A DNA stretch of 64,000 nucleotides, from the NCBI GenBank assembly GCA_910587945.1, contig CAJUNI010000001.1, positions 10,283 to 74,282 on the forward strand, in the 5' to 3' direction. Made by a program: the position numbers and the translations under genes. This document shows positions 1 through 64,000 of the stretch, piece by piece. The notes beneath the pieces are model-generated. The model was not told where the DNA came from and searched no databases. It saw nothing but the letters and a program-made list of their open reading frames with translations. This DNA comes from an uncultured Parvibacter sp. GTDB lineage: Bacteria > Actinomycetota > Coriobacteriia > Coriobacteriales > Eggerthellaceae. The first letter of the stretch is position 1. Each line of letters opens with the position of its first letter.

Positions 1-1273
1 GATTGATGCCTCTCAAACTACGCCAGCTACCCCAACGTTTACCACCACGCCTACTCCCGCACCGGTAACATCAGAACCTACTGTTATTGAAATTCCTTCG
101 CCGGAACCCTCATCTAGTTACACTCCTACCTCTGAAATTTCTTCGTATACCTATGAAAAGGAAGAAGAGGGAGGAGATAAAACTTCACCTTCTCAAGGAT
201 CCCATGGAGCTGCAGATAACCCGGCATCACTATTAACGTTCGAGACCTTTGTGGTTGGTGACTCTAATCGCATGGCCTATTCCATGGCGGTAGGTGTCGC
301 TGAACAACCGGGGCGCCCTTCTTTTAATCCCCTCTTTATTTACGGTAAGAGTGGACTAGGTAAAACTCACCTGATGCGGGCAATCCAAAACTATGTCCAG
401 CAAAACTTTACCCACCTTAAAACGGTGTATATCGATTCTCAAGAGCTCGTAAATGAATACACCGAAGCAAGCGCCGCTCACGATAAAGACAAGCAGAGCT
501 TCCGTAATTTCAAACAGCGTTTTGAAGAAGCCAATGTCTTACTTATTGACGATATCCAGCATTTACAAGGTAAGAAACAAACTCTCGAGATTTTCTTCCA
601 AATTTTCAATAAGCTCATTAGTGAGGGTCGCCAGATTGTCCTCTCCGCTGATCGTGCTCCTAAGAATATTGACGTTGATGAGCGCTATTATTCGCGATTC
701 CAACAAGGTGGCACGGTGGATATCCAGCCCCCTGAGGTTGAAACGAAGCTTGGAATTGTGAAGAGCTTTATCCGTGAATACCAACGGATGGACGGCTTAG
801 CCCCTTTTACGATCCCTGAAGATATCCAGATGTATATTGCCGAAAATTCTGGATCTAATATCCGGGAACTTAAAGGTGCGGTTAATAAAGTAATTTCTCA
901 AGTTATTTATCTTGATCAACCTGACATCACGTTAAGTGATATTCGTCCGATGCTTGAGGATCACTTCACTCATTCTTCTAAGAAGCTAAAGGTGGAGGAT
1001 ATCCAGGGGGTAGTAGAGAAATTCTACGGAGTCTCCCATGCAGATTTACTAGGACCTAAGCGGAGTCAGGATATTGTATTTCCTCGTCATGTGGCCATTT
1101 TCTTGTGCCATGACATCCTTGACCTTCCTTTAAAGAGTATTGCTAATAAATTTGGAGGACGAGATCACTCAACGGCTGACAATTCTATTAAGAAGATTGA
1201 ACAACGAATGATCACTGATAGAGATCTCCGTGAGGAAATCGAAGTCCTAAAACACACAATTAAGGATTTATAA
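1..1273 (+). CDS. dnaA: Chromosomal replication initiator DnaA, 5'-truncated by the window edge (linker domain II plus domains III-IV)
   Basis: The frame is open from nt 2 with no stop: a P/T/S-rich linker, then LTFETFVVGDSNRMA. Walker A is GKSGLGKTHL. The C-terminal DNA-binding region reads VFPRHVAIFLC...DHSTADNSIKKIE. Stop is at 1271-1273. The ORF-track start at 251 is only the first in-frame GTG. Confidence 0.95.
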   Translation, partial: IDASQTTPATPTFTTTPTPAPVTSEPTVIEIPSPEPSSSYTPTSEISSYTYEKEEEGGDKTSPSQGSHGAADNPASLLTFETFVVGDSNRMAYSMAVGVAEQPGRPSFNPLFIYGKSGLGKTHLMRAIQNYVQQNFTHLKTVYIDSQELVNEYTEASAAHDKDKQSFRNFKQRFEEANVLLIDDIQHLQGKKQTLEIFFQIFNKLISEGRQIVLSADRAPKNIDVDERYYSRFQQGGTVDIQPPEVETKLGIVKSFIREYQRMDGLAPFTIPEDIQMYIAENSGSNIRELKGAVNKVISQVIYLDQPDITLSDIRPMLEDHFTHSSKKLKVEDIQGVVEKFYGVSHADLLGPKRSQDIVFPRHVAIFLCHDILDLPLKSIANKFGGRDHSTADNSIKKIEQRMITDRDLREEIEVLKHTIKDL

Positions 1274-1706
1274 AAGGAAAACTAAAGGATAGAGATCGGA
1301 TTCAAGAAGGATTGTCTCGGTATAACCGCCATTTTTACTAGGGATAAATGACTCATAACATCTGTAAAGCTTGTAAGTAACGAACGAAGTTTTACTTCAC
1401 TTTGGCAATTTTCTCCGGGAGTGGGTTGGTATAAAAAGCAGGTCCCATACTTGGATTTTGAAGGTTTTCCAAGAATCCACGGCCTTAATTATGACTATGA
1501 TTTTCTAAACAAAAGAAAGTTTTTCTTATTCCCTGGTCTCTAATTCCGTAAAAACGATGATCGTACTGGCCATTCACGAAAATTCGGTCTTTCCAAACTA
1601 TCAGCAATGAGGTAGCATCATCTTTCCCTGCGTTAGCAGCTTCGAGGACACGTATGCCTCTTTAGCTATATAACTCGGTTCAAAATAATTTTTGGAAGGA
1701 CAAAGA

Positions 1707-1841
1707 ATGAAACGGACGTATCAGCCGAATAATCGCAAGCGCGCTAAGTGCCACGGTTTCCGTGCACGTATGGCAACGAAGGGTGGACGTGCAGTACTCT
1801 CTGCTCGTCGTGCTAAGGGCCGTAAGCGTCTTTGTGTGTAA
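1707..1841 (+). CDS. rpmH: 50S ribosomal protein L34
   Basis: Hand translation gives [44 protein letters not shown] (44 aa), the canonical L34 sequence. A GGAAGGA Shine-Dalgarno lies upstream. The ORF is too short for the 60-aa ORF track. Confidence 0.95.
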
Positions 1842-1851
1842 TTGGGTCTAA

Positions 1852-2196
1852 TTGCATACCATTAAGTCCAAACGAGAGATCACAAGATTGTTCTCTGAGG
1901 GCACCTGGTACAAGACTCCGTATTTTGCACTCATTGTTTTATCTCACAATGAAAATGAATCCAAAGGCATAGCCACACAACACGACCATGAGGGTCGTGT
2001 TGCTTTTATTGCTGGTAAAAAGCTCGGAAATGCCGTTTGGAGAAATAAAGCTAAGAGAAGAATGAGGGCAGTGTGTCAGGATCTCCAGGGTCCTTGGCAA
2101 GATCGGGATATTGTATTTGTTGCACGAAAACATGCTTGTGATGGGGATTATCAAAAGATGGTTTCTGCGGGAGAGAAGATAATTTCCTCTTTGTAG
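1852..2196 (+). CDS. rnpA: Ribonuclease P protein component
   Basis: Lies directly after rpmH. Carries the conserved GKKLGNAVWRNKAKRRMR (RNR motif). TTG start. Confidence 0.85.
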   Translation: MHTIKSKREITRLFSEGTWYKTPYFALIVLSHNENESKGIATQHDHEGRVAFIAGKKLGNAVWRNKAKRRMRAVCQDLQGPWQDRDIVFVARKHACDGDYQKMVSAGEKIISSL

Positions 2197-2214
2197 ATAA
2201 ACCTCTAAGGGGAA

Positions 2215-2457
2215 GTGGGAATAGTGTTTCAAATACTTTCACGGATTCCTACCATGATTGCTTTAGGAATAATCACGTTCTATCGCGCTTGTGTTTCTCC
2301 TCTTTTTCCTTCTTGTTGTCGTTTTGTACCAACCTGCTCTGAATACGGACTCATTGCTTTTAAACGCTATGGCTTTCGTAAGGGATTTATTCTTACGACA
2401 AAACGGATTCTTCGTTGCCGTCCAGGAGGACCCCATGGCTACGATCCCGTTCCTTAA
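2215..2457 (+). CDS. yidD: Membrane protein insertion efficiency factor YidD
   Basis: Hallmark CRFVPTCSEYGLIAFKRYG motif. Position between rnpA and yidC. GTG start. Confidence 0.9.
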   Translation: MGIVFQILSRIPTMIALGIITFYRACVSPLFPSCCRFVPTCSEYGLIAFKRYGFRKGFILTTKRILRCRPGGPHGYDPVP

Positions 2458-2491
2458 AATAACCAACGGCTAACTTTGAGAGGATATTTCC

Positions 2492-3268
2492 ATGTGGGAA
2501 ATCTTCAAAGACGCAATTTTTGAGGTCATCCAGTTCTTCTATAACTTCTGTCATGACTGGGGCCTCGCCATTATTATCGTCACCATTATCTTTCGTATCT
2601 TGGTGGCTCCGCTTATGCATAAACAAGCGAAGTCAAACTTCCAGATGCAGCGGATCCAGCCTAAGATTCAGGAAATTCAGCAGAAATATGCTAATGACCA
2701 GGTAAGACAGAGTCAGGAGCTTCAGAAGGTCTACGCTGAAGCTAAATTTAATCCTCTTGCTGGTTGCCTTCCTATGTTGCTGCAAATGCCTATCTTTATT
2801 GCGTTGTTCCAGGTATTGCGTGAGATGGGCGACCGTATTGGCGAGGGTTCCTATAGTTTCTATAACATCGTACCCAACTTGGTTCAAACTCCTTCGGGAG
2901 CGGTTTCTGAAGGCTTCCTTACCTTCCTTCCCTACTTAATCTTGATGGTTATCTTTGCTGGTGCAACGTTCTTGCCTATGTTCCTTCAGCAAATGAAAAC
3001 TGGCTCTGGATCCCAACGCACTCAAATGATTGTAATGAGTGTTGTTATGTCACTCTTTATGTTATGGATCTCTTGGGGATCCCCTGCTGGTGTTCTTTTG
3101 TTCTGGGGTGTCTCTTCTCTTATTGGTATTGGTCAAAACCAATTCACGATGTATCGTTGCCGCAAAGCAGCAGCTCTTGAAGATGAGCAGAAAGAGCTGG
3201 AAGTAAAGCCTGTGGAAGTAAACGTTACGCGTAAAGTTAAGAAAAAGCGTCCTACTAAGAAGCGTTAA
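2492..3268 (+). CDS. yidC: Membrane protein insertase YidC/Oxa1 family (short Gram-positive type)
   Basis: 258 aa with multiple TM segments. Motifs KYANDQVRQSQELQKVYAEAKFNPLAGCLPMLLQMPIFIALF, and a basic C-terminal tail KKKRPTKKR. Confidence 0.9.
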   Translation: MWEIFKDAIFEVIQFFYNFCHDWGLAIIIVTIIFRILVAPLMHKQAKSNFQMQRIQPKIQEIQQKYANDQVRQSQELQKVYAEAKFNPLAGCLPMLLQMPIFIALFQVLREMGDRIGEGSYSFYNIVPNLVQTPSGAVSEGFLTFLPYLILMVIFAGATFLPMFLQQMKTGSGSQRTQMIVMSVVMSLFMLWISWGSPAGVLLFWGVSSLIGIGQNQFTMYRCRKAAALEDEQKELEVKPVEVNVTRKVKKKRPTKKR

Positions 3269-3286
3269 AAATCGTGACTGATTTCT

Positions 3287-3302
3287 TGTTTCACGTGAAA
3301 CA
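3287..3302. promoter_or_regulatory. parS: parS centromere-like site, perfect TGTTTCACGTGAAACA
   Basis: Exact 16-bp palindrome in the yidC-jag spacer. The palindrome extends to 20 bp (CTTGTTTCACGTGAAACAAG, 3285-3304). Confidence 0.85.
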
Positions 3303-3355
3303 AGGATGGTATCAATAACCCTAGGTAGCGCTCTACTACCAAGGAGGAGGTTCTT

Positions 3356-3895
3356 ATGAGTGAAGAATTATTGGAGGACGTTGAGGTTGTTAAAGAGGCG
3401 GCTGAAGACGCTTCTGATGATGTGGTTACTGATGAAATGCTTGATAGTATCGCTGATACGGCCATTGAGGTTCTTCAAAACATTCTTAAGTACTTCAATG
3501 TAGGTGAAGTAACGATCGATGAATATGATGGCGATGAAGGTGAACTCATTCTCGATATCACTGGTGATGATTTAGCTATTCTTATTGGTCGCCATGGCCG
3601 TACCTTAGATGCTCTGCAGTTTCTTGTTTCAGCTATCACAATGAAAACTATCGGGTTTAGATATCCGCTGGTTATTGATGTAGAGGGTTATAAGAGCCGT
3701 CAACGGGAAAAATTAGAATCCATCGCTCGTTCATCAGCTCATAAAGCTATTCATCAACATCGCGAGATTAAATTGCGTCCTATGACTCCCTATGAACGTC
3801 GTATTGTTCATATCGCGCTCCGTGATGATGATCGAGTAGAGACTATTTCTGAAGGTGAAGGTCCAGGCCGGCATATCGTTATCTATCCTCGCTAA
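3356..3895 (+). CDS. jag: Jag/KhpB (EloR)-type RNA-binding protein with KH and R3H domains
   Basis: Acidic N-terminus, KH-like LAILIGRHGRTLDALQFL, and R3H motif ERRIVHIALRDD. Conserved position after yidC. Confidence 0.85.
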   Translation: MSEELLEDVEVVKEAAEDASDDVVTDEMLDSIADTAIEVLQNILKYFNVGEVTIDEYDGDEGELILDITGDDLAILIGRHGRTLDALQFLVSAITMKTIGFRYPLVIDVEGYKSRQREKLESIARSSAHKAIHQHREIKLRPMTPYERRIVHIALRDDDRVETISEGEGPGRHIVIYPR

Positions 3896-3910
3896 ATTGC
3901 GATACAGTGA

Positions 3911-3934
3911 AGCGGGCTTCGGCCCGCTTTTTTT
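3911..3934 (+). terminator. Rho-independent terminator after jag
   Basis: Stem AGCGGGC / GCCCGCT with a TTCG loop, followed by a T7 run. Confidence 0.75.
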
Positions 3935-4065
3935 ATGCCATTAACCGAGCTTATACCCGAGGACAAAGCTGTTAATGAATAGAAATGAAAGATTCCAACA
4001 GTGCTGCTGATTCTTCTCTATATACTGCATCAAGTTTAGAGAATTGAAATAGCATCAGGAGATTC

Positions 4066-4758
4066 ATGGATCAACAAACCAAAATAGCAGCAACAAATCC
4101 TGAATTACTTGCTTGTCACCTTGATCTTGTATTGTCAATTAATGAGAAAATGAATCTGACGCGTATTACTTCCAAGGAAAGCGCCAAGATTTTACATATT
4201 GAGGATTCCTTACTTGGTTTACCTTATCTCAACAATGCTCCGGAGGGCCGTTATGGTGATATGGGTTCTGGAGCTGGATATCCAGGGATCGTGTTAGCTA
4301 TAGAATCTAGAAGAGACACGGTTCTCATTGATTCTGTAAAGAAAAAAGCTGCAGCGTTACGTGAGATGGTATCTGCCCTTGGATTGGAAGATAAAATCTC
4401 AGTTTATGATGGGAGAATAGAAGAATTAGCAAAATCGCAGCCCCGTAGCTTTGCTGTTTTAACAGCTCGTGCGTTATCTTCTTTAGATTCTCTCTTAGAA
4501 TTAGCTTCTCCGTTGTTACAGAATCATGGTCAACTCATTTGTTATAAAGCTAAGCTAAGTAAAGAGGAAGAAGAAGCAGCTGCTGCTATTAGCCATGAGA
4601 CAGCTATGTATCTCATAAAAAGAGATGAATATCTTCTCTCAGATCAAGAAACCACCCGCACGATCCTTGTTTATGAGAAACGTGGAAATCCTTCTATTAA
4701 ATTACCTCGCAATATTGGTGCCGCTCAGAAACACCCATTAAAGCCTCGTTCAAAATAA
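4066..4758 (+). CDS. rsmG: 16S rRNA (guanine527-N7)-methyltransferase RsmG (GidB)
   Basis: SAM-binding motif DMGSGAGYPGIVLAI. Conserved position upstream of parAB. Confidence 0.9.
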   Translation: MDQQTKIAATNPELLACHLDLVLSINEKMNLTRITSKESAKILHIEDSLLGLPYLNNAPEGRYGDMGSGAGYPGIVLAIESRRDTVLIDSVKKKAAALREMVSALGLEDKISVYDGRIEELAKSQPRSFAVLTARALSSLDSLLELASPLLQNHGQLICYKAKLSKEEEEAAAAISHETAMYLIKRDEYLLSDQETTRTILVYEKRGNPSIKLPRNIGAAQKHPLKPRSK

Positions 4759-4807
4759 GTAGCCACACTAAAGCTGCTTAATTAAAAATAAAGAATAAGA
4801 GAGAAGA

Positions 4808-4823
4808 TGTTTCACGTGAAACA
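4808..4823. promoter_or_regulatory. parS: parS centromere-like site, perfect TGTTTCACGTGAAACA
   Basis: Exact 16-bp palindrome in the rsmG-parA spacer. Extended 20-bp palindrome GATGTTTCACGTGAAACATC (4806-4825). Confidence 0.85.
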
Positions 4824-4880
4824 TCTCGTAGTACACAGGTTGTTTGCTATACTCCTCTGTGCTAATGAAAGGAGCTTGTA

Positions 4881-5852
4881 ATGGGCATATTCGATGGTAA
4901 ACGAAGTACGAAAAGAGATACGCCATCAAAACCTATCCCTCCTGAGGAACATTCTACTTACGATGATGTGGTAGAAGTAGAGTCTGCAGAAGTGATAATG
5001 CGAGATATTAAACCGAGTCTTGAAAATCAAGCGGTTGTTACTCCTCTTCGTGGTTACAAGGATAAGAAGCCGGTAACTCATGTAATTGGAAGCACGAAAA
5101 TTATTGCCATCATTAATCAGAAAGGTGGTGTCGGTAAGTCGACTACCGCTATTAATTTGGCAGCAGCTCTTGGTTCCCTTGGTAAACAAGTTCTTTTAGT
5201 CGATTTAGATCCTCAAGGAAACTCGTCGAGCGGTCTTGGTATTGAAAAGAACGAAGTAGAATACTGTATTTATGACGTACTACTCAATGATGTCCCTATT
5301 GAAGAGGTAATTATTCCTGATGTCTATGAGGGATTAGACGTAGTTCCTGCAACTATAAACTTGGCAGGCGCAGAAGTTGAGCTCGTGTCGGAGATGGCCC
5401 GAGAGAATCGACTTAAAGACGCAGTGGGTTCTATGAGGGGACGCTACGATTATATTTTGATTGATTGTCCACCCTCCCTTGGTTTATTAACAATCAATGC
5501 TCTTGTAGCCGCAGATAAGTTACTTATTCCCATCCAGTGCGAGTTCTATGCCCTTGAAGGTGTGACAAAACTTCTTGAATCAATGAAACGTGTCAAAACA
5601 AGGCTAAATCCAACCCTAGATATCTACGGTGTCTTATTAACTATGTACGATTCTCGTACAACGCTTTCCAAGCAAGTAGTTGATGAAGTTCGAAATTACT
5701 TTGGGCGAGTGGTATTCGACACTCTTATTCCACGTACGGTAAAGCTCTCTGAAGCACCAAGTTATGGAATGCCTATTACTGAGTATGATCCACAAGGCCG
5801 TGGCTCAATCTCTTATACAGAATTAGCAAAGGAAGTGATTGCTCGTGGCTAA
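4881..5852 (+). CDS. parA: Chromosome partitioning ATPase ParA/Soj
   Basis: Deviant Walker A KIIAIINQKGGVGKSTTAINLA, then DLDPQGN and ILIDCPPSLG. Has an N-terminal extension of about 70 aa. Confidence 0.93.
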   Translation: MGIFDGKRSTKRDTPSKPIPPEEHSTYDDVVEVESAEVIMRDIKPSLENQAVVTPLRGYKDKKPVTHVIGSTKIIAIINQKGGVGKSTTAINLAAALGSLGKQVLLVDLDPQGNSSSGLGIEKNEVEYCIYDVLLNDVPIEEVIIPDVYEGLDVVPATINLAGAEVELVSEMARENRLKDAVGSMRGRYDYILIDCPPSLGLLTINALVAADKLLIPIQCEFYALEGVTKLLESMKRVKTRLNPTLDIYGVLLTMYDSRTTLSKQVVDEVRNYFGRVVFDTLIPRTVKLSEAPSYGMPITEYDPQGRGSISYTELAKEVIARG

Positions 5853-6960
5853 AGAACGGAAAAGCGGCCTTGGTCGAGGAATTGATTCGTTATTAGGAGA
5901 TTCTTATAGTCCTCAAGGGGTACCTGTACGTAAACCCGCTGCATCTCCTACACGTTCTTCTTATCAAGAGGATGAAAAAGAAACTACTGAGCCTAAAGTG
6001 CTTCGTACAAAGGTTTCTATTGAGCCTGGTGAGATTCCAGATTATGATCCGATCCTGGAACCGCGCCACGATCAGGATATTGAGTTAACTCCTGTTATTG
6101 AGCGAGAAGTGGTAGTTCCCGTAGTAGAGGAAGAGATTCAAGAGATTCATCTCCCTGTTGGGGATGAAATTGTAGCTATTGATGAAGTTCCTATTGATAA
6201 AGTAGTACCTAACCCTGATCAACCTCGTACCTATTTCAAAAAAGAGGAAATTGAGGAACTGGCAGAGTCAATTAAAGCTGATGGTCTTCTCCAGCCGATT
6301 CTTGTTCGGGCGATGGAAGATGATACTTACCAAATTATTGCTGGTGAGAGGCGTTGGCAGGCTTGTAAACAAGCTGGTTGTGAAGTAATTCCGGTTCGCG
6401 TGAAGAATGCCGATGAGAACAGAGCTCTTGAGCTCGCTCTTATTGAAAATATTCAGCGTTCTGATTTAAATCCGATTGAAGAAGCCTATGGTTATCGGCG
6501 TTTAATGGAACGCAATAATATGACTCAGGCTGAAGTGGCTCAAGCAATGTCTAAAGGTCGTTCAACGGTGGCAAATGCTCTACGCCTTCTTGAATTACCG
6601 GAGGAAGCTCAACAACTGCTCTTCGAAGAGAAGATTACTGCTGGTCATGCACGAGCCATTCTCTCAATCCCCGATGAAGAAGGTCGAAAGAAGCTTACTC
6701 AGAAGCTTAAAGAGGAAAAGTTGAGTGTTCGTGAGGCTGAAGCTATCGCACGACTGTTATCTGGTAAGAAGAGTGGTGAGGCTACTCCTACCCGTCAGCC
6801 GCTTCCTCCCATGTATAAAAAGGTAGCTAAAGTACTGCGCGACACCTTAGGCACTGGTGTACGGATTAAATCTTCCAAAGGTAAGAACAAGATTGAGATC
6901 GAGTTTAAAGACGAAGAAGACTTGCAACGTCTCTTCGAGGAAATTATTCCTATTGATTAA
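5839..6960 (+). CDS. parB: Chromosome partitioning protein ParB/Spo0J
   Basis: N-terminal GLGRGIDSLLG peptide, PNPDQPRTYF, the arginine patch IIAGERRWQACKQAG, and HTH QAEVAQAMSKGRSTVANALRLL. Overlaps the parA stop by 14 nt. The exact start (TTG 5839 or GTG 5845) is uncertain. Confidence 0.93.
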   Translation: MLVAKERKSGLGRGIDSLLGDSYSPQGVPVRKPAASPTRSSYQEDEKETTEPKVLRTKVSIEPGEIPDYDPILEPRHDQDIELTPVIEREVVVPVVEEEIQEIHLPVGDEIVAIDEVPIDKVVPNPDQPRTYFKKEEIEELAESIKADGLLQPILVRAMEDDTYQIIAGERRWQACKQAGCEVIPVRVKNADENRALELALIENIQRSDLNPIEEAYGYRRLMERNNMTQAEVAQAMSKGRSTVANALRLLELPEEAQQLLFEEKITAGHARAILSIPDEEGRKKLTQKLKEEKLSVREAEAIARLLSGKKSGEATPTRQPLPPMYKKVAKVLRDTLGTGVRIKSSKGKNKIEIEFKDEEDLQRLFEEIIPID

Positions 6961-6980
6961 TCTTTGTGAGGAGAAAGCAA

Positions 6981-7008
6981 AGAGGGGCTCTAAGGGCCCC
7001 TCTTTTTT
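6981..7008 (+). terminator. Rho-independent terminator after parB
   Basis: Stem AGAGGGGC / GCCCCTCT followed by a T-run. The last T of that run is the first base of the next parS. Confidence 0.7.
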
Positions 7009-7023
7009 GTTTCACGTGAAACA
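7008..7023. promoter_or_regulatory. parS: parS centromere-like site, perfect TGTTTCACGTGAAACA
   Basis: Exact 16-bp palindrome immediately downstream of parB. Confidence 0.85.
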
Positions 7024-7059
7024 ATCCATTGAACAGAAACTTACATTTGTTGTTTCAAA

Positions 7060-7075
7060 TGTTTCACGTGAAACA
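7060..7075. promoter_or_regulatory. parS: parS centromere-like site, perfect TGTTTCACGTGAAACA
   Basis: Exact 16-bp palindrome, 52 bp after the previous site, in the convergent parB/rlmN gap. Confidence 0.85.
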
Positions 7076-7082
7076 CTTCTCT

Positions 7083-8171
7083 TTATTGGGATTGGAATTG
7101 ATTCTTTAACTGGCCGCAAGCGCCGGCAATATCAGAACCTTTCGAGTGGCGTACTGATGCAGCAATTCCATGGTTGGTTAATTCAGAACACCACTGATTC
7201 ACATGATTTATAGAAGAAGACTTATAAGAGAAGCCCTCTATAGCATTCCAGGGGATTAAATTAATGTGACAGTGGAGTGGCTTACAGAAGGTGATAAGAG
7301 CTTCGAGGTCTTGATTACGATCATTAACGTCATTAATGAGAAGGTATTCGAACGTAATGCGACGACTGGTTTGTTGCTGATATTGAATTAACGTCTCTTG
7401 GAGTGCTTGTAAATCAAACTTGGCGCAACGAGGTAATAATTCATTTCGTACTTCTTGAATTGCTGAATGAAGTGAGATTGCGAGTGTGAACTGGCGCGGG
7501 TCTAAACTGAGATCCTGGATACCTTTTAATATTCCGCAGGTTGAAAGGGTAATATGACGCGCGCCAATAGCAAAACTCTCAGGATTATTAAACTCATCAA
7601 GGGCTAAGTTAACCTCATCAAAATTTAAAAATGGTTCTCCTTGCCCCATAAAGACAATATTAGAAACACGTTCATTAAAGTCTTCTGTAACAATACTAAC
7701 CTGTTGAATTATTTCTTCTGCGCTGAGATTCCGTGTAAATCCTTCTTTACCCGTTGCGCAGAAAGAGCACTGCATAGCGCAGCCCACCTGAGAGGATACA
7801 CAAACCGTGAGGCGGTCTGCGGAATCCCCTGACGATGAAAGAGAAGGTATTCCAACCGTTTCTACTAAGGCACCATCAGTAAGTTGAAGAATATATTTTC
7901 GTGTGCCATCTTGAGATACTTGTTTATCTTTAATGTGTACTACTGGAAGAGGATATTCTTCCTCTAATTTAACTCGTAGATTTTTCGGGAGAGTATGCAT
8001 CTGGTCATAGGAAAAACAATGGTTCTTATGAATCCAGTGATATAGCTGCGAGCCTCTAAAAGAAGGAAAGCCTAGTGACTTCATAAGACTTTTGAGTTCT
8101 TGCTCGTTGTATGTAAATAGACGTTTATTCATAGGTTCAGTATAGAGGGTTCGTGGTTCATTGGTTAACAC
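7083..8171 (-). CDS. rlmN: 23S rRNA/tRNA (adenine-C2)-methyltransferase RlmN, radical SAM
   Basis: Radical-SAM cluster motif VGCAMQCSFCATG, then MGQGEPFLN, and the C-terminal GSDIAGACGQL. The start (GTG 8171 or ATG 8132) is uncertain. Confidence 0.9.
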   Translation of the reverse strand: MLTNEPRTLYTEPMNKRLFTYNEQELKSLMKSLGFPSFRGSQLYHWIHKNHCFSYDQMHTLPKNLRVKLEEEYPLPVVHIKDKQVSQDGTRKYILQLTDGALVETVGIPSLSSSGDSADRLTVCVSSQVGCAMQCSFCATGKEGFTRNLSAEEIIQQVSIVTEDFNERVSNIVFMGQGEPFLNFDEVNLALDEFNNPESFAIGARHITLSTCGILKGIQDLSLDPRQFTLAISLHSAIQEVRNELLPRCAKFDLQALQETLIQYQQQTSRRITFEYLLINDVNDRNQDLEALITFCKPLHCHINLIPWNAIEGFSYKSSSINHVNQWCSELTNHGIAASVRHSKGSDIAGACGQLKNQFQSQ

Positions 8172-8261
8172 CTCTATAGTATTACCGTAAGATTCAAGCT
8201 AGTTTGTTATACTTTCAGCGGCCTTTTCTATCCAAGATTTAGAAATAAAGGGGAATCATTT

Positions 8262-9194
8262 ATGTCAGTCTCCTATCGCGTTGCTGTCCTTGCTGGTGGA
8301 AATAGTGGAGAACGAGAGATCTCGAAAGCTTCTGGAGCCAGTGTTTCCGAAGCCCTTCAAGAAAATGGCTATGACGTCACCATGTTAGACCCTAGTCGGA
8401 AAGAGGACCTCGTCTCTCTTATTAATGGAAACTTCGATGTAGCTTTCCTTTGTCTTCATGGTAAAAATGGCGAAGATGGAGCAACTCAAGGCCTTCTAGA
8501 ACTGATAGAACTCCCCTATACAGGGTCTCCTATTTGGTCTAGTGCTGTAGCAATGGATAAAACCTGCGCAAAACGCTACTTCGATGATGCTGGAATTCCT
8601 GTGCTGCCTTCTCGACTTCTTACGAAGGGGGAAGAGTATAGCGTTGAAGAGCTAATGGTGAATTGTGGCCATCATTGCGTCGTCAAACCTAATGCAGAAG
8701 GTAGTTCTATTGGTATCTATTTTGTACAGGAACCTAAAGAGTTTCAGGATGCTATAGAACAAGCGTTCGCTGTTAGTGACAGTATTATGATTGAGCGGTT
8801 TGTAAAAGGACGAGAGCTAACCGTCGCAGTTTTAGGGAATGAAGACCCTCAAGTACTTCCTATTATTGAAATCGTTCCAAAGAACGAGTTTTATGATTTT
8901 GAGTCAAAGTATGCTCCGGGTGGTTCTGAGCATATTTGCCCTGCCCCTTTAAGTGATGAAATTACCCAAAAAGTTTCTGATTACGCAAAACGTGCTCATA
9001 AAGTGTTGGGCTGTAAAGGAGTTTCGCGTACAGATTTCCTGCTAGATGAAGAAGGAATCCCTTGGATCTTGGAAACGAACACCATCCCAGGGATGACTAG
9101 CACCTCACTGGTGCCTGATGCCGCGCGAGCGATTGGTATGGAGTTCCCAGAACTTTGCTCTCATCTCGTGAAGCTAGCTCTCAATAAGGAATAA
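8262..9194 (+). CDS. ddl: D-alanine--D-alanine ligase
   Basis: ATP-grasp Ddl motifs: FLCLHGKNGEDGATQGLLELIELPYTGS, KPNAEGSSIG, and ILETNTIPGMTSTSL. Confidence 0.92.
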   Translation: MSVSYRVAVLAGGNSGEREISKASGASVSEALQENGYDVTMLDPSRKEDLVSLINGNFDVAFLCLHGKNGEDGATQGLLELIELPYTGSPIWSSAVAMDKTCAKRYFDDAGIPVLPSRLLTKGEEYSVEELMVNCGHHCVVKPNAEGSSIGIYFVQEPKEFQDAIEQAFAVSDSIMIERFVKGRELTVAVLGNEDPQVLPIIEIVPKNEFYDFESKYAPGGSEHICPAPLSDEITQKVSDYAKRAHKVLGCKGVSRTDFLLDEEGIPWILETNTIPGMTSTSLVPDAARAIGMEFPELCSHLVKLALNKE

Positions 9195-9211
9195 TTGCTC
9201 GAATGAGAATT

Positions 9212-9241
9212 AAAAAATGCGCCGGTAAAGGCGCATTTTTT
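9212..9241. terminator. Bidirectional rho-independent terminator between convergent ddl and the 9277-9981 gene
   Basis: AAAAAATGCGCC-GGTAAA-GGCGCATTTTTT: a perfect 12-bp arm pair with A/T runs on both sides. Confidence 0.75.
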
Positions 9242-9276
9242 GTAGGTGGAACAATTAATCCAAATAGGGAAGGCTG

Positions 9277-9981
9277 TCAAAACAAACCACAGGATTTCAG
9301 GCCAAATATTACTAGTGCCACTAAAGCAAGAAGAAAAACCCAAGCGACAAGATAACAGCCTTTGTTCCTCTTTCGTCCTTGTTCAATAAGCTTGTCACTT
9401 ATTGAACGACGGCATTTGAGTAACGCCATTCCTTTTTGGGGTTTAGGCATAGGTACTGTTTTATCAGGAGACCAGGAACCATCGCTTTCAATGATTTTTT
9501 TAATTCCTTCCGCCTGTAAATTGATTTCAGGACGGATATTATCTTCGATTCTCTTAGAAACACCCGAAATAAAGGTTGTATAAGCCTCTTTGTATGCGGG
9601 ATTGAAAGCAAATACCGCCACTTCGCCCCAGTAATACCCATCGGTTTCTTGTAAGCCTTCTTGAAATTCCGGAGTTTCAGGTAAGTCGGTGAATCCCGAC
9701 TCATTCTGAGGGGATCCTTCACTGTAAGCGACAAACGAAAGTACCGCACAAAGTTCAAGTCCTTCAGCAGCCAACAGACTAAGATGGCGCGAAACAGAAG
9801 GATTTAAAAATCCTACTTTATGGTCAAATTTGTTAACAATCCAAGCGATGTGGACCCCGTCGATAATTTCCAGTTCTAAGCTATAACGATCACCAACGAG
9901 ATTGTCGGCGCCAATTAACCCCGCTGCCGCTTTTCGAGAAAGTGTATGAAAGACTTCGTAAGCGCCGAAATATTCCGTCAT
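9277..9981 (-). CDS. Hypothetical tail-anchored membrane protein
   Basis: 234-aa ORF with a soluble N-terminal domain and a single C-terminal TM (CYLVAWVFLLALVALVIFGL). No family recognised with confidence. Confidence 0.55.
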   Translation of the reverse strand: MTEYFGAYEVFHTLSRKAAAGLIGADNLVGDRYSLELEIIDGVHIAWIVNKFDHKVGFLNPSVSRHLSLLAAEGLELCAVLSFVAYSEGSPQNESGFTDLPETPEFQEGLQETDGYYWGEVAVFAFNPAYKEAYTTFISGVSKRIEDNIRPEINLQAEGIKKIIESDGSWSPDKTVPMPKPQKGMALLKCRRSISDKLIEQGRKRNKGCYLVAWVFLLALVALVIFGLKSCGLF

Positions 9982-10117
9982 GAAGAGTTTCTCCCTAGCT
10001 CCGTTGGTAAAATGGTTAGTTCAGTCTAAAGAACCTCTATTTCCCAATATAGTTAAACGTGCCATAGTTTAGAGGGAAATCAATAGATATCTCTCTAAAT
10101 AAAGGAAGGAACGGCTG

Positions 10118-13100
10118 TTGAATAAAATTTCAGACATGGCACTTTATGTGAGTGATGGAACCCTTCCTGAGATTATTGATAGATACAGTTCTCTCCCCTC
10201 CATTGCGGAAGAACGGGATTTTGGGGTTTATGACCGCAACGTTGTCGTCATAGACACGGAAACAACCGGGGTATCTTTCGCTCACGATGAATTAACCCAA
10301 ATCGCAGCAGCTCGCCTTGAGAAAGGGGAGATTACTGAGTGGTTTGTGACCTTTGTAAATCCTGGGAAGCCTATTTCTGAAGAAATATCCCATCTCACGA
10401 ATATCTTCGATAAAGATGTAGCTGATGCACCCACTCCTCAGGAGTCGTTATGTGATCTGGTGGAGTTTGTGGGGGATGCAAAACTCGTTGCTCATAATGC
10501 CGAGTTTGACCGCACATTTGTTACGCGACACCCGCAAGGGGAGGCGCTACTGAATAACGAGTGGATTGATTCTCTTGAATTAGCACGTATTGCTCTTCCT
10601 CGTATGAAATCCCATCGCCTTATTGACCTTATTTGCGCGTTCCATGGTCCCCTATCCACCCATCGTGCTGACGATGATGTAACGGCAACCTGCGCGTTAT
10701 ATCGGTTTCTTTTAGCGGGTATAACTACCATGCCGCAAATGCTTTTGGAAGCTATTGCGGATATGGCTCCTGCAGAGCTTTGGCCTACGGTGGAAATTTT
10801 CAAATATTTCTCTGAAAAACAATGGGGCACCGGGGTAGGTCTTGGATCCAAAAAGTTATCACTGCGAGCTCTGCGTCATGATCGGCTCGACAACTCTCGT
10901 CGGACTGCAAAGCTAGACGCTGAAAAAATTGCTGCCGGGGAATACGCTCAAGGTGAAGGAGAACATCCTCATCCTTATTTAGAATTTCCCCAAGAGGCAG
11001 AAATTGCGGAAGCGTTTTCCGAGCAGGGGCTTATGGGCTCCCTCTACGACGATTACGAAGCGCGGGACGAGCAGCTTGTATTAGCGACGGCGGTCACTAA
11101 GGCATTTTCCCAATCTACAGAGCTGGTGGCGGAAGCAGGAACGGGAGTAGGTAAATCCATGGCCTATTTACTTCCTGCTGCATTAACCGCGCTTAAGAAT
11201 AATATTACGATCGGCGTTGCTACTAAAACCAATGCACTGCTCGATCAGTTGGTCTATCACGAGCTTCCCCTTCTTAAAGAAGCGCTCTTAAAACAGGGCT
11301 ATGAGATACCCCTTGATTATGTGCCTCTCAAAGGATTTTCCCATTACCCGTGCCTCTTTAAGATCCAGCGGATGGTGGATGAAGGACCGGGCTTGCGGGA
11401 GTTTAATAAGCAGATGTTGACCCAAGCGCCCGCGCTCGCAGGGTTATTGTCGTTTATTGAGCAAACCCGCTATGAGGATCTTGATACCCTCCGCGTAGAT
11501 TTCCGTCTTCTTCCCCGATGGATGATGACCACTACGAGCCATGAGTGTCTGCGGAATAAATGCCCCTTTTTCGGCCAACAATGCTATGTCTTTGGGCGTC
11601 GAAAGGAAGCGGAATCGTCCCACATCGTGGTGACGAATCACAGTCTGTTGTTCTGTGATCTTGCTGCCGATAATGCTCTATTACCTCCCATTCGCTATTG
11701 GGTGGTAGATGAGGCTCATGGAGCCGAAAAAGAAGCGCGTCATGCGTTTTCATTAGAGCTTGATACGGCGGCGCTCTTGCGGCTTGCTAAAAAGGTGTCG
11801 GGAAGCGAAAGCTCCCGCGGGTTATTTACCCGTGCCGAACGTCAGGCGGTAGCCACACAGTCTGAGCAAGGAACCACACTGTTCTACGGACTGACGAATA
11901 AAGCCCGATCAGCGGGTCAGGATTTCTCTAAGGAAGTGGAAATCTTTAGTGCGGCAATTCCGGATTTGCTGTATTTCGAAAGCCGCCAACGAACGAGCAA
12001 ATCCTATGAAACGGTCGAGCTTTGGTTAAATGACGAGATCCGGGCTTCCGAAAAATTCCGCGCTATTGCCGAGCTCGGGAAACGCCTGGTGGAAAAAGCA
12101 GAAGCTCTCGTCCGTGCCTGCCAGGATATCGTGGCCTATCTGGAGGACGTGGAAGGATGTGCCCCGATACAACGCGAAATTGCCTCGGTGGCTCTTGAGC
12201 TAAAAGATGTGATCAACGCAGCAGATGTCATCCTCTTCTCCCAAAGCGAGCGCTATGTCTACTCGGCGATTCTGAATAAAAAGAAAGACAAAGAAGCTAA
12301 TAAGCTCTTAGCGCTTCTATTTAACGTGGGACAAACCCTCGATGAAACACTCTACGCGCAAACCCATTCAGTGGTGTACACCTCAGCCACCCTTGCTATC
12401 GATGGGAAATTTACAGCATTTGAGCAGGCTATGGGCCTTGGTGGTCAAGCGGGCGTTCCCACTAACGAGCTTCTCCTTGATTCCAGTTATGATTTCGATA
12501 ATCACATGCGCATCTTTGTGCTCACTGATATGCCGGAGCCAAACGACCCTGGGTATTTGGCGGCGCTTCAGCGGCTCCTTATTGCCGCTCATAAAGCCCA
12601 ACAGGGTTCCATGCTCACCCTCTTTACGAATAGACGTGAGATGGAATCCTGTTATGACGTGGTAAAGGCCGCCTTAAAAGAGGATGACCTTCGGGTCCTC
12701 TGTCAAAAATGGGGGCTTACCGTAAAGGGTCTTCGGGATGAGTTTATTGCCGATGAACATCTTTCTTTATTCGCATTGAAGAGCTTTTGGGAAGGGTTTG
12801 ATGCTCCCGGAGCAACCCTTAAAGGGGTTATTATTCCTAAGCTTCCCTTCGCTTTACCGACAGACCCTCTTTCCTGTGAGCGCTCCGCCCGGGAAGATGG
12901 CGCCTGGAGTAAATATGTGTTGCCGGCAGCGGTAATGGAAACAAAGCAGGCAGCAGGTCGTTTGATTCGCAAAGCCGATGATGAGGGTGCGGTTATTCTT
13001 GCAGACCGGCGCCTCATTTCCAAAGGCTATGGGAAAACGTTCTTACGCTCTCTCCCAAGCCGCAATATTACCCAATGTACCATCGACGAACTGGCTCAGT

Positions 13101-13126
13101 ATTTGAGCCCCTCAACCACGATCTAA
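10118..13126 (+). CDS. dinG: DinG-family ATP-dependent helicase fused to an N-terminal DnaQ-like 3'-5' exonuclease
   Basis: Exonuclease motifs VVVIDTETTG, AHNAEFDRTF and HRADDDVTAT. Helicase Walker A AGTGVGKS and DEAH box VVDEAHG. Four Cys (YPC ... HEC-x4-C-x6-C) sit in the Fe-S position of XPD/DinG helicases. Confidence 0.88.
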   Translation: MNKISDMALYVSDGTLPEIIDRYSSLPSIAEERDFGVYDRNVVVIDTETTGVSFAHDELTQIAAARLEKGEITEWFVTFVNPGKPISEEISHLTNIFDKDVADAPTPQESLCDLVEFVGDAKLVAHNAEFDRTFVTRHPQGEALLNNEWIDSLELARIALPRMKSHRLIDLICAFHGPLSTHRADDDVTATCALYRFLLAGITTMPQMLLEAIADMAPAELWPTVEIFKYFSEKQWGTGVGLGSKKLSLRALRHDRLDNSRRTAKLDAEKIAAGEYAQGEGEHPHPYLEFPQEAEIAEAFSEQGLMGSLYDDYEARDEQLVLATAVTKAFSQSTELVAEAGTGVGKSMAYLLPAALTALKNNITIGVATKTNALLDQLVYHELPLLKEALLKQGYEIPLDYVPLKGFSHYPCLFKIQRMVDEGPGLREFNKQMLTQAPALAGLLSFIEQTRYEDLDTLRVDFRLLPRWMMTTTSHECLRNKCPFFGQQCYVFGRRKEAESSHIVVTNHSLLFCDLAADNALLPPIRYWVVDEAHGAEKEARHAFSLELDTAALLRLAKKVSGSESSRGLFTRAERQAVATQSEQGTTLFYGLTNKARSAGQDFSKEVEIFSAAIPDLLYFESRQRTSKSYETVELWLNDEIRASEKFRAIAELGKRLVEKAEALVRACQDIVAYLEDVEGCAPIQREIASVALELKDVINAADVILFSQSERYVYSAILNKKKDKEANKLLALLFNVGQTLDETLYAQTHSVVYTSATLAIDGKFTAFEQAMGLGGQAGVPTNELLLDSSYDFDNHMRIFVLTDMPEPNDPGYLAALQRLLIAAHKAQQGSMLTLFTNRREMESCYDVVKAALKEDDLRVLCQKWGLTVKGLRDEFIADEHLSLFALKSFWEGFDAPGATLKGVIIPKLPFALPTDPLSCERSAREDGAWSKYVLPAAVMETKQAAGRLIRKADDEGAVILADRRLISKGYGKTFLRSLPSRNITQCTIDELAQYLSPSTTI

Positions 13127-13133
13127 TCAGCCT

Positions 13134-14288
13134 ATGTTTCGCCGTACGAAGACATCACACGCAGCGCATATCAAGCGCAACACCGTTGGAACCTCCAACG
13201 AGTTGTCTTTTGATGTTTTGGATGCGGCGAAAAATGCGCTGGATGGATCATTAAGCCAGCCTTCAACGGCGCGTCCGAGGCCGGGTGTTGTGGGGATTGA
13301 AAGTTCTAAAGGCTGGGAAGTTCCCCACGATGAGATTAAGCAGCGCAAAGCCCGTCGCCAGAAGCATCGGTTAATGACACTGGTGCTTACGCTAGTTGTT
13401 TTAGTGGCTATTGGGGCTTTAGGAATTACTGCACTGCGCACCTTCCTTACTCATCAAGGTGACACTCGATCTCTTTTGGTCGAGCAGCTTGAGGTGATCG
13501 AAGCCACCGATAGTGATTTAGTAGCCCTTGATGGACTTATCATTGATTTGAGCACGGCGACACTTCCTGCTGAGCCGCTTCCTTCCCAAGAGGAAATTCT
13601 CCAACGAACTCAGGCGGCCACGCAGCTTCTTCAACAATCCGAAGAGACAATTCAGTCCCTTATTCCTGATTTAGTGATTGCAGAAGACAAGGAAGCAGCA
13701 AGCCAAGCTATCAGTGCTATTGATGCTCGATTGGTTATGTTAGAAACCACCGATGACCTGGCCGCCATTCTTATTCCTGCCGCGCAAAATCAACAGGCCT
13801 TTAATCAAGCCTGGACCACGGTGATAGAAGCCGACGAGTTGGCAAAAGAGGCCATGGAAACCGGCCAAGCCATGACATCAGAGACAGTGGGGGCTTCAAA
13901 AGACCAAAGTGAGCGAGCACTTGAGCGGTTTATTGAAGCCCGGGATGCTATGCAGGCTATAGCCACGTCGGTTTATCTTCCCGAGCTGGATGCCTATATT
14001 GCCTACGTCCAGCTGCGTATTGAAGCTATGAGCGCAGCCATTGCTGCTGATCAAGCCTACCTCGATAGAGATAGCCAAACACTCCAGGAAGAAAACGATC
14101 GCTATAACACATTAGATGTTCAAGCGGTAAGCGCGTATAGTCAGTTATCGCCCTCTACCTCGACATTTATTCTTGAACAGGCGGATCAGCAAGCAGCAAC
14201 GCTCATGGAGCGCTACCAGGCGGAGCGTCAACGAGCAGGCACGGCGGACTCGTTTATCCGGGAATATTTAGGGAAGGATGACGAATAA
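13134..14288 (+). CDS. Hypothetical single-pass membrane protein with a long helical, Ala/Gln/Glu-rich ectodomain
   Basis: 384-aa ORF. A basic N-terminus is followed by TM LMTLVLTLVVLVAIGALGITAL and then helix-prone sequence. No family recognised. Confidence 0.55.
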   Translation: MFRRTKTSHAAHIKRNTVGTSNELSFDVLDAAKNALDGSLSQPSTARPRPGVVGIESSKGWEVPHDEIKQRKARRQKHRLMTLVLTLVVLVAIGALGITALRTFLTHQGDTRSLLVEQLEVIEATDSDLVALDGLIIDLSTATLPAEPLPSQEEILQRTQAATQLLQQSEETIQSLIPDLVIAEDKEAASQAISAIDARLVMLETTDDLAAILIPAAQNQQAFNQAWTTVIEADELAKEAMETGQAMTSETVGASKDQSERALERFIEARDAMQAIATSVYLPELDAYIAYVQLRIEAMSAAIAADQAYLDRDSQTLQEENDRYNTLDVQAVSAYSQLSPSTSTFILEQADQQAATLMERYQAERQRAGTADSFIREYLGKDDE

Positions 14289-14351
14289 GCCTGTAATTTG
14301 GATAATTTCGCCTATACTTAAACAGATTATGCCCGATCAGCTTTCATAGAG

Positions 14352-14867
14352 ATGAGCGAAAGGCGCACCATGGCCGATCTATATGAGCGCATTACCTATT
14401 TGTCCCAGACGGTGGGGCCTCGTCCTGCGGGAACCGAGGAAGAGCAGCAGGCTGCTCTTTATATTACGGAGTCATTGCGCGAAGACGCTGGGTTACCAGC
14501 GGTAATTGAAGATTTTAATTGCAACCCGGATTATGACCTTACCAAAGGAATTCTTTCGGGAGTTGCCCTAGTCTGTGGCATTCTGTCTGTCTTAGCGTCC
14601 ATGCTGGCTATTCCGTTGTTGCTTATTTCGATAGTGGCTGCTGCGCTCTTTATTATGGAAAGCCTCGGTAAACCGATTATTTCTCAATCCTTTGCAAAAG
14701 GAGCCAGTCAGAACGTCGTGGCAAAATACGAGCCCCTTCTGGCTGAAGGAGTGTCAAGTCGGCGTCGCAAAATCATCGTGGTCGCTCATTATGATTCGGG
14801 AAAAATTCAACCCGAGCTTACTCCCCTCGGCATTAAGGCGCTTCCATTATTCAGTGGGCTGCGTTAG
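14352..14867 (+). CDS. M28 peptidase-like protein, N-terminal fragment (possible frameshifted half of one gene)
   Basis: Contains RPAGTEEEQQAALYITESL and NVVAKYEP...KIIVVAHYDS, which match M28 N-terminal blocks, with a TM insertion between them. Ends at TAG 14865-14867, while the next ORF's frame is already open from 14837. Confidence 0.6.
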   Translation: MSERRTMADLYERITYLSQTVGPRPAGTEEEQQAALYITESLREDAGLPAVIEDFNCNPDYDLTKGILSGVALVCGILSVLASMLAIPLLLISIVAAALFIMESLGKPIISQSFAKGASQNVVAKYEPLLAEGVSSRRRKIIVVAHYDSGKIQPELTPLGIKALPLFSGLR

Positions 14868-14872
14868 CTGCG

Positions 14873-17650
14873 ATGGTTGCCGTGCCCGTGTTTATCTTGA
14901 TTCAAATGGGAACAGCAGGGGAGGCGGGCTCCCCTCTCGCAGTTCGCGTACTGACCATTATTGTGTCGTTGATTGCGGTGTGCCCGCTAGGGCTCACGAT
15001 CCTTCATAAAGTTTCAAACTACAACAATGGCGCTAACTGCAACGCCGCTGGTGTGTCCGTCATGATGGAAGCCGCTTCCATCATTTCGCGTGGTGGCGCG
15101 GTGCCCTTTAGTGCAGATGGTACTCCGATCATTCATGACGAAGCAGCTGCTCGTGCGGCAGGCGTAGTACCTGACGGAGCGGAGCTTGTCTATGAGGCTT
15201 CGGGTCAGGGAACCCAAGATTCTGCAGCCGATCGACTCAAATCCGCCAAGGCAGCTATTGCAGCGCTCACGGGTCGTCCGGTGAGTGATGAGGTGAGCCT
15301 CGATCTCTCCGAAGAAATGCCGGGTGCGGGTTCTTCTTCTGCTCAAACAGAGGATACGTATACAGACGCTTCGGAAGAGGGAGTGGAAGTTCCTGGCGAT
15401 GCCGGTGCTGAGGGCGCTGTCGTTCTAGATAATCAAGAAGGATCCAACCCGGCTGAGTCCCAAGAAGCGAATAACGCGGCTGATGGTGGGGTTCGTGAAA
15501 CCGCAGAGCTGGGAGTTGTTGCTGCGGCCGCCCCTGCGAGCATCTTTGCTGTTCCTCAACAGGAGGCTAGCCCTGCGGTGCCTGATTGGTTTAAGGCAGC
15601 CCAAGAAAAAGCCAAGCGTAATGCGGCACCGAAAGAAGTGACGGTCCAACGTTCAAAGTTCGCCACCGCTCTTGAAGCCGCCGAAAAAGAAACTCAAACT
15701 CAAGAAGAAGAAAAAGAATCCATCGCATCGGCTACCGAACAGCGTTTAGCCCAAATGCGGGAATCCATCATGGAAGTGAAAGCCCCGGCCTTCGCTTCCC
15801 TGCGCGAAGAAGAACCAGTCGCAGAAGCGGAAATGGCACCGACGACGCCCCAGGAAACGGTGGAAGAAGAAGCGCCAGTTTCCGGTGAGGTGACACCCTC
15901 GTCTCCGAGCAATTCTTCAGGCCTTAACCTGCCGACCATTGCGCTCGAAGAAACAACTTCTGAGGCCAAAAAACCCTCCGAATCTTCTCCTCTGGCAGCC
16001 ACCATTCCGGATCCTTCCAGTTCACTCTCGGATGAGAACATTACCTACCGTGCTCCTCGCCGGCCGTTAAGCGAAACCGTGCCCGTTCCCGATGTGGAAG
16101 CGGCGGCGGCAGAAGCCGAGCGCCAGGCAGCCGAGCGCCGGGCTCAGGCCTCCCAGCTGTCTGCAGTTATTCCGTCTATTCAGACGGAAGAAGCGGTCGC
16201 ACCGTTGCCAAGCAATAGGATTCCGGATCCGCGAGCCTCTAAGCACGCTCGCCGCGCCATGGATCTTCCGTCCATTGCGGAACCGGCTGCTGAGCTTGCC
16301 CCGCTTGAAGAACTCACGAAACAGCATGCGCCCCTCGATGAAGAACGGGGCGACGTTAACGAACGGACGCGCGCTCTTCGCGCAGTGCCTTCGGTAGAGG
16401 GACGTCGGGCTTCCTCTGACTATGCCGAGCGGGTTAATCAAGCCCACCGCACCCTTCGCGAAACACTTCCTTCTCGTTCCGGGATTCTGGAACCGCAAAT
16501 GCAAGAAGAAGAGCCTGTAGAAGAAACGCTTTCCGAGAATGTAGCAGTAGCAGGGTCGTTCGCCGTTGCAGGCGGCACAGGGGCCTTCGCACCGGTAGGA
16601 GATGAGTTAATCGAGGATGTGGCTCCCGAAGAACTCTACATCGAGGATGCCGATGACTCGGATTATGAGACAAGCATTACTGAGTCGGGTGCGTTCTCAG
16701 GCCCGGGCTATGTGGAGATGCCGAAATCACGGATGTCTCGCATCTTCGATCGCTTCCGCCACAAGAAACAGGACGATATTGAAGTTACACCGCAACAATG
16801 GCTGGATGTGGATGAAGAGTTCGATGCTCGCTCCGTAGGCAAAGCTCGCGGTGGCTGGGAAAGCTTCCAACAAGAAGACACCTACGAGGAATCCTCCTAT
16901 GAGGAGCGCAGCTCTTGGGATGACGGGGATGATTGGGGTGCGTCTCCTGATGCTACGATTCGTTTTGACGCGTCCTACGATGAGGCCTTTGCGGATCAAG
17001 AGGACTTCGACTACGAAGAGCCCAGATCTCGTCGTCGCTCCCGGTCTTCGCGGCGCTACGAAGGCGGCGCATTCTCTCGGGATCAGCTCGGTCGAATTTC
17101 GACGCGCTCTGGTGAGGAAGCTCCGGAAGATATCTACCAGGAAGAATTGCCGCAAGAGGAAGACTATCTCGCGGATACCTATGAGCGGATTCATGAATTT
17201 AGTGCGCCTACGGTCAATACGGAAGTTTGGTTTGTTGCTCTAGGTTCTGAGCTTGCCGGCAATGGTGGCATGAAAGCATTCCTGAAAGAACATAGCGCCG
17301 AAATGCGTGGCGCCATTGTGATCGATGTCGAAGGATTAGGTGCCGGTACCCTTTCCCTCATTGAGAAGGAAGGCATGTATCTGCCAAAGGCCTCTTCTTC
17401 TCGTATGAAGAGACTCGTGCGTAAAGCTTCCCAAGCCGTCGGGTTCTCAGTAGGCAGCGCTACGGAGCTTTGGAAAGATTCAGCGGCCTGTTGCGCCATG
17501 CGTCACGGGGTTCAAGCGCTCCATATTGCGGGCATCGAAGCTGACAAGCCGGCCTATTGCGGGCAGAAGGATGACGTTGTTGAGAACCTGTCCCCTGAGG
17601 ACTTGCAGGCCAACACTGAATTCCTTGTGCAGCTCATTGCCAGTATTTAG
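14873..17650 (+). CDS. M28 peptidase-like membrane protein, C-terminal part, with a roughly 600-aa acidic/Pro/Ala/Ser-rich disordered insertion
   Basis: TM segments, then NNGANCNAAGVSVMMEAA (resembles the GAxDNASG block). A low-complexity stretch follows, then VWFVALGSELAGNGGMKAF, AIVIDVEGLG and a C-terminal block. Confidence 0.65.
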   Translation: MVAVPVFILIQMGTAGEAGSPLAVRVLTIIVSLIAVCPLGLTILHKVSNYNNGANCNAAGVSVMMEAASIISRGGAVPFSADGTPIIHDEAAARAAGVVPDGAELVYEASGQGTQDSAADRLKSAKAAIAALTGRPVSDEVSLDLSEEMPGAGSSSAQTEDTYTDASEEGVEVPGDAGAEGAVVLDNQEGSNPAESQEANNAADGGVRETAELGVVAAAAPASIFAVPQQEASPAVPDWFKAAQEKAKRNAAPKEVTVQRSKFATALEAAEKETQTQEEEKESIASATEQRLAQMRESIMEVKAPAFASLREEEPVAEAEMAPTTPQETVEEEAPVSGEVTPSSPSNSSGLNLPTIALEETTSEAKKPSESSPLAATIPDPSSSLSDENITYRAPRRPLSETVPVPDVEAAAAEAERQAAERRAQASQLSAVIPSIQTEEAVAPLPSNRIPDPRASKHARRAMDLPSIAEPAAELAPLEELTKQHAPLDEERGDVNERTRALRAVPSVEGRRASSDYAERVNQAHRTLRETLPSRSGILEPQMQEEEPVEETLSENVAVAGSFAVAGGTGAFAPVGDELIEDVAPEELYIEDADDSDYETSITESGAFSGPGYVEMPKSRMSRIFDRFRHKKQDDIEVTPQQWLDVDEEFDARSVGKARGGWESFQQEDTYEESSYEERSSWDDGDDWGASPDATIRFDASYDEAFADQEDFDYEEPRSRRRSRSSRRYEGGAFSRDQLGRISTRSGEEAPEDIYQEELPQEEDYLADTYERIHEFSAPTVNTEVWFVALGSELAGNGGMKAFLKEHSAEMRGAIVIDVEGLGAGTLSLIEKEGMYLPKASSSRMKRLVRKASQAVGFSVGSATELWKDSAACCAMRHGVQALHIAGIEADKPAYCGQKDDVVENLSPEDLQANTEFLVQLIASI

Positions 17651-17670
17651 CCTGGAATAAAGAGAAAACG

Positions 17671-18591
17671 CTAGGATTGAGCCACGAGGGAATTCGCTTG
17701 AATGACCTCGTGGAGCTTTTCGATGTAGCGCGAAAGTAATGGTCCGGCTTGTCGTTCCCGGTGCATGATATAACCCACTTCCATCGGCTCATCCACCTCA
17801 AGCGGAATGGAAGCAATTCCCGAATGCATTTCTGCAGACAGCACACCCGTTGAGAGGGTGTAGCTATGGTGGTGGGTCAAAAGGTTAGTGAGCGTGCCGC
17901 GATCGGAAATGCGAATGTTGCGCTTGTGGGGCAAGTAAGAAAGCGGCTCTTCGGCATAGTAGAACGAATTGGTAGTTCCTTGCTCAAAGGAAATACGCGG
18001 GTATTCTTCAAGATCTTCTACCGTGAGAGTCTTGTGATGAGCTAACGGGTGGTCCTCCTTTAAGAACACATGGACACTGGCCGTGAATAGTGGATGAAAC
18101 TCAACGTTGGCATCGTCAAAGGCTTTACTGAGAACGCGACGATTGAAATCATCCAGATAGAGAATACCAACCTGACTTCTGAAGGTGCGCACATCATCAA
18201 TGATCTGGCCGGTGGCACATTCGCGAAGGGTGAAATCATATTCATCGCCAGGATATTCATCGGCCACTTGCATAAACGCTAGAAGACTGAAGTAGTAGTG
18301 CTGGGTAGACACCGCCAGTTGGGCATGACTGGCTTCGCCGCCGGCATATCGCTCTTCAAGCATGTCGGCTTGCTCCACCACTTGGCGGGCGTAGCCTAAT
18401 AACTCAGTGCCGTCGTTGGTGAGGGTGACCCCCCGGTTGCTGCGCACAAAGATAGTGATGCCTAGTTCCCGCTCGAGTTCTTTCACGGCCGTGGAGAGAT
18501 TGGATTGAGCGGTATATAAGTTTTGGGCCGCGCCATTTATAGAGCCGTATTCAGCAATAGCAATGAGATAACGAAGTTGTTGAAGGGTCAT
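17671..18591 (-). CDS. LysR-family transcriptional regulator
   Basis: N-terminal wHTH MTLQQLRYLIAIAEYGSINGAAQNLYTAQSNLSTAVKELERELG plus a LysR substrate-binding domain. Divergent from the paaK-like gene. Confidence 0.9.
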   Translation of the reverse strand: MTLQQLRYLIAIAEYGSINGAAQNLYTAQSNLSTAVKELERELGITIFVRSNRGVTLTNDGTELLGYARQVVEQADMLEERYAGGEASHAQLAVSTQHYYFSLLAFMQVADEYPGDEYDFTLRECATGQIIDDVRTFRSQVGILYLDDFNRRVLSKAFDDANVEFHPLFTASVHVFLKEDHPLAHHKTLTVEDLEEYPRISFEQGTTNSFYYAEEPLSYLPHKRNIRISDRGTLTNLLTHHHSYTLSTGVLSAEMHSGIASIPLEVDEPMEVGYIMHRERQAGPLLSRYIEKLHEVIQANSLVAQS

Positions 18592-18909
18592 GGGGCTACC
18601 TTCTTAGGTTTCAAGCGAAGGGAAGGGCGTATGTAACGGAGCCGATAATACCCCTTCTCCGAACTATACATTGGAAAAACCCGTAATTGGGTTATCGGTA
18701 TTATAGATAGCAACTCATCAAAACTGTGAATGACGAAACCCCTTGTCCAAACTTTCATTCAATGGTTTCATAGCCCTTGCAGTTTTGCACCTGACGCGCC
18801 GGCGGTCGTCCTTCCAAGACCCCGGCGTGTTGTATGAGAACTGTGGCGGCGAAGGCGGTTTGCCTTGCCACCAGGTACGGACCATCGCACTATCAAAAAG
18901 GAGCCGAAC

Positions 18910-20250
18910 ATGGCAAAGGACATTCCCTACGATCAGAAGTACTACGATCCAGAGATCGAATGCATGCCGCGCCCTGAGCTAGAGGCTCTTCAGCTCGAGC
19001 GCTTAAAAACCATGGTGCAGTACGCCTATGACAACACGGTGTATTACAAGCGCACCTTTGACGAGGCAGGGGTAAAACCCTCTGACATTACGAGCCTCAA
19101 AGACATTGAGAAATTCCCCTTCATTGATAAGAAGACTGAGCGGGAAACCCAGCATGTAGGGAGCTTCTTTGGTGAGATGTGCTCCGTACCGGAAGAGGAA
19201 GTTATCTTTATGGCTACCTCTTCGGGATCAACGGGAGTACCTACGGTAAGCCCCTTTACCCAAGAGGACTTTGACCTGTGGCAAGACACTGAGGCTCGTT
19301 TATTCTGGCAAGCCGGCATGCGCCCCAACGACCGCTACGTTCATGGCTTGAACTTTGCACTCTATGTGGGCGGCCCTGACGTTATCGGCGCACAGCGTTT
19401 GGGTGCTCTGGCCATTTGGGTGGGTGCCGTTCCCTCTGATCGCCTTTTGTTTGTGCTGAAGCAATACCAGCCCACCGTTATTTGGACTAGCCCCTCTTAC
19501 GCGTGGACTCTTGGCGAAAAGGCCAAAGAGAAGGGCTACGATCCCAAGACGGACTTCTCGATTCACACCATCATTGTGGCGGGTGAGCCGGGTGGCTCCA
19601 TTAAGTCCACGCGGGAAGCCATCGAGAACCTCTGGGGGGCAAAAGTTGTCGACTTCTTCGGCCTGTCGGACATTTACGGTGCCTGTGCTGCTATGTGTGA
19701 AGCCAAAGACGGTTTGCACATTGTGGAGGACCAAATCCTCGTAGAAACCGTGGATCCCAACACTGGGGAAGTCCTTGAGCCTGGTGAGTTGGGTGAGCTG
19801 GTCTATACCACGCTGACGAAGAAGGCGCGCCCGATGATTCGCTTCCGCACGGGCGACATCGGCTACGTTTCTAACGAAAAGTGCGAATGCGGTCGTACTC
19901 TTGCTCGTATTCATATCACCGGCCGTAAGGACGAGATGTTTATCGTGGGCGCGGTAAATGTATTCCCCACCGACATCGAGTATGTGGTTCGCGCCGAAGA
20001 GGGACTCACGGGCGAATATTCAATCCGCGTTTACGATCAGGACTTCACCACCAAATACGAGGTCTCGGTGGAGCGTGCTCAAAACTCCGAAGAGCCCTAT
20101 GACGAAGTGGCGAAGCGCGTGGAGAATGCTCTCAAAACGCACACTGGCGTGCGTCCGGCTAAGGTCATTGTCTATGACGCCGGCAAGCTGGGAACGTCTT
20201 CAGAACACAAGGCATCTCGCTTTGTGGATGAGCGCACCTCAGCGAAATAA
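18910..20250 (+). CDS. Phenylacetate-CoA ligase (PaaK)/coenzyme F390 synthetase-family adenylate-forming enzyme
   Basis: MAKDIPYDQKYYDPEIECMPRPELEALQLERLK, MATSSGSTGVPT (AMP-binding P-loop), and IRFRTGD. ATG 18910 has an AAGGAG Shine-Dalgarno; the ORF-track start at 18865 is less likely. Confidence 0.85.
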   Translation: MAKDIPYDQKYYDPEIECMPRPELEALQLERLKTMVQYAYDNTVYYKRTFDEAGVKPSDITSLKDIEKFPFIDKKTERETQHVGSFFGEMCSVPEEEVIFMATSSGSTGVPTVSPFTQEDFDLWQDTEARLFWQAGMRPNDRYVHGLNFALYVGGPDVIGAQRLGALAIWVGAVPSDRLLFVLKQYQPTVIWTSPSYAWTLGEKAKEKGYDPKTDFSIHTIIVAGEPGGSIKSTREAIENLWGAKVVDFFGLSDIYGACAAMCEAKDGLHIVEDQILVETVDPNTGEVLEPGELGELVYTTLTKKARPMIRFRTGDIGYVSNEKCECGRTLARIHITGRKDEMFIVGAVNVFPTDIEYVVRAEEGLTGEYSIRVYDQDFTTKYEVSVERAQNSEEPYDEVAKRVENALKTHTGVRPAKVIVYDAGKLGTSSEHKASRFVDERTSAK

Positions 20251-20469
20251 GCGCTTACTGCATTCAACCGACACGAAAGAAGCGACGCAGGAGAACACCC
20301 CCGGCAAGGCTCAAGATCCGCATGGGGGAACCCAGGGAAGGATTCGGCTCCTATTCCCTAGGAACAGCGGGCGCAGCAAATCCGCTACTATGAAACCTAT
20401 CACCTGCGGCGCAGCAGAAAATCTATTCGGGGCACATTCTGCTGTGCCCCAACTTTGAAAGGGGCATCT

Positions 20470-21126
20470 ATGAGCAAGACCTTCTCTATTTCAGGTCAGC
20501 ACTATCTATTCGATGTTCAGACGTTTGCTCAAGTGGTTCTGGCCGCTGGTGGGGAAGAGTATCACTACGCGCTCTATGACCGCACGACCCAAGGGGTCAT
20601 TGACGACGTGGTAAATGGCACCTCCGACCTTGGCGTGCTGTTCCAAACCACGGAAACGGCAGAAAAGTTGAACGAGGCCCTGGAAGTGGCCGGCTTGAAG
20701 TTCCATGAACTTATTCACAGCGCCCCCCGCGTCGCCTTGCCAGCAAGCCATCCATTGGTGAATGCCGATGCGCTCACGCTCGAGGCGTTATCGGACTATC
20801 CCTATATCTACTTCGATCAGGGCGTTGATGCTCCGGTGTGGCTCTATGAAGAAGCGCTGGCCGGGGTTCCTCGGGACAAGTCCATTGCTTGCACCGACCG
20901 CGCATCCCTGTCCGAACTGATTGTGGCGCTCAATGGCTATACGGTTACCAGTGGCATCTTGGTGGGCATTTCCGATGGCAGTCTGTTGAAGACGGTTCCC
21001 CTCGACACCGATGTCCGTCTCATCTTGGGTTATATCACTCGCGAGGATGCGGAACTCTCTGATCTGGAGCAGCGCTTTATCGAAAAGCTTGCGAAGAACC
21101 TGGAGCGCTATACCTCGTTATCTTAA
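20470..21126 (+). CDS. LysR substrate-binding-domain-only protein (no HTH)
   Basis: Alignable by eye to the C-terminal two thirds of the 17671-18591 LysR protein: HYLFDV/HYYFSL, GVIDDV/QIIDDV, DLGVLF/QVGILY, and LEALSDYPYIYFDQG/VEDLEEYPRISFEQG. No wHTH is present. ATG 20470 is preceded by GAAAGGGG. Confidence 0.7.
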   Translation: MSKTFSISGQHYLFDVQTFAQVVLAAGGEEYHYALYDRTTQGVIDDVVNGTSDLGVLFQTTETAEKLNEALEVAGLKFHELIHSAPRVALPASHPLVNADALTLEALSDYPYIYFDQGVDAPVWLYEEALAGVPRDKSIACTDRASLSELIVALNGYTVTSGILVGISDGSLLKTVPLDTDVRLILGYITREDAELSDLEQRFIEKLAKNLERYTSLS

Positions 21127-21262
21127 GAAGCACATCCAAGCGAGGTCAGGGCGGGGAATTCCGAACTAATCGCGGTTCCATCAGCACCTTTGAGGCTCCG
21201 TGGGGACAAATCCCCGCGGAGCTTTTCTACAATGGGGAAAAAGACCCAATAGAGAGGCTCCC

Positions 21263-22498
21263 ATGGTTTTAGACGATAAACTCATTTACGAAGATATTCA
21301 GGCTGAAGGTCATCTCATTGACTCCGATATTCTGTCCAAGATTATGGGCGGCATTGTGGAGTTGGATGGCGAATATGAAGTGCTTTCTCTCCATATTGGA
21401 CGCGGCAATGAAAACACCTCCACCATTACGATGCGCGTGTTTGGCAAAGACCACGCCCATCTTACTCAGATGCTGCGCTATCTCCATGGTCTCGGCGTAG
21501 CTCCTATTCATTCTCAAGATGCGCTCACTTTACCAGCGCCGGCCGATGGGGTATTTCCGGAAGAATTCTATGCCACTACCAATTTAGTTACCCAAGTTCG
21601 GCTGGGTCAGCACTGGCATACCGTCGCTAATACGGAAATGGACTTGGGTCTGGTGGTGGACCCCGCCGACCAAAGCGTGCGAGGGGTGCCGGTTGCTGAG
21701 GTTCGCCAGGGCGATGCGGTGGTAGTGGGTCAGCAAGGTATTCGCGTCCTGTTCCAAGAGCGTCCCCGTGAAAAAGAAGCCTTCGAGTTCATGAACTCTA
21801 CCGCCTCCAGTGAAAAGCCCAAAGAGCAAATCATTCGTCAGGTGGCAGCCCTGCTCAAAGAAGTGCGCGCTGCTCAGAAAGACGTGATTGCCGTAGTGGG
21901 GCCAGCCATTATTCATACTGGTGCTGCTAAAGATCTCATCCGTCTGGTGAAGGCAGGCTATGTCACGGTGTTGTTTGGCGGCAATGCGGTGGCTACCCAT
22001 GACATCGAGTCAGCGCTCTACGGAACGTCGCTGGGCATTGATCTTTCCACCGGTCTGTCGGTACCCTCGGGTCATGAGCATCACTTGCGCGCCATTAATC
22101 GCATTCGGGGTTGTGGCTCTATTGCTCAAGCGGTGGAAGAAGGAGTACTCACCGAGGGTCTTATGTATACCTTGGTGCAAACCGAAACGCCTTTTGTGCT
22201 TGCCGGGTCAATTCGGGATGACGGCCCGCTACCCGATGTCATTACCGACACCGTGAAGGCTCAGGATGCCATGCGCCCTTGGTGTCAGAAAGCGGGTGCC
22301 TGCATCATGATGTCTACCATGCTGCACTCCATTGCAACGGGCAATATGCTTCCCGCTTCTGTCACCACGGTCTGTGTAGATATCAATCCTGCAGTGGTGA
22401 CAAAGTTGTCGGACCGGGGAAGTTTCCAGACCATAGGCATCATTACTGATGTCGGGCTATTCTTGAAGTCCTTAGCGGATGAACTTGAGTGTGACTAG
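21263..22498 (+). CDS. TIGR00300-type protein (LOR/SDH N-terminal-like plus ornithine-cyclodeaminase-like domain)
   Basis: N-terminus DDKLIYEDIQAEGHLIDSDILSKIMGGIVELDGEYEVL, and a central GPAIIHTGAAKDLIRLVKAGYVTVLFGGNAVATHDIE, recalled as typical of this family. ATG 21263 is preceded by AGAGAGG. Confidence 0.6.
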   Translation: MVLDDKLIYEDIQAEGHLIDSDILSKIMGGIVELDGEYEVLSLHIGRGNENTSTITMRVFGKDHAHLTQMLRYLHGLGVAPIHSQDALTLPAPADGVFPEEFYATTNLVTQVRLGQHWHTVANTEMDLGLVVDPADQSVRGVPVAEVRQGDAVVVGQQGIRVLFQERPREKEAFEFMNSTASSEKPKEQIIRQVAALLKEVRAAQKDVIAVVGPAIIHTGAAKDLIRLVKAGYVTVLFGGNAVATHDIESALYGTSLGIDLSTGLSVPSGHEHHLRAINRIRGCGSIAQAVEEGVLTEGLMYTLVQTETPFVLAGSIRDDGPLPDVITDTVKAQDAMRPWCQKAGACIMMSTMLHSIATGNMLPASVTTVCVDINPAVVTKLSDRGSFQTIGIITDVGLFLKSLADELECD

Positions 22499-22529
22499 GG
22501 TTTCTCTGAGATCTAAGGAGCGTTGAGTC

Positions 22530-22928
22530 ATGGGAGATTTTTCCGAGCGCGTGTTTGCGGTCGTGCAACAGATTCCGCGAGGGAAAGTTGCCACCTATGG
22601 ACAAGTGGGTCGCCTCATTGGCGCTCCTCGCTCGGCGCGCTACGTGGGCTATGCTCTGCGCTCTAATCCTGCTCCGGGAGTAGATCCTGCCTCTATTCCT
22701 TGTCATCGAGTGGTATTTAAAGATGGTGCCATGGCTTCGGGGTTTGCCTTTGGAGGTCCGGAGATTCAGCGGAAGATGCTGGAAGAAGAAGGGGTAATCT
22801 TCACTGACGAGGGAAAGGTGGCCATGGAGGTTTCTCAATGGGATGGTTCCACCGCTATTCCCGGTAGTGAACCCGCCTCGCCGCCCGCGGACTTCGATTG
22901 GGCCCGGGAGCTGGGCGACATCGAGTAG
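22530..22928 (+). CDS. MGMT/Ogt-family protein (methylated-DNA--protein-cysteine methyltransferase DNA-binding/active-site domain only)
   Basis: IPRGKVATYGQVGRLIG and the active-site IPCHRVV motif. The short form lacks the N-terminal Ogt domain. Confidence 0.8.
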   Translation: MGDFSERVFAVVQQIPRGKVATYGQVGRLIGAPRSARYVGYALRSNPAPGVDPASIPCHRVVFKDGAMASGFAFGGPEIQRKMLEEEGVIFTDEGKVAMEVSQWDGSTAIPGSEPASPPADFDWARELGDIE

Positions 22929-23057
22929 CGCGCCTCACAAACCGGGATTTCCGAGGAATTCGCCGCGGCAGACCCTGAGCCAACGGAGCGATTGCTATGA
23001 TGAACATTCCCGCTTCTGGATGGGAAGCGGTTCAATCCTTGAAAGATTGAGGTAGCG

Positions 23058-24350
23058 ATGATTGAAATACTATGGCATGGTCGCGGAGGCCAAGGGGCTT
23101 TCACGGCGGCACGACTCTTAGGAGCGGCGGCTTCGTTGGAGGAAAGCCTCTATGGGCTGGCGTTTCCCTCCTTTGGCCCGGAACGCCGGGGCGCTCCCAT
23201 GCGTGCGTTTACGAAAGTGGCTGACCGCCCGATAGGGGATCGAAGCGCCATCAGTTCCGCCGACTATGTGGTGTATCTCGACGACACGCTGTTTAGCTTT
23301 GATCCGGCCGAAGAGGATCCCGCTTGGGCCCAGGAACTCAAACCCGGTGGGCGAGTGCTGGTTAACAGCACCGAGGAGTTTGCCGATCCGCGGGTGCTGA
23401 GCATTGACGCCAACGGACTTTCCGAAACTATTTTGGGACGGCCCATTCCTAACACGGTATTTCTGGGTGCCTTGGCGGCCCTCGACGATTCGCTCACGTT
23501 ATCGGCGATGGAAGAAGCCATTCGCCAGCTCATGGCCCCTAAACTGCACGAGAAGAATTGCGCTATTGTGCGCCAGGCCTATGAGGAGGTGCTAGAGCAG
23601 AAGCGCCAGCGGGACTACTCAGAGGAGGAGTCGCGCAACGCTACGGCACAGTCCTCTTATGCCGACAATGAGGAGCAGGCAGGCGAAGCGGAGGGTCACT
23701 CTCAGGCCCCCGCGGAAGCTCAAGCAGTCACGCTCGCCGGGGAGCATGCGGGCTCCGGTCAACAAGCCACCGCCGATGTTTCTCGTGAAACGCTCACTCC
23801 CGGCCGAAACCCTCAAGCACTGATTCCCCAGCTGAGAGATACTCACGACACGGCGGCACCGAGTTTGGACCCGGCAGTGTTCGCCCAGAATACCTGCTAT
23901 CAAGCCGGTCATTTAGTGACTCGCAATGCGGGATGGCGCAATCAGCGCCCCGTAATCAGCGCTGATGTCTGTACCGGATGCTTGCAGTGTTATCTCTATT
24001 GCCCAGATGGCACTATCTATAAGACGGGCGCCACAAAAGACGAGCTGGCTCAAGAGCGGCCCGGGTTTACCGCGGTGGCTATCGATTATGACTTCTGTAA
24101 AGGCTGCGGGATTTGCGCGAAGGTTTGTCGCTTCGATGCCATTGCCATGATTCCGGAGCAAGAGGCCCAAGAGGCGGAAACGCTGGCTGCCACCCAACAA
24201 GTAGTGGGGCTGGGGGTCGATAGCGCAGACGCCATCATGAGCAATGAATATGGAGAGCCGCTGAGTGCGGAAGAAGCGGCGGCAGGCGAGAAGCTCGCGG
24301 CTCAGTGGCTGGCAGAATTTGAACAGGCGAGTGGGGAGGCCCATCGATGA
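23058..24350 (+). CDS. 2-oxoacid:ferredoxin oxidoreductase, fused gamma subunit and delta (2x[4Fe-4S] ferredoxin) subunit
   Basis: Gamma N-terminus MIEILWHGRGGQGAFTAARLLG. A low-complexity linker of about 90 aa follows. Delta part: CTGCLQCYLYCPDG ... CKGCGICAKVCRFDAI. Confidence 0.85.
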   Translation: MIEILWHGRGGQGAFTAARLLGAAASLEESLYGLAFPSFGPERRGAPMRAFTKVADRPIGDRSAISSADYVVYLDDTLFSFDPAEEDPAWAQELKPGGRVLVNSTEEFADPRVLSIDANGLSETILGRPIPNTVFLGALAALDDSLTLSAMEEAIRQLMAPKLHEKNCAIVRQAYEEVLEQKRQRDYSEEESRNATAQSSYADNEEQAGEAEGHSQAPAEAQAVTLAGEHAGSGQQATADVSRETLTPGRNPQALIPQLRDTHDTAAPSLDPAVFAQNTCYQAGHLVTRNAGWRNQRPVISADVCTGCLQCYLYCPDGTIYKTGATKDELAQERPGFTAVAIDYDFCKGCGICAKVCRFDAIAMIPEQEAQEAETLAATQQVVGLGVDSADAIMSNEYGEPLSAEEAAAGEKLAAQWLAEFEQASGEAHR

Positions 24351-25579
24351 AGCAATTTCTTTCAGGGGACGAGGCCTTGGCAGAAGGGGTTCGCCTGGCG
24401 CGACCTCAGGTAATTTCCGCCTACCCCATCACTCCTCAAACCGTGGTAGTTGAACGCCTTTCCGAGATGGTGGAAGAGGGCGAGCTTCAGGCCGAGTACG
24501 TCCATGTGGAATCAGAACATTCGGCGCTGAGCTGCGCTATGGGAGCATCGGCTACGGGGGCGCGGACCTTTACCGCCACCTCAAGCCAAGGTTTGCTCTA
24601 CATGGCCGAGGTGTTGACCTACGCGGCGGGCGGCCGATTCCCCATTGTGATGATGAATGCTAACCGCGCCACTGCGCTCCCCTGGAATATTTACGGGGAC
24701 CAGCGCGATTCCTTAGCGCTACTGGACCACGGATGGATTCAAGCCTACGCGAAGGACAACCAAGAAGCGTTGGACCTAGCTCTTATGGCCTATCGCATTG
24801 CGGAGGACCCGCGAGTAAGTACACCGTTCATGATTAATCTTGATGGGTTTGCCCTCACGCACACCTACGAAACGGTGGACGTGCCTGAGCAATCCCAAGC
24901 CGACGCCTACCTGCCGCCCTACACCACGAGCAATCGGTTTGACTTTGGGCAGCCGGTCAACCTTGGTTATTCCGCCGGTCCCGAATACAACCGCTATTAC
25001 AAATACGAGGCCCATCGGGCGCTTGAGGCTACAGCAGCAGTTATTGAGGAAGCCGAAGCGCAATTTACAGAGGTCTTTGGGCGCCCCTATAGCGGCATGA
25101 TTGAGGCCTACCAGGCTGAAGACGCGGAATATATTCTGGTCACGCTTGGCTCCATCAGCGGGTTGGTGGCTCAAGTGGTAGACAAGCTCCGCGCTCAGGG
25201 CCAGGCAGTGGGGATGGTTCGCGTTCGCTATATGCGGCCGTTCCCCGCAGCCCAACTTGCCCAGGCCTTGGATTCCTGTCGGGCGTTCGGGGTGTTGGAA
25301 AAAGACATTTCCTTTGGCGCAGAGGGAACCTTGTTTACCAATGTGTGTTCTGCGCTGTACCAAGGGGGTGTAACCGCGCCGGGCGTGAACGTGATCGGGG
25401 GCCTTGGCGGCGATGACATCACTGATGGCCAGATTGAAGCCATCTTTACGGAACTGCAGCAACGAGCTGCGCTGAGTGAAGCCCATCAAGAAGTCCAAGA
25501 AGAACTGCCGTCGGTTATTTTCTTGGGAATTGAGGAACCAGCCGTAAGCGCAGATTCTGCTCGGGGGGAGGTGCACTAA
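24347..25579 (+). CDS. 2-oxoacid:ferredoxin oxidoreductase alpha subunit
   Basis: GDEALAEGVRLARPQVISAYPITPQT...ESEHSALSCAMGASATGARTFTATSSQGL. Its start overlaps the upstream stop by 4 nt. Confidence 0.88.
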   Translation: MKQFLSGDEALAEGVRLARPQVISAYPITPQTVVVERLSEMVEEGELQAEYVHVESEHSALSCAMGASATGARTFTATSSQGLLYMAEVLTYAAGGRFPIVMMNANRATALPWNIYGDQRDSLALLDHGWIQAYAKDNQEALDLALMAYRIAEDPRVSTPFMINLDGFALTHTYETVDVPEQSQADAYLPPYTTSNRFDFGQPVNLGYSAGPEYNRYYKYEAHRALEATAAVIEEAEAQFTEVFGRPYSGMIEAYQAEDAEYILVTLGSISGLVAQVVDKLRAQGQAVGMVRVRYMRPFPAAQLAQALDSCRAFGVLEKDISFGAEGTLFTNVCSALYQGGVTAPGVNVIGGLGGDDITDGQIEAIFTELQQRAALSEAHQEVQEELPSVIFLGIEEPAVSADSARGEVH

Positions 25580-26508
25580 TGGTCATGCAAGGAAAACCAA
25601 CAGCTGCATCGATAGGCGATGACGAGCTGTTCTTTGGTCATAAGGCCTGTGCGGGCTGCGGCGGTAGTTTGGCTGTGCGCGCAGCGCTGAAGGTGCTCGG
25701 ACCTCAGGCGGTATGCGCGTTGCCGGCCGGATGTATGAGCGCCGTGGGCTTCAACTTCCCTCAATTATGCTTTGCCAACAATGCCATGATTACTCCCTTT
25801 GCCGCCACAGCTGCCGTGCTCACGGGCATCGAAGCGGGCCTGCGTGCCCAAGGTAAAAAGCCTGAGGATTGCACCGTGGTAGGGTTTGCGGGCGACGGAG
25901 GTACCGCCGATATTGGCTTGCAGGCGCTATCGGGAGCTATCGATCGCAATGACGATATTCTCTACATTTGCTATGACAACGAAGCCTATATGAACACCGG
26001 CATCCAGAAGAGTTCGCTCACTCCGTTTGGGGCCAAGACCACGACCACTCCCGCCGGCCATAATGCCCACGGGTGTTTGACTCAAAAGAAGAACCTCTTC
26101 GAGATTGTGGCCGCCCACGGTATTCCCTATGCAGCAACGGCCTCCATTGGGTATCTGCCAGATTTCATGGAGAAAGTTCAGAAAGCAGCGTCGATCCCTG
26201 GCACAAAGTACATTCATGTCATAGCGCCCTGTCCGACCGGTTGGGGCTGTGCGGTGGATGAAACGGTAGAATTGGCCAAGGAAATTGTGGATTGCGGTCT
26301 CTGGTATTTAGCGGAATACGAAGGCCCCACTCAAAGCGGTCAGCCGGGTGGCGTCTTTAGGCTTAACAAACGACCGAAAGCATTCAGCAGTGTGCAAGAT
26401 TATTTGAAGCGCCAAGGGCGATTTAAAGCCCTTACTGAGGAAGAACTTGCTATGGTGGAACAAGGGCGCGACGAGCAGTGGGAGCGCATTACCAGCCAGT
26501 GGAATTAA
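25579..26508 (+). CDS. 2-oxoacid:ferredoxin oxidoreductase beta subunit (TPP-binding)
   Basis: HKACAGCGGSLAVR and the TPP motif GFAGDGGTADIGLQALSGA...YICYDNEAYMNTG. The ATG overlaps the upstream TAA. Confidence 0.88.
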   Translation: MVMQGKPTAASIGDDELFFGHKACAGCGGSLAVRAALKVLGPQAVCALPAGCMSAVGFNFPQLCFANNAMITPFAATAAVLTGIEAGLRAQGKKPEDCTVVGFAGDGGTADIGLQALSGAIDRNDDILYICYDNEAYMNTGIQKSSLTPFGAKTTTTPAGHNAHGCLTQKKNLFEIVAAHGIPYAATASIGYLPDFMEKVQKAASIPGTKYIHVIAPCPTGWGCAVDETVELAKEIVDCGLWYLAEYEGPTQSGQPGGVFRLNKRPKAFSSVQDYLKRQGRFKALTEEELAMVEQGRDEQWERITSQWN

Positions 26509-26517
26509 GGGGGCGCC

Positions 26518-28047
26518 ATGGAAGAAGAATTGAGCTTCAACGATCTCCTCATTAACATCACCGGAGTGATCGATGACTTCATGTATACCTACATCTTGGT
26601 ATTTCTGCTTGTCATCGTAGGTGTTTGGTTCACGGTCAGAACCAAAGCCGTGCAAATTCGCTATATCAAAGACATGTTTACCCAGCTGGTGGAAAAGAAG
26701 CATGTCGAAGGGAAGAAATCCATTTCTTCCTTCCAGGCGCTTATGGTCTCCACGGCCTCGCGGGTAGGCACGGGAAATATCGCGGGTATCGCCACCGCCA
26801 TTGCCGCCGGAGGTCCAGGCGCGGTGTTTTGGATGTGGCTGATGGCCATTGTCGGTTCTGCCTCAGCATTCATCGAGTCAACCTTGGCCCAGATCTTCAA
26901 AGTGAAAGCCGATGAAGGCTCGTTCCGCGGTGGTCCTGCCTACTACATTCAGCAGGGATTGGGGAAGCGCTGGCTGGGCGTCATATTCGCCATTGCCTTG
27001 ATCCTTTGCTTTGCTTTTGGATTCAATGGGCTTCAGGCGTTCAACATGGCCTCTTCGTTGGAGCACTACATTCCGGATTACGCCACCAACGGAACGGCGG
27101 TAGCCCTTGGATTGGTGACTTGCGTATTCACGGCCTTCGTCATTTTTGGTGGGGCGAAGCGTATTTCTATCATCACCTCCATCATCGTACCCATTATGGC
27201 TATTGCCTACATTGCCTTAGCCATCTGGACCACCTTGACCAATGTGGGAGAAATCCCCGCTGTGTTTGCGCTCATTTTTGAGTCAGCCTTTGACTTCCAG
27301 TCCATCGCGGGCGGTTTTGCGGGATCGGTAGTCATGCTTGGCATCAAGCGTGGCCTGTTCTCCAACGAAGCCGGCATGGGTTCTGCGCCGAACGCTGCAG
27401 CTACGGCATCGGTTTCTCATCCCTGTAAGCAAGGGTTGGTGCAAAGCCTTTCGGTGTACATTGACACCCTGGTGATTTGCACTTGTTCAGCCATGATGGT
27501 GCTCATCTTCTTTGTACAGAACCCGGAGCTGGCGGCAAGCTATGACGGCATGGCGTTGGTGCAGCAAGCGGTGAATAATTCGGTGGGCGAAGTAGGCATT
27601 CATTTCATCACCTTCGCCATTTTTGCGTTTGCTTTCTCAAGCATTATTGGTAACTACTTCTACGCCGAGAGCAACATTCGGTTCATCTCTACGAACAAAT
27701 GGGTGCTGCTCATTTTCCGCCTGTTCTGCTTGGCTGCTATTTTCTACGGCGCGGTTAACAGCTTTGCTTTGGCTTGGAACTTGGCCGATATCTTCATGGG
27801 ATTCATGGCGATCATCAACCTGGTGGCCATCATGCTGCTGGGTAAATGGGCTTTGAAAGCGCTGGACGATTACACGCGCCAGCGTCGCCAAGGGATAGAT
27901 CCGGTGTTTGTAGCTGACTCTATTCCGGGATTGCCGCGCACCGAGTGCTGGCACATGGACCATGTGGACAGCTATGGCGAACAACCCATCAAAGAATACC
28001 TGGACGAAGCTTTGGATGCTCATGGGGAAGTAGACGGGTTGCAATAG
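26518..28047 (+). CDS. Alanine/glycine:cation symporter (AGCS) family transporter
   Basis: 509 aa, polytopic. Motifs SSFQALMVSTASRVGTGNIAGIATAIAAGGPGAVFWMW and GLFSNEAGMGSAPNAAA. Confidence 0.88.
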   Translation: MEEELSFNDLLINITGVIDDFMYTYILVFLLVIVGVWFTVRTKAVQIRYIKDMFTQLVEKKHVEGKKSISSFQALMVSTASRVGTGNIAGIATAIAAGGPGAVFWMWLMAIVGSASAFIESTLAQIFKVKADEGSFRGGPAYYIQQGLGKRWLGVIFAIALILCFAFGFNGLQAFNMASSLEHYIPDYATNGTAVALGLVTCVFTAFVIFGGAKRISIITSIIVPIMAIAYIALAIWTTLTNVGEIPAVFALIFESAFDFQSIAGGFAGSVVMLGIKRGLFSNEAGMGSAPNAAATASVSHPCKQGLVQSLSVYIDTLVICTCSAMMVLIFFVQNPELAASYDGMALVQQAVNNSVGEVGIHFITFAIFAFAFSSIIGNYFYAESNIRFISTNKWVLLIFRLFCLAAIFYGAVNSFALAWNLADIFMGFMAIINLVAIMLLGKWALKALDDYTRQRRQGIDPVFVADSIPGLPRTECWHMDHVDSYGEQPIKEYLDEALDAHGEVDGLQ

Positions 28048-28330
28048 AACATGGTGAAGTCGGCTGCATGCAGCGTGGCGCGAAGCTCTCGACGGCTTTG
28101 GGAGTTGGATGTCTATCGACAGTTGGAAGGACCCTCAGCCGAGGGAGCGACCGTTCCTGTAAGCAGCTCGGAGGATGACGGGGGCAGCCGCTAGCCCTGT
28201 GGGGGGAAGTGTCTGTGAGGGAAGCAGGGCGTGCTTCGCTGGGTTCGCTTATTTGAGAGGCTGCTTAAAAAATCGGGATAGACTCTGAGGAAGTTCGAGT
28301 AATCACCGCCGAGGATGCAGGCGCCTGGGC

Positions 28331-29125
28331 CTAGAGCTGGGCGCTCTTTTCGACGCAGGCAGCAATGGCATTCATAGCGGCTGCGCGGAATCCCCCTTCT
28401 TCCAAAACCCGCACGCCTTCAATGGTCGTGCCACCGGGGGAGCAGACTTTATCTTTCAGGGCTTCCGGATGCTCCTTGGTTTCAAGGTAGAGTTGAGCAC
28501 TTCCGAGCAAGGACTGCGCCGCAAACTCCAAGGCTTGAGCCCGAGGCATGCCAGCGGCCACGGCGCCATCGGCCAGCGCTTCAATAAACATGAAGGCGAA
28601 GGCGGGAGAGCTTCCCCCCACCGCACCGGCGGCATCCATGAGACGCTCGGGAATTTCGATCACGCGTCCAAAGCTGCCCATCAACTGAGCGACCAAAGCG
28701 CAATCTTCATCGGTGGCTTCCGCGTTTGCGCAAAGGGCCGTGCAACCAGCTCCGACGAGAGCCGGGGTATTAGGCATGCAGCGTACTAAGTGCAACGGAC
28801 GACCGAAAAGTTGCTCAATGCGTGCGCAGCTTAAGCCCGCGGCAATAGAAACCACTAAGGTCTCAGGGCGAACGACGTCCTTGATCTCATTAATGACTTC
28901 GGGAAACATCTGAGGCTTAACTGCCAAGATCAGCACCTCTGCCTTTTTGGCTACTTCGCTATTGGATGCTGTGGTTTGGATCGCAAAATCTTCCACCATT
29001 GCGGTGCGGGTTTGTTCGTGAGGCGCGGAACCCACAATGGAGGAAGGCTCGGCAATGCCTTTGCTAATCAGGCCGCCAATAATGGCACGGGCCATATTTC
29101 CCAAACCAATGAATCCAATATTCAT
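28331..29125 (-). CDS. proC: Pyrroline-5-carboxylate reductase
   Basis: MNIGFIGLGNMARAIIGGL (Rossmann motif), RCMPNTPALVGAG, and SPGGTTIEGVRVLEEGGFR. Confidence 0.92.
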   Translation of the reverse strand: MNIGFIGLGNMARAIIGGLISKGIAEPSSIVGSAPHEQTRTAMVEDFAIQTTASNSEVAKKAEVLILAVKPQMFPEVINEIKDVVRPETLVVSIAAGLSCARIEQLFGRPLHLVRCMPNTPALVGAGCTALCANAEATDEDCALVAQLMGSFGRVIEIPERLMDAAGAVGGSSPAFAFMFIEALADGAVAAGMPRAQALEFAAQSLLGSAQLYLETKEHPEALKDKVCSPGGTTIEGVRVLEEGGFRAAAMNAIAACVEKSAQL

Positions 29126-29229
29126 GAAACGATCCTTCTCGCGCAGACTTTAGAGTAGTCCCATTGTAGAACAGAACCTCGGCTGCCCGGGGGCGATGGG
29201 CGGAGGGTGCTGCCCGAGCGGAGGCAGAG

Positions 29230-30078
29230 CTAGGCCCAGTAAAAGGCAGCGTCGCCGGCACCGATTTCGAAATGAAGTTTGGCAATACCTAAGTCTACGC
29301 GGGTAAAGGCACCGCGCTTTGTGCTGGCGCGCACGAGCGGCGTGCCATCATCGGCGTTACCGGCCAGGGCAAAGCGAAACTTCTGTTGGTTGAGCGCCGT
29401 GGGAGCCAATAGGGCGGCATCCACTCCTTGACGAAACCAGAGGGGTGCATGGTCATAGTCGGAGCTTATAACGGATGGCGCCACGGAAGAATGAGGAGTG
29501 CCTTGGGTGGTGCCGTGGCCGAGGGCAATGATAAGCGCTAACTTCTGCCCGAGCGTAATGGAGTACACCCCGTTGACTACTTTGTAGGTGCCCCCAATCC
29601 AGCAGCTGTTTAGACCGAGTTGCTGAGCTAAGAGCACGAGCTGCTCTCCGTAATAGCCGGTGTATTCATCGGCCTCTTTGCCCTCTGGCTGTACGGCTGC
29701 AATGTAGTTACGGGCGCCACTGAACTTTACGAGTTTCGCCTTGAATCCCGATAAGGCAGCAGGCTCATCCAAGGCCAGCTGAAAGGCTAAGCCAGTTTCC
29801 TCGTTGATCTGGGCAAGAGCGGCCTGCAGGATTTCCACTACCGGCTCGCTCAAGGGCTCATCAGTGAAACTGCGCACCGAATGACGCTCACGCAGGGCCT
29901 CTTCAAGAGAGCAGGCAGGGGTGACGGAACTAGCGATACCTGAATTCTCTAAAAGAGGGAGAGTAGACAGGAATGAGGGCGCGGCACTCTCGATTGAAGT
30001 CACGAGGGAAGAGGCAGGGGATTGGTCGGAAGTCTCAAACTTCGGGGAAGAAGCAGCGGATTGGGTTTGGGCACTCAT
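29230..30078 (-). CDS. Nitroreductase-family protein with a Ser/Ala-rich N-terminal extension of about 60 aa
   Basis: RHSVRSFTDEPLSEPVVEILQAAL and NSCWIGG, as expected for the nitroreductase fold. Confidence 0.75.
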   Translation of the reverse strand: MSAQTQSAASSPKFETSDQSPASSLVTSIESAAPSFLSTLPLLENSGIASSVTPACSLEEALRERHSVRSFTDEPLSEPVVEILQAALAQINEETGLAFQLALDEPAALSGFKAKLVKFSGARNYIAAVQPEGKEADEYTGYYGEQLVLLAQQLGLNSCWIGGTYKVVNGVYSITLGQKLALIIALGHGTTQGTPHSSVAPSVISSDYDHAPLWFRQGVDAALLAPTALNQQKFRFALAGNADDGTPLVRASTKRGAFTRVDLGIAKLHFEIGAGDAAFYWA

Positions 30079-30106
30079 GATTGCTCCTTTAGGAGAAAGA
30101 CAAACA

Positions 30107-31219
30107 TCAACCCCGTTTATCAGGGCGGTGGTAACGGCGAAGATAGACTGCCCAACATCCTATCATCACAAGCACCGAGACGACGGCAACGGATTGCACA
30201 CCTTCCACCATGCCCAGCCCCATGGATCCCGCAAACATTCCCACACACCCAAAGGCCGCAGCTGTAAAACTAATGAGAGATGAGGCCGTGCCAATGCCCG
30301 AGGTGAGGGGGCCCAACAAAAAGCTCGCTGTCATTGGCCGCACAAAGGCTCCCAAAAATGCCATCACCATCATGCAGGCCATGAAGGGCCACGGGCCGCT
30401 GTTTCCCACCAGCACTAAGGGGAACGCCAGGATGCCCAACACGGCAATAAATACCGTCATCAGGCGCGGAACATGGATGACGGATTCGTACTTCATGTAG
30501 ATCAAGGGGCTCAATATTGCCGATACCGAGGTGATCGCAAAAATAACGCCAAAGAGCGCCGTAGACACACCGAAGTGTTCCTCATAAATGTAGGAGGCAT
30601 TCCCGATATAAGCCATGAAAGGTGCGTTGAACAGGGAGCCCACAATTAACGGAAGGGCGAAGGAGCCGTGGCGCAATAGGGCAAAGCCGCCCAAAAAGGG
30701 CTTCACCAAAGAGCCGGTTACCCGTTCTTCAGCGGGAAGTGTTTCTTTCATAACCAGCACGAGGCCCAGGCAAAGAATTAAAAGAGCAGCAATGGCAAGG
30801 AAGCTGCCGCGCCACCCACCAAGGGCCAAGACGGCTACCCCCAAAAGCGGTGCCACTACGGGAGCCACCATGGCGACAGCCTGGGTGAACGCGAGGGTCT
30901 TCGCCATTTGGTCACCCTCAAAGCAGTCTTTCACAATGGCCATGCCCCCGGCTACCATGCCGCCGCTCGCAAGGCCTTGCAACGAGCGCAGCACCAACAG
31001 CACTTCAATGGTGGGGGACGCCGCACAGGAAAGGCAGGCGAGAGTGGCTACGAGACTGCAGCCAAGAAGCATCGGCCGTCGTCCTGTTTTGTCGCTGAGG
31101 GTTCCCCAAATCAGTGTGCCCACAGCCATGAACAGAAAGAATACCGTGAGGGTTTGGCTGGTAAGGGCCGCATCTGAGCCAAGCTCTGCGGTCACGGCGG
31201 GCAGACCCGGAAGATACAT
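30107..31219 (-). CDS. MFS multidrug efflux transporter (Bcr/CflA-like). The true start is probably upstream, see findings.
   Basis: DMYLPGLPAVTAELG, LSDKTGRRPML, and 10 or more TM segments. The ORF-track start removes TM1. The frame stays open to 31369. Confidence 0.85.
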   Translation of the reverse strand: MYLPGLPAVTAELGSDAALTSQTLTVFFLFMAVGTLIWGTLSDKTGRRPMLLGCSLVATLACLSCAASPTIEVLLVLRSLQGLASGGMVAGGMAIVKDCFEGDQMAKTLAFTQAVAMVAPVVAPLLGVAVLALGGWRGSFLAIAALLILCLGLVLVMKETLPAEERVTGSLVKPFLGGFALLRHGSFALPLIVGSLFNAPFMAYIGNASYIYEEHFGVSTALFGVIFAITSVSAILSPLIYMKYESVIHVPRLMTVFIAVLGILAFPLVLVGNSGPWPFMACMMVMAFLGAFVRPMTASFLLGPLTSGIGTASSLISFTAAAFGCVGMFAGSMGLGMVEGVQSVAVVSVLVMIGCWAVYLRRYHRPDKRG

Positions 31220-31494
31220 GTCTGCCGATAGGGGTGGGATGGTAGAAAGAAGGCCCGCGAGGGCAATGATGAGACCGTTGGAATTGGAGCCATGGTTGCG
31301 ACCCGAGGGGGATAACTCAGGCGAACCAAGGGAAGTGTCAACAGTCTTTGCTATAGGATGCTCCTTCTGCAGCTATTGTGCGCCTTTGCTGAAGGAGCGT
31401 GGCGAACAGCGGTCAAAAGGAAGCCCTAATTGTTGGGTTGATTCGGTAAGAGGTGGGGTGAGAGACGGGGATCCGGGTGAGGCCCAAGCTCGAT

Positions 31495-32613
31495 CTAGGA
31501 TGGGTCAGTGGAGATAACACCGGCAATGGTGCCACCGCCTAGAACCACCTCGCCATCATAGATAACGGCGGCTTGGCCTGCCGCCGAGCGCGTTTGGGGT
31601 TGCGCAAAAAGAATCCGGAGGGTGCCATCTTCTTCCTGGTAGATGGTCGCCTCTTGGGGTTCTTGACGGTAATGGGTTTTGACCTGGCCGTGGAACGGGG
31701 AAGAGGGAAGCGACCCTTCAATGAGATTGACATCGCGCACGATGACGCCCTGGGCGCGAAGCTCAGCTTTCGGTGCTACCCAGAGTGTTTTCGTCGCAGG
31801 ATCCTTGTCGTAGACATAGAGCGGCTCGGCATAGGCCACCCCAATGCCTTTGCGCTGGCCAATGGTGTAGTGAATTAATCCTTGATGTGTTCCGCGTTGG
31901 GTTCCGTCACGAGTGCAAATAGGTCCTGGCTCATAGGCGCTGGCCGCCTGATCTCCCAGCCGCTGCTGGATGAAGCGGGCGTAATCTCCATCGGGCACAA
32001 AGCAGATGTCTTGACTCTCGGGCTTTTCGGCTACGGCCATGGCTTGGTCTTGGGCCAGAGTGCGCACTTCTTCCTTCGTGAGTTCTCCTAAGGGGAACAG
32101 CATAGACGCCAGGTCTTGTTGGGTGATATGGAAGAGCACGTAGCTTTGGTCTTTCGCCGGATCCAAGGCGCGAAGTAACTGCCATCGCCCCGTCTGTTCG
32201 TTAAAGCGTCGGCGGGCATAGTGGCCCGTAGCCACATAATCCAAGCCGAACTCCTGACGCTTGCGCTGGAGAGCCGCAAACTTGAGATAACGATTGCAAT
32301 CAACGCAGGGGTTAGGAGTGTGACCGTCCAGATATTCCTGGCAGAAGTGGTTGATGACCGCTTCATCAAAGGTGCCCCGAAAATTGAACACATGATGGGG
32401 AATGCCCAGTCGCTCACAGACGGCTTTTGCGTCAGCTATATCGTCGCTGGTACAGCAAGAAGGATCCGCCGTGAACCCCTGAGCTTCATCGTGAAGTTTC
32501 ATGGTGGCCCCAACGCAGCGATAGCCAGCTTGGGTAAGGAGAAAACCGCAGACGCTCGAGTCCACGCCACCACTCATGGCCACCATCACAGAGGGAACAG
32601 TTTGTGCTGTCAA
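31495..32613 (-). CDS. mnmA: tRNA 2-thiouridine(34) synthase MnmA
   Basis: PP-loop VAMSGGVDSSV, CCTSDDIADAKAVCERLGIPHHVFNF, PNPCVDCNRYLKF, and ATGHYAR. Confidence 0.93.
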   Translation of the reverse strand: MTAQTVPSVMVAMSGGVDSSVCGFLLTQAGYRCVGATMKLHDEAQGFTADPSCCTSDDIADAKAVCERLGIPHHVFNFRGTFDEAVINHFCQEYLDGHTPNPCVDCNRYLKFAALQRKRQEFGLDYVATGHYARRRFNEQTGRWQLLRALDPAKDQSYVLFHITQQDLASMLFPLGELTKEEVRTLAQDQAMAVAEKPESQDICFVPDGDYARFIQQRLGDQAASAYEPGPICTRDGTQRGTHQGLIHYTIGQRKGIGVAYAEPLYVYDKDPATKTLWVAPKAELRAQGVIVRDVNLIEGSLPSSPFHGQVKTHYRQEPQEATIYQEEDGTLRILFAQPQTRSAAGQAAVIYDGEVVLGGGTIAGVISTDPS

Positions 32614-32679
32614 AGGATCACTCGATTTCTCTTTGCCGTTTTATGCGTGGAGCCATTGTACGCCTAGAGGCCAAGAGGG

Positions 32680-32793
32680 TTAGGAACGGTTTCGCTGAGA
32701 GAAGGGCTTCTCCACTTTTGGCATCTGGTGGGCGACAACGGCCCCAATACAACCAAGAACAAGAACGGGGATGATGATCTTGAGAGCTTTCAT
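32680..32793 (-). CDS. Possible 37-aa small membrane peptide
   Basis: MKALKIIIPVLVLGCIGAVVAHQMPKVEKPFSQRNRS, preceded by AAAGGAA. One TM segment. Support is the ORF and Shine-Dalgarno only. Confidence 0.25.
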   Translation of the reverse strand: MKALKIIIPVLVLGCIGAVVAHQMPKVEKPFSQRNRS

Positions 32794-33165
32794 GATGGTT
32801 CCTTTCGTCGGGGGTCTAAGCGAGTCCAGCGAGGTTGGGTACGGGGATCGCTGGGTTGAGTCAGCGGATGCCTTGGTCCCGCTGCTACTTAGGCGGTGCA
32901 TGGGACCAACCGACCTATCTCTTTCGGACGGCTACAACCTCTAGTCTAGAAGGCCTGTCTTGCGTCGGCCTTGCGTGAAACTTACGGTTGTGTCATGGAA
33001 GAAGTTTTCCTGAGGGGTGCATTGGGAGGCGAATCGAGCCGCGGGCCAACGTGAAGCCAGGGGCTTGGATAGGTCCCGTGGGTTGCATTGGCGGCGAAAC
33101 TTGGCCTCGCTGGAGACGTCGCTCGTAGTACCATGGGCACCATAGCTGGGGCGAAAGGGGGCCAG

Positions 33166-34317
33166 ATGATCACGGTTCAAGACATAGTGCAACTGCCAGA
33201 GTTTGATTCCATCCGACTGGCCGCTCCCTGCGCTGACTACCTTGAGCGCCCGGTGGTGCGCGCTGCCATCCTTGATCACGAGCCTTTTAGTGGGGAATAC
33301 GATGTCTTTGTGCCCGGCGAATTTGTGTTGACCACGCTCGGGTTTGCCCAAAAGGATCCAGAGCTTGCCGAAGAAGCCATCCTGAAAGTGTTGTCTCGAG
33401 GCGTGGCGGCGTTGGCTATTAAGCCCGTGGCAATGAAGCAGCTTCCCGAGGCCTGCGCTCGCGCCAGCCAAGAAACAGGCGTCCCCGTATTCTTCTATAA
33501 CGGGCGCTATTCCGAACATGTGATCACGGCCATCATGGAAGCCGTGGCCGAAGATGCCAACAATTCTCAAGCTCAGCGCATCATTGGGCAGCTGATTGCG
33601 CCCTCAGACGAAATGGCTGTGCGCACAGCGCTGTTCACGTTGGCGCAAATGACCGGTGCTACGTTTCAGGCGGTAGCGGTTCGCCCTCGTCATGAAGACG
33701 AAGCTAATGTGCGCGCGGCGGGTATGGTGCTCGAGGAGATACTTCAGAGCTATCGTAATCGATGGCCCGATGTGGAAACGGTTCGGGCGGTGCGCTATAG
33801 AAATACGCAGCTTGGTTTGATTTCCTATAAGCGCCCTCCCAAAGAGCTCATTGCCATGTCTGACCCAGACTTGCAACGGCGGATGGCCGAAGCCGGGACT
33901 CTCTATTGCGGCATCAGTTTGGAAATGCCCCTGGGCGAGGGAGACTTGGCGTTGCGCCAAGCCTTGGCTGCGCTCGACTGGGCGGTGGAACAGCAAGAGA
34001 CTTCGGTGCGGTGGGCGTCTATGGGTATGGAAGCCTATCGGCGAGCCGTGGCGGCGGATCGCCTGATGGGAGGAACTGCCCGCCTTATGAAAGGGTTCCT
34101 CATTCAATACGATGACCTTCATGAAGGGTGGCTCTTCCAAACAGCTCAAGAGTTTGCGCGTAATTATGGGTCTATTAGCCAAACGGCAGCAGCTCTTTAT
34201 CAGCATCCCAATACGGTGCGCTATCGGTTGAAGCGCCTCAAGGAGGTGTTGGGGGTTGAATCTATGAGTGATAGGGAACTGGCAACATTTCTTGCCCTCA
34301 CCTTCTTTTCGCCCTAA
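33166..34317 (+). CDS. PucR/CdaR-family transcriptional regulator
   Basis: N-terminus MITVQDIVQLPEF (PucR-type) and the C-terminal HTH ISQTAAALYQHPNTVRYRLKRLKEVLG. ATG 33166 is preceded by GAAAGGGGG. Confidence 0.82.
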   Translation: MITVQDIVQLPEFDSIRLAAPCADYLERPVVRAAILDHEPFSGEYDVFVPGEFVLTTLGFAQKDPELAEEAILKVLSRGVAALAIKPVAMKQLPEACARASQETGVPVFFYNGRYSEHVITAIMEAVAEDANNSQAQRIIGQLIAPSDEMAVRTALFTLAQMTGATFQAVAVRPRHEDEANVRAAGMVLEEILQSYRNRWPDVETVRAVRYRNTQLGLISYKRPPKELIAMSDPDLQRRMAEAGTLYCGISLEMPLGEGDLALRQALAALDWAVEQQETSVRWASMGMEAYRRAVAADRLMGGTARLMKGFLIQYDDLHEGWLFQTAQEFARNYGSISQTAAALYQHPNTVRYRLKRLKEVLGVESMSDRELATFLALTFFSP

Positions 34318-34484
34318 GTGGTGGTGTGTGGTGCTCGGCGCTATGTTCGTGGTGTTTGTGTAAAAGTACAAATAAAGCCAAGAAGCTTCGTAATAATCAC
34401 GAAGTCCGCGCCGATCTCTCCTTCTAGACTGTGAGCCACTTCAAAGTTGCTAACAGCCCCGCTACGGTGAATAAGGAGAGAACC

Positions 34485-34745
34485 ATGAAACTGTTTGCAA
34501 AAGCCCTCGAAGCTATGAACAATGCCAGTGCCCAAGACAGTGCCTATTGCGCGAACTTGGCCAAGCGGTTTGAAGCCATGGGCATTTCTTCGGCTCAGGC
34601 CAGTGACGCCATCTGTACTCTGATCGAAAAAGAGGCGGTACCTCAGGTGGGGGTTTGGGCGGCAACTCCGTCTATGTTTAACATCAAAACGGAAGCTGCT
34701 TCTGCTCCTCAAGGGGACTATGAACTGCAAGGAGCCCTCAGCTAG
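34485..34745 (+). CDS. Hypothetical 86-aa protein
   Basis: Strong Shine-Dalgarno (AAGGAGAG) 6 nt before ATG 34485, and a terminator downstream. No family recognised. Confidence 0.45.
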   Translation: MKLFAKALEAMNNASAQDSAYCANLAKRFEAMGISSAQASDAICTLIEKEAVPQVGVWAATPSMFNIKTEAASAPQGDYELQGALS

Positions 34746-34784
34746 GAACCAAACACCGAAAATTTTTTGAAGCCAGATGTGCCC

Positions 34785-34822
34785 GTGCCCCGACTCGCAA
34801 AAGAGCCGGGGCACTGCTTTTA
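34785..34822 (+). terminator. Putative rho-independent terminator
   Basis: Stem GTGCCCCG / CGGGGCAC with a 14-nt loop, followed by TGCTTTTA. Confidence 0.5.
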
Positions 34823-35153
34823 TGGGGGTGAAGTTGCCCGAGCTCTCAGTTGGAATCTAGGAAGGGAACGAGCGTATGTAGACCATGGTTGAGCGGTGCT
34901 GACTTCAAAACCTAAATCGGAAGAATGGATTGAAAAAGTAGGCTCTATCTGGTAGTACACCGTACGCATGTGCTATGAACATTTGATGAATGGGTCTGTT
35001 ATACGTTGGTTACAAGCCGCGAAAACACGGAGCGATTCGCCGGGCACCGCTGCCGGTAATGCTGTGTGGAAAGGTCATGAAATAGGGCTCCCATCAGGGC
35101 ATAAGGTGGTTGTAGGGATCCTGAAAACTTGTGGATTGAATGTTGCCAACCTG

Positions 35154-35182
35154 TTGAAACCTCTACCCTGCGGGCGTAGAAT
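35154..35182 (+). promoter_or_regulatory. Candidate sigma-70-type promoter for the giant gene
   Basis: TTGAAA (35154-35159), an exact 17-nt spacer, then TAGAAT (35177-35182). Lies about 80 nt upstream of ATG 35265. Motif match only. Confidence 0.35.
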
Positions 35183-35314
35183 TGATTATTCCTACTTATT
35201 CATAGTAGGAGCAGTGTCTTTACCACTGGATTGAAGATAGGTGCAAATTCGAAAGGCTATAGCCATGAGCGACACCCATCATGACATAAAGAAGTTCAAC
35301 CATCATACCTTCGC

Positions 35315-35324
35315 GGGGGGGGGG
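35315..35324 (+). repeat. G10 homopolymeric tract between ATG 35265 and the giant ORF frame
   Basis: Counted directly: c35314, then ten G, then t35325. Confidence 0.95.
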
Positions 35325-35439
35325 TCCTCTCAACGAAGATCTTCCTAATTCCCCCCATGCGCCTACAGGGTTAGGGGAAGAGTTACCACAAACGGCCGAA
35401 AGGACTGATTACCGTCGGCCGGCTAAGCCCTGGGAGAGG

Positions 35440-38400
35440 GTGGTGTCGGTTGTGATGGCGGTCCTTTTGGCCGTTACTATGTTTGACGCCAGTTCCTTGT
35501 CTCCATTAGTGGCAGAAGCGGCTCCCGAGGAGCCCGCAGTCGAGGCACCCGTCGATGACACTGCTGCCACCGAAGAAGCGCAGTCCGAAGAGAGCGACTC
35601 GACGGACCCCGATGCTTCGGCGACCGAGGAGGGGGAAGAGGCTACTCCGGAGGAGACCGAAGAGACAGCCAAGCCAAAGCTCTCGGAGCTCCAAGGAATT
35701 GCCCTTGATCAATCGGCACTAGAGACTCTTGCACCCGATGGTCTTATTCCCCTGGACGAGGTAACTCCTGCCTTTGAAGAAGGCACCGGATCACTTGAAG
35801 ACATCATCATCCCGGCACTCAATGTATGGGGTGCTCCTTTGGCTGCAAGTACGGGATATCTGGTTTCTGACCAGCCCCTTCATGTCGCTTTGACCCTTGA
35901 CGAAGAGGCGCTCAATCGCGGATTTATCGGAGGTACGGCTGCCGCTGATCGCTTCAATTTCACTATAGAACTGCCCTATGTCTATAAAGCTTCCGAAGAT
36001 GGAACCCTCGGAGTTACCGCCTCGGCGGAAGAGTGGATGGTTCGGGCTGCCTTAGCGCAAGCCTACGATGAGACCGCTGACAACGCTACCACAGAAGAAA
36101 TTCAAAGCGCCGCTGCAGCGCTCATTGAAACCATGGATCCGACCCAAGCCACCCGTGCGGTATTGCGCAGTAGCGACATTCCCCAAGGCTGGAAACTTTG
36201 GCAGCGTCATGGGTCTGGTTGGTTGCCCTTGACTGCCGATGACCTTGCGGCAGGTATTAGTGGCAAGGTGCTGTTCCGCTATGAGGGCCTTGGGCTCGGT
36301 GATTCTGCCGCAGATAAAGCACTGCAAGAGTCCACGGACGAAGCAGATATTGCCTTACGGGATGCCGTCGTTCCCGGTGCCCTCGATGCTACTTCTCAGC
36401 TGCCGGAATTCGAGCTCACCGTTGTAGGATCGCTCGACGAAGGTCACAGCATCCCCGTGGTCTGGGGTTATGAGGGTCACTCTTATACCAACAAGGAAGG
36501 TGAGGTCACGCTTGGTGCTGCCCGCCGGGCTGCCGTTGAATCCATCCCCCTTGCTGCAGGGGAGTTTGATGGCCAAGCCGAGCTTTCAGTGGAAGCCCTT
36601 GCGGCGCCAAAGGGTTGGAGCGTCCATGCGCTCACAGTCGCTATTCCCGAAGATGCTCCTCGGGCCCAAGCACTCAATGTGGCGGCGCTCTATCCGGAGC
36701 ATTTGGCCCTTCGAGACGACGCTCGCTTTTATGATGTAACCGCTCTGGAGGCCGAAGCGCTCGTAGAGCTCGATTTCACGGACACGGCAGCCATGGAAGA
36801 GGCGGGCGCAACGCCCGTGGATGCTTCGGTGGTAGCTACGGGTTCCATTTCTGCAGCCCTCGAAGAAGCCGGGGCTATCGAGCCTGGTGAGACGCGCACG
36901 TTGGTAGTGGCCGTCCCCTGGGCAGAGGGCGCTTTCGCCTCGCTGTTGCCGGCCACCGACGACGCATCAGCGCAGGCTCCGGAGAAAACGCTCGTAACCG
37001 ATGAACAATGGGCCGATGTCTTTGCCGTGCAGCGTCCGCTTTATGGGGGTGTTCTTCAGAACAAAGCCACCAGCGAAGAGACGCAGTCCGTGCAGGTCCC
37101 TGTGGTGTTTGAAGCGGAGCCGATCTTTGCTCAAGAGGATGACACCATTGCCCTGCGTTTGCGCGAGGAAGTAAATGCTGACGTTACCGATGCCCCCGCG
37201 TCCAAGGATGAGCCGGAAGCCGAGGAACCGAGTGATGCCGAGGAAGGCGACGAGTCCACAACAGAGGAAGATCCTGCCGACGGAAACACGGAGGCAACCG
37301 AGGAACCTGCTACCGAGATCGCCCCGCGCCCGGAGCCGGTGAAAAACTATGGCATGTATGCCAACGCCCTGGTGGAGCGTCCGCTCTATCGAGCTGCTGG
37401 TGCCTACAATCTGGCGGACCATTTTAATCCCTACCTGTTCCCGGCCACCACGTTGATGGAATTGCCGGAAACGGAAAACGTTTACATGGTGTCTAAGAGC
37501 ACCGACGTAAAAGTTCAGACAATGATCGAGGTCAACTCCAGCGGTGGCTTCATTGGTGACTTGACCCACCCTATTGAACTCAAGATTGTGGTGCCCTTCA
37601 TTTATAAAGATGCCCAAGGCAACGTGCTCACGGCCGATACTGAAGAGGCCTACAAAGAGGCCATGGGTATCACGGGTAATCTTACTCCCGAGCAATGCAA
37701 TACCATGATGCGCCTCGCGGCAACACCTCAAGATACGGATGCCGCGGCCTTCTTTGAGGAATGGCGTGTATATGTTTGTCCGAATGGAACCACTGAGGGT
37801 ATGTATCAGTTTGACCCGGAGTGGATGGATCCCAACAGCCCTTTGGCCTCTCCGCTCTATGCCGGCAAGGGTCTAACCGGTACCTTTATTTTGCAATACA
37901 TTGGTGCCGGCGGCATGTTCAGTAATCAATACAGCGCAGCACCCCAGTTTGATATCAAATTCTTGGGATCCGTTCCCGAAAACACCGCCGCCACTATGAA
38001 GGTCGGCGGCAAAGTTACCCTCTACACCGACGATAACAACGAACGCCACGAGGGTCTCTATGAAGTGCGACCAGGCGAACTAGATCCGACCTCGGACAAA
38101 CTTCGCTACATGACCTTTATTAAAACGAACCTCGCTTGGGAAACCGATCTTTCCGTCAAATACGACAAAGGTGATCAAAAGCCCCTGCTGTGGGAGCCCA
38201 TCAACTACCTGGTGTACGAGGTACGGATTCGCAACACCTCGGAGGTGGACGACAGTGGCGAAGTAACCCCCATTGATCTGGTGCGGCACAACTTAACCGT
38301 TGCCTATGACGGCAGTTCTGTGGGCGGTGTCCGGCGTCGTGACCTTATGGCCTATATGTTGGACGAGTCTGGGAATGTGGTTCCCGTTACTACCTATGAC

Positions 38401-41400
38401 AGTGACGGCAACATCCTTACCGACTTAACAGACGACATCCAAAAAGGGGGTACCTTCATTGGTGTTCCCAATAAGGGTGGCGCTCTCATTTATAACCTGG
38501 ACGATTTGCGCCAACCGGGCGATAGCGAAGAGCAGTTGGCTCAACGCATTGCTCAATTCTGGAATACTGCCGATCTCATTTATTTCTCGGATATTGATGA
38601 TTGGGGGTTAGAAGAAATCCCCTATCAAAATCTAGGTCTGAGTGGTCGTATCTCCTTTGTGGATGAGGGGCCTATTGATACGGGGCAAATCTCTACCTAT
38701 TTAGTAGCTGTTCCTTTCACTACCAACATTGCCTACAGCACGAGTGCGGGCGGCACAAAAACCTACGCCACCTTGCCGGCTCGAAACATCTCCACTATTT
38801 TCTTTGGTGGTCGTGGGCTGGATGGATTCCAGTGGTCCAAGGATGATCAGGCGAACAACGGTCAATTCATGCCCGTGAAAGCTACGATGAGTCACCAAAA
38901 GCAAGCTTTTGATGAAGAAACCCAGACCTGGAAAAATGTGGGTCTGGGCCGCATCGGCTATCTTTCTAAGTATCGTCTCAACAACTTCAAAACTCAAGGC
39001 AACGTCTATATCTCAGGTATCCAAGATGGCTTGGAATATGGTCCGCGCTTGACGGAAACTCTTCCCACCAATTGGGATTTGGACTCCATTGAATTCCACG
39101 TGGGCAAATCCGGTGCCGGCTATGCCGCCAATACTCATTTGGACGAGAATGCAACGGTGGCCACCGGGGCACAAGCCCTGGGCAATTGGTTTGATGCCGA
39201 TCATGGCCTACTGCAATTTGAAGTGAGCACCGTACCCTTAGATGATGGTTGGACGGTAGAGGGCGTTGATACTCAATGGGTGTCGCTGCCGTCGTCCATG
39301 ACCGCCCATTTTGAGGGCGATGCTAACGGCTATGGCATCTGGAAAATCGGCTCGACCAATGGCCAGAAGTCCATCGCCGATGTGTTGGAGTCTATGGGTT
39401 ATCAAGCCAAGAGCCGCACCAAGATGGTGGCAACGGATCGCCTGGGCTGGTTTACCGGCAACGTTCGTATCCTGTTCGCCCAAGGCTTTGATCCGGGTCT
39501 TACCCTTCCGGTAGAGGTGGTAGTTAACGGTACGATTCGCACGCCCCAAGGCGATGACGCCGGTGGCGCGTTCACCAACAATTCCACGCTCCTCTCCGGT
39601 ACGCCTCAATGGGTGCCTCCCATCAACTACTCCGACAATACCCAAGGTCATTGGGGTGCAGCCATTTCTGCGAGCAAAGCGCAGGCTTCCTTGGAGGCCG
39701 ATGGCCCGGTACAACCAGGCGTCCATGGTTTTGCTTACAGCTATGCGGAGTCCGAGGGTGGCACCATTACCTATGGCCCCGAAAGCGAAATCAAGGCAGC
39801 CCCGCTGGATCAAAATGGCGGCGGCTTCCTCTTCGCCCTGACCAACAGTTCTCGTTCTCGTATGGAACCGGGCACCTTTACCACGTCGGTATTCTCGGAT
39901 GCCTCGGATCCGGTGGCGAAGGGCACCCTCTATGACGAGTGCGAATGCTTCTATCACCGGGCAGGCTATGACGAGGTTACAAATATCACCTGGCCTAATG
40001 CTGGCTGGGAGCGCGAAGGCCACAAAGGCTTTGAGGCCAAGTCCATCATCTTGTCCTCCAACTTCTTGTCTCAAGTTGATGTAACGAGCTTCACCATTCA
40101 TCCGGTTCATGAGGATCCCGAAGAGGGAGGCACCGGCCCCGTTGTGCTTTCTCGCGCAGAGCTCGAATCCTACAAAGTGACGGCAGGGAGCGCTCTGGGC
40201 AACGCTCATCCCGAATTGGTAGGTCTTATCTACATCCCCAATACGGTATGGAACTTGCCTGGTTGGAGTGCCACGCCCTTAGAGAATGTAAGCTTCACCT
40301 TTGATTCCATCGAAGGATCTATTGGTTACGACGCCACCAACCCCGGTGGGGTATCCAATGCGAACAAGAACGTCTTTATTGCGTTCCATGGTATCGCCCA
40401 TCGATTGGGTGAGCAGGACAAGCCGGAAAGCTATCTTCCCATGGGAGCCACGCTGGCTACCAACTACAACGATAGCCGCTATGAGGAAGTGAAGGCCTCG
40501 GACGACGCAATTCTCTTTGGTTCGCTAGCTAACCCCACGCTCTATGCGTTTGGTTTGAGCAACAGCCTGAGCAATACGGGCTATGTGGATATGACCCAAG
40601 GCAATACGGCGCTTCAAAGTGTGTATCTGGGACGCAATCATGCAGGCTTTAGCTTCTATCTCGAAAACGATACGGTCGCTCCCATCTGGGGTGGTACCTT
40701 CACCACTTCTCCGATGAAGTATCAAATTGTGGACGACCCGGTGGTAGGCAAATATCTTGCGGGCTATGACGCCTCCCATATCACGCTGTCGAAGTACCTG
40801 TTGGATGTTATGAGCTTGGACGATCCCAACGCTCCCTTCCTTACTATCAAAGCGTTGGCTTATAACCCCACGACTGACACCGAGACCATCAACACCTATA
40901 CGTTCACACGCAACCAGCTCAATGCCTATGTGGGAAAGAGCGCTCACACCTATAAGTACAATGCCCAGCGTCGCTACAATACTGGCTATGTGACGCGAAC
41001 GGGCTATAACACCACCGAAAATGTGGTTATCCCGAAGAGCGCCTGGGGCAACAATTACTTCCTCAGTCTTGAATTGAACTACGACTACTTCAAGAAAGAG
41101 ATCAAGTTCAGCTCCAACTACGACGGCTACTCCTGGGATACCGGCCGCTACTACTCTATTTACGAAGACACCATCGTTAATCGTCGACCCACCGTGGCAA
41201 TCTATGGTGCCGCTACGATGCCGGGCACCTACTCGGTACAAGGTACGTTTAATGCTGCCAAGCATCCGATCTTCCAGCCGCTCAATGCGGAGGCTAAGGC
41301 AACGGCCAACATCACCACCAACGCTGCAGATCCTACTGTAGTGGCTCGGGGTTTCGAAAAGTACAACATCAATGACACCACCGCCTGGGGTGACTTTGAA

Positions 41401-44400
41401 CAGCGTAAAGTGATCGACTTCCTCGATAGTCGCTCGGGCTATTCCTTCTTCTTGGGTAATAACAGCTCATCGGTTATTACTCGCGGCAAGATTGTGATCG
41501 AGCAAACGGCACCCACGAGCAATCCGCTCTTCCAGGGACGCCTTGAAGGGGACGGCACTACCACCAAACTCTATGGGTGGGAAGCTGAATCTATTGTGCT
41601 GAATCAGAAGTTGCGCCAATCCGCCTCTATTCGCCGGGTGGTTATTACCACCATCGAAGATACGGATAATCCAGTTGCGCCTACGACGCCGGCCACCACC
41701 GTGGTAACTCGCGCCCAATTAGATGCGAGCTATCAAAACGGGGGTGCCTACGTTATTCCTTCCAGTGTGTGGGGTAATCATCACCTGCTACGCATTGAAA
41801 TTGACGTTACTAACTTTGGTGCCTCCATTGATTCCGATCCTACCTATGAGGTGAAGCAGGGCAATAAGTGGGTCACCACCTCAGACAAGCCTCATCGCGA
41901 ATCCATTCCGCGGGTTATCTTGCAAGGAACGCCCACTCGCTGGGGAGACCTCGATCTGAAGTGCACGTTTAAGACCTACAACGATTGCTATACCTCAGGG
42001 GATACCAGCAATCGATCGGCTGCGGACAACGCTATTTTGGCGCCGCGGAACCCGGACTATCGCATTTTGGCCTATGCCTTCCGCGACCACAACCCGCGGC
42101 AATATAGCGAAAACGAGCGCGATACCCGCAATGATGTATTTACCAACAATAATGTGGGTGCCCATAAGCAACTCGCTGACATGGAGATCGAGAATTCGGG
42201 CTATGTCTATCATCTGATGTCCGTGAATCGGTCGAAGTCCTTGATGGGTTCGTTTACCACGGGCAACACCGACCGCATGATGGATTCCCAGCTGCAAGAC
42301 TACCGCGGATTCCATAGCTCCAAGGTAGTGCTTTCTGCCTCCTTGTTGGCGGCTATGACTAACCCCTCAGTCACCCTTACGTTCTATGATCGCGATCCCA
42401 TTACCCTCACCCGGGGAGACGCAGATCCCACCCTGGATCTCAACCAATTCCTCGTGCGGGCCAATGGTACCAACACCTATGATCCCACCGTTAATCACGG
42501 AACTGACTTAGCGGGGGCCATGGCGATCCCGAGCGCCTATTGGGCACCGGGGTATCTTAAAAACGTTACGGTGAACTTTGATAGTTTCACCGGGTCGGTT
42601 CTCTTTGCGGGCACCACTTCGGGAAGCACCCGGGCTACCAACTTTATCCCGCCGGCCAACAAGGGCGCTGGCGCCTATGTAGCCATTTATGGCATGGCCG
42701 ATAATCCCAACTATGATTTGTGGTTGCCCGGTACCTTCCGTACCACGTTCTATCGCAGTGGCAATGATGTGTCCTGCAATGACAATGCGGCCCTGGTGGT
42801 AGTCAAGCCTACCCCGCGCATTTTCACTCGCGCTTTCGACAATCGCTCCACGTTGCAATTTGATGATTTGGAGGATCCTCGTTCCCAAGCAGCCCCGCTC
42901 TTTAAAGAGCGCTCGGGCTTTATCTTCCAGCTGGGCAATGCCAGTACCTCAAATTTGGCACCGGCGAAATTCACCATGACCGACCTGCCCGCTGAGCAGT
43001 ACGAATCCAAGCTTCGCGGCTTTGAAACGACCCATGTATGGGTCAGCGGAAGCCTGATCAATAACACCGATATTGCCTCGGTGACGTTGAAGGTGCGTGA
43101 TTACGCGGACAATGTGGAAACCATCACGTTAGATACCACCAACACCGATCCTGCGCTGAACCTAGCTACCTATGCGAAAAATGGTGGCTTTGATATTACG
43201 CCTGGGGCCTGGGCTGACAGCGACGGCAACGCCCGGTACCTGTTGAACGTTTCAGTAAGCTTTAATCAGATGAAACGCAATACGGCGCCGGCGCGTAATC
43301 CTTCCTCTTCTACCATGGCGAACCAAGCCATGGTGGCGCTCTATGGCAAGCCCACCCGCGTCGGCAATATTACCGTCACGGGTACGTTGAGTTCTTCCTA
43401 TGGAGCAACCTTAGCACCGGATGTTTCGGACTCCGATACTTCCACTCTTGAGGTAGTTACCGCCGAACCGGTACTGACCATTGATCGCGGGTGGACCCTT
43501 AATGGAAGCCCTGCCAATGGTGCCCCCACGAGCTCACCCTATGTTGATAGTCCGAGCGGGAAAGACACGAACCTCTATCAGCATTATTACTACAATTCGA
43601 TTCCCTATCGGTGGGGCGAAGATGAGGCTCATGAAAAGGCCTGGACGGTGTATCACCTCTATAACGCCACCGAGTCTGCTGTGGACAGCATGGACCTCAA
43701 TCTCATCTTGGATCAGACAACGGTTGATGCCAACGGTAAGAAGACGGGCTTTGTGCCCACCGACTTGGTGATCTCGGGCTTTAGAACGGACTCCTCGGGT
43801 CAGTGGTGGCTCAAGAACTCGAGCATCATCGAGGGCATTGACTTGTTCTACAGCGACCATACGCCGGTCACCAGCGCGTCGACCACCAATATGGTGAACT
43901 ATGCGGCCGACGATGCCAGTGGCGCGCGCGTTTCCATCCCCATGGCAACCCTGGCCAACTATATTTCGGGTGGCACGCTGACGCTGCCCATTGACGATAC
44001 TACCTTTACGAATACCTCGAAGGTGGTTAAGTCCGTGCGTATTCGCTTTAAAACGATGGGCGAACAGCTGACGGGCTCGAACCGGTTGGACTTCTACATC
44101 TACGGCAAGATGGAGCACCATGGCGCAGCTGCCTTTAGCGACGAAGCGCCCAATGGGTCCTGGCATAACAGCGCCTACTATGAAGCTAACCAGACGCGCT
44201 ACATTACCACCCGGGCAGCACTCTATCCGCGTACCGGTGACTACGGCTACGGCATTTCGCGCAACGCGAACCGCGATATCCCGATTCAGGCATTCCAGTA
44301 TGGTGCCTATGCCGAAGCCTTCCGTGGGGCTTCAAGCCCGGTTACCTCATCTCCTAACCCGGGTGAAATCGTAGAGGTGGCTCACGCCGATAAGGAAACG

Positions 44401-47400
44401 GGTTATACCTTCCAGTTCTGGAATAAAACCCAGGCCCGCTCCGACAAAAACAGCATTCTCTATGACCTGCGCAGTGTAGGGGATAAATCTGGCGGTCACG
44501 GAGCGAAGAGCGTTCATGGTCTTCTGACCAAGCGTGTAGAAATTGATGCCACCATGCTGACGGTAGGACGCCTGCCGGGATCCACTTCCTCGTCCCTGCA
44601 GTCCATCAAGTTCTCATTCATAGGAAACAACGGTGATCAGGTAATCACGATTACGCCAGATCAGTTGGCTACCTACTTGAGCGGCAACAAGTATATCTTC
44701 CGACTCGATAGCCAAGCCGCGTTTGCTTCAGCCACGGATAAATATCTCCGCAGTGTGGAGTTGGTTTATGGTGATATTGCTCCGAAGTATGTCTGCGGCA
44801 CCGTTACTGCCAAGTTCTTTGGTGATGTGGACTGGTACACCCAGGTCTACGAAAACGGACAGGATTCCTTGCTGGAAGGCTATGTGGGCGCGCGGCAAAC
44901 GGGGATGCCCGCATCGATTGCGCCACGCAATGCTTCCGATAGCGCGTTCTTGACCGTCAAGAAGCCCTATTTGGGCATTGAGACTCATGGTCGCTATAAG
45001 GATATAACGGAAAGTTACATCCAAAATATCAATAATTGCGATGGCAATCGGACGTACTTAACGGTGCCCTATGATCGGGACCATCAACTCTGGGTGAAGG
45101 TCTATAACCTGGACAACTTCTCCAAACTTGAGAAGTCCGATGTCAATATCAAGCTCTATCTTGAGCGCGAAAATGTGCCGCTAGAGTCTTCGCCCTCGAT
45201 GCCTAACTGGCTCTGGACGGGCTTCCATGCTACCCAGATGACGGTGAACCGCGACCTCATGGATCGCTTTGGAACGGTTGGTGAAATTTGGCTCTATAGC
45301 GTGGAAGACAATGCCACGGCTAAGCCCAATACGCCCACTGTGAAGTTAGAGCCGGTCATGAATGCCAGTGGCCGTCCAACCGGATTCAAAGACAAAGCCA
45401 CGGGTCAGGTCTATGCCCTCAATGGGTCGGGCAATTTGGTGTTGACCGAAGCGCAACTCCAGGCCATGGGTATCAAGAATCTGTACCAGGTGGATCTCCA
45501 AGACTGGTTGAACATGCGCACCCAAGTGGCCTCTGACAATGTGAATGCCCAGACGGTCATTTTCGATGGGTTTACTGATGCCAACTTTGGTAAAGACTTT
45601 ATTGCCATTTCGGCTGATGCCAAGATGTACATGGGCGGCATTGATTACAACCCCGACTGTGTTTTGACGAAACATGATGACACAGCCGAACTGGTTTCAA
45701 AGATGCTCTTCGACACCACCACGGTGGCGGCCTTTACCGACAATCAAATGACCCGGCGTTTCGATCGCTGGGCAACCAGTAAAGAGGAAGGCCACGACTA
45801 TCCGCGTCACGGAAGCATCAGCAATGGAAACACGACCGGTGAAGACCATGACCACGAATTACAAATAGGCTATAAAGCCCAAGGATCATTCCTGGTCGAT
45901 TTCCGCCAAGGTCTCCTGGCCGCGGCAGAAAAGACTTCGAAGTACGAATTCGAAGACTATCCGTACTACCTTTATAGCGTTAAGAGTTTTGGGAACAAGC
46001 CGTTCAATACAGCGGCTGACCTTACCATGACCCAGACCATTCCCGCTGCTCACTTTGATGCCTACTACATCAAGATTCACCCCAATGCCATTAGCTACAT
46101 GCAATCCATCGACATTACCTATGGGGATGGCTCGATAGCTACCATTGATCTTTCTAGCTATGGGGCCAATTCCGGTAACGGCAATTCCTGGGCCAACGGC
46201 AAACGCTTCTTGCGTATCGACCTGCTCTACAAAGAAAACGGTGTTCATAAGCCCTTCCTGCGCACGCAAAATGGCTCGGCCACCGATACGGACGACTATG
46301 CCTATCGCGCGGCCTTTGATGACACGGTTCCTCAGGCTGATCGCGTTAAAGAAGTGACCTACCACCTGCGTATCAACCAAACCGCCGCTTCTGGCAATAC
46401 CGCCTTAGGTCCTGACTTTGGCAGCTGGTATGACTGGAAGTCGCTTGAGGCTACGCCCTTGGAAGTGACGGGCCGTTATGTGCCGGCCAAGGATGTGACT
46501 GATACCGGTGGGTTCTGGGCTGGCAATGGCACCTCCCAGGTGCGTACCTCAGTACGGGTTGGTGGCTCCTATTCGAGCAACAATCACCTGCGCAAGGCGG
46601 CCACCCGCTATGACCGCTGGAACGACCACAGCGCTGCCGACGGATTCCGCTCAAAATTCTCCTGGCAGGACTACTACGCCTTCACCGACTATTCGGAAGA
46701 CTTAGTTGGCAAGATGCGTCACTTGGTAACCAATGTGGATTATCGCGTCTATGAGACTGGCAACTATGTGCGTGTGGCTGCCCTCAACAACTTCACAAGT
46801 GGGAGCAAGAAGCTCACCACCGCTACCCTTGATACCTACGAGGAATATCAAGGATTAGCCAGCTGGGAAAAGGGCACCGGCATCCGTGGTAACTGGGAAA
46901 AGGCGCCCTTTGGTAAAGACACCCAATACAAGGTGAGTTATTTCCGGTGGCAAGAAGCCATGAAATATCCCGTGGATTATGTTTGGGGTACCAGTAGCTG
47001 GCCGAATCAAAACGGCATGGGTGTCTATATCCGAAGCACGTGGAAGAATAATGACTACGTCGATAAAGGTCATATCTTTGACTTCATGAACACCGGCTGG
47101 CGCTTAGTTTCCTTTGCTGATGAGGTTCATGTGCGGGAAGATTTGCCGGTCATTCGCCCCGATGAAAATGGTGTCTACTATGGCTTCCTTACCACGGGTA
47201 TGACGCTGCCCTATGGCGACGGTGATTACTATGAAGGTCTTCCGAACCCCGATGATACCGGCTATGACGACGACGATGATCCGTCGGGTGGCGATGATGA
47301 CGGCCCACAGACGGATCCGGATGACCCCAACGAGGAAGACCCGGAGGATGAAGTTAAGGACGATAAGCAAGAGCGCAAGTCCATGCTTCGCTACGTAGAT

Positions 47401-50400
47401 CACATCGATTTCTATATCCGCGAGTTTAGGGTTGATCCTGTTACCGGCGAGCCGCTGAAAAACGCTGCGGGGGAATATGAGTACAAGACGGCGCTTGGCA
47501 CCTACGTTTCTGCCAGCACGCCAGGCTATACCCGCGTTCATCGCTTGAGCCAAGGCACCGGTGGCCCTGCGGCTAATGAAATTGACTTTGTGGGGGCCTG
47601 GAATGCGAAGAAGGACGTTCACGTTCGCTTTGACCATGCCGGTCAAGACAATGCGAGTCAAATCAGTTATGTGAACGCCTCTACTCCTTACTCTTACATC
47701 TTCACTGACCTGAAGACCTACGACTTTGTCACGAGCTATGACGTCGTGCTGACCGACGTTCATGGCTCGGCGGACTATACCGATGAGACCGGCTATGCCA
47801 CGAATTCCCATGGTGACCCCTACGAGAAGTACAGCAGTTGGAACCGTCAGGACCATGACATGTTGGTCTATGGTCGTCCCTACACCTGGAAGCCTATCAA
47901 TACCTCCAAAGAGCCCTACAAATCTGACTGGGCGCGGATGAAGAAAGACTCCATCAATACGGTATGGACCTCCACCTATCGCGACTACAGCAAGCTGGCG
48001 GATCAGGGTGGCCACCAATACGTTAATAAGGTCAAGGACACCGGGCCCTCCTATGGCATTGGTGACAATGACCACTACAAAGACCGTGCCTACATTGTGT
48101 CCTTCGGTATTCCCATTCAGGCCAATGTCTGGCTCGATGCGCAGAATAGCGCCGGCAACAATGCCGATGGCACCACGCTCTATGACTATAAAGACAACAA
48201 CGTCAAGAACGTGACGCCCAACATTGGTACCTATGAAGCCCGTATGCAAAACCTCAAAGACAAGGGCGGCGAAGATGCCACCGGTCGTGCCACTCATATT
48301 TCCTATGCACAGCTGACGGCCAACCTGTCTTCTTACTTGCGTTTGCAGAAGGTCTATATTCCCAAGGGCTTCATCGACAACATCAAGAAGAACGCCGATG
48401 GCACAGCGGAAAATGGCGGTTGGTTCGAGTTGCAATCGTTCAAGTTCACGGTGCAGGTAGACGGTGGCACTCAGACCGTTACGGCTTCCTGGCAAGACTT
48501 GGTGGATTGGGGCTTAACCAGTGGACCCAATAGCAGCACGAAGTATCCTGACTGCTATGTCATTGATGTTGAGAAATATCTGCGCCAGAAGTTTGATGAT
48601 GGCAGCTGGACGTTAGCTACCTATAAAGCCTGCGACACCACCAATACCATCGAGGGCTATCGTGGCAATCCGGAAGTGAACCGTACCTATTCGCGGCCTC
48701 GGGTAGTATCCATGGAGCTGACCTATAATTCGCCGAACGCCCTGCAGCGTCGTGAGCTTCGTATGCTGGACTCCGAAGAGTGGCTCACCGACACTAAGGC
48801 CAAAGCTGGGGTGAAGAATTCTCGCGATGCCGATTCCTATGCCTTCGCCTTTGCCTATGATGGCGTCTTTGTAGACCGCACTCCCGATAGCTATACTTCG
48901 GCCACGGCCACCGGCAATGATCCGGCCACGGGCAATTGGGATGATTACTCAACCCCGACCTTTGGTAAGCAAGGCACGGGCTTCCCGGATGTCTACTCCA
49001 ACGACACCGTCGTAGTAACGGACCTGAAATCCAAAGACCCCCATGCCGACATGTCCGTTTTGCCGAACGTTATTGACGACGATGGTGGCTATAACCTGCG
49101 TCACCTTTTGGGTATCTTGGATAGTTCCATGACCCGTGGCGCAACCCTGCCGGTTCGCAGCGCCTCAGGGTCTATCACGGGCTATCGCCATGTGTTTGCT
49201 TATGACAAAGCGGCTACCGATGTGGAGTCGCCGGTATCCTACGATCCCGATTCCGAAACTATGTGGACCAACATTCCTGATGGTGGCCTCTACGTGGGCG
49301 ACTATGTGGAATACGACCTCTATATTGGTGCCGATGCGGCATCAGTGCTGCCCATGGAATCACTCTCCGCTCGCTTTGAGGTGGAGAAGGGCCAGCGCAT
49401 TATTGGCTGGGAAGTGAAGAAACAACAAGATGGAACTGGCGCGTGGGTTGACGCGAACAGTGCAAACCTGCCGGTGACGGCAACCCTTGGAAACGCCAGC
49501 GGCACGAACACCCAGGAATGTCTGCCCCAGGTGGACTACAGTGTGACCACGACGGTGACCTATCCTGACCCGGAGCCTGACCCAGATCCAGATCCCGACC
49601 CGGATCCTGATCCCGATCCCGACCCAGACCCAGACCCTGATCCGGACCCCGATCCGGACCCCGATCCGGAGCCGAATCCTGATCCCGAGAACCCCGAGCC
49701 CGAAACTCCGGAAACCCCGGACACCCCGGAGGTTCCCGAAGAGACTGCTTCGGTCCAGACTGAACAGCTCACTCAAAACGAGATGGCTACTCAGGCACTC
49801 GTTCAGTCTGTTGCGGCCGCCATGCCCCTGGTGGATCCCATCATCACCACCACGGAGAACTACGACAACAACCGCGTTCTGGAATTCCAGGTGGGCCGCA
49901 CCCTCTATGAGCTCAACGAAAATGGAGAGTATGTGCTCACGCCGGAAGCTGACCGTGTGGTACAGCCGGGCAAGGGTGTTCATATTCGCGTTATTACCCA
50001 GCTGACGGACGAGGTTTCTAACAGCACCTATGACCAGGTGAAAGAAAATACCGCCTGGAATGATGATCGTCCGACCCATTACATGAACTATCACCCGCGG
50101 GCGTACTTCTATGGCACTTCGGCGCCGAAGCACGGCTTTACCCAATATCGTGCTAAGGGCAGCAGCGCACAAAATTACAGCACTCCCTTCACCTATAGCA
50201 ATGACGAAGGGTTGGGTACGAGCGACATTGCCCATGAGCATAGCTATAACTATGTGGTGGGTGGCATCAAGCAATACGGCGTCCGTCTGCGCTCGGATTT
50301 AACCTACTACAATCATCGCAGCGACCACACGCGCACCCATATTGAGACGGGTTCGGATGGCTTCTCCTACGTAGTGAACGACGACCACGCGAAAGACCCC

Positions 50401-53400
50401 ACGCTGGATATGCAGTTCACGGCAACCTCGCCCTACGGCGTGGCTAACGTGGATGGTAATCCCGCGCAAATGACCGTAGGCAATCTGATCAACCCGACCT
50501 ACCACACAAGCAATATCACGGTGACGGTACAGCTCTTTGATGCCCAGAAGCTCAAGGGCTTCGAGCTGACCCAGACGCCCAAGATTGCTCAGACCAATAA
50601 GAAAGTCCTGCAGGCCAATGGTGCTGATGTCGACTTGCGCTATCCTCCCACCTTGGCTCCCAGCGTGAACCTCGAGGCGGGGCGTGCCACGGCTACCTCG
50701 GACGGTCTCAACGCTGATCCTGATCGTCGTCCTACCATCAAGATCGAATACTTCGACGCTCCGGGTACGGATCCGTTGGTGGGCACATGGAAGAGCGAGG
50801 CAGAAATCCGCGCTGACCACGGTGGCAATGTTCAGGCGGGCTACCTGGTGAACGTAAATCCGTTCCGCACGGTAACCCAAGTGCGCTGGACCTACTACGA
50901 TATCCCGGCCACACAAACTGATAGCGCAGGCAACCAAGTGCCCTATCGTCTGGAGGATGTGGCCTTGGTAGGCGTTGGCCGCTACCTGGACAACCGTAAT
51001 CAGAACTCTTCCTTCCATTACAGCGGCACCTATCAGGAGCAGTTGGAAGGCTGGACCAGTTCTGAGTTCGCCATGGATGTGGGCTATACCCACTATCACG
51101 AGGAACGCACCCAGGTTGATTTCTGCGGACTTCCCAACAACACCGATAAAACTTGGTTCCAGGTGGAGGAGCCGAAGGTCCATGATTTGGTCATGACCAA
51201 GCAAGATTCCGGTGCGACCCAGCGGTTCACCACCTATCGTCGTATGCCGGTTATTCGCTTCCAGACCCAATTCTTCCAGAGCAAGACCTTGGCTGAGCGT
51301 CCTTACAAGGCTAATGCTGAGCAGAAGATTGGCTACCTTCCCGGTGAGCGTCTGTGGATCAAGGACGCACTCTACAACGTACCGCGAGGCGCGAATTCAA
51401 ACCAAGGAACTTCTGCAATTGAAGGCGAAATCTATAACCCGGTCTTCTATGAGCGTATTCCGCTGAACTACCTGGTCGATGATGATGGCCATGAGATTGA
51501 TGCGGAGTATCTGTTCGAGCGCCTGAGCGCCGAAGGTGCGATCCGCTGGACCGATGCCCAAGGTCGTGACGTTTTGAAAGAACGTACTGTAGATCAGAAG
51601 GTGCATCTGCGGGTTACGAAAGTAGACGAAGCCGACGCTCCTGAGACCGCGCGGGACTACGGCGGAATGATGGTCTACCAGAACGCTAATCAGTCCATCA
51701 CCAACACCTCTTCTCGTACGTTCCAAGATCTGGTGCCGGCAACCTCAAGTCAGAACAGCCGCTTTGGCCTCTTCCGCATTGAATGGGTTCCCGATGAGGA
51801 CCTGACGGGTGGCGTGCCCATGGTGCCCGCCGGTCGTGACCCGTTGGCGCCGGCGGACAAGACGGCTCCGGGTAATGCCTGTGTCGAGGTGGGCGACACC
51901 ATCGAGCTCATCTTTGATGTAACCGCTGCTCTAGACGGCCTGCCTCAGGTCTATACCAACGTGGGTGCCAATACCGGTGCCAAGGCTGGCACGGTGGGTC
52001 TTGAGCCCTGGTCGTTCCCGCGCATTGGCGAGTATTTCCATCAGTGGTCGGCGGGGGATCGCTGGGGTTACAGCGGGTCTAACCCCTTAGCCAGCAACTT
52101 CAGCTACTCCTCCATTAGTCGCGGCATTGTGAAGATGGAAAACCAGAGCAAGCTTATGGACCTGGATTTCCTCCATCACGAAGCAGCCTTCACGGCCGAC
52201 AAGCCGGGTTCCGTGGACTTGTGGGAGATGTTTGACGGTTCCTACACCTACATTCCTGGTACCGATGAGAAGACGGAGAGCTACGTCATCATCGGGTACA
52301 AGAACAACAAGGGAGAGATGCAAGACACCCAAGACTCGACCCATACGATTCCGGTCTATGGGTGGAAGTCGAAGAACGCCAAGGGAACCGATGGTTCGGG
52401 TGGCACCTACTTCCTTGACGAGGATGCCTCCACCGGCAATTACGTTCAGACTGCTCGCTACACGCCGCGGCCGGCTGTCAATGGCACCGTGGCCTCGGTG
52501 GCGTCGCGCCTGCCTTCCGAAGCCTGGCTTGTGTCTCCCAACAACGAGTCCGCTAATCGCGCTCAAGACACGCGCTATCTCCGGGATTACTGGTCCTTCG
52601 TCACCAAGCTGCGCACCACCGGTCCGCGCGGAACGGCAGAAGGGGCCGAAACCGAGTGGGGTTCCAAGACGCCCTTGGTTTGGAGTGAAACCCATCTGCA
52701 CCTGCAAAAGGCGTGGATCGCAACTACCAGCGAGTTTGTAGCGGGAGCTACGGGCTCGGTAGACGAAACGGCTGATTGGGAATCCCAGCGTCAGTATGCG
52801 CTCTGGGACGCCCATGAGAGTTGGCCGGAATCTTCGAGCATGGTTTCCGACTGGAAGGGCTTGTTCTACGGTCAATACACTACCGCCCTCCAATACCATC
52901 AGAGCTATACCGCGAAGCTCCAGGCTCTCAACTATGGCGACCGCACCCTGGACGGCGTGGAGTTCACCTATGTCATGCCCTATGGTGCCGAACCTGAGTT
53001 TGAAGCCGACAGCGCGGGCAACCTCGTACCTAAGGTATCTGCAGAGGTGCTGGCTAATAGCACGGGTATGACAAATCTTTCCACCGATCCGAAGGTCAAC
53101 GAAACCTATAGCGCTATTGACTCGTCCTTGGTAGAGGTAGAAATTCTTCAGACGCCCTATTCGGCCTATGCGGGCTATGACGCGCCGAGTGCGTCCCAGA
53201 ACCCGGCTGATTATCGCGATGGCCTCATCCAGAAGAGTGGCGTGGTAGATGTCTCTGCCGATCGCGATCGTTCCACCTATGAGCCCAAGAACGCTACGGG
53301 GAATTTAGCTACCGGTGGAGCTCCGGTGGTCGATACCGCTGCCATGACAACCCAAGCCTATGTGGAAAGCTCGCAACCCTGGGTTTTGAAGATCACGGTG

Positions 53401-56400
53401 AAGCAGCCCTTGGGCAAGTGGTTTGGCCGCAACAGCGACGGCACAGCAGTGGGCGAAGATAAGAATGTCGTCGACCCGGATGCCTATAGCGGAAACGCCG
53501 GCTACAAGATCAACGTGTCCGTGGCTTCCCGTATCTTTGCCAACCCGGCTAATGACGAGGGCGAATGGTATGACCGCGTCATGCTTTCTCCCTGGGATAA
53601 GGAAGAGGCTACCGGCAGCGATGTGGCCAAGGGCGAGCGCCCCAGCCGTTCAAGCGCCTACTTCGCAGTCTATGACCTTGATCACTACGAAGGCATCAGC
53701 GCTCAAGCCGATACCAACAAAAACGATGGCGATCTGAATAACCTCCAGATGGGTGGTATGGATTGGCGCGTTGTCTTGAGCCGCAACCTGGCTGACGATA
53801 CCTCTTGGGGTTCCTACAACATGCCCAGCGTTAATGGCCGTACCGTGTTGAACAACGCGATTTTGGTACGCACTCCTGTGGCCGATGAAGACGAGGATGA
53901 TCCGCTGGCAGCCGCCTCGGTGCAAGGAGGTCGCGCCTACAACCCCGTGACCATTACGCCGCAACCGACTCAGCCCAAACCTTCGACGGGTACCGAGGAA
54001 CCGGTGGATCCGGAAGAGCCGGGAACGACGCCGGAAGAGCCGGGCGTTGATCCGACCGACCCCACCGAACCGGAAGAGCCCGGGGATGAAGAAGCCTTCG
54101 ATCCGACCCACGTGGTTTGGTGGATGGCTTATAAGAACGAAGAGGCTGCTTCTTCGCCGAAGCTCTATGCGCAAACCGGTACGAAGGCAATCCAGCGCAA
54201 GCCCCTCATTCGTGTGTGGAACACCATTGGCGAAGATGGCGTGGGTGCTGATTCCACGGCCTATCACGTTCAGGACGAAGGCGATGTACGCCAGCTGAAT
54301 ATTCACGTAGAGAACCGCTATTGGTGGAACGATACTGCGGTCAATTCCGTCAAGCGTAACAGCTCGTCGGACACGCAGCTCAACGAACGTCGCAGCCATA
54401 CCTATGCCGTAGATGGTGGCCAGATGGGCTCGCTCATGCAGCCTATCGTGACCATTGTGCTTCCCGAGTCCTTGGCGCCGGTGGATTCCAGCACCCATCG
54501 TCCCTATGCTCGCGTTATCGATTGGGAGCAGACCTTTAAGTCTGCTGACTGGGATGTGGTTTGTGCCTATGACGCCACTGCCGATTCCAAGGCAAAAGTG
54601 GGACCCTCGGCCAACCTGTCCAAGGAAGAGGCCGCCAAACTCTTTGATGCAACGGTGACCTATGAGAAGGTGGAAGACCCCACGGCCTTAGATGGCGCTA
54701 CCGATGAATACCGGTTTGTGATTCGTTTCACGGCCAAGCATGAGATCAATGGCGATCCGACGCTTGAACATGCGTTGCGCTCTAAGGGCACTGACGTTTT
54801 CAAGTTTGACATCATCACTGTGGGCGACTCGAAGCTCAGCGAAGAAGACCAGAAGCACAGCGAAGTGCTGCGCTCCATGGAAAACATTCGCACCTATGTC
54901 TCAAGCCAACTGGAGAATTCGCAATTCTTAACGGACGAAGATATTGCGGGCAACCCCTATACCGTGGGCAGCCCCTATCAGCGGCGCTTCCCCGGTGATA
55001 CCTCCGACAAGCGTCTGGATTCTCGCCAAATCAAACTGGCAACGAAAGCCACGGTGCTGACACCGGTGTCTTCGGCCTACAACTACTTCAATGGTCCCCA
55101 TGCAATTCCTAATTTCTGGGATTCTACGGACTATACCTTTATGACTCAGACGGAAATTGATCGTCTGACGGCACCCTATGCCAAGATCGATCCGAATACT
55201 CCCAATAGTAATTACCCGAACGGCCGGCCCATCGGCGGTAAGGTCTTTACCTACACTTGCGATGAGGGTGCAGACATTTGCTTGGCTTGCACGAACTACG
55301 CCAATGAGCAGGCAGCGGCCGCAGCTGGCCAGTGGACGCTCGGCACGGCACGACCCTGCGAATGCGTCCATCGCAATCAAACGGACTGGGGTAACTTCGG
55401 CTGGGATTACAACAAGAACACGTTTAAGAACCCAGGCCAAGTGGTCTATAAGAACTACAAGACGAAGTCTGACGGTAGCGTTGGAGATCTTCGTGATGCC
55501 TTCAACAATCCCAATAAGAACAACTACTACCTGACTTGCAAGCCGGGTGCGGGTGGTTGCGCGGGCGATGACTGCGGTTGGACTATCAATTGGTTTGCGG
55601 GCTCCTGGGGTGATCGTTACCGCTGGGTCGGATGCCCCACCCATACGCGGACCCATCGCGAGACTATCCGCATTGATGAGTTCAGTACCTATGGTGTACT
55701 GCCGGCCGATCCCATTAATGACGGTGTGAAGCAGCGCGATCCGAAGTCAGTGACTCAAGAAGGCACCGAGGCTGCAAAGACCAACAAGCTGGTGCGTTTC
55801 GCTGGTCGCTACTATGAGGATCAGGACGCCTCCTCGGCTCTGGAGCCGGCTCGCCTGCATGTAGAAGACTACTGGTTCCGCGCTAACCACAGCCTCTCGG
55901 CTGAGTCCACTGCTCGCTTGAACGGCAATGAGGGCACGCTCTCGGCTAAGACCTTCATGAATCGCCGCACCGGCAAAATCGCCTCCACACGGGACAGCGG
56001 TGTGATGGCGGGCCTGAAGCTGCGCCGCTGGTCTTCGCCGCAGCTCGACATCCTCTATGAGGTAGAGCACGAGAGTGGTTATGGCGCCACCGGAGACACT
56101 ACAGGTGCTGGCGCCATCGAGGGCCAGACGCTGCAACGCTCTGGCGCCTTGGGTGAAAGCGCTCAGGATTCCTGGCAATATGGCGAGTCCCTCTGGTATG
56201 CCGCTAAGCTCACCAACGTGAAGGGCGAGGACCAGTTCGATGGTTCGCCTATCTTCCATGGCAAGTATGTCTTTGCCTTTGATCTGCCGAAGGAGACTAC
56301 CTACTTCACCAACCAGGCGGCCATGACCTTTACGGATACCCCCGATGGTCTGGCTGCTATCAAGCAAGTGCTCGCCCAAGGGGTGGACTACGATGACGAC

Positions 56401-59400
56401 AACCCACCCTTCGTAGTGGAATGGGGTCATACCGATCGCCACACTGGCGCCTATCGGGTGGATCATCTCACACCGAAGCAGCTCATTGAGCAAGGCTGGA
56501 CGGTGAACATTACGACCCAGCCCGACTACGGCACGAACACCACCGATAATCCGGAGTTCGGCAAGCCTGACAGTGATGATCCTACGGATCTCATTAACGA
56601 CGCCGATCCGGTCTTTGGCGTCAGCAAAGAAAAAGAACGGGATAACGAAAAGGTCGTCTTTGAGATTGCGATGCCTGACGACGCCTCTGACGAGGAATTC
56701 AACCGCTTCGACACCATGCTCGAGGCCTATTGGGGAGGCATCCATCCGACTGGCTATATGGGTGTGGGGGACACGCTGACCGTGAAGGTGCGGGCACGCA
56801 TTGATAACCTTCCCAGCGAAAGCTATGTGAAGACCCGCTTCCCCGATAGCCTGACCTACAAGGAAAAGATCAACCGGATCAACACCTGGCGGGGCGAGAC
56901 CTCGACGGTTCATATCACACTCCATGATTCCCAGCTTTTGTGGTTGGACAACAACTACAACGGTCGGGGCTGGCGTCACAGCTTCGCCAATGGTTCGACG
57001 GGGGCAAAGTCGGCTCAGCTCTATCAAGAGGCGCCGGCTCCAAACCCGGATCCCTATACCATCCATCCTTACAACTTTGCGTTGCTGGATACGTCGCGCT
57101 ATCGCATGGATGCCGCCGACAAGGATGCCGATCATGAGGATCGTTATAACAACACCACCGGAGCCTTTGAGCCAGCGGTTGACTATGACAACGACGGCGA
57201 TTTAACCGACGAATACCTCACGGCCACCACCGGTACCTTTAAGATTTGGTGCCCAAGCTCCTCGGTTCGTGGCGATACCTACGCTCTGCGCTCCCTGGTG
57301 GTTGACCAAGACTTTGAGGTGAGCTTGGCCAACGACGCCTTCTGGCAAGCAGACAACAAGTTCTATATCACCCAAGCGGTGAACACTGGCGGTGCGGTCA
57401 ACAGCTTCATCATGGATTGGCAGTTGCCCTACTATGCAACCCAGAATTCTTCCATCTACGATGCTCAGTATCAGACCACCTTGTCTCCCATCTGGCGCAT
57501 TCGCAAGCAAAATGTGAAGACCATTCATCCGGGTGTCTGGGAAGTAACCGGAGCGGAATACAACGAGGATGGCACACCGGCCAATGAGTTGGCGGAGCAG
57601 GCAGAAGCCTTACGGCTCTATGTCTGGGCACGCGTGGGTTCTACGGACATCACGAAGTCGAACTCGGTGTACTTCGAGCAAAACGGTGCCATGAACAACA
57701 CCTATGAGAACTACGCAATGCCCGGTACCGATGCTGACCGAGACTACTTCTATGGCGAGGACGACTTCGCGGTAAATGGGGCAGGGCAGTTTATCTATGG
57801 TCCCGATGGGAACCGGGTAAGCGACGACTTCAATACGGCCGACGCCGAAAATAAGACAACCAATGTGCGCAATCCCAATAGTCCCTGGGTGTTGCTCGCG
57901 GTTTACAACGCTACGGATGAAACCAACAACGAGCGACCCATTGATGTGTCCTATCTCACCGGCGGCCAGCAAGACATTCGGCAAATTCGTTGGGTCGTGA
58001 AAGCTGTTGATACCGATGCCGTTCATGCCACCTCAGGAAAGGGCTTGAGCAATAGCACCGCTGATAAGGCGTTAGGACAAAGCCTTGATACCTATAAGAC
58101 CTACGAGAAGGGCGTGCCCCACGGATTGCGTCTGAAGGTAGACGCCATGCCCGATGACTTGAGCTCCGATGCGTTGAAGGCAGCCACGGAAGGACCCCAA
58201 GAGGCAGACGAACTTGATCCCGATCGCCTGAACGTGGGTTGGGAGGCCACTAAGAATCTGGAAGGGGATGACTTCCTCTATTCATCCCATGGGAAGCTAC
58301 TGCTGAACAAGGGCGTTCCCATGCCCAGTTCCATTACCGACAACGCTGCTGCGGTGCAGTGCCAAATTGATGTGGACACCCGTAAGGCCATCAACGACAC
58401 CTCATCTCCCAGCAATCCCGACGACGATGATGATGGGTTCCAAGGTGGCGAATCGTCTGAGACACCGTCGGTTCACCTGAATCACTTTGTTTCCAGCGTG
58501 CTGCGCTACGACGATACGAAATATGTAGAAGTAGAGCGCCAGCGCGTTGGCTTCTATCGTATTCATGAGAAGCCGGCGTTGATGCTGACCATGGAGCAGG
58601 CCTACTACAACGGCAGCGCCAACAAGGGCTATAAGTGGGAAACCGGCACGCCGTCTTTGAATTTGTCGAATTCAAAGATGATGCGCTACAAGATCACGCT
58701 TACGAACCTCGATGAAGACATGTTGAATACTTTGGGACTGATCAACCTTCAGCTCGATACCTGTACCAACCCTGACCTGTCCATTCTCTTCCCGGTCCTC
58801 GAGCAGTTTGGCGCTGCGGCGGCGTTGAATAATCAGACGCTGACCTACGTGCCCTACCGGGATACGCTCGGAGTGGACAGCGACGGCAATCCCACCTGTA
58901 AGTTGAACTTGGGTTACAAGAGTGACCCGGTGCTGGTGGAGGTCGAAAAGACCATTCCGGGTACTGACATCACCTACACCACCTGGGAAGTTGACCCGGA
59001 TCACCCGGCCGTTTCTATGGACGGTAGCACGCCGCTGTGGACCTATCACATTGAAAACCAGACGCCGGCATTTACCACCGCGAAGAAGACCAAACAGGTG
59101 ACTACCGAGCTGCCCGATGGTACAACGCAAACAGAAACGGTGCTTACGGATGAGGATGATATCTATGACATGGATCCCACCGATCCTACCAACGTTCATC
59201 CGCTGACCCTGACCGACCCGCAGATTCGGGCGGAAACCGACCCGGATTATCCCGGCAGCATGATTGCCAAAGATAAGATGCGCGACATCTTCTCTCAGGC
59301 CGATGCAAAGTACATGAGCTGGCACTTCACCGGTCGTCAGCTTGAGGATGGCTCCTATGACAGCGCGTCTCTCAACCCGGGCCAGGCCATTGTGATTGAG

Positions 59401-62400
59401 ATCATGATGCCCATTGATCCGACGGCGGGACCGCACATGCCCACCGATCAGCTCAAGCCCAGCGGCTATGCCTATAAGGAAGGTAACTACGAGCCCTATA
59501 TTCCGGTGAGCCAAGAGGTCATGAGTACCAACTACATCTTGGATACCCGTGACTGGAACTTGGATGATGACACCAACGAAATGCTTATGCAGGTAGAGCT
59601 GCCGGCTATCGGCTTTGCTACCGTTGATGTCCATACTCAGGCAAAGATGTCTACCTCTCAGCTGGGTACTGACTACACCAAGACCATTCAAGGACCGGTG
59701 GGCGTACCCGAAGGTGGCAACTACTCCTATCGGGCCCAAGCCATTAACCGTGGCATGAGTCCAACCATGTCGCCGAACTACACCCATGGCATCCTCTTTG
59801 ACGTCTTGCCCTATGAGGATGACGTCCATGTGGTCAACAGCGAAGGCAACCAGCCGACCACCCGTCGCTCTACCTGGAACGGTTGGGTAGATGACCTGGA
59901 TTCCATCACGCTGACCATGAACGATCCGACGGGTGAGCAGGGCGGATCTCGGGTATTGGGTACCGCCGAAGCTCAGTTGTGGGTTGGCCCCTACTCCTAT
60001 AACCAGGCCGCTGATGTTATGACGCCGCTCACAGAAGAGGCGCTTCCGCAGGTGTGGTCACGGGCTACCGACATGAACAAGATCGGCTTCATGAACGATC
60101 GTCACGTAAACATTAATGCCGATGCAGAAGCTAATTTGCGAGCGAGCAATTTTGTGAAGTTGGAAGAGCTCAAGGAATACTGCGAGAAGCACCCGGCTGA
60201 GGCCGAGAACTTGCGCAAGGCATTGCGTGGGGTTTGGGCTGAGATTGTGGACAATCCGCTCTATCTGCCCAAGGTGGGCAACTTCGAGCTGTCTTACGAA
60301 ATGCATGCCCCACTTAACCTGCCGAAGTATCTGGGTACTACCAATGGTCAAGCCAGCATTGATATGTCTGAGGTTCAAAACCCCGGCCGCGCTCAGCGTC
60401 TGGCGGCGGTAACTCAGTGGAACTCTATGGCTCAGCGTATTAACCAAAAGGGCGGTGCTGCGGCAGACAAGACGGCGTTCCTCTTTGAGGATCCTGAGGC
60501 CGGTGCCTACATTGATGCCCCCGATACGCGCGGCTATGTGGGTGACTACATCTGGATTGATGCAAACTGGAACGAGCTCCAGGACGACACCAATGCAGAC
60601 GTTACTGGTACCACGGTGGATGATCTGGGTCGCACCACTACCTATCACCGGGGCGATAATGGCCGCTTCCTCTTGTCTACCGATAAGACCTTCGATGCTG
60701 AAGGCAACTGGCTGGGCAACTTCGTTAACGAGCAGGGCGAAACGGTCCAGACTGCCGATGCCCTCATCGATCTTGATTACGATGGGGAAGTGGAAGACCC
60801 CGGTGTAAACGGCGTTACCGTTGAACTGCTGAACCAGTATGGCCAACCGGTGAACCGCGAAGGCCAAGTGGCCAAGTGGGAGCAGCATCCCGACTCCGGC
60901 GTGTGGCGTTGGGTACTCTATGACGCCTATGGCCAAAACCGCGTCCTCACCGAAACTGGTGGTGGCTGGGTAGCTGCTTCGGGCGAAGGTCCGGTTACCT
61001 ACACCTCAGAGTCTGACTACTACGGCAACAAGGGCTACTGGATTCTGTCCAACATTAACCCCAACGCCGTCAATGAAATGGGCGAAAAGGTTGAGTACAA
61101 ACTTCGCTATACCTTCCCCTATGAGTATGCAAACTATGCACTGACTACCAAACTCATCGGCCCTGACAAAGACAATAAACTCATCATTGAGCGCATCGAG
61201 GATGATCCCGATACGCCAGAAAACGAGGCACGTCTGGTGCTGACCACTGAAGACACCATTGAATTGGTGGAAGTGGCCTACGAAGAAGACGAGTTCAAGA
61301 ATATGGCCAATGAGGACATCTTCATGAACCCGGATCCCACTCATCGTAAGCAGGACGCTCGGTCAACCAGCTACGACGTAGGTATTGCGCGTCCGGTTAC
61401 CTACCAAGGTACCGTGTTCCGCGATGACATGCTCGAGTCAACTCAGCCGAACTTCGCCTATGCTGACGGGCTTGAGCTGGATTATGACTACATCGATGGC
61501 TACTTGGATCACCAGCAAAACTACAACGATACCAGCGCGGCCATTGAGACCTTCCGCGAGCAGCGAGTGGCTTCTATGAATGTGTCGGTCCATCGCTACA
61601 GCCCTGTTACCAAGACGGTGGATCCGGTGCCGGCCTTAGATGTGGATGGCAACCCGGCGGTTTATAAGACCGAGACTGATGGTGCGTTTACTTTTGTAAT
61701 GCAGCCCGGCTACCACTATGTGGTTCGTTGCGATGACCAGGTGCCGACGCGCTTCCTGAAGCCGACCCCCTATCTGTTTGTTCAAGATCCGCTGGCTGAG
61801 CCCAATGCGACGCAACCGCTCCACGACAACGACGTGCGCATTTCGAGCCTTGATGGGCTGACCTATTACGAAACCCATTCCTTCTTGGCAAAAGTCCCGC
61901 TGGATGAAGCAAACCATGCTATTTATGAGCAGGATGAAGAGTGGCGTGGTTATCGCTATTACCACCAGATCGACCTGGGCTTTGTCGATGGTGCCCGGGG
62001 CTTCTTGGGCAATAAGGTATGGGACGATAGCGACTACAATGGTGTTCAGGTGGAAGCCAGCGACCAAGGGGTTGAGGGCATTCGCGTAACGGCTGAGCAG
62101 TACTGGTGGAATCCCAATGCCAATGGCCAAGGCCAAGGCGGCTGGCAGTTAGTGGAGAAGGACTTCTTCACCCAAACCACCAACCGGGCTGGCGTCTATG
62201 TATTCAAGGGTCTGCCGACCTATGTCTATGACCCGCTGGATACTACTGAAAACAAACCTGACGATCTGAAGCAGCGCTACCTAGCGGGCTATCGCTTACG
62301 CATTGATAACGATACGTTGGCTGACCAGGACGAAACCTGGAGCTTCACGCTGCGCAATAACGCCTATACCCATACTGGTGCGGTGGACGATGAACTTGAC

Positions 62401-64000
62401 TCCGATGCCTGCACCATTGAAATGACGGGACCGGACGATGCTTCCTTTGGCAGCGGCGCCACGACCACCAAGACTGTTCATTACCTGAACGAGGCAACCC
62501 CCTCTACGGCGGTGAATATCGACGAGGGCATCTTCGTGAACTCGATGATTGTCCTGGCAGGGTTGTCGATGCCGGGCAAGAGTGATCCGGCCAACATTGT
62601 GCAGGTAACGGTTCCGGGTGGTGGCACCTACGAGTTTGACTTCGCCAATGCTCAGCGCTTCGACCAATGGGATGCCGGTCTTGTGCGGGTACCCACGGCT
62701 GCGGTTACTGGCCGGGTATGGCATGACGCGAACTACGATGGCGTTCAGGCTAAGGATGCCGATGGTGCTTGGGCAAGCTCAGAGCCTGGTTTGGTTGGCG
62801 AACAAGTACTGTTGACTCAGTGGTACTACGAGCCGACGAAGACCAATCCGGCTGATGGTGGAAGCCACTGGTTCCAGAACCTCGACTTTGGTAACGACGC
62901 GCGGACCACGGCTATCAATAGCGCCCAAGCCTATGATGCGGCCAGCGCTACCACCGAGGGCGGCCCGGATGCTGCAGGCTTGATGCCGGGTGAGTTGTTG
63001 ACCACCACCGATGCCGATGGCGTTTATCGCTATGAGAATCTGCCCACCGCATGGACTGCCGATGATGGACGTCAGCGCTTGGCAGCCTATCGGGTACGAC
63101 TGGTATCCATGCACGTGGATGACAAGGGCACGGCTGATCCCAGTGACGATAATCATTGGTTGCCGACCCGCTTCCATCAAGGAGTAGGAGCTGCGGCTAT
63201 TGCGGTGGACTCTGACCTGCAAGACCAGACGGATCTGGTGCTGAGCAACCGTGAGATGGTAAATGGTGTGGCCCAAAATCGTGCCCTGTCGGGTCAAACG
63301 ATCTTGGCAGCACGTATTCCGATGGCTCGCTATGGTCAAGCCTCACAGGTGACCATTCCTGCTGGCGAATGCCCAGGTGGCGTGGGCGCTTCCTATGACT
63401 GGCTGAAGGTTCGCAACGATGCCTGGCGTGAGGGCGATACCTGGTGGGTCGCCTCGGGTGATGCGGGTGAATTGCCGCGGCCGACCGCCGACATCGAGGG
63501 CTATCTCTGGGAGGATCCCGACAACGATGGTATCCATGATGACGCCGAAGCCGGTGTTGCCGGCGTGCGTGTAACGCTAGAGCGCTATGTGCCCGATCCG
63601 GCCAACCTGGATGGCGATGGCGACGGCTGGCGTCGCGATGAAACCTGGCATAGTGACTGGGCAAACGATCCTGACTACACTCTCTACAACCCCACACCTG
63701 GGGTAGAAGAGGTGTCAGCGTGGGATGCCTATGACGATCATCCGCAACGCGGCATCGGCTCGGACTACGCGGGCCACTCGATGCGCACCGATGCAAACGG
63801 CCACTTCCTGTTTGCTGACCTTGAGACCCAGCGCCTTGAGGCCGATGGCACCACGACGGTGTTTGCCTATCGAGTGCGTGTAACGGTGTCACCTGACCTG
63901 CGCTACACCTACCTCATTGCTAAGTATCGTCAGGGCGAGAATTACACTCTTGACTCTGACCTGCGTTATCAGGATGCCTACCTCATGGATCCTGAGAGCC
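35440..64000 (+). CDS. Giant secreted cell-surface protein (adhesin-like, diverged beta-type modules plus SdrD-B-type repeats), 3'-partial. At least 9,520 codons are visible.
   Basis: No stop in the frame whose codons start at positions congruent to 1 mod 3, from 35290 to 64000. This was hand-translated continuously over 35401-40800 and in sampled blocks to 64 kb. The ORF track shows no ORF in this frame, as expected for an ORF that does not close in the window. Signal-peptide-like RRPAKPWERVVSVVMAVLLAVTMFDASSLSPLVAEA. The first canonical in-frame start is GTG 35440 (ATG 35455). The real start may be ATG 35265 via the G-tract. Confidence 0.85.
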   Translation, partial: MVSVVMAVLLAVTMFDASSLSPLVAEAAPEEPAVEAPVDDTAATEEAQSEESDSTDPDASATEEGEEATPEETEETAKPKLSELQGIALDQSALETLAPDGLIPLDEVTPAFEEGTGSLEDIIIPALNVWGAPLAASTGYLVSDQPLHVALTLDEEALNRGFIGGTAAADRFNFTIELPYVYKASEDGTLGVTASAEEWMVRAALAQAYDETADNATTEEIQSAAAALIETMDPTQATRAVLRSSDIPQGWKLWQRHGSGWLPLTADDLAAGISGKVLFRYEGLGLGDSAADKALQESTDEADIALRDAVVPGALDATSQLPEFELTVVGSLDEGHSIPVVWGYEGHSYTNKEGEVTLGAARRAAVESIPLAAGEFDGQAELSVEALAAPKGWSVHALTVAIPEDAPRAQALNVAALYPEHLALRDDARFYDVTALEAEALVELDFTDTAAMEEAGATPVDASVVATGSISAALEEAGAIEPGETRTLVVAVPWAEGAFASLLPATDDASAQAPEKTLVTDEQWADVFAVQRPLYGGVLQNKATSEETQSVQVPVVFEAEPIFAQEDDTIALRLREEVNADVTDAPASKDEPEAEEPSDAEEGDESTTEEDPADGNTEATEEPATEIAPRPEPVKNYGMYANALVERPLYRAAGAYNLADHFNPYLFPATTLMELPETENVYMVSKSTDVKVQTMIEVNSSGGFIGDLTHPIELKIVVPFIYKDAQGNVLTADTEEAYKEAMGITGNLTPEQCNTMMRLAATPQDTDAAAFFEEWRVYVCPNGTTEGMYQFDPEWMDPNSPLASPLYAGKGLTGTFILQYIGAGGMFSNQYSAAPQFDIKFLGSVPENTAATMKVGGKVTLYTDDNNERHEGLYEVRPGELDPTSDKLRYMTFIKTNLAWETDLSVKYDKGDQKPLLWEPINYLVYEVRIRNTSEVDDSGEVTPIDLVRHNLTVAYDGSSVGGVRRRDLMAYMLDESGNVVPVTTYDSDGNILTDLTDDIQKGGTFIGVPNKGGALIYNLDDLRQPGDSEEQLAQRIAQFWNTADLIYFSDIDDWGLEEIPYQNLGLSGRISFVDEGPIDTGQISTYLVAVPFTTNIAYSTSAGGTKTYATLPARNISTIFFGGRGLDGFQWSKDDQANNGQFMPVKATMSHQKQAFDEETQTWKNVGLGRIGYLSKYRLNNFKTQGNVYISGIQDGLEYGPRLTETLPTNWDLDSIEFHVGKSGAGYAANTHLDENATVATGAQALGNWFDADHGLLQFEVSTVPLDDGWTVEGVDTQWVSLPSSMTAHFEGDANGYGIWKIGSTNGQKSIADVLESMGYQAKSRTKMVATDRLGWFTGNVRILFAQGFDPGLTLPVEVVVNGTIRTPQGDDAGGAFTNNSTLLSGTPQWVPPINYSDNTQGHWGAAISASKAQASLEADGPVQPGVHGFAYSYAESEGGTITYGPESEIKAAPLDQNGGGFLFALTNSSRSRMEPGTFTTSVFSDASDPVAKGTLYDECECFYHRAGYDEVTNITWPNAGWEREGHKGFEAKSIILSSNFLSQVDVTSFTIHPVHEDPEEGGTGPVVLSRAELESYKVTAGSALGNAHPELVGLIYIPNTVWNLPGWSATPLENVSFTFDSIEGSIGYDATNPGGVSNANKNVFIAFHGIAHRLGEQDKPESYLPMGATLATNYNDSRYEEVKASDDAILFGSLANPTLYAFGLSNSLSNTGYVDMTQGNTALQSVYLGRNHAGFSFYLENDTVAPIWGGTFTTSPMKYQIVDDPVVGKYLAGYDASHITLSKYLLDVMSLDDPNAPFLTIKALAYNPTTDTETINTYTFTRNQLNAYVGKSAHTYKYNAQRRYNTGYVTRTGYNTTENVVIPKSAWGNNYFLSLELNYDYFKKEIKFSSNYDGYSWDTGRYYSIYEDTIVNRRPTVAIYGAATMPGTYSVQGTFNAAKHPIFQPLNAEAKATANITTNAADPTVVARGFEKYNINDTTAWGDFEQRKVIDFLDSRSGYSFFLGNNSSSVITRGKIVIEQTAPTSNPLFQGRLEGDGTTTKLYGWEAESIVLNQKLRQSASIRRVVITTIEDTDNPVAPTTPATTVVTRAQLDASYQNGGAYVIPSSVWGNHHLLRIEIDVTNFGASIDSDPTYEVKQGNKWVTTSDKPHRESIPRVILQGTPTRWGDLDLKCTFKTYNDCYTSGDTSNRSAADNAILAPRNPDYRILAYAFRDHNPRQYSENERDTRNDVFTNNNVGAHKQLADMEIENSGYVYHLMSVNRSKSLMGSFTTGNTDRMMDSQLQDYRGFHSSKVVLSASLLAAMTNPSVTLTFYDRDPITLTRGDADPTLDLNQFLVRANGTNTYDPTVNHGTDLAGAMAIPSAYWAPGYLKNVTVNFDSFTGSVLFAGTTSGSTRATNFIPPANKGAGAYVAIYGMADNPNYDLWLPGTFRTTFYRSGNDVSCNDNAALVVVKPTPRIFTRAFDNRSTLQFDDLEDPRSQAAPLFKERSGFIFQLGNASTSNLAPAKFTMTDLPAEQYESKLRGFETTHVWVSGSLINNTDIASVTLKVRDYADNVETITLDTTNTDPALNLATYAKNGGFDITPGAWADSDGNARYLLNVSVSFNQMKRNTAPARNPSSSTMANQAMVALYGKPTRVGNITVTGTLSSSYGATLAPDVSDSDTSTLEVVTAEPVLTIDRGWTLNGSPANGAPTSSPYVDSPSGKDTNLYQHYYYNSIPYRWGEDEAHEKAWTVYHLYNATESAVDSMDLNLILDQTTVDANGKKTGFVPTDLVISGFRTDSSGQWWLKNSSIIEGIDLFYSDHTPVTSASTTNMVNYAADDASGARVSIPMATLANYISGGTLTLPIDDTTFTNTSKVVKSVRIRFKTMGEQLTGSNRLDFYIYGKMEHHGAAAFSDEAPNGSWHNSAYYEANQTRYITTRAALYPRTGDYGYGISRNANRDIPIQAFQYGAYAEAFRGASSPVTSSPNPGEIVEVAHADKETGYTFQFWNKTQARSDKNSILYDLRSVGDKSGGHGAKSVHGLLTKRVEIDATMLTVGRLPGSTSSSLQSIKFSFIGNNGDQVITITPDQLATYLSGNKYIFRLDSQAAFASATDKYLRSVELVYGDIAPKYVCGTVTAKFFGDVDWYTQVYENGQDSLLEGYVGARQTGMPASIAPRNASDSAFLTVKKPYLGIETHGRYKDITESYIQNINNCDGNRTYLTVPYDRDHQLWVKVYNLDNFSKLEKSDVNIKLYLERENVPLESSPSMPNWLWTGFHATQMTVNRDLMDRFGTVGEIWLYSVEDNATAKPNTPTVKLEPVMNASGRPTGFKDKATGQVYALNGSGNLVLTEAQLQAMGIKNLYQVDLQDWLNMRTQVASDNVNAQTVIFDGFTDANFGKDFIAISADAKMYMGGIDYNPDCVLTKHDDTAELVSKMLFDTTTVAAFTDNQMTRRFDRWATSKEEGHDYPRHGSISNGNTTGEDHDHELQIGYKAQGSFLVDFRQGLLAAAEKTSKYEFEDYPYYLYSVKSFGNKPFNTAADLTMTQTIPAAHFDAYYIKIHPNAISYMQSIDITYGDGSIATIDLSSYGANSGNGNSWANGKRFLRIDLLYKENGVHKPFLRTQNGSATDTDDYAYRAAFDDTVPQADRVKEVTYHLRINQTAASGNTALGPDFGSWYDWKSLEATPLEVTGRYVPAKDVTDTGGFWAGNGTSQVRTSVRVGGSYSSNNHLRKAATRYDRWNDHSAADGFRSKFSWQDYYAFTDYSEDLVGKMRHLVTNVDYRVYETGNYVRVAALNNFTSGSKKLTTATLDTYEEYQGLASWEKGTGIRGNWEKAPFGKDTQYKVSYFRWQEAMKYPVDYVWGTSSWPNQNGMGVYIRSTWKNNDYVDKGHIFDFMNTGWRLVSFADEVHVREDLPVIRPDENGVYYGFLTTGMTLPYGDGDYYEGLPNPDDTGYDDDDDPSGGDDDGPQTDPDDPNEEDPEDEVKDDKQERKSMLRYVDHIDFYIREFRVDPVTGEPLKNAAGEYEYKTALGTYVSASTPGYTRVHRLSQGTGGPAANEIDFVGAWNAKKDVHVRFDHAGQDNASQISYVNASTPYSYIFTDLKTYDFVTSYDVVLTDVHGSADYTDETGYATNSHGDPYEKYSSWNRQDHDMLVYGRPYTWKPINTSKEPYKSDWARMKKDSINTVWTSTYRDYSKLADQGGHQYVNKVKDTGPSYGIGDNDHYKDRAYIVSFGIPIQANVWLDAQNSAGNNADGTTLYDYKDNNVKNVTPNIGTYEARMQNLKDKGGEDATGRATHISYAQLTANLSSYLRLQKVYIPKGFIDNIKKNADGTAENGGWFELQSFKFTVQVDGGTQTVTASWQDLVDWGLTSGPNSSTKYPDCYVIDVEKYLRQKFDDGSWTLATYKACDTTNTIEGYRGNPEVNRTYSRPRVVSMELTYNSPNALQRRELRMLDSEEWLTDTKAKAGVKNSRDADSYAFAFAYDGVFVDRTPDSYTSATATGNDPATGNWDDYSTPTFGKQGTGFPDVYSNDTVVVTDLKSKDPHADMSVLPNVIDDDGGYNLRHLLGILDSSMTRGATLPVRSASGSITGYRHVFAYDKAATDVESPVSYDPDSETMWTNIPDGGLYVGDYVEYDLYIGADAASVLPMESLSARFEVEKGQRIIGWEVKKQQDGTGAWVDANSANLPVTATLGNASGTNTQECLPQVDYSVTTTVTYPDPEPDPDPDPDPDPDPDPDPDPDPDPDPDPDPDPEPNPDPENPEPETPETPDTPEVPEETASVQTEQLTQNEMATQALVQSVAAAMPLVDPIITTTENYDNNRVLEFQVGRTLYELNENGEYVLTPEADRVVQPGKGVHIRVITQLTDEVSNSTYDQVKENTAWNDDRPTHYMNYHPRAYFYGTSAPKHGFTQYRAKGSSAQNYSTPFTYSNDEGLGTSDIAHEHSYNYVVGGIKQYGVRLRSDLTYYNHRSDHTRTHIETGSDGFSYVVNDDHAKDPTLDMQFTATSPYGVANVDGNPAQMTVGNLINPTYHTSNITVTVQLFDAQKLKGFELTQTPKIAQTNKKVLQANGADVDLRYPPTLAPSVNLEAGRATATSDGLNADPDRRPTIKIEYFDAPGTDPLVGTWKSEAEIRADHGGNVQAGYLVNVNPFRTVTQVRWTYYDIPATQTDSAGNQVPYRLEDVALVGVGRYLDNRNQNSSFHYSGTYQEQLEGWTSSEFAMDVGYTHYHEERTQVDFCGLPNNTDKTWFQVEEPKVHDLVMTKQDSGATQRFTTYRRMPVIRFQTQFFQSKTLAERPYKANAEQKIGYLPGERLWIKDALYNVPRGANSNQGTSAIEGEIYNPVFYERIPLNYLVDDDGHEIDAEYLFERLSAEGAIRWTDAQGRDVLKERTVDQKVHLRVTKVDEADAPETARDYGGMMVYQNANQSITNTSSRTFQDLVPATSSQNSRFGLFRIEWVPDEDLTGGVPMVPAGRDPLAPADKTAPGNACVEVGDTIELIFDVTAALDGLPQVYTNVGANTGAKAGTVGLEPWSFPRIGEYFHQWSAGDRWGYSGSNPLASNFSYSSISRGIVKMENQSKLMDLDFLHHEAAFTADKPGSVDLWEMFDGSYTYIPGTDEKTESYVIIGYKNNKGEMQDTQDSTHTIPVYGWKSKNAKGTDGSGGTYFLDEDASTGNYVQTARYTPRPAVNGTVASVASRLPSEAWLVSPNNESANRAQDTRYLRDYWSFVTKLRTTGPRGTAEGAETEWGSKTPLVWSETHLHLQKAWIATTSEFVAGATGSVDETADWESQRQYALWDAHESWPESSSMVSDWKGLFYGQYTTALQYHQSYTAKLQALNYGDRTLDGVEFTYVMPYGAEPEFEADSAGNLVPKVSAEVLANSTGMTNLSTDPKVNETYSAIDSSLVEVEILQTPYSAYAGYDAPSASQNPADYRDGLIQKSGVVDVSADRDRSTYEPKNATGNLATGGAPVVDTAAMTTQAYVESSQPWVLKITVKQPLGKWFGRNSDGTAVGEDKNVVDPDAYSGNAGYKINVSVASRIFANPANDEGEWYDRVMLSPWDKEEATGSDVAKGERPSRSSAYFAVYDLDHYEGISAQADTNKNDGDLNNLQMGGMDWRVVLSRNLADDTSWGSYNMPSVNGRTVLNNAILVRTPVADEDEDDPLAAASVQGGRAYNPVTITPQPTQPKPSTGTEEPVDPEEPGTTPEEPGVDPTDPTEPEEPGDEEAFDPTHVVWWMAYKNEEAASSPKLYAQTGTKAIQRKPLIRVWNTIGEDGVGADSTAYHVQDEGDVRQLNIHVENRYWWNDTAVNSVKRNSSSDTQLNERRSHTYAVDGGQMGSLMQPIVTIVLPESLAPVDSSTHRPYARVIDWEQTFKSADWDVVCAYDATADSKAKVGPSANLSKEEAAKLFDATVTYEKVEDPTALDGATDEYRFVIRFTAKHEINGDPTLEHALRSKGTDVFKFDIITVGDSKLSEEDQKHSEVLRSMENIRTYVSSQLENSQFLTDEDIAGNPYTVGSPYQRRFPGDTSDKRLDSRQIKLATKATVLTPVSSAYNYFNGPHAIPNFWDSTDYTFMTQTEIDRLTAPYAKIDPNTPNSNYPNGRPIGGKVFTYTCDEGADICLACTNYANEQAAAAAGQWTLGTARPCECVHRNQTDWGNFGWDYNKNTFKNPGQVVYKNYKTKSDGSVGDLRDAFNNPNKNNYYLTCKPGAGGCAGDDCGWTINWFAGSWGDRYRWVGCPTHTRTHRETIRIDEFSTYGVLPADPINDGVKQRDPKSVTQEGTEAAKTNKLVRFAGRYYEDQDASSALEPARLHVEDYWFRANHSLSAESTARLNGNEGTLSAKTFMNRRTGKIASTRDSGVMAGLKLRRWSSPQLDILYEVEHESGYGATGDTTGAGAIEGQTLQRSGALGESAQDSWQYGESLWYAAKLTNVKGEDQFDGSPIFHGKYVFAFDLPKETTYFTNQAAMTFTDTPDGLAAIKQVLAQGVDYDDDNPPFVVEWGHTDRHTGAYRVDHLTPKQLIEQGWTVNITTQPDYGTNTTDNPEFGKPDSDDPTDLINDADPVFGVSKEKERDNEKVVFEIAMPDDASDEEFNRFDTMLEAYWGGIHPTGYMGVGDTLTVKVRARIDNLPSESYVKTRFPDSLTYKEKINRINTWRGETSTVHITLHDSQLLWLDNNYNGRGWRHSFANGSTGAKSAQLYQEAPAPNPDPYTIHPYNFALLDTSRYRMDAADKDADHEDRYNNTTGAFEPAVDYDNDGDLTDEYLTATTGTFKIWCPSSSVRGDTYALRSLVVDQDFEVSLANDAFWQADNKFYITQAVNTGGAVNSFIMDWQLPYYATQNSSIYDAQYQTTLSPIWRIRKQNVKTIHPGVWEVTGAEYNEDGTPANELAEQAEALRLYVWARVGSTDITKSNSVYFEQNGAMNNTYENYAMPGTDADRDYFYGEDDFAVNGAGQFIYGPDGNRVSDDFNTADAENKTTNVRNPNSPWVLLAVYNATDETNNERPIDVSYLTGGQQDIRQIRWVVKAVDTDAVHATSGKGLSNSTADKALGQSLDTYKTYEKGVPHGLRLKVDAMPDDLSSDALKAATEGPQEADELDPDRLNVGWEATKNLEGDDFLYSSHGKLLLNKGVPMPSSITDNAAAVQCQIDVDTRKAINDTSSPSNPDDDDDGFQGGESSETPSVHLNHFVSSVLRYDDTKYVEVERQRVGFYRIHEKPALMLTMEQAYYNGSANKGYKWETGTPSLNLSNSKMMRYKITLTNLDEDMLNTLGLINLQLDTCTNPDLSILFPVLEQFGAAAALNNQTLTYVPYRDTLGVDSDGNPTCKLNLGYKSDPVLVEVEKTIPGTDITYTTWEVDPDHPAVSMDGSTPLWTYHIENQTPAFTTAKKTKQVTTELPDGTTQTETVLTDEDDIYDMDPTDPTNVHPLTLTDPQIRAETDPDYPGSMIAKDKMRDIFSQADAKYMSWHFTGRQLEDGSYDSASLNPGQAIVIEIMMPIDPTAGPHMPTDQLKPSGYAYKEGNYEPYIPVSQEVMSTNYILDTRDWNLDDDTNEMLMQVELPAIGFATVDVHTQAKMSTSQLGTDYTKTIQGPVGVPEGGNYSYRAQAINRGMSPTMSPNYTHGILFDVLPYEDDVHVVNSEGNQPTTRRSTWNGWVDDLDSITLTMNDPTGEQGGSRVLGTAEAQLWVGPYSYNQAADVMTPLTEEALPQVWSRATDMNKIGFMNDRHVNINADAEANLRASNFVKLEELKEYCEKHPAEAENLRKALRGVWAEIVDNPLYLPKVGNFELSYEMHAPLNLPKYLGTTNGQASIDMSEVQNPGRAQRLAAVTQWNSMAQRINQKGGAAADKTAFLFEDPEAGAYIDAPDTRGYVGDYIWIDANWNELQDDTNADVTGTTVDDLGRTTTYHRGDNGRFLLSTDKTFDAEGNWLGNFVNEQGETVQTADALIDLDYDGEVEDPGVNGVTVELLNQYGQPVNREGQVAKWEQHPDSGVWRWVLYDAYGQNRVLTETGGGWVAASGEGPVTYTSESDYYGNKGYWILSNINPNAVNEMGEKVEYKLRYTFPYEYANYALTTKLIGPDKDNKLIIERIEDDPDTPENEARLVLTTEDTIELVEVAYEEDEFKNMANEDIFMNPDPTHRKQDARSTSYDVGIARPVTYQGTVFRDDMLESTQPNFAYADGLELDYDYIDGYLDHQQNYNDTSAAIETFREQRVASMNVSVHRYSPVTKTVDPVPALDVDGNPAVYKTETDGAFTFVMQPGYHYVVRCDDQVPTRFLKPTPYLFVQDPLAEPNATQPLHDNDVRISSLDGLTYYETHSFLAKVPLDEANHAIYEQDEEWRGYRYYHQIDLGFVDGARGFLGNKVWDDSDYNGVQVEASDQGVEGIRVTAEQYWWNPNANGQGQGGWQLVEKDFFTQTTNRAGVYVFKGLPTYVYDPLDTTENKPDDLKQRYLAGYRLRIDNDTLADQDETWSFTLRNNAYTHTGAVDDELDSDACTIEMTGPDDASFGSGATTTKTVHYLNEATPSTAVNIDEGIFVNSMIVLAGLSMPGKSDPANIVQVTVPGGGTYEFDFANAQRFDQWDAGLVRVPTAAVTGRVWHDANYDGVQAKDADGAWASSEPGLVGEQVLLTQWYYEPTKTNPADGGSHWFQNLDFGNDARTTAINSAQAYDAASATTEGGPDAAGLMPGELLTTTDADGVYRYENLPTAWTADDGRQRLAAYRVRLVSMHVDDKGTADPSDDNHWLPTRFHQGVGAAAIAVDSDLQDQTDLVLSNREMVNGVAQNRALSGQTILAARIPMARYGQASQVTIPAGECPGGVGASYDWLKVRNDAWREGDTWWVASGDAGELPRPTADIEGYLWEDPDNDGIHDDAEAGVAGVRVTLERYVPDPANLDGDGDGWRRDETWHSDWANDPDYTLYNPTPGVEEVSAWDAYDDHPQRGIGSDYAGHSMRTDANGHFLFADLETQRLEADGTTTVFAYRVRVTVSPDLRYTYLIAKYRQGENYTLDSDLRYQDAYLMDPES
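49564..49689 (+). repeat. Pro-Asp dipeptide repeat (21 consecutive P-[D/E/N] pairs) inside the giant ORF
   Basis: Translation is PDPEPDPDPDPDPDPDPDPDPDPDPDPDPDPDPDPDPEPNPDPE. The codons are synonymously scrambled (cct/cca/ccc/ccg with gac/gat). Confidence 0.95.

Follow-up and report, generated by a model that had tools for sequence, protein, structure and literature searches.

The 64,000-nucleotide stretch of DNA analyzed here (the window) devotes almost half of its length to a single gene, which we read, with a probability of roughly 0.68, as that of a giant adhesin, phase-variable and anchored by a sortase, in a gut actinobacterium resembling Eggerthellaceae. The open frame, its frame relationship to a short upstream leader, the conserved position of a G tract, and the polymorphism of tract length in orthologs are direct observations. 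A role in adhesion is suggested by architecture and analogy, and the term adhesin is used in that sense. All features of this gene described below lie on the plus strand.

In the frame whose codons start at positions congruent to 1 mod 3, the last stop is the TAA at 35287-35289, and the sequence is then stop-free through nt 64000. The giant open reading frame (35290-64000; 9,570 codons, 28,710 nt) runs off the 3′ end of the window. At the stop-triplet frequency of the window (0.036), the chance of such a stop-free length is ~1e-153. Relative synonymous codon usage in the giant frame correlates with that of 13 upstream housekeeping genes at r = 0.88, as against −0.14 and −0.06 for the other two frames of the same DNA. 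On our reading, this is a single genuine gene of very large size, whose product is probably exported to the cell surface. The first-pass annotation of this DNA had reported the same frame as open from the TAA to nt 64000, had attributed the empty ORF track in this frame to its running off the window, and had called the product Cys-poor; our stop scan agrees, and the composition is 0.34% Cys with Thr, Ala, Asp, and Gly at 7.8 to 8.9% each. Its long frame holds as well, but its figure of 9,520 codons was counted from GTG 35440, and the start that it gave, 35265, is the ATG of another frame (0 mod 3).

Tandem Repeats Finder detects a sole array in the giant region (127 nt, coding for Asp-Pro, 49562-49688), and chunked self-BLAST and profile self-scans find old, diverged internal duplications and nothing else. 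We rejected a collapsed-repeat or misassembly origin for the region, the sequence being non-repetitive and collinear with independent homologs. We likewise treat long minus-strand ORFs within the gene (for example, 47104-48495 and 55747-57135) as shadows cast by its GC3-rich coding sequence, given the conservation and native codon usage of the sense frame. An exact 40-mer from the window end has no match in genome or metagenome contig collections and led to no longer contig, and no database record was found for the neighboring PucR protein. Extrapolating from homologs, the full protein is probably ~11,000 to 17,000 aa long, of which at least the first 9,570 are encoded in the window. The missing 3′ part is predicted to add 1,400 to 7,500 codons, chiefly of SdrD_B-type repeats, and to close with a LAXTG-like motif, a hydrophobic segment, and a basic tail.

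The earliest in-frame start of the giant frame is GTG 35440, with none between 35290 and 35440. Upstream lies a leader reading frame (35265-35348; frame 0 mod 3) that begins at ATG 35265, has AAAGG 8 nt upstream of that codon, and closes after 27 codons at TAA 35346-35348. Codons 17 to 20 of the leader contain a run of ten G residues (35315-35324), the only G/C run of at least 7 or A/T run of at least 8 within the 64 kb. As sequenced, G10 yields the 27-codon product; G9 or G12 in its place would join ATG 35265 to the giant frame. With G9, the product would read MSDTHHDIKKFNHHTFAGGGPLNED...RRPAKPWERVVSVVMAVLLAVTMFD, a sequence that can be aligned to the in-frame N-terminus of the homolog P0003, and ATG 35265 plausibly marks the genuine start of the giant gene whenever the run is 9 or 12 bases long. 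Because G10 puts this ATG out of frame, the gene is either off or carries a homopolymer error. A consensus scan places a promoter-like site, TTGAAA-17 nt-TAGAAT, at 35154-35182 (10/12 matches); the similar TGTTGAA(A/G)-N17-TA(G/C)AAT precedes the orthologous genes of L001, L004, and L015, and the site may act as a promoter. An Rfam scan of 34300-36000 returned no riboswitch and no leader RNA.

Three features by which contingency loci are recognized are found at this locus or in its relatives: a homopolymer of slippable length (about 8 or more) lies in the 5′ coding region, tract length toggles the frame of the window gene, and length polymorphism among otherwise identical alleles is seen in orthologs, the window's own species being represented by one sequence. 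In orthologs from Adlercreutzia and other Eggerthellaceae, with protein identities of 27 to 37%, codons 17 to 20 likewise contain a G run. One species-level ortholog is present in seven independent assemblies with identical flanks, in which the run is G9 (L022 and L024, off), G10 (L001, L026, and L027, on), or G11 (L023 and L025, off), and only G10 is in frame. Adlercreutzia mucosicola DSM 19490 has G9 (on), L015, a metagenome contig of nearly the same sequence, has G7 (off), and A. wanghongyangiae R7 has G10 (off). The alleles tally at 4 on and 7 off, and in every on-phase allele the ATG reads through without a stop. In keeping with a switch, gene callers assigned both 'MDKPV...' and the internal 'MRVVSVV...' as N-termini within one 90%-identity cluster. 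Because G9, G10, and G11 differ among assemblies with identical flanks and only one of them is in frame, these comparisons point to a slipped-strand on/off switch at the tract, like that of the Bifidobacterium breve pilin G tract; switching in the window's own organism would follow by extension. Other paralog clades have no coding-region tract; poly-G runs lie in the leaders of L009, L017, and L018 instead. As a design idea, locked-on and locked-off alleles could be built in a cultivable relative by the change GGGGGGGGG to GGTGGCGGA.

The tract length in the window comes from one sequence, and sequencing or assembly error could account for it. The gene would then be intact with G9 and constitutively expressed, and the tract would have no regulatory part. 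One base restores the frame, homopolymers are error-prone, and a poly-G artifact is visible in metagenome contig L016, there at the contig end; miscalled homopolymers or slippage during library PCR could likewise make metagenome assemblies seem more variable in tract length than they are. We nonetheless consider this explanation improbable. The tract is kept at the same codons in orthologs of 27 to 37% identity and is built from GGG codons, which are rare (9.4% of Gly codons in the giant gene); the other three Gly-Gly-Gly tripeptides of the protein are encoded by GGC or GGT, and a neutral Gly-Gly-Gly would not persist as a pure G run. Lengths of 7, 9, 10, and 11, half or more of them out of frame, moreover occur in independent assemblies that include two isolate genomes.

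Translation might instead begin past the tract, at GTG 35440 or 35443, in which case the ATG and the G run would constitute a small upstream ORF or leader with no more than a tuning effect on expression, and the protein would be made at any tract length. These GTGs are the first in-frame starts and follow the purine-rich GGGAGAGG, and gene callers picked the equivalent GTG in the off-phase homologs P0009, P0011, P0012, and P0014. The Shine-Dalgarno-like sequence is, however, only 0 to 3 nt from the GTGs, which is too close, and the product, MVSVVMAV..., would lack a basic n-region. The frame is also open from the tract to the hydrophobic segment, with conserved residues (GGG.L.E, P.A, PTG, and PW.RVV), and all on-phase alleles read through from the ATG. 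Counterpart internal 'start codons' in B. breve were judged non-functional (PMC9187656). Initiation past the tract thus seems to us distinctly unlikely. That the locus is a decaying pseudogene inactivated by frameshift can be given very little credence: its ATG is out of frame, and three homologs (L021, L002, and L028) carry single in-frame stops, but the giant frame is free of stops with native codon usage, and its sole lesion falls exactly in a reversible, hypermutable tract.

Downstream of the tract, a candidate signal peptide or signal anchor (35413-35520) comprises the basic stretch RRPAKPWER, the 15-residue hydrophobic core VVSVVMAVLLAVTMF (nt 35440-35484), and SSLSPLVAEA/AP, in which AEA/AP is a putative cleavage site. 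The core is the sole Kyte-Doolittle peak above 1.6 in the protein, and the remaining 9,500 aa have no hydrophobic segment. Because GTG 35440 is the earliest start and lies downstream of 35413-35439, RRPAKPWER is out of in-frame reach as sequenced, and the whole signal becomes reachable from ATG 35265 only after a 1-base change of the G run. The earlier description of a Gram-positive signal peptide is supported by the single N-terminal hydrophobic segment, but the basic stretch that it cites has no in-frame start as sequenced. Eggerthellaceae paralogs that are otherwise ~27% identical share the motif W[VE]R..S.....LLAVTMFD with almost no variation; the window version is PWERVVSVVMAVLLAVTMFD, and the same motif is present in L001 and L004-L015.

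At the other end, the C-terminus lies beyond the window, and the 9,570 aa contain no LPXTG. The closest homolog (P0015) ends in PLAQTGD, a hydrophobic stretch, and RRRRKRDEE, and a sorting signal of the xxTG(D)/TSD type, followed by a transmembrane segment and a basic tail, closes almost every full-length relative. These C-termini fit the suggestion in the first-pass annotation of a sortase signal past the window, except that the motif of the nearest relative is LAXTG and not LPXTG. No sortase gene occurs among the ~30 upstream genes within the window. The window copy would probably be exported and anchored by a sortase and, judging from homologs, displayed on a Gram-positive surface.

The body of the protein begins with a duplicated N-terminal module (35800-38724), identified by a profile self-scan as copies at aa ~171 to 550 and ~700 to 1145 that are parted by an acidic, low-complexity linker (aa 625-686); the module has no Pfam match. 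Five tandem diverged units of ~250 aa each follow (39697-43464; aa 1470-2725), and hmmsearch with the unit profile counts five copies in the window and in L021, three in most other paralogs, and one in L005 and L007. An AlphaFold2 model of one unit (aa 2008-2255) is all-beta, with a pLDDT of 76.8 and a pTM of 0.81, and each unit is predicted to form two beta-sandwich domains. The best PDB matches of the model in Foldseek are integrin alpha-V leg domains, pilin CppA D1-D2, SdrG, and the C-domains of AspA/BspA, all weak, with TM scores of 0.34 to 0.43 for the best-ranked ones. An Asp-Pro repeat linker (49540-49767; aa 4751-4826), which contains the tandem array noted above, has low-complexity matches only, to linker regions of PARP, ClfB, and InlK.

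Beyond this linker lies the most conserved core (50590-53859; aa 5101-6190), which is without a known domain. Its identity to L021 is mostly 52 to 62% per 100-aa bin, with two bins at 38 to 45%. A profile built from it matches only 90 of 1.84 billion cluster representatives, and many of these are 5,000 to 7,200 aa long. A Cys-rich stretch (55087-55659; 9 of 33 Cys in aa 6657-6782) is missing from the closest homolog. A conserved module (56140-59994; aa 6951-8235) is shared with the Adlercreutzia fragments P0001 and P0002; AlphaFold2 with a 3-sequence alignment gave an unusable model of aa 6951 to 8150 (mean pLDDT of 27.9). The visible protein closes with a region of SdrD_B-type (Cna-B-like) repeats (61957-64000) that continues past the window; its units begin near aa 8907, 9141, and 9404 and show the motif G..W.D.[ND].[DN]G. 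Pfam PF17210 matches at E = 2.2e-13 and 6.6e-16, scoring 50.8 and 59.0 bits versus a curated cut-off of 29.7. The counterpart in L021 runs ~1,395 aa further, to a LAQTG signal.

Searches of Pfam (halves plus ten slices, E up to 1), NCBIfam, and PDB sequences returned only SdrD_B/CarboxypepD_reg and low-complexity linker matches, and the same domain searches on the closest homolog gave nothing further. About 87% of the protein (roughly 8,300 aa) is thus without a match in Pfam, NCBIfam, or PDB sequences, and this part is non-repetitive. Two points of the first-pass annotation, the SdrD_B domains toward the C-terminal end and a remainder with no nameable family, are confirmed by these scans. Its picture of a body made of diverged modules does not hold for the most part, as internal repetition is limited to aa 171 to 1145 and aa 1470 to 2725.

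Homology searches with three slices found 1 to 2 matches each among 5.8 billion proteins. L021 is collinear with window aa 701 to 9569 at 32 to 48% identity, and by 100-aa bin the identity to L021 is lowest in the N-terminal part (21-45%); P0003/L001 is collinear with aa 10 to 5943, and eleven genome loci cover aa ~46 to 3980. P0040, of the Beduini massiliensis type, is collinear with aa 891 to 9547 at ~25% identity, carries a signal peptide at its N-terminus and the sorting signal NVDTGD at its C-terminus, and falls in the same 90% cluster as the B. massiliensis 'SdrD B-like domain-containing protein' (WP_041140343.1, 6,925 aa), a true homolog. The latter differs from the window protein in coming from Bacillota, in its length of ~7,000 aa with many segments shorter, and in its signal peptide, which is of the usual short kind and lacks the LLAVTMFD anchor motif. 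By sequence comparison, the window protein belongs with rare, collinear proteins of 7,000 to 17,000 aa from Eggerthellaceae and Bacillota.

A wall-anchored protein of this kind might serve mainly as something other than an adhesin, whether a sheath or S-layer-like coat, an aggregation scaffold, or a carrier of an unrecognized enzyme or toxin module. Its mostly non-repetitive sequence without family matches is unlike classical adhesin stalks built from repeats, the best conservation lies in an internal core (aa 5100-6100) and not at the tip, and the Cys-rich insert is lineage-specific. The 9,570 aa, however, hold no HExxH, no catalytic motif, and no enzyme family of Pfam or NCBIfam, the sole segment with a usable model resembles the beta-sandwiches of adhesins and pilins, and phase variation typically affects surface structures facing hosts, phages, or immunity. 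A main role other than adhesion is, in our estimation, the less credible option by a wide measure, and we retain the adhesin reading.

The closest parallel to the proposed switch is found in B. breve UCC2003, in which an intragenic G tract parts a short upstream ORF from a large pilin ORF in bbr_0113a/b and bbr_1889a/b (Penno et al. 2022, PMC9187656); pilin expression is governed by slippage during replication, and populations contain tracts of differing length (PMC9187656). Both cases concern gut Actinomycetota in which the 5′ end of a sortase substrate is split by a G tract, and only certain lengths give a full-length exported protein. In B. breve, however, the product is a pilin of 2,674 aa encoded within a pilus operon, whereas the window holds a single protein of at least 9,570 aa with no adjoining sortase or pilin genes among the upstream genes within the window. 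The hydrophobic signal segment of the window gene also lies downstream of the tract, and its switch is proposed from sequence. Staphylococcal MSCRAMM/Sdr proteins (SdrC/D/G and ClfB) share the wall-proximal SdrD_B repeats, a dipeptide-repeat linker, and a sorting signal (here seen in homologs), and SdrG and ClfB are weak fold matches of the ~250-aa repeat model. The window protein is 7 to 10 times larger, its repeat is Asp-Pro and not Ser-Asp, and its relative uses LAXTG and not LPXTG. There is no A-domain or whole-family Sdr match, the NCBIfam models for SdrD, SdrC, and ClfB scoring 20 to 29 bits versus cut-offs of 999 to 2,500. Because these family models fall below cut-off and the repeat is Asp-Pro, we do not file the protein as an Sdr protein.

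Giant extracellular proteins are known from other Gram-positive bacteria, such as Ebh of Staphylococcus aureus. Giant1-5 of Apilactobacillus kunkeei (PMC12863079) are giant extracellular proteins with a proposed role in cell interactions. They resemble the window protein as multi-thousand-residue surface proteins taking up a sizeable fraction of their locus, and their published abstract describes no poly-G switch. A survey by West-Roberts et al. 2023 (bioRxiv 10.1101/2023.11.21.568195) finds that, Omnitrophota aside, giant genes come most often from Actinobacteriota and reports few detectable domains, with some LPXTG-anchored adhesin domains; it mentions neither Eggerthellaceae nor phase variation. 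The giants of Omnitrophota carry numerous transmembrane segments along with SecA-like domains, whereas the window protein has a single N-terminal hydrophobic segment and no such domain. We found no literature linking Adlercreutzia to a giant protein and, among the top matches listed, none linking Eggerthellaceae to homopolymer phase variation.

We propose that transcription would be driven by the sigma-70-like promoter near 35154-35182 and that ribosomes beginning at ATG 35265 would have to cross the poly-G at codons 17 to 20. Slipped-strand mispairing in replication would alter the run length, such that G9 or G12 would place the ATG in the giant frame and give the full protein, while G10 would halt translation after 27 codons, the off state. 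The on-state protein would be exported via its single N-terminal hydrophobic signal, which may be cleaved, and a sortase would join it covalently to peptidoglycan via a LAXTG-type C-terminal signal beyond the window. A long, largely beta-sandwich fiber would then project from the cell, with the variable N-terminal two-fifths as the distal, probably ligand-binding end and the SdrD_B repeats as the wall-proximal stalk.

Eggerthellaceae such as Adlercreutzia and Eggerthella are gut commensals that metabolize drugs and phytoestrogens, and, to our knowledge, almost none of their colonization factors have been described. The locus offers a concrete candidate, a probable giant wall-anchored fiber gene that makes up 1 to 2% of a small genome, with poly-G alleles from G7 to G11 already present in public assemblies. 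It also accounts for the way in which annotation pipelines split or truncate such genes, through internal GTG starts, 'partial' proteins, and breaks at frameshifts, and its ~8,000 conserved residues without a known domain deserve structural study. If the switch is real, control by replication slippage, as in Bifidobacterium pili, would extend to a second actinobacterial lineage and to a far larger protein. More tentatively, and as a possibility that we would not yet favor, these proteins may constitute a previously undescribed family of sortase-anchored proteins of 7,000 to 17,000 residues across two phyla, with a largely non-repetitive body of ~8,000 aa that holds uncatalogued folds or activities. 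Eggerthellaceae would in that case have gained a dedicated and unusually conserved LLAVTMFD signal-anchor, as well as poly-G contingency switches that one clade carries in its coding region and other clades in the leader. Gut populations would be a constantly renewed mixture of cells that bear a sub-micrometer surface fiber and cells that lack it, and this would be a major stochastic determinant of how Adlercreutzia-like commensals interact with hosts, phages, or partner cells.

The first-pass annotation had described a single reading frame open to the end of the window, and this is borne out: the last stop of that plus-strand frame (codon starts 1 mod 3) is the TAA at 35287-35289, after which it stays open to nt 64000, giving 28,710 nt or 9,570 codons within the window. 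The remaining five frames each contain 539-1,115 stops across the whole window, and at the window's own stop-triplet frequency of 0.036 the chance of so long a stop-free stretch is ~1e-153. Synonymous codon usage in the giant frame correlates with that of 13 upstream housekeeping genes at r = 0.88, whereas the values for this DNA read in the two shifted frames are −0.14 and −0.06; the giant frame is therefore coding. A collapsed-repeat assembly is ruled out, as Tandem Repeats Finder reports only one array, 127 nt long and coding for Asp-Pro (49562-49688), and chunked self-BLAST of the protein returns only weak matches (20-30% identity), within aa 1500-2730 and aa 8890-9480, counted along the giant frame. 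The many long antisense ORFs opposite the gene (up to 463 aa; for example, 47104-48495, 55747-57135, and 58672-59829 on the minus strand) are most likely not genes but shadows of the GC3-rich coding strand.

The first ATG, GTG, or TTG of the giant frame after 35290 is GTG 35440. The 9,520 codons reported in the first-pass annotation are indeed the count from this GTG, but the signal-peptide n-region it cited, RRPAKPWER (nt 35413-35439), precedes that codon. Likewise, the start it gave, 35265, is an ATG with AAAGG upstream, but in a different frame from the giant ORF, closed after 27 codons by TAA 35346-35348. Between this ATG and the giant frame lies a G10 run on the plus strand (GGGGGGGGGG, 35315-35324), the sole G/C run of at least 7 or A/T run of at least 8 in the 64 kb. 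One G fewer or two G more gives a continuous product from ATG 35265, MSDTHHDIKKFNHHTFAGGGPLNED...RRPAKPWERVVSVVMAVLLAVTMFDASSLSPLVAEAAP... GGG is a rare glycine codon, with a 9.4% share in the window gene and 11.7% in L001, the locus of the homologous protein P0003, and the remaining three GGG tripeptides of the window protein are encoded by GGC or GGT; conservation therefore acts on the nucleotide run itself. A promoter-like TTGAAA-17-TAGAAT element lies upstream (35154-35182, plus strand), and a similar element also precedes the orthologues. An Rfam search of the leader gave no match.

P0003 also has G10 after its ATG, aligned with the run of the window (Gly18-20), and in P0003 this run leaves the ATG in frame. 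We compared the tract across the clade whose N-terminus begins MDK, comprising 11 alleles from four loci and the seven-contig P0003 cluster, and scored each as on or off according to whether the leader ATG is in or out of frame with the giant ORF. The window (G10) is off, as is L008 from A. wanghongyangiae R7 (G10); L004 from A. mucosicola DSM 19490 (G9) is on, and L015, a near-identical metagenome contig, is off (G7). Within the 90%-identity cluster of P0003, L001, L026, and L027 are on (G10), L022 and L024 are off (G9), and L023 and L025 are off (G11). These seven contigs come from separate samples and have identical tract flanks, and some of their called products start MDKPVLDRF..., others at an internal GTG (MRVVSVV... 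or MSVVMAV...). Overall, 4/11 alleles are on and 7/11 off. The pattern, read from tract lengths in assemblies, has the appearance of a slipped-strand contingency locus. Technical error can enter homopolymer lengths of ordinary assemblies, a caveat stressed in PMC9187656. The same study describes, in Bifidobacterium breve UCC2003, an intragenic G-tract between a short upstream ORF and a large pilin ORF, with pili formed at permissive tract lengths only (PMC9187656); this is a direct precedent in gut Actinomycetota for a switch of the kind proposed here.

Other paralogue clades lack the coding-region G run. Non-coding G9-G11 runs lie instead upstream of the start codon in three loci of such clades (L009:9036-9044; L017:2639-2649; L018:2383-2391 and 2410-2418); that of L017 sits between a TACAAT box and the ATG, and one of those in L018 forms part of a terminator-like hairpin. 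These runs may represent a transcription- or leader-level form of the same switch. The metagenomic locus L020 has C7 (2449-2455) where the same paralogue in A. mucosicola DSM 19490 (L012) has CCGCCC, and the one added base shifts the ATG out of the giant ORF's frame. A further contig end (L016:1-89) consists of G36, G17, G20, and G8 runs, a typical sequencing artefact, so poly-G calls from metagenome assemblies need care.

The sole hydrophobic segment in the 9,570 aa is VVSVVMAVLLAVTMF. Its motif, W[VE]R..S.....LLAVTMFD, is almost invariant among paralogues that are otherwise ~27% identical, with the LLAVTMFD anchor at 35440-35487 (plus strand) in the window and at equivalent positions in L001 and L004-L015. 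Such conservation suggests that a dedicated export, processing, or localization factor may recognize the anchor. An acidic linker precedes a duplicated module (aa ~171-550 and ~700-1145), followed by five diverged units of ~250 aa each (aa 1470-2725), a non-repetitive stretch of ~6,000 aa with short low-complexity linkers, the Asp-Pro array among them, and SdrD_B-type repeats from ~aa 8900 to the window end. The ~250-aa unit is present in five copies in the window and in L021, the locus of the closest homologue, in three in most other paralogues, and in one in L005 and L007. An AlphaFold2 model of one unit, built from eight unit copies, is all-beta and reasonably confident (pLDDT 76.8, pTM 0.81); its best PDB matches are weak (TM 0.34-0.43), to two-domain beta-sandwich segments of integrin alpha-V legs, the Clostridium perfringens pilin CppA, SdrG, and AspA/BspA C-domains. 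The model of aa 6951-8150 has no usable fold (pLDDT 27.9). Pfam, NCBIfam, and PDB sequence searches of the first ~8,800 aa recognized nothing beyond the duplicated and repeated segments, with the same outcome for the closest homologue. Of the protein's 33 cysteines, 9 fall in a Cys-rich stretch (window 55087-55659, aa 6600-6790) to which L021 has nothing equivalent; the CxxC...CxxC element of the homologue P0001 lies elsewhere, in a conserved module further along (~window aa 7700-7800 by alignment).

Among 5.8 billion proteins, searches with three slices of the protein matched only five, all giant fragments, the named ones from Adlercreutzia. P0003 (4,632 aa) aligns collinearly with window aa 10-5015, and the match carries on in the next frame to aa 5943. 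Scanning species-representative genomes with a degenerate pattern yielded 11 loci, every one in Eggerthellaceae (A. mucosicola, A. agrestimuris, A. wanghongyangiae, 'Bacterium D16-34', and two MAGs), with two loci each in five of the six genomes; 10 of the 11 (all but the truncated L013) have ORFs of >3,700 aa that run past the end of the retrieved DNA. A metagenome scan added six further loci. A profile of the best-conserved core (aa 5101-6190), where identity to L021 is mostly 52-62%, matched only 90 proteins among 1.84 billion cluster representatives, many of them 5,000-7,200 aa long. Named members include a Beduini massiliensis 'SdrD B-like domain-containing protein' of 6,925 aa and a Defluviitaleaceae MAG protein; P0040, from the 90% cluster of the Beduini protein, is collinear with window aa 891-9547 at ~25% identity.

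An 89-kb contig from an Eggerthellaceae MAG (L021) carries the closest homologue, which aligns collinearly with window aa 701-9569 (32-48% identity) and whose frame is open for 28.7 kb but for a single TAG. This frame extends ~1,395 aa beyond the equivalent of the window end and terminates in ...WLTPLAQTGDKLLVGLLMLVAAAAAALAALALRRRRKRDEE, a LAXTG-type sorting signal. Actinobacterial class E sortases prefer the LAXTG motif. Nearly all full-length relatives start with a signal peptide and end in an xxTG(D)/TSD motif, hydrophobic segment, and basic tail, which makes wall anchoring of the window protein a strong inference from homology. Product sizes in L026 (1,682 + 9,880 aa called) and L002 (8,900 aa after the position equivalent to window aa 8196) suggest full-length totals of ~11,000-17,000 aa. 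Three homologous giant genes carry single in-frame stops at differing positions (L021:9929-9931, L002:8158-8160, L028 ~22414-22416), with the same frame resuming after each, unlike the window copy, which has none in 9,570 codons. Possible causes are assembly errors, read-through, and nonsense mutation of a very large target that is often silent.

The window opens with an origin-proximal cluster (dnaA-rnpA-yidC-jag/KhpB-rsmG-parA-parB, 251-6960), and the giant gene therefore begins ~35 kb from the likely replication origin. Ordinary chromosomal genes follow, encoding a DinG-type helicase-exonuclease, LysR regulators, pyruvate:ferredoxin oxidoreductase subunits, an alanine symporter, ProC, MnmA, and PucR. 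Upstream of a LysR gene lie three consecutive plus-strand ORFs (13134-14288, 14352-14867, and 14873-17650), two without a Pfam match and the 925-aa one with only a weak C-terminal M28 peptidase match. Within the window, no sortase, pilin, glycosyltransferase, or accessory secretion genes adjoin the giant gene. Downstream of the L021 homologue (29018-38509) are a GerE/LuxR-type regulator and a DMSO-reductase-family molybdoenzyme cluster, a context not common to the window's upstream genes; the giant gene is therefore not part of a conserved operon.

Both ingredients of our interpretation are already known, namely giant wall-anchored proteins and G-tract switching of sortase substrates (in Bifidobacterium), and giant genes in Actinobacteriota have been noted (bioRxiv 10.1101/2023.11.21.568195). 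Our literature search found no description of this giant family, its cross-phylum collinearity, or phase variation in Eggerthellaceae. Some 8,000 residues of the protein are without any known domain. The best-supported reading is that the gene encodes a giant surface fibre, sortase-anchored and probably acting as an adhesin, and that the length of the poly-G tract would switch its synthesis on and off, with the window copy, whose G10 comes from one assembled sequence and may carry a length error, best read as being in the off phase.

Follow-up and report, generated by a model that had tools for sequence, protein, structure and literature searches.

The question raised by this locus is whether a run of ten G residues close to the start of a giant open reading frame (ORF) is a genetic switch or a mistake of assembly. 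The locus lies in a 64 kb stretch of DNA from an uncultured gut Eggerthellaceae species, referred to below as the window, and all positions are numbered along it. Members of the Eggerthellaceae are frequent commensals of the gut that take part in the metabolism of drugs and phytochemicals; to our knowledge, what they display to host, phages and neighbouring bacteria is almost entirely unexplored. The elements that define the problem are the following:

35251-35256, plus strand: Shine-Dalgarno-like GAAAGG, read from the sequence, with a spacing of 8 nt to ATG 35265.
35265-35314, plus strand: start codon and codons 1-16 with the first two bases of codon 17, MSDTHHDIKKFNHHTF(A), the beginning of the long form.
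35315-35324, plus strand: G10 homopolymer, the putative switch, in codons 17-20 counted from ATG 35265.
35346-35348, plus strand: TAA that closes the 27-aa peptide of the G10 state, read from the sequence.
35290-64000, plus strand: giant ORF, open to the window end, with more than 9,520 codons here.

In the G10 state the product of the ATG 35265 frame is MSDTHHDIKKFNHHTFAGGGSSQRRSS, 27 aa long. The giant frame has no stop from 35290 on (the preceding stop is TAA 35287), and its first in-frame ATG, GTG or TTG is GTG 35440, followed by GTG 35443, GTG 35452 and ATG 35455. When tract lengths from G8 to G12 were simulated, G9 and G12 joined ATG 35265 to the giant ORF and G8, G10 and G11 did not; the truncated products had 27 aa with G10 and 35-36 aa with G8 or G11. 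In other words, a change of one G toggles between full-length and truncated product in the simulation, and G10 is the homopolymer of at least 7 bases that lies within the 5' coding region of the giant gene, both of which are hallmarks of a contingency locus. The sequence-only reading had described the same layout, i.e. GAAAGG before the ATG, a 27-codon product ending behind the tract, a giant frame that is open long before its first start, and the restoration of the frame by G9 or G12, and all of this was confirmed. Codon usage between the ATG and the tract also favours the ATG frame, which scores +2.6 bits against -26 and -16 for the other two.

G10 is the only homopolymer of at least 8 bases in the 64 kb. 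Dinucleotide shuffles of the window contained on average 1.1 runs of G9 or longer, and 26 of 100 matched the observation; because shuffles often yield such runs, the mere presence of G10 is not significant. The non-random part is the position of the tract and its behaviour, i.e. it is the sole indel-variable site in otherwise near-identical flanks.

This behaviour was seen in 17 independent assemblies of the same species that are at least 99.3% identical over 20 kb. ATG 35265 is in frame with the giant ORF (ON) in 5 of them and out of frame (OFF) in 12, and both states are present on each of three local haplotypes. Background A has G9 (ON, three assemblies) and G10 (OFF, eight); background B, which carries a GC insertion, has G9 (OFF, three) and G10 (ON, one); background C, with the substitution T35325G, has G11 (OFF, one) and G10 (ON, one). 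The natural tract lengths are 9, 10 and 11, plus the GC-insertion variant, and the frame is in register in three ways: by G9 (3 assemblies), by GC plus G10 (1) and by G10 followed by G instead of T (1). Within one study, an OFF and an ON assembly (L096 and L104) are identical at all other variable sites in 3.26 kb, and the same is true of the window (OFF) in comparison to L095 and L102 (ON). In several 20-kb comparisons the tract is the sole indel. The annotation follows the state: gene callers report 10,714 aa from ATG 35265 in the ON assemblies and 10,655 aa from GTG 35443 in the OFF ones.

The sequence-only reading had left the choice between a phase-variation switch and a homopolymer assembly error, and had proposed comparing the tract in related strains. 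Lengths do differ between near-identical assemblies and both frames are found, so the finding of ON and OFF alleles on near-identical backgrounds supports the switch. The error reading was not borne out: an error of a single assembly was rejected since G10 recurs on the same haplotype in eight independent assemblies from three sources (G9 in three), and in-frame alleles also exist. A broader artefact would be that there is one true tract length and no switch, the calls of 9, 10 and 11 arising from poly-G sequencing errors and assembler behaviour. It is true that in backgrounds A and B run length goes with the assembly source (Logan G10 in 6 of 6, ENA/NCBI G9 in 6 of 8; Fisher p=0.0097), that Illumina reading of G tracts is known to be problematic (the 'G's end' effect, PMC9187656), and that two unitig-based contigs break at the tract or 13 nt beyond it, which is also as expected if the reads hold mixed lengths. 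Some of the variation between assemblies could thus reflect an assembler's choice in a mixed or error-prone poly-G pile, or cohort structure. However, two lengths occur on the same haplotype within each source (G9 and G10 on background A in ENA and again in NCBI, G10 and G11 on background C in Logan), the ON/OFF state has no association with source (p=1.0), and consensus errors in a 10-mer are rare at normal depth. An artefact would also leave unexplained the fixed haplotypes in which a GC insertion or a T>G change re-sets the frame, as well as the tracts in the same short segment of related genes (see below), and if G10 were the sole true length, the conserved n-region described next would be untranslatable. 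We therefore give an artefact little credence.

The second question is whether the stretch behind the tract is translated at all. Two features are needed here:

35326-35439, plus strand: 38 codons of the giant frame (PLNEDL...RTDYRRPAKPWER), predicted cytoplasmic tail and basic n-region.
35440-35484, plus strand: hydrophobic core VVSVVMAVLLAVTMF, predicted signal peptide or signal anchor, conserved family-wide as xVSVxMxVLLAxTMFD.

The first of these has no in-frame ATG, GTG or TTG and is translatable only from ATG 35265 in the ON allele. Across five aligned lineages Trp56 and Arg58 are invariant and Lys/Arg54 is conserved, all upstream of the first in-frame start, which bears out the earlier suggestion that a basic n-region precedes the core. 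Between L011 and L092 the pattern of synonymous codons extends about 16 codons upstream of KPW, and the two same-species SNPs of the segment, at 35325 and 35340, are both synonymous in the giant frame. Among 28 family representatives that contain the core, gathered by an exhaustive HMMER search, 26 have an N-terminal extension of roughly 20-300 aa; one of the two exceptions is the short gene call of the species itself and the other has an in-frame upstream ATG that was ignored by the caller. Homologues that begin at the core with no conservation upstream, which the sequence-only reading had named as evidence against its proposal, were not seen. L011 and L093 have uninterrupted ORFs from an ATG with a Shine-Dalgarno (SD) sequence. 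Taken together, these patterns indicate that the stretch from the tract to the core is coding.

This bears on the suggestion that the true start is GTG 35443 or ATG 35455, that ATG 35265 opens an incidental small upstream ORF and that tract length is neutral. Such a 5' UTR would fit the ON fraction, since 5/17 equals the value expected from unconstrained drift among three frames (1/3); for the same reason the ON:OFF ratio shows no selection for ON, and we dropped it as a test of selection, being uninformative at the neutral value. The atypical codon usage after the tract (-8.6 bits) points the same way, yet even there the other two frames score worse than the giant one. Protein-level conservation with synonymous turnover upstream of 35440, the near-universal extension in the family, and the upstream frame of L094, which matches the continuous N-termini of P0024 and P0056, all speak for translation, and we regard a neutral 5' UTR as highly improbable. 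Near-core GTG codons as the true starts in the relatives (L092 2935, L093 1473, L094 2462), with the extension as UTR, were likewise rejected: conserved residues with synonymous codon turnover continue further upstream, and L011 offers nothing but ATT at this place.

A different matter is whether OFF cells make a product of their own. The relevant features are:

35432-35439, plus strand: internal SD-like GGGAGAGG, made of the Glu57-Arg58 codons GAG AGG.
35440-35445, plus strand: GTG GTG, the first in-frame start candidates, the second being the start called in OFF assemblies.
35391-35405 and 35461-35475, plus strand: inverted repeat on either side of the internal SD and the GTG codons (arms of 15 nt, 93% complementary).

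Cells with G10 or G11 might initiate at GTG 35443 by way of the internal SD and make the 10,655-aa form without tail and n-region, so that the tract would select one of two isoforms, a long one that is correctly targeted or a short one that differs in export, anchoring or level. The sequence-only reading expected initiation at 35440-35455 to be poor, but a good SD (GGGAG, 6 nt ahead) precedes GTG 35443, and OFF may therefore not be fully off; gene callers prefer this start, and the N-terminus of P0002 is MSVVMAV. Part of the SD is the codon AGG at the invariant Arg. AGG is very rare, accounting for 1 of 401 Arg codons in the giant ORF and for 6 of 289 in the neighbouring genes, and its use at this place hints at selection at the nucleotide level. 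Moreover, G10 is the commonest state and the ORF is nevertheless under purifying selection, although frequent switching would explain this equally well. Against two isoforms, the short form would lack the conserved K/R-x-W-x-R n-region and begin inside the hydrophobic core, the internal SD is absent in all relatives examined, and the second ORF of the Bifidobacterium precedent has no active initiation (PMC9187656). The inverted repeat, too, brackets the start region and could limit internal initiation when no ribosome reads through. An isoform switch is thus unlikely in our judgement, though worth keeping in mind.

That the OFF gene is retained rather than lost follows from the body of the ORF. 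In other assemblies the full gene has 10,655-10,714 codons, i.e. about 32 kb, and full calls in OFF contigs give 10,650-10,655 aa. The ORF is open in all OFF contigs, with no stops over about 1,208 codons. Between the window and L007, both of them G10, there are 134 SNPs, 105 of which are at third positions, with 100 synonymous to 26 non-synonymous changes. In OFF strains the giant ORF is thus intact and, judged by these substitutions, under purifying selection, and not decaying.

The nature of the product was approached through structure models and domain searches. The hydrophobic core is a helix in a low-confidence model (2-sequence alignment, pLDDT 37). The next recognisable part is the following:

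35713-36705, plus strand: conserved N-terminal domain, part of the giant ORF.

A second structure prediction is confident for this domain (pLDDT 88), but the fold does not name the protein because a Foldseek search of the model against the PDB gave no match at E<=0.001, and the fold hints were non-significant. Over about 9,500 aa, Pfam and NCBIfam gave just SdrD_B-like and low-complexity matches, none of them from NCBIfam, and a PDB sequence search gave no match. The SdrD_B-like domains are near the window end (E=1e-16), and acidic linkers are also present. On the strength of the signal-anchor and the SdrD_B-like domains, with the C-terminus lying beyond the window, the product is a probable surface protein. 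A word-indexed protein search with the fused 640-aa N-terminus returned one match; the acidic linker probably saturated the candidates, and giant proteins seem not to be indexed. A GTDB genome scan with the N-terminal alignment found no relative. In a proC scan, Eggerthellaceae MAGs reached 72-73% and Adlercreutzia and Parvibacter 63-64%, and the giant gene was at none of those loci.

The related genes that were found have tracts of their own. L092 (G7, OFF) and L105 (G9, ON) have near-identical flanks, the contig of L105 having a coverage of just about 1.6x, a low value that would favour an artefact. L094 has C7, one base over the C6 that keeps the frame and agrees with P0024 and P0056, both of them continuous proteins; L109 has G10 from the eighth base of the ORF; and in L106/L107 a G10 lies about 190 nt upstream of the ATG. 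Measured along the ORF, the tracts of the family are thus at base 8, some 50 nt or some 102 nt in, or roughly 190 nt ahead of the start. In nine related lineages (113 kb), 4 of the 6 G/C tracts of at least 7 bases fall within the segment from the start to the conserved core, which is 1.9% of the sequence (binomial P=2e-6; P=6.5e-4 without the discovery case).

It is tempting to see in this a lineage-wide strategy, in which giant signal-anchored Eggerthellaceae-like surface proteins repeatedly and independently gained G/C tracts, at different places but always between the promoter or start codon and the conserved anchor, with gut populations mostly OFF; we think this possible, at somewhat less than even chances. 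If true, it would be the first simple-repeat 'phasome' described in Coriobacteriia, readable directly from metagenome assemblies. An added twist may be that the internal SD and GTG evolved here, OFF cells making a tail-less isoform.

The same tracts, together with the leader, bear on programmed recoding, i.e. that the normal genotype is out of frame and that +1 ribosomal frameshifting, or transcriptional slippage on the G run, yields the full-length protein. The leader has two elements:

35154-35182, plus strand: promoter-like TTGAAA-17-TAGAAT, a candidate from a consensus scan alone (10/12 matches).
35189-35211, plus strand: predicted hairpin with an 8-bp stem at the start of the putative leader.

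The predicted transcript start is near 35190, upstream of ATG 35265. An invertible promoter was rejected, as there is no convincing pair of inverted repeats around 35154-35182 and no recombinase among the neighbouring genes. No Rfam family matched in 34700-35600, neither a riboswitch, which was rejected on these grounds, nor a frameshift element. For recoding, the tract is one base over the in-frame length in three lineages (G10/G9, G7/G6 and C7/C6), the commonest allele is G10, and tRNA-Gly can re-pair in any frame on a G run. Yet in-frame genomic alleles exist in the same species, in L105 and in L109, background B is OFF by -1 and not +1, and the lineages differ in the position and base of the tract. 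No conserved slippery heptamer, stop or rare-codon context was found, and a frameshift-stimulating RNA structure was rejected as well: the leader fold exceeds shuffled sequences in stability only slightly (z=-1.9, with 6 shuffles of 200 equally stable) and has no defined stimulatory element. Recoding as the normal route to the protein is very unlikely, although a low level of slippage-derived product could coexist with a switch in the DNA.

We consider it quite likely that slipped-strand mispairing in replication makes the tract a contingency switch, one that controls the translation of the giant gene. Under this contingency switch, transcription would probably start near the predicted site and ribosomes would initiate at ATG 35265. 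In ON cells (G9 or its 12-nt equivalents) they would read 17 codons, Gly-Gly-Gly from the tract and the 38-codon tail with the n-region (..RRPAKPWER), and continue through the hydrophobic signal-anchor into the 32-kb body. In OFF cells (G10 or its 11-nt equivalents) they would terminate after 27 or 36 codons and, with GTG 35440 as the first in-frame start, the conserved n-region could not be translated. This would leave the giant ORF silent, or with weak internal initiation at most, and polarity and decay would probably affect the long untranslated mRNA. A cell would change state when replication adds or drops one G, presumably at an appreciable rate and reversibly within a clone, so that populations hold both states. 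Cells would probably benefit by escaping the cost of so large a surface protein, or the immune or phage exposure that it brings, with the gene still recoverable.

If the switch is reversible, colonising populations would be mixtures of 'coated' and 'bare' cells. If it is real, wrong annotations of the gene would be routine in reference genomes and MAGs (a truncated start is called in most of the assemblies here), and the ON/OFF state could be scored across hosts straight from metagenomes.

How does the locus compare with known systems? Programmed frameshifting and transcriptional slippage (Atkins et al. 2016, cited in PMC9187656) share with it a homopolymer that joins two overlapping frames of one protein. 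Recoding goes with a fixed out-of-frame genotype and a conserved stimulatory context, whereas in-frame alleles are common here and a context of this type is not apparent.

Intragenic poly-G/C contingency loci of Neisseria, Haemophilus and Campylobacter, e.g. hmbR/hpuAB and the Campylobacter G/C tracts (PMC3786947, PMC8355987, PMC5084427), are similar in having about 8-11 G in the 5' coding region, ON/OFF control by a one-base frameshift, and isolates that differ only at the tract. They target surface structures, and the product here is a probable surface protein. Unlike them, our locus belongs to a commensal of the Actinomycetota and not to a Gram-negative pathogen, its gene is about 32 kb long, and a single tract was seen in the 64 kb, with no sign there of a large phasome. 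Within the Actinomycetota, Gardnerella has poly-G/C tracts linked to predicted surface proteins, about 70% of them in putative promoter regions (bioRxiv 10.1101/2023.01.13.523976), and Mycobacterium tuberculosis has homopolymer phase variation with shorter tracts in metabolic or regulatory genes (PMC10334774). Both resemble our case in tracts of about 7-10 nt that vary between clonal variants and act on surface or adaptive genes. The tract here, in contrast to most of those in Gardnerella, is inside the ORF, and neither system involves the present protein family.

Sortase-dependent pili of Bifidobacterium breve UCC2003 (bbr_0113a/b, bbr_1889a/b) are controlled by a G-tract switch (Penno et al. 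2022, PMC9187656). In these pilin genes G10-G12 stands between an ORF with a Sec signal and the rest; the annotation of reference genomes shows them out of frame, slippage during replication brings them back into frame, and equivalent tracts occur across the genus (PMC9187656). The sequence-only reading had called slippage an established mechanism that is best documented in Gram-negative pathogens and mycoplasmas; the mechanism is indeed established, but it is not confined to those groups, and given the near-identical, published bifidobacterial design the present locus is less exotic than that reading implied. Both are found in gut commensal Actinomycetota, with a 5' G tract that parts the start codon or secretion signal from the rest. 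The differences are that the product here is a single protein of about 10,700 aa and not a pilin heading a sortase operon, that the tract lies before the signal-anchor, between start codon and n-region, and not after the signal, and that the host is one of the Coriobacteriia (Eggerthellaceae), where switching is deduced from assemblies and not measured. The giant-gene locus works like the bifidobacterial pilus switch without being a member of that system, as neither the approximately 9,500 codons covered nor the genes upstream showed a pilin, sortase or LPXTG signature. It looks like a well-known kind of switch in a bacterial group for which we found no slippage ON/OFF switch described in the literature. 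It would carry the G-tract paradigm of Bifidobacterium into a second class of the Actinomycetota and a different type of surface protein, and it suggests that gut Actinomycetota in general have homopolymer contingency loci, which are then no speciality of pathogens.

Slipped-strand mispairing at a G tract probably toggles translation of the giant gene: slippage would give either the full-length protein or only a peptide of 27 or 36 amino acids. The elements of the start region are as follows (forward strand).

35251-35256: Shine-Dalgarno-like GAAAGG, 8 nt before ATG 35265
35265: ATG, whose frame crosses the tract and stops at TAA 35346-35348 (peptide of 27 aa)
35315-35324: the G10 tract
35290 to the window end: the giant frame, more than 9,520 codons without a stop

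The sequence-only reading had named these elements and all of them match the sequence, as does the earliest start codon in the giant frame, GTG 35440, which is followed by GTG 35443, GTG 35452 and ATG 35455. Its claim that G9 or G12 would put ATG 35265 in frame with the giant ORF was reproduced with simulated tract lengths, in which G8, G10 and G11 failed. G10 is the only homopolymer of at least 8 bases in the 64-kb window. We note that shuffled sequence contains a mean of 1.1 runs of at least G9 per 64 kb, i.e. such a run is not improbable from composition, and therefore the presence of the tract carries no signal by itself.

Assemblies of the same species were gathered by exact copies of three neighbouring proteins, which gave 16 independent assemblies beyond the window, with at least 99.3% identity to it across up to 20 kb. 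Apart from the tract, hardly anything varies in the 420 bp around the start. There are three local haplotypes (Backgrounds A, B and C), and in-frame (ON) and out-of-frame (OFF) lengths are seen on each of them.

Table. Tract alleles in assemblies of the same species, by haplotype.
Background A, TTCGC-Gn-T: ON, G9 (three assemblies); OFF, G10 (eight, the window among them)
Background B, TTCGCGC-Gn: ON, G10 (one); OFF, G9 (three)
Background C, CTCGC-Gn-CC: ON, G10 (one); OFF, G11 (one)

Two contigs of a single study, L096 (OFF) and L104 (ON), differ at no other variable column across 3.26 kb; the window and the contigs L095 and L102 are likewise equal at all remaining variable columns. By run, the called length was G9 in SRR10593855 and G10 in SRR10593852, and G11 in SRR36117790 and G10 in SRR36117807; SRR10593864, SRR10593862 and SRR28237152 belong to Background B. 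Comparison of the tract among related strains thus finds both states within one species. Since both lengths occur on each of the three haplotypes and in near-identical pairs, recurring across 17 assemblies, the homopolymer error of a single assembly that the sequence-only reading had kept as its other option is excluded. A technical artefact behind the run-length calls in general is also very unlikely. Run length does track the source in Backgrounds A and B taken together (G10 in 6/6 Logan assemblies, G9 in 6/8 from ENA/NCBI, p=0.0097), so some of the calls may reflect the choice of the assembler in mixed or noisy reads, or cohort structure. However, two lengths are found on one haplotype within every source, and ON/OFF is independent of source. 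Two contigs from a unitig-based source, L113 (end 3772) and L114 (end 3747), stop at the tract or 13 nt beyond it (runs SRR25571067 and SRR35198992). Such ends would be expected from reads with mixed tract lengths, from a length bubble left unresolved, or from poly-G read drop-off.

The position of the true start was approached through the gene family. An exhaustive HMMER search gave 56 family representatives, 28 of which include the conserved signal-anchor core (K/R-x-W-x-R-x-x-S-V-x-x-x-x-L-L-A-x-T-M-F-D). In 26 of the 28 the core lies about 20-300 residues from the N-terminus; homologues beginning at the core with nothing conserved upstream, proposed earlier as the refuting case, were not seen. 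The two exceptions are P0002, a short call of the window's own species, and P0030, for which the gene caller passed over an in-frame SD-ATG 54 codons upstream. In an alignment of five lineages Trp56 and Arg58 do not vary and Lys/Arg54 is conserved; these positions are beyond the reach of any in-frame start in the window, which agrees with the suggestion that the basic n-region before the core is coding. Two contigs, L011 and L092, encode the same residues by different codons up to about 16 codons upstream of KPW, a protein-coding signature, and in the segment after the tract 2/2 same-species SNPs are synonymous in the giant frame. Before the tract codon-usage scores are best for the ATG frame, after it for the giant frame, and the ORFs of L011 and L093 are uninterrupted from a good SD-ATG. 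Judged from these comparisons, ATG 35265 is the predicted real start of the giant gene. That the tract is a neutral 5'-UTR element is barely credible, and we reject it because of the core placement, the upstream conservation and the codon evidence.

In full-length contigs the giant protein has 10,714 aa if it starts at ATG 35265 and 10,655 aa if it starts at GTG 35443. The latter start could yield a short form in the OFF state, i.e. the tract would switch between isoforms. In favour of such an isoform switch, its SD, GGGAGAGG, owes its existence to a very rare AGG codon. Nevertheless, we consider it unlikely, as the conserved n-region is missing from the short form, the SD is not conserved among relatives, and a 15-bp inverted repeat flanks the start site on both sides. 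This repeat (35391-35405/35461-35475, 15 nt, 93% complementary) surrounds the internal SD (35432-35439) and the GTG/ATG start candidates, and might mask internal initiation while the region is untranslated. AGG arginine codons lie at 35401-35403 and 35437-35439, at most 13 codons apart, and yield the SD-like strings GAAAGGA and GGGAGAGG, respectively; elsewhere AGG is rare, making up 1/401 Arg codons of the giant ORF and 6/289 of those in the neighbouring genes.

The giant ORF is open in every OFF contig. Between the window and contig L007, each with G10, 134 SNPs were counted over 3.6 kb, 105 of them at third codon positions, with 100 synonymous versus 26 non-synonymous codons. An ORF of 32 kb cannot stay intact and under selection without regular expression, which fits reversible switching, or some expression from an OFF template.

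Tracts were also found in other members of the family.

Table. Tracts in contigs of relatives (L) and the protein representatives concerned (P).
L092: G7, 52 nt after the ATG, out of frame
L105 (lineage of L092): G9, in frame, low-coverage contig
L094: C7, 102 nt after the ATG; C6 would restore a protein that is continuous in P0024 and P0056
L109, 1208-1217: G10 from the eighth ORF base of P0006 (ATGCCAC-G10-CGCT), in frame, MPRGGGAHS...
L106, 1160-1169, and the equal position in L107: G10, intergenic; the in-frame ATG of P0030 follows about 190 nt downstream

The restored L094 protein matches the motif AHW[HR]T[RE]VPA..P.N.F..K.W of P0024 and P0056, and the DNA of P0024 has no homopolymer at this site. 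The G10 of L106 and L107 is a candidate promoter-level tract. In 113 kb from nine lineages only six G/C tracts of at least 7 bases occur, and 4/6 fall in the 1.9% of the sequence from the start codon to the core (P=2e-6; P=6.5e-4 without the window).

The tract is precisely one base over the in-frame length in three lineages, as programmed +1 recoding or transcriptional slippage would have it. We regard such recoding as highly improbable, given that in-frame alleles exist in genomes and that one background is OFF by minus one. Neither an inverton nor a riboswitch was found at the locus, nor a clear frameshift stimulator. A phase-variation switch by slippage, as the sequence-only reading had it, is supported by the arithmetic of the frames, the natural ON/OFF alleles, the coding extension, the selected ORF and the recurrence in the family. 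In this switch a promoter at 35154-35182 would drive the giant gene and polarity would act on the untranslated mRNA in the OFF state, with a switching rate and a selective agent as its further presumed elements. Most Actinomycetota are not known to carry MutS/MutL.

Other breaks occur in the family. In L011 an in-frame TAA (5585-5587) interrupts P0001, a homologue of the giant gene, at codon 537. The frame then stays open over 1,640 codons or more, and the stop may be a nonsense allele, a site of readthrough or an error. Non-homopolymer frameshifts split members in L108 (about 2150-2280) and L106 (6477-6525) into consecutive ORFs, with no homopolymer of at least 7 bases at the breaks. Evidently the giant genes are often inactivated, sometimes irreversibly, and some of the breaks are perhaps assembly errors. 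L093 has an in-frame C8 at about codon 957 of its giant ORF (3499-3506), and opens with long poly-G runs (1-90) that resemble a contig-end sequencing artefact. In L110 an ORF of 182 aa (282-830) lies directly upstream of the giant gene and shares with it the N-terminal motif ..AHWHTEV..; it also has a transmembrane segment. The ORF is a small paralogue of the N-terminus of the giant protein, which suggests that the cytoplasmic tail has its own function.

Nothing can be recognised within the giant protein apart from SdrD_B-like domains (E=1e-16), acidic linkers and a DP repeat. The repeat (24/30 nt in tandem, 49562-49688) encodes a (D-P)n stretch, from which the spurious Trypan_PARP and TonB matches arise. 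The N-terminal domain (35713-36705), conserved in the family, was modelled with pLDDT 88 and pTM 0.82 from an 18-sequence alignment. Neither Pfam nor NCBIfam has a family for it and no PDB entry matches at E<=0.001, so that it may be an undescribed adhesin-type domain; its weak, non-significant PDB matches tend to adhesin and pilin Ig-like domains of Gram-positives. That the protein is surface adhesin-like we infer from its signal-anchor, its SdrD_B domains and its size. The acidic linker after the signal-anchor (35488-35793) is a SNP-dense haplotype block, with about 30 differences from the window common to contigs L096, L100 and L104 and near-identical flanks, which suggests recombination or diversifying change.

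The neighbouring genes are those of an ordinary chromosome (PucR-type regulator, mnmA, MFS transporter, nitroreductase, proC, 2-oxoacid:ferredoxin oxidoreductase), and the window GC is 52.6%. The best GTDB representatives for proC reach 72-73% and are Eggerthellaceae MAGs, of which one stems from a mouse-gut catalogue; Adlercreutzia and Parvibacter come next at 63-64%. This places the window in an uncultured species of the Eggerthellaceae (Coriobacteriia, Actinomycetota). In one assembly (L003/L098) the PucR-family regulator is called with 422 instead of 383 aa, owing to an A>T SNP in its stop codon at 34317. An ORF of 86 aa (34485-34745) between this regulator and the giant gene is kept in every assembly of the species and has no family match.

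The mechanism itself would be no surprise to a specialist. What makes the locus notable is how large the gated gene is, together with natural ON/OFF alleles that are readable in metagenomes and recurrence across the family in an understudied gut clade, and the switch can be checked directly in public reads. No comparable switch in Eggerthellaceae or Coriobacteriia was reported in the literature searched, which does not prove its absence. Poly-G/C tracts lie close to surface-protein genes in Gardnerella (bioRxiv 10.1101/2023.01.13.523976), and phase variation at homopolymers is described in M. tuberculosis (PMC10334774). In Bifidobacterium breve, G10-G12 tracts split a Sec-signal ORF from the remainder of the first pilin gene, the pilus genes are out of frame in the reference annotation, replication slippage brings the frame back, and the in-frame length becomes more frequent on gut passage (PMC9187656). 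The window locus lacks a pilin, sortase or LPXTG context, its tract lies ahead of a signal-anchor, and its host belongs to a class other than that of Bifidobacterium. It is not a member of the Bifidobacterium pilus switches; nevertheless, the B. breve switch is the closest known system, and the window locus would work alike.
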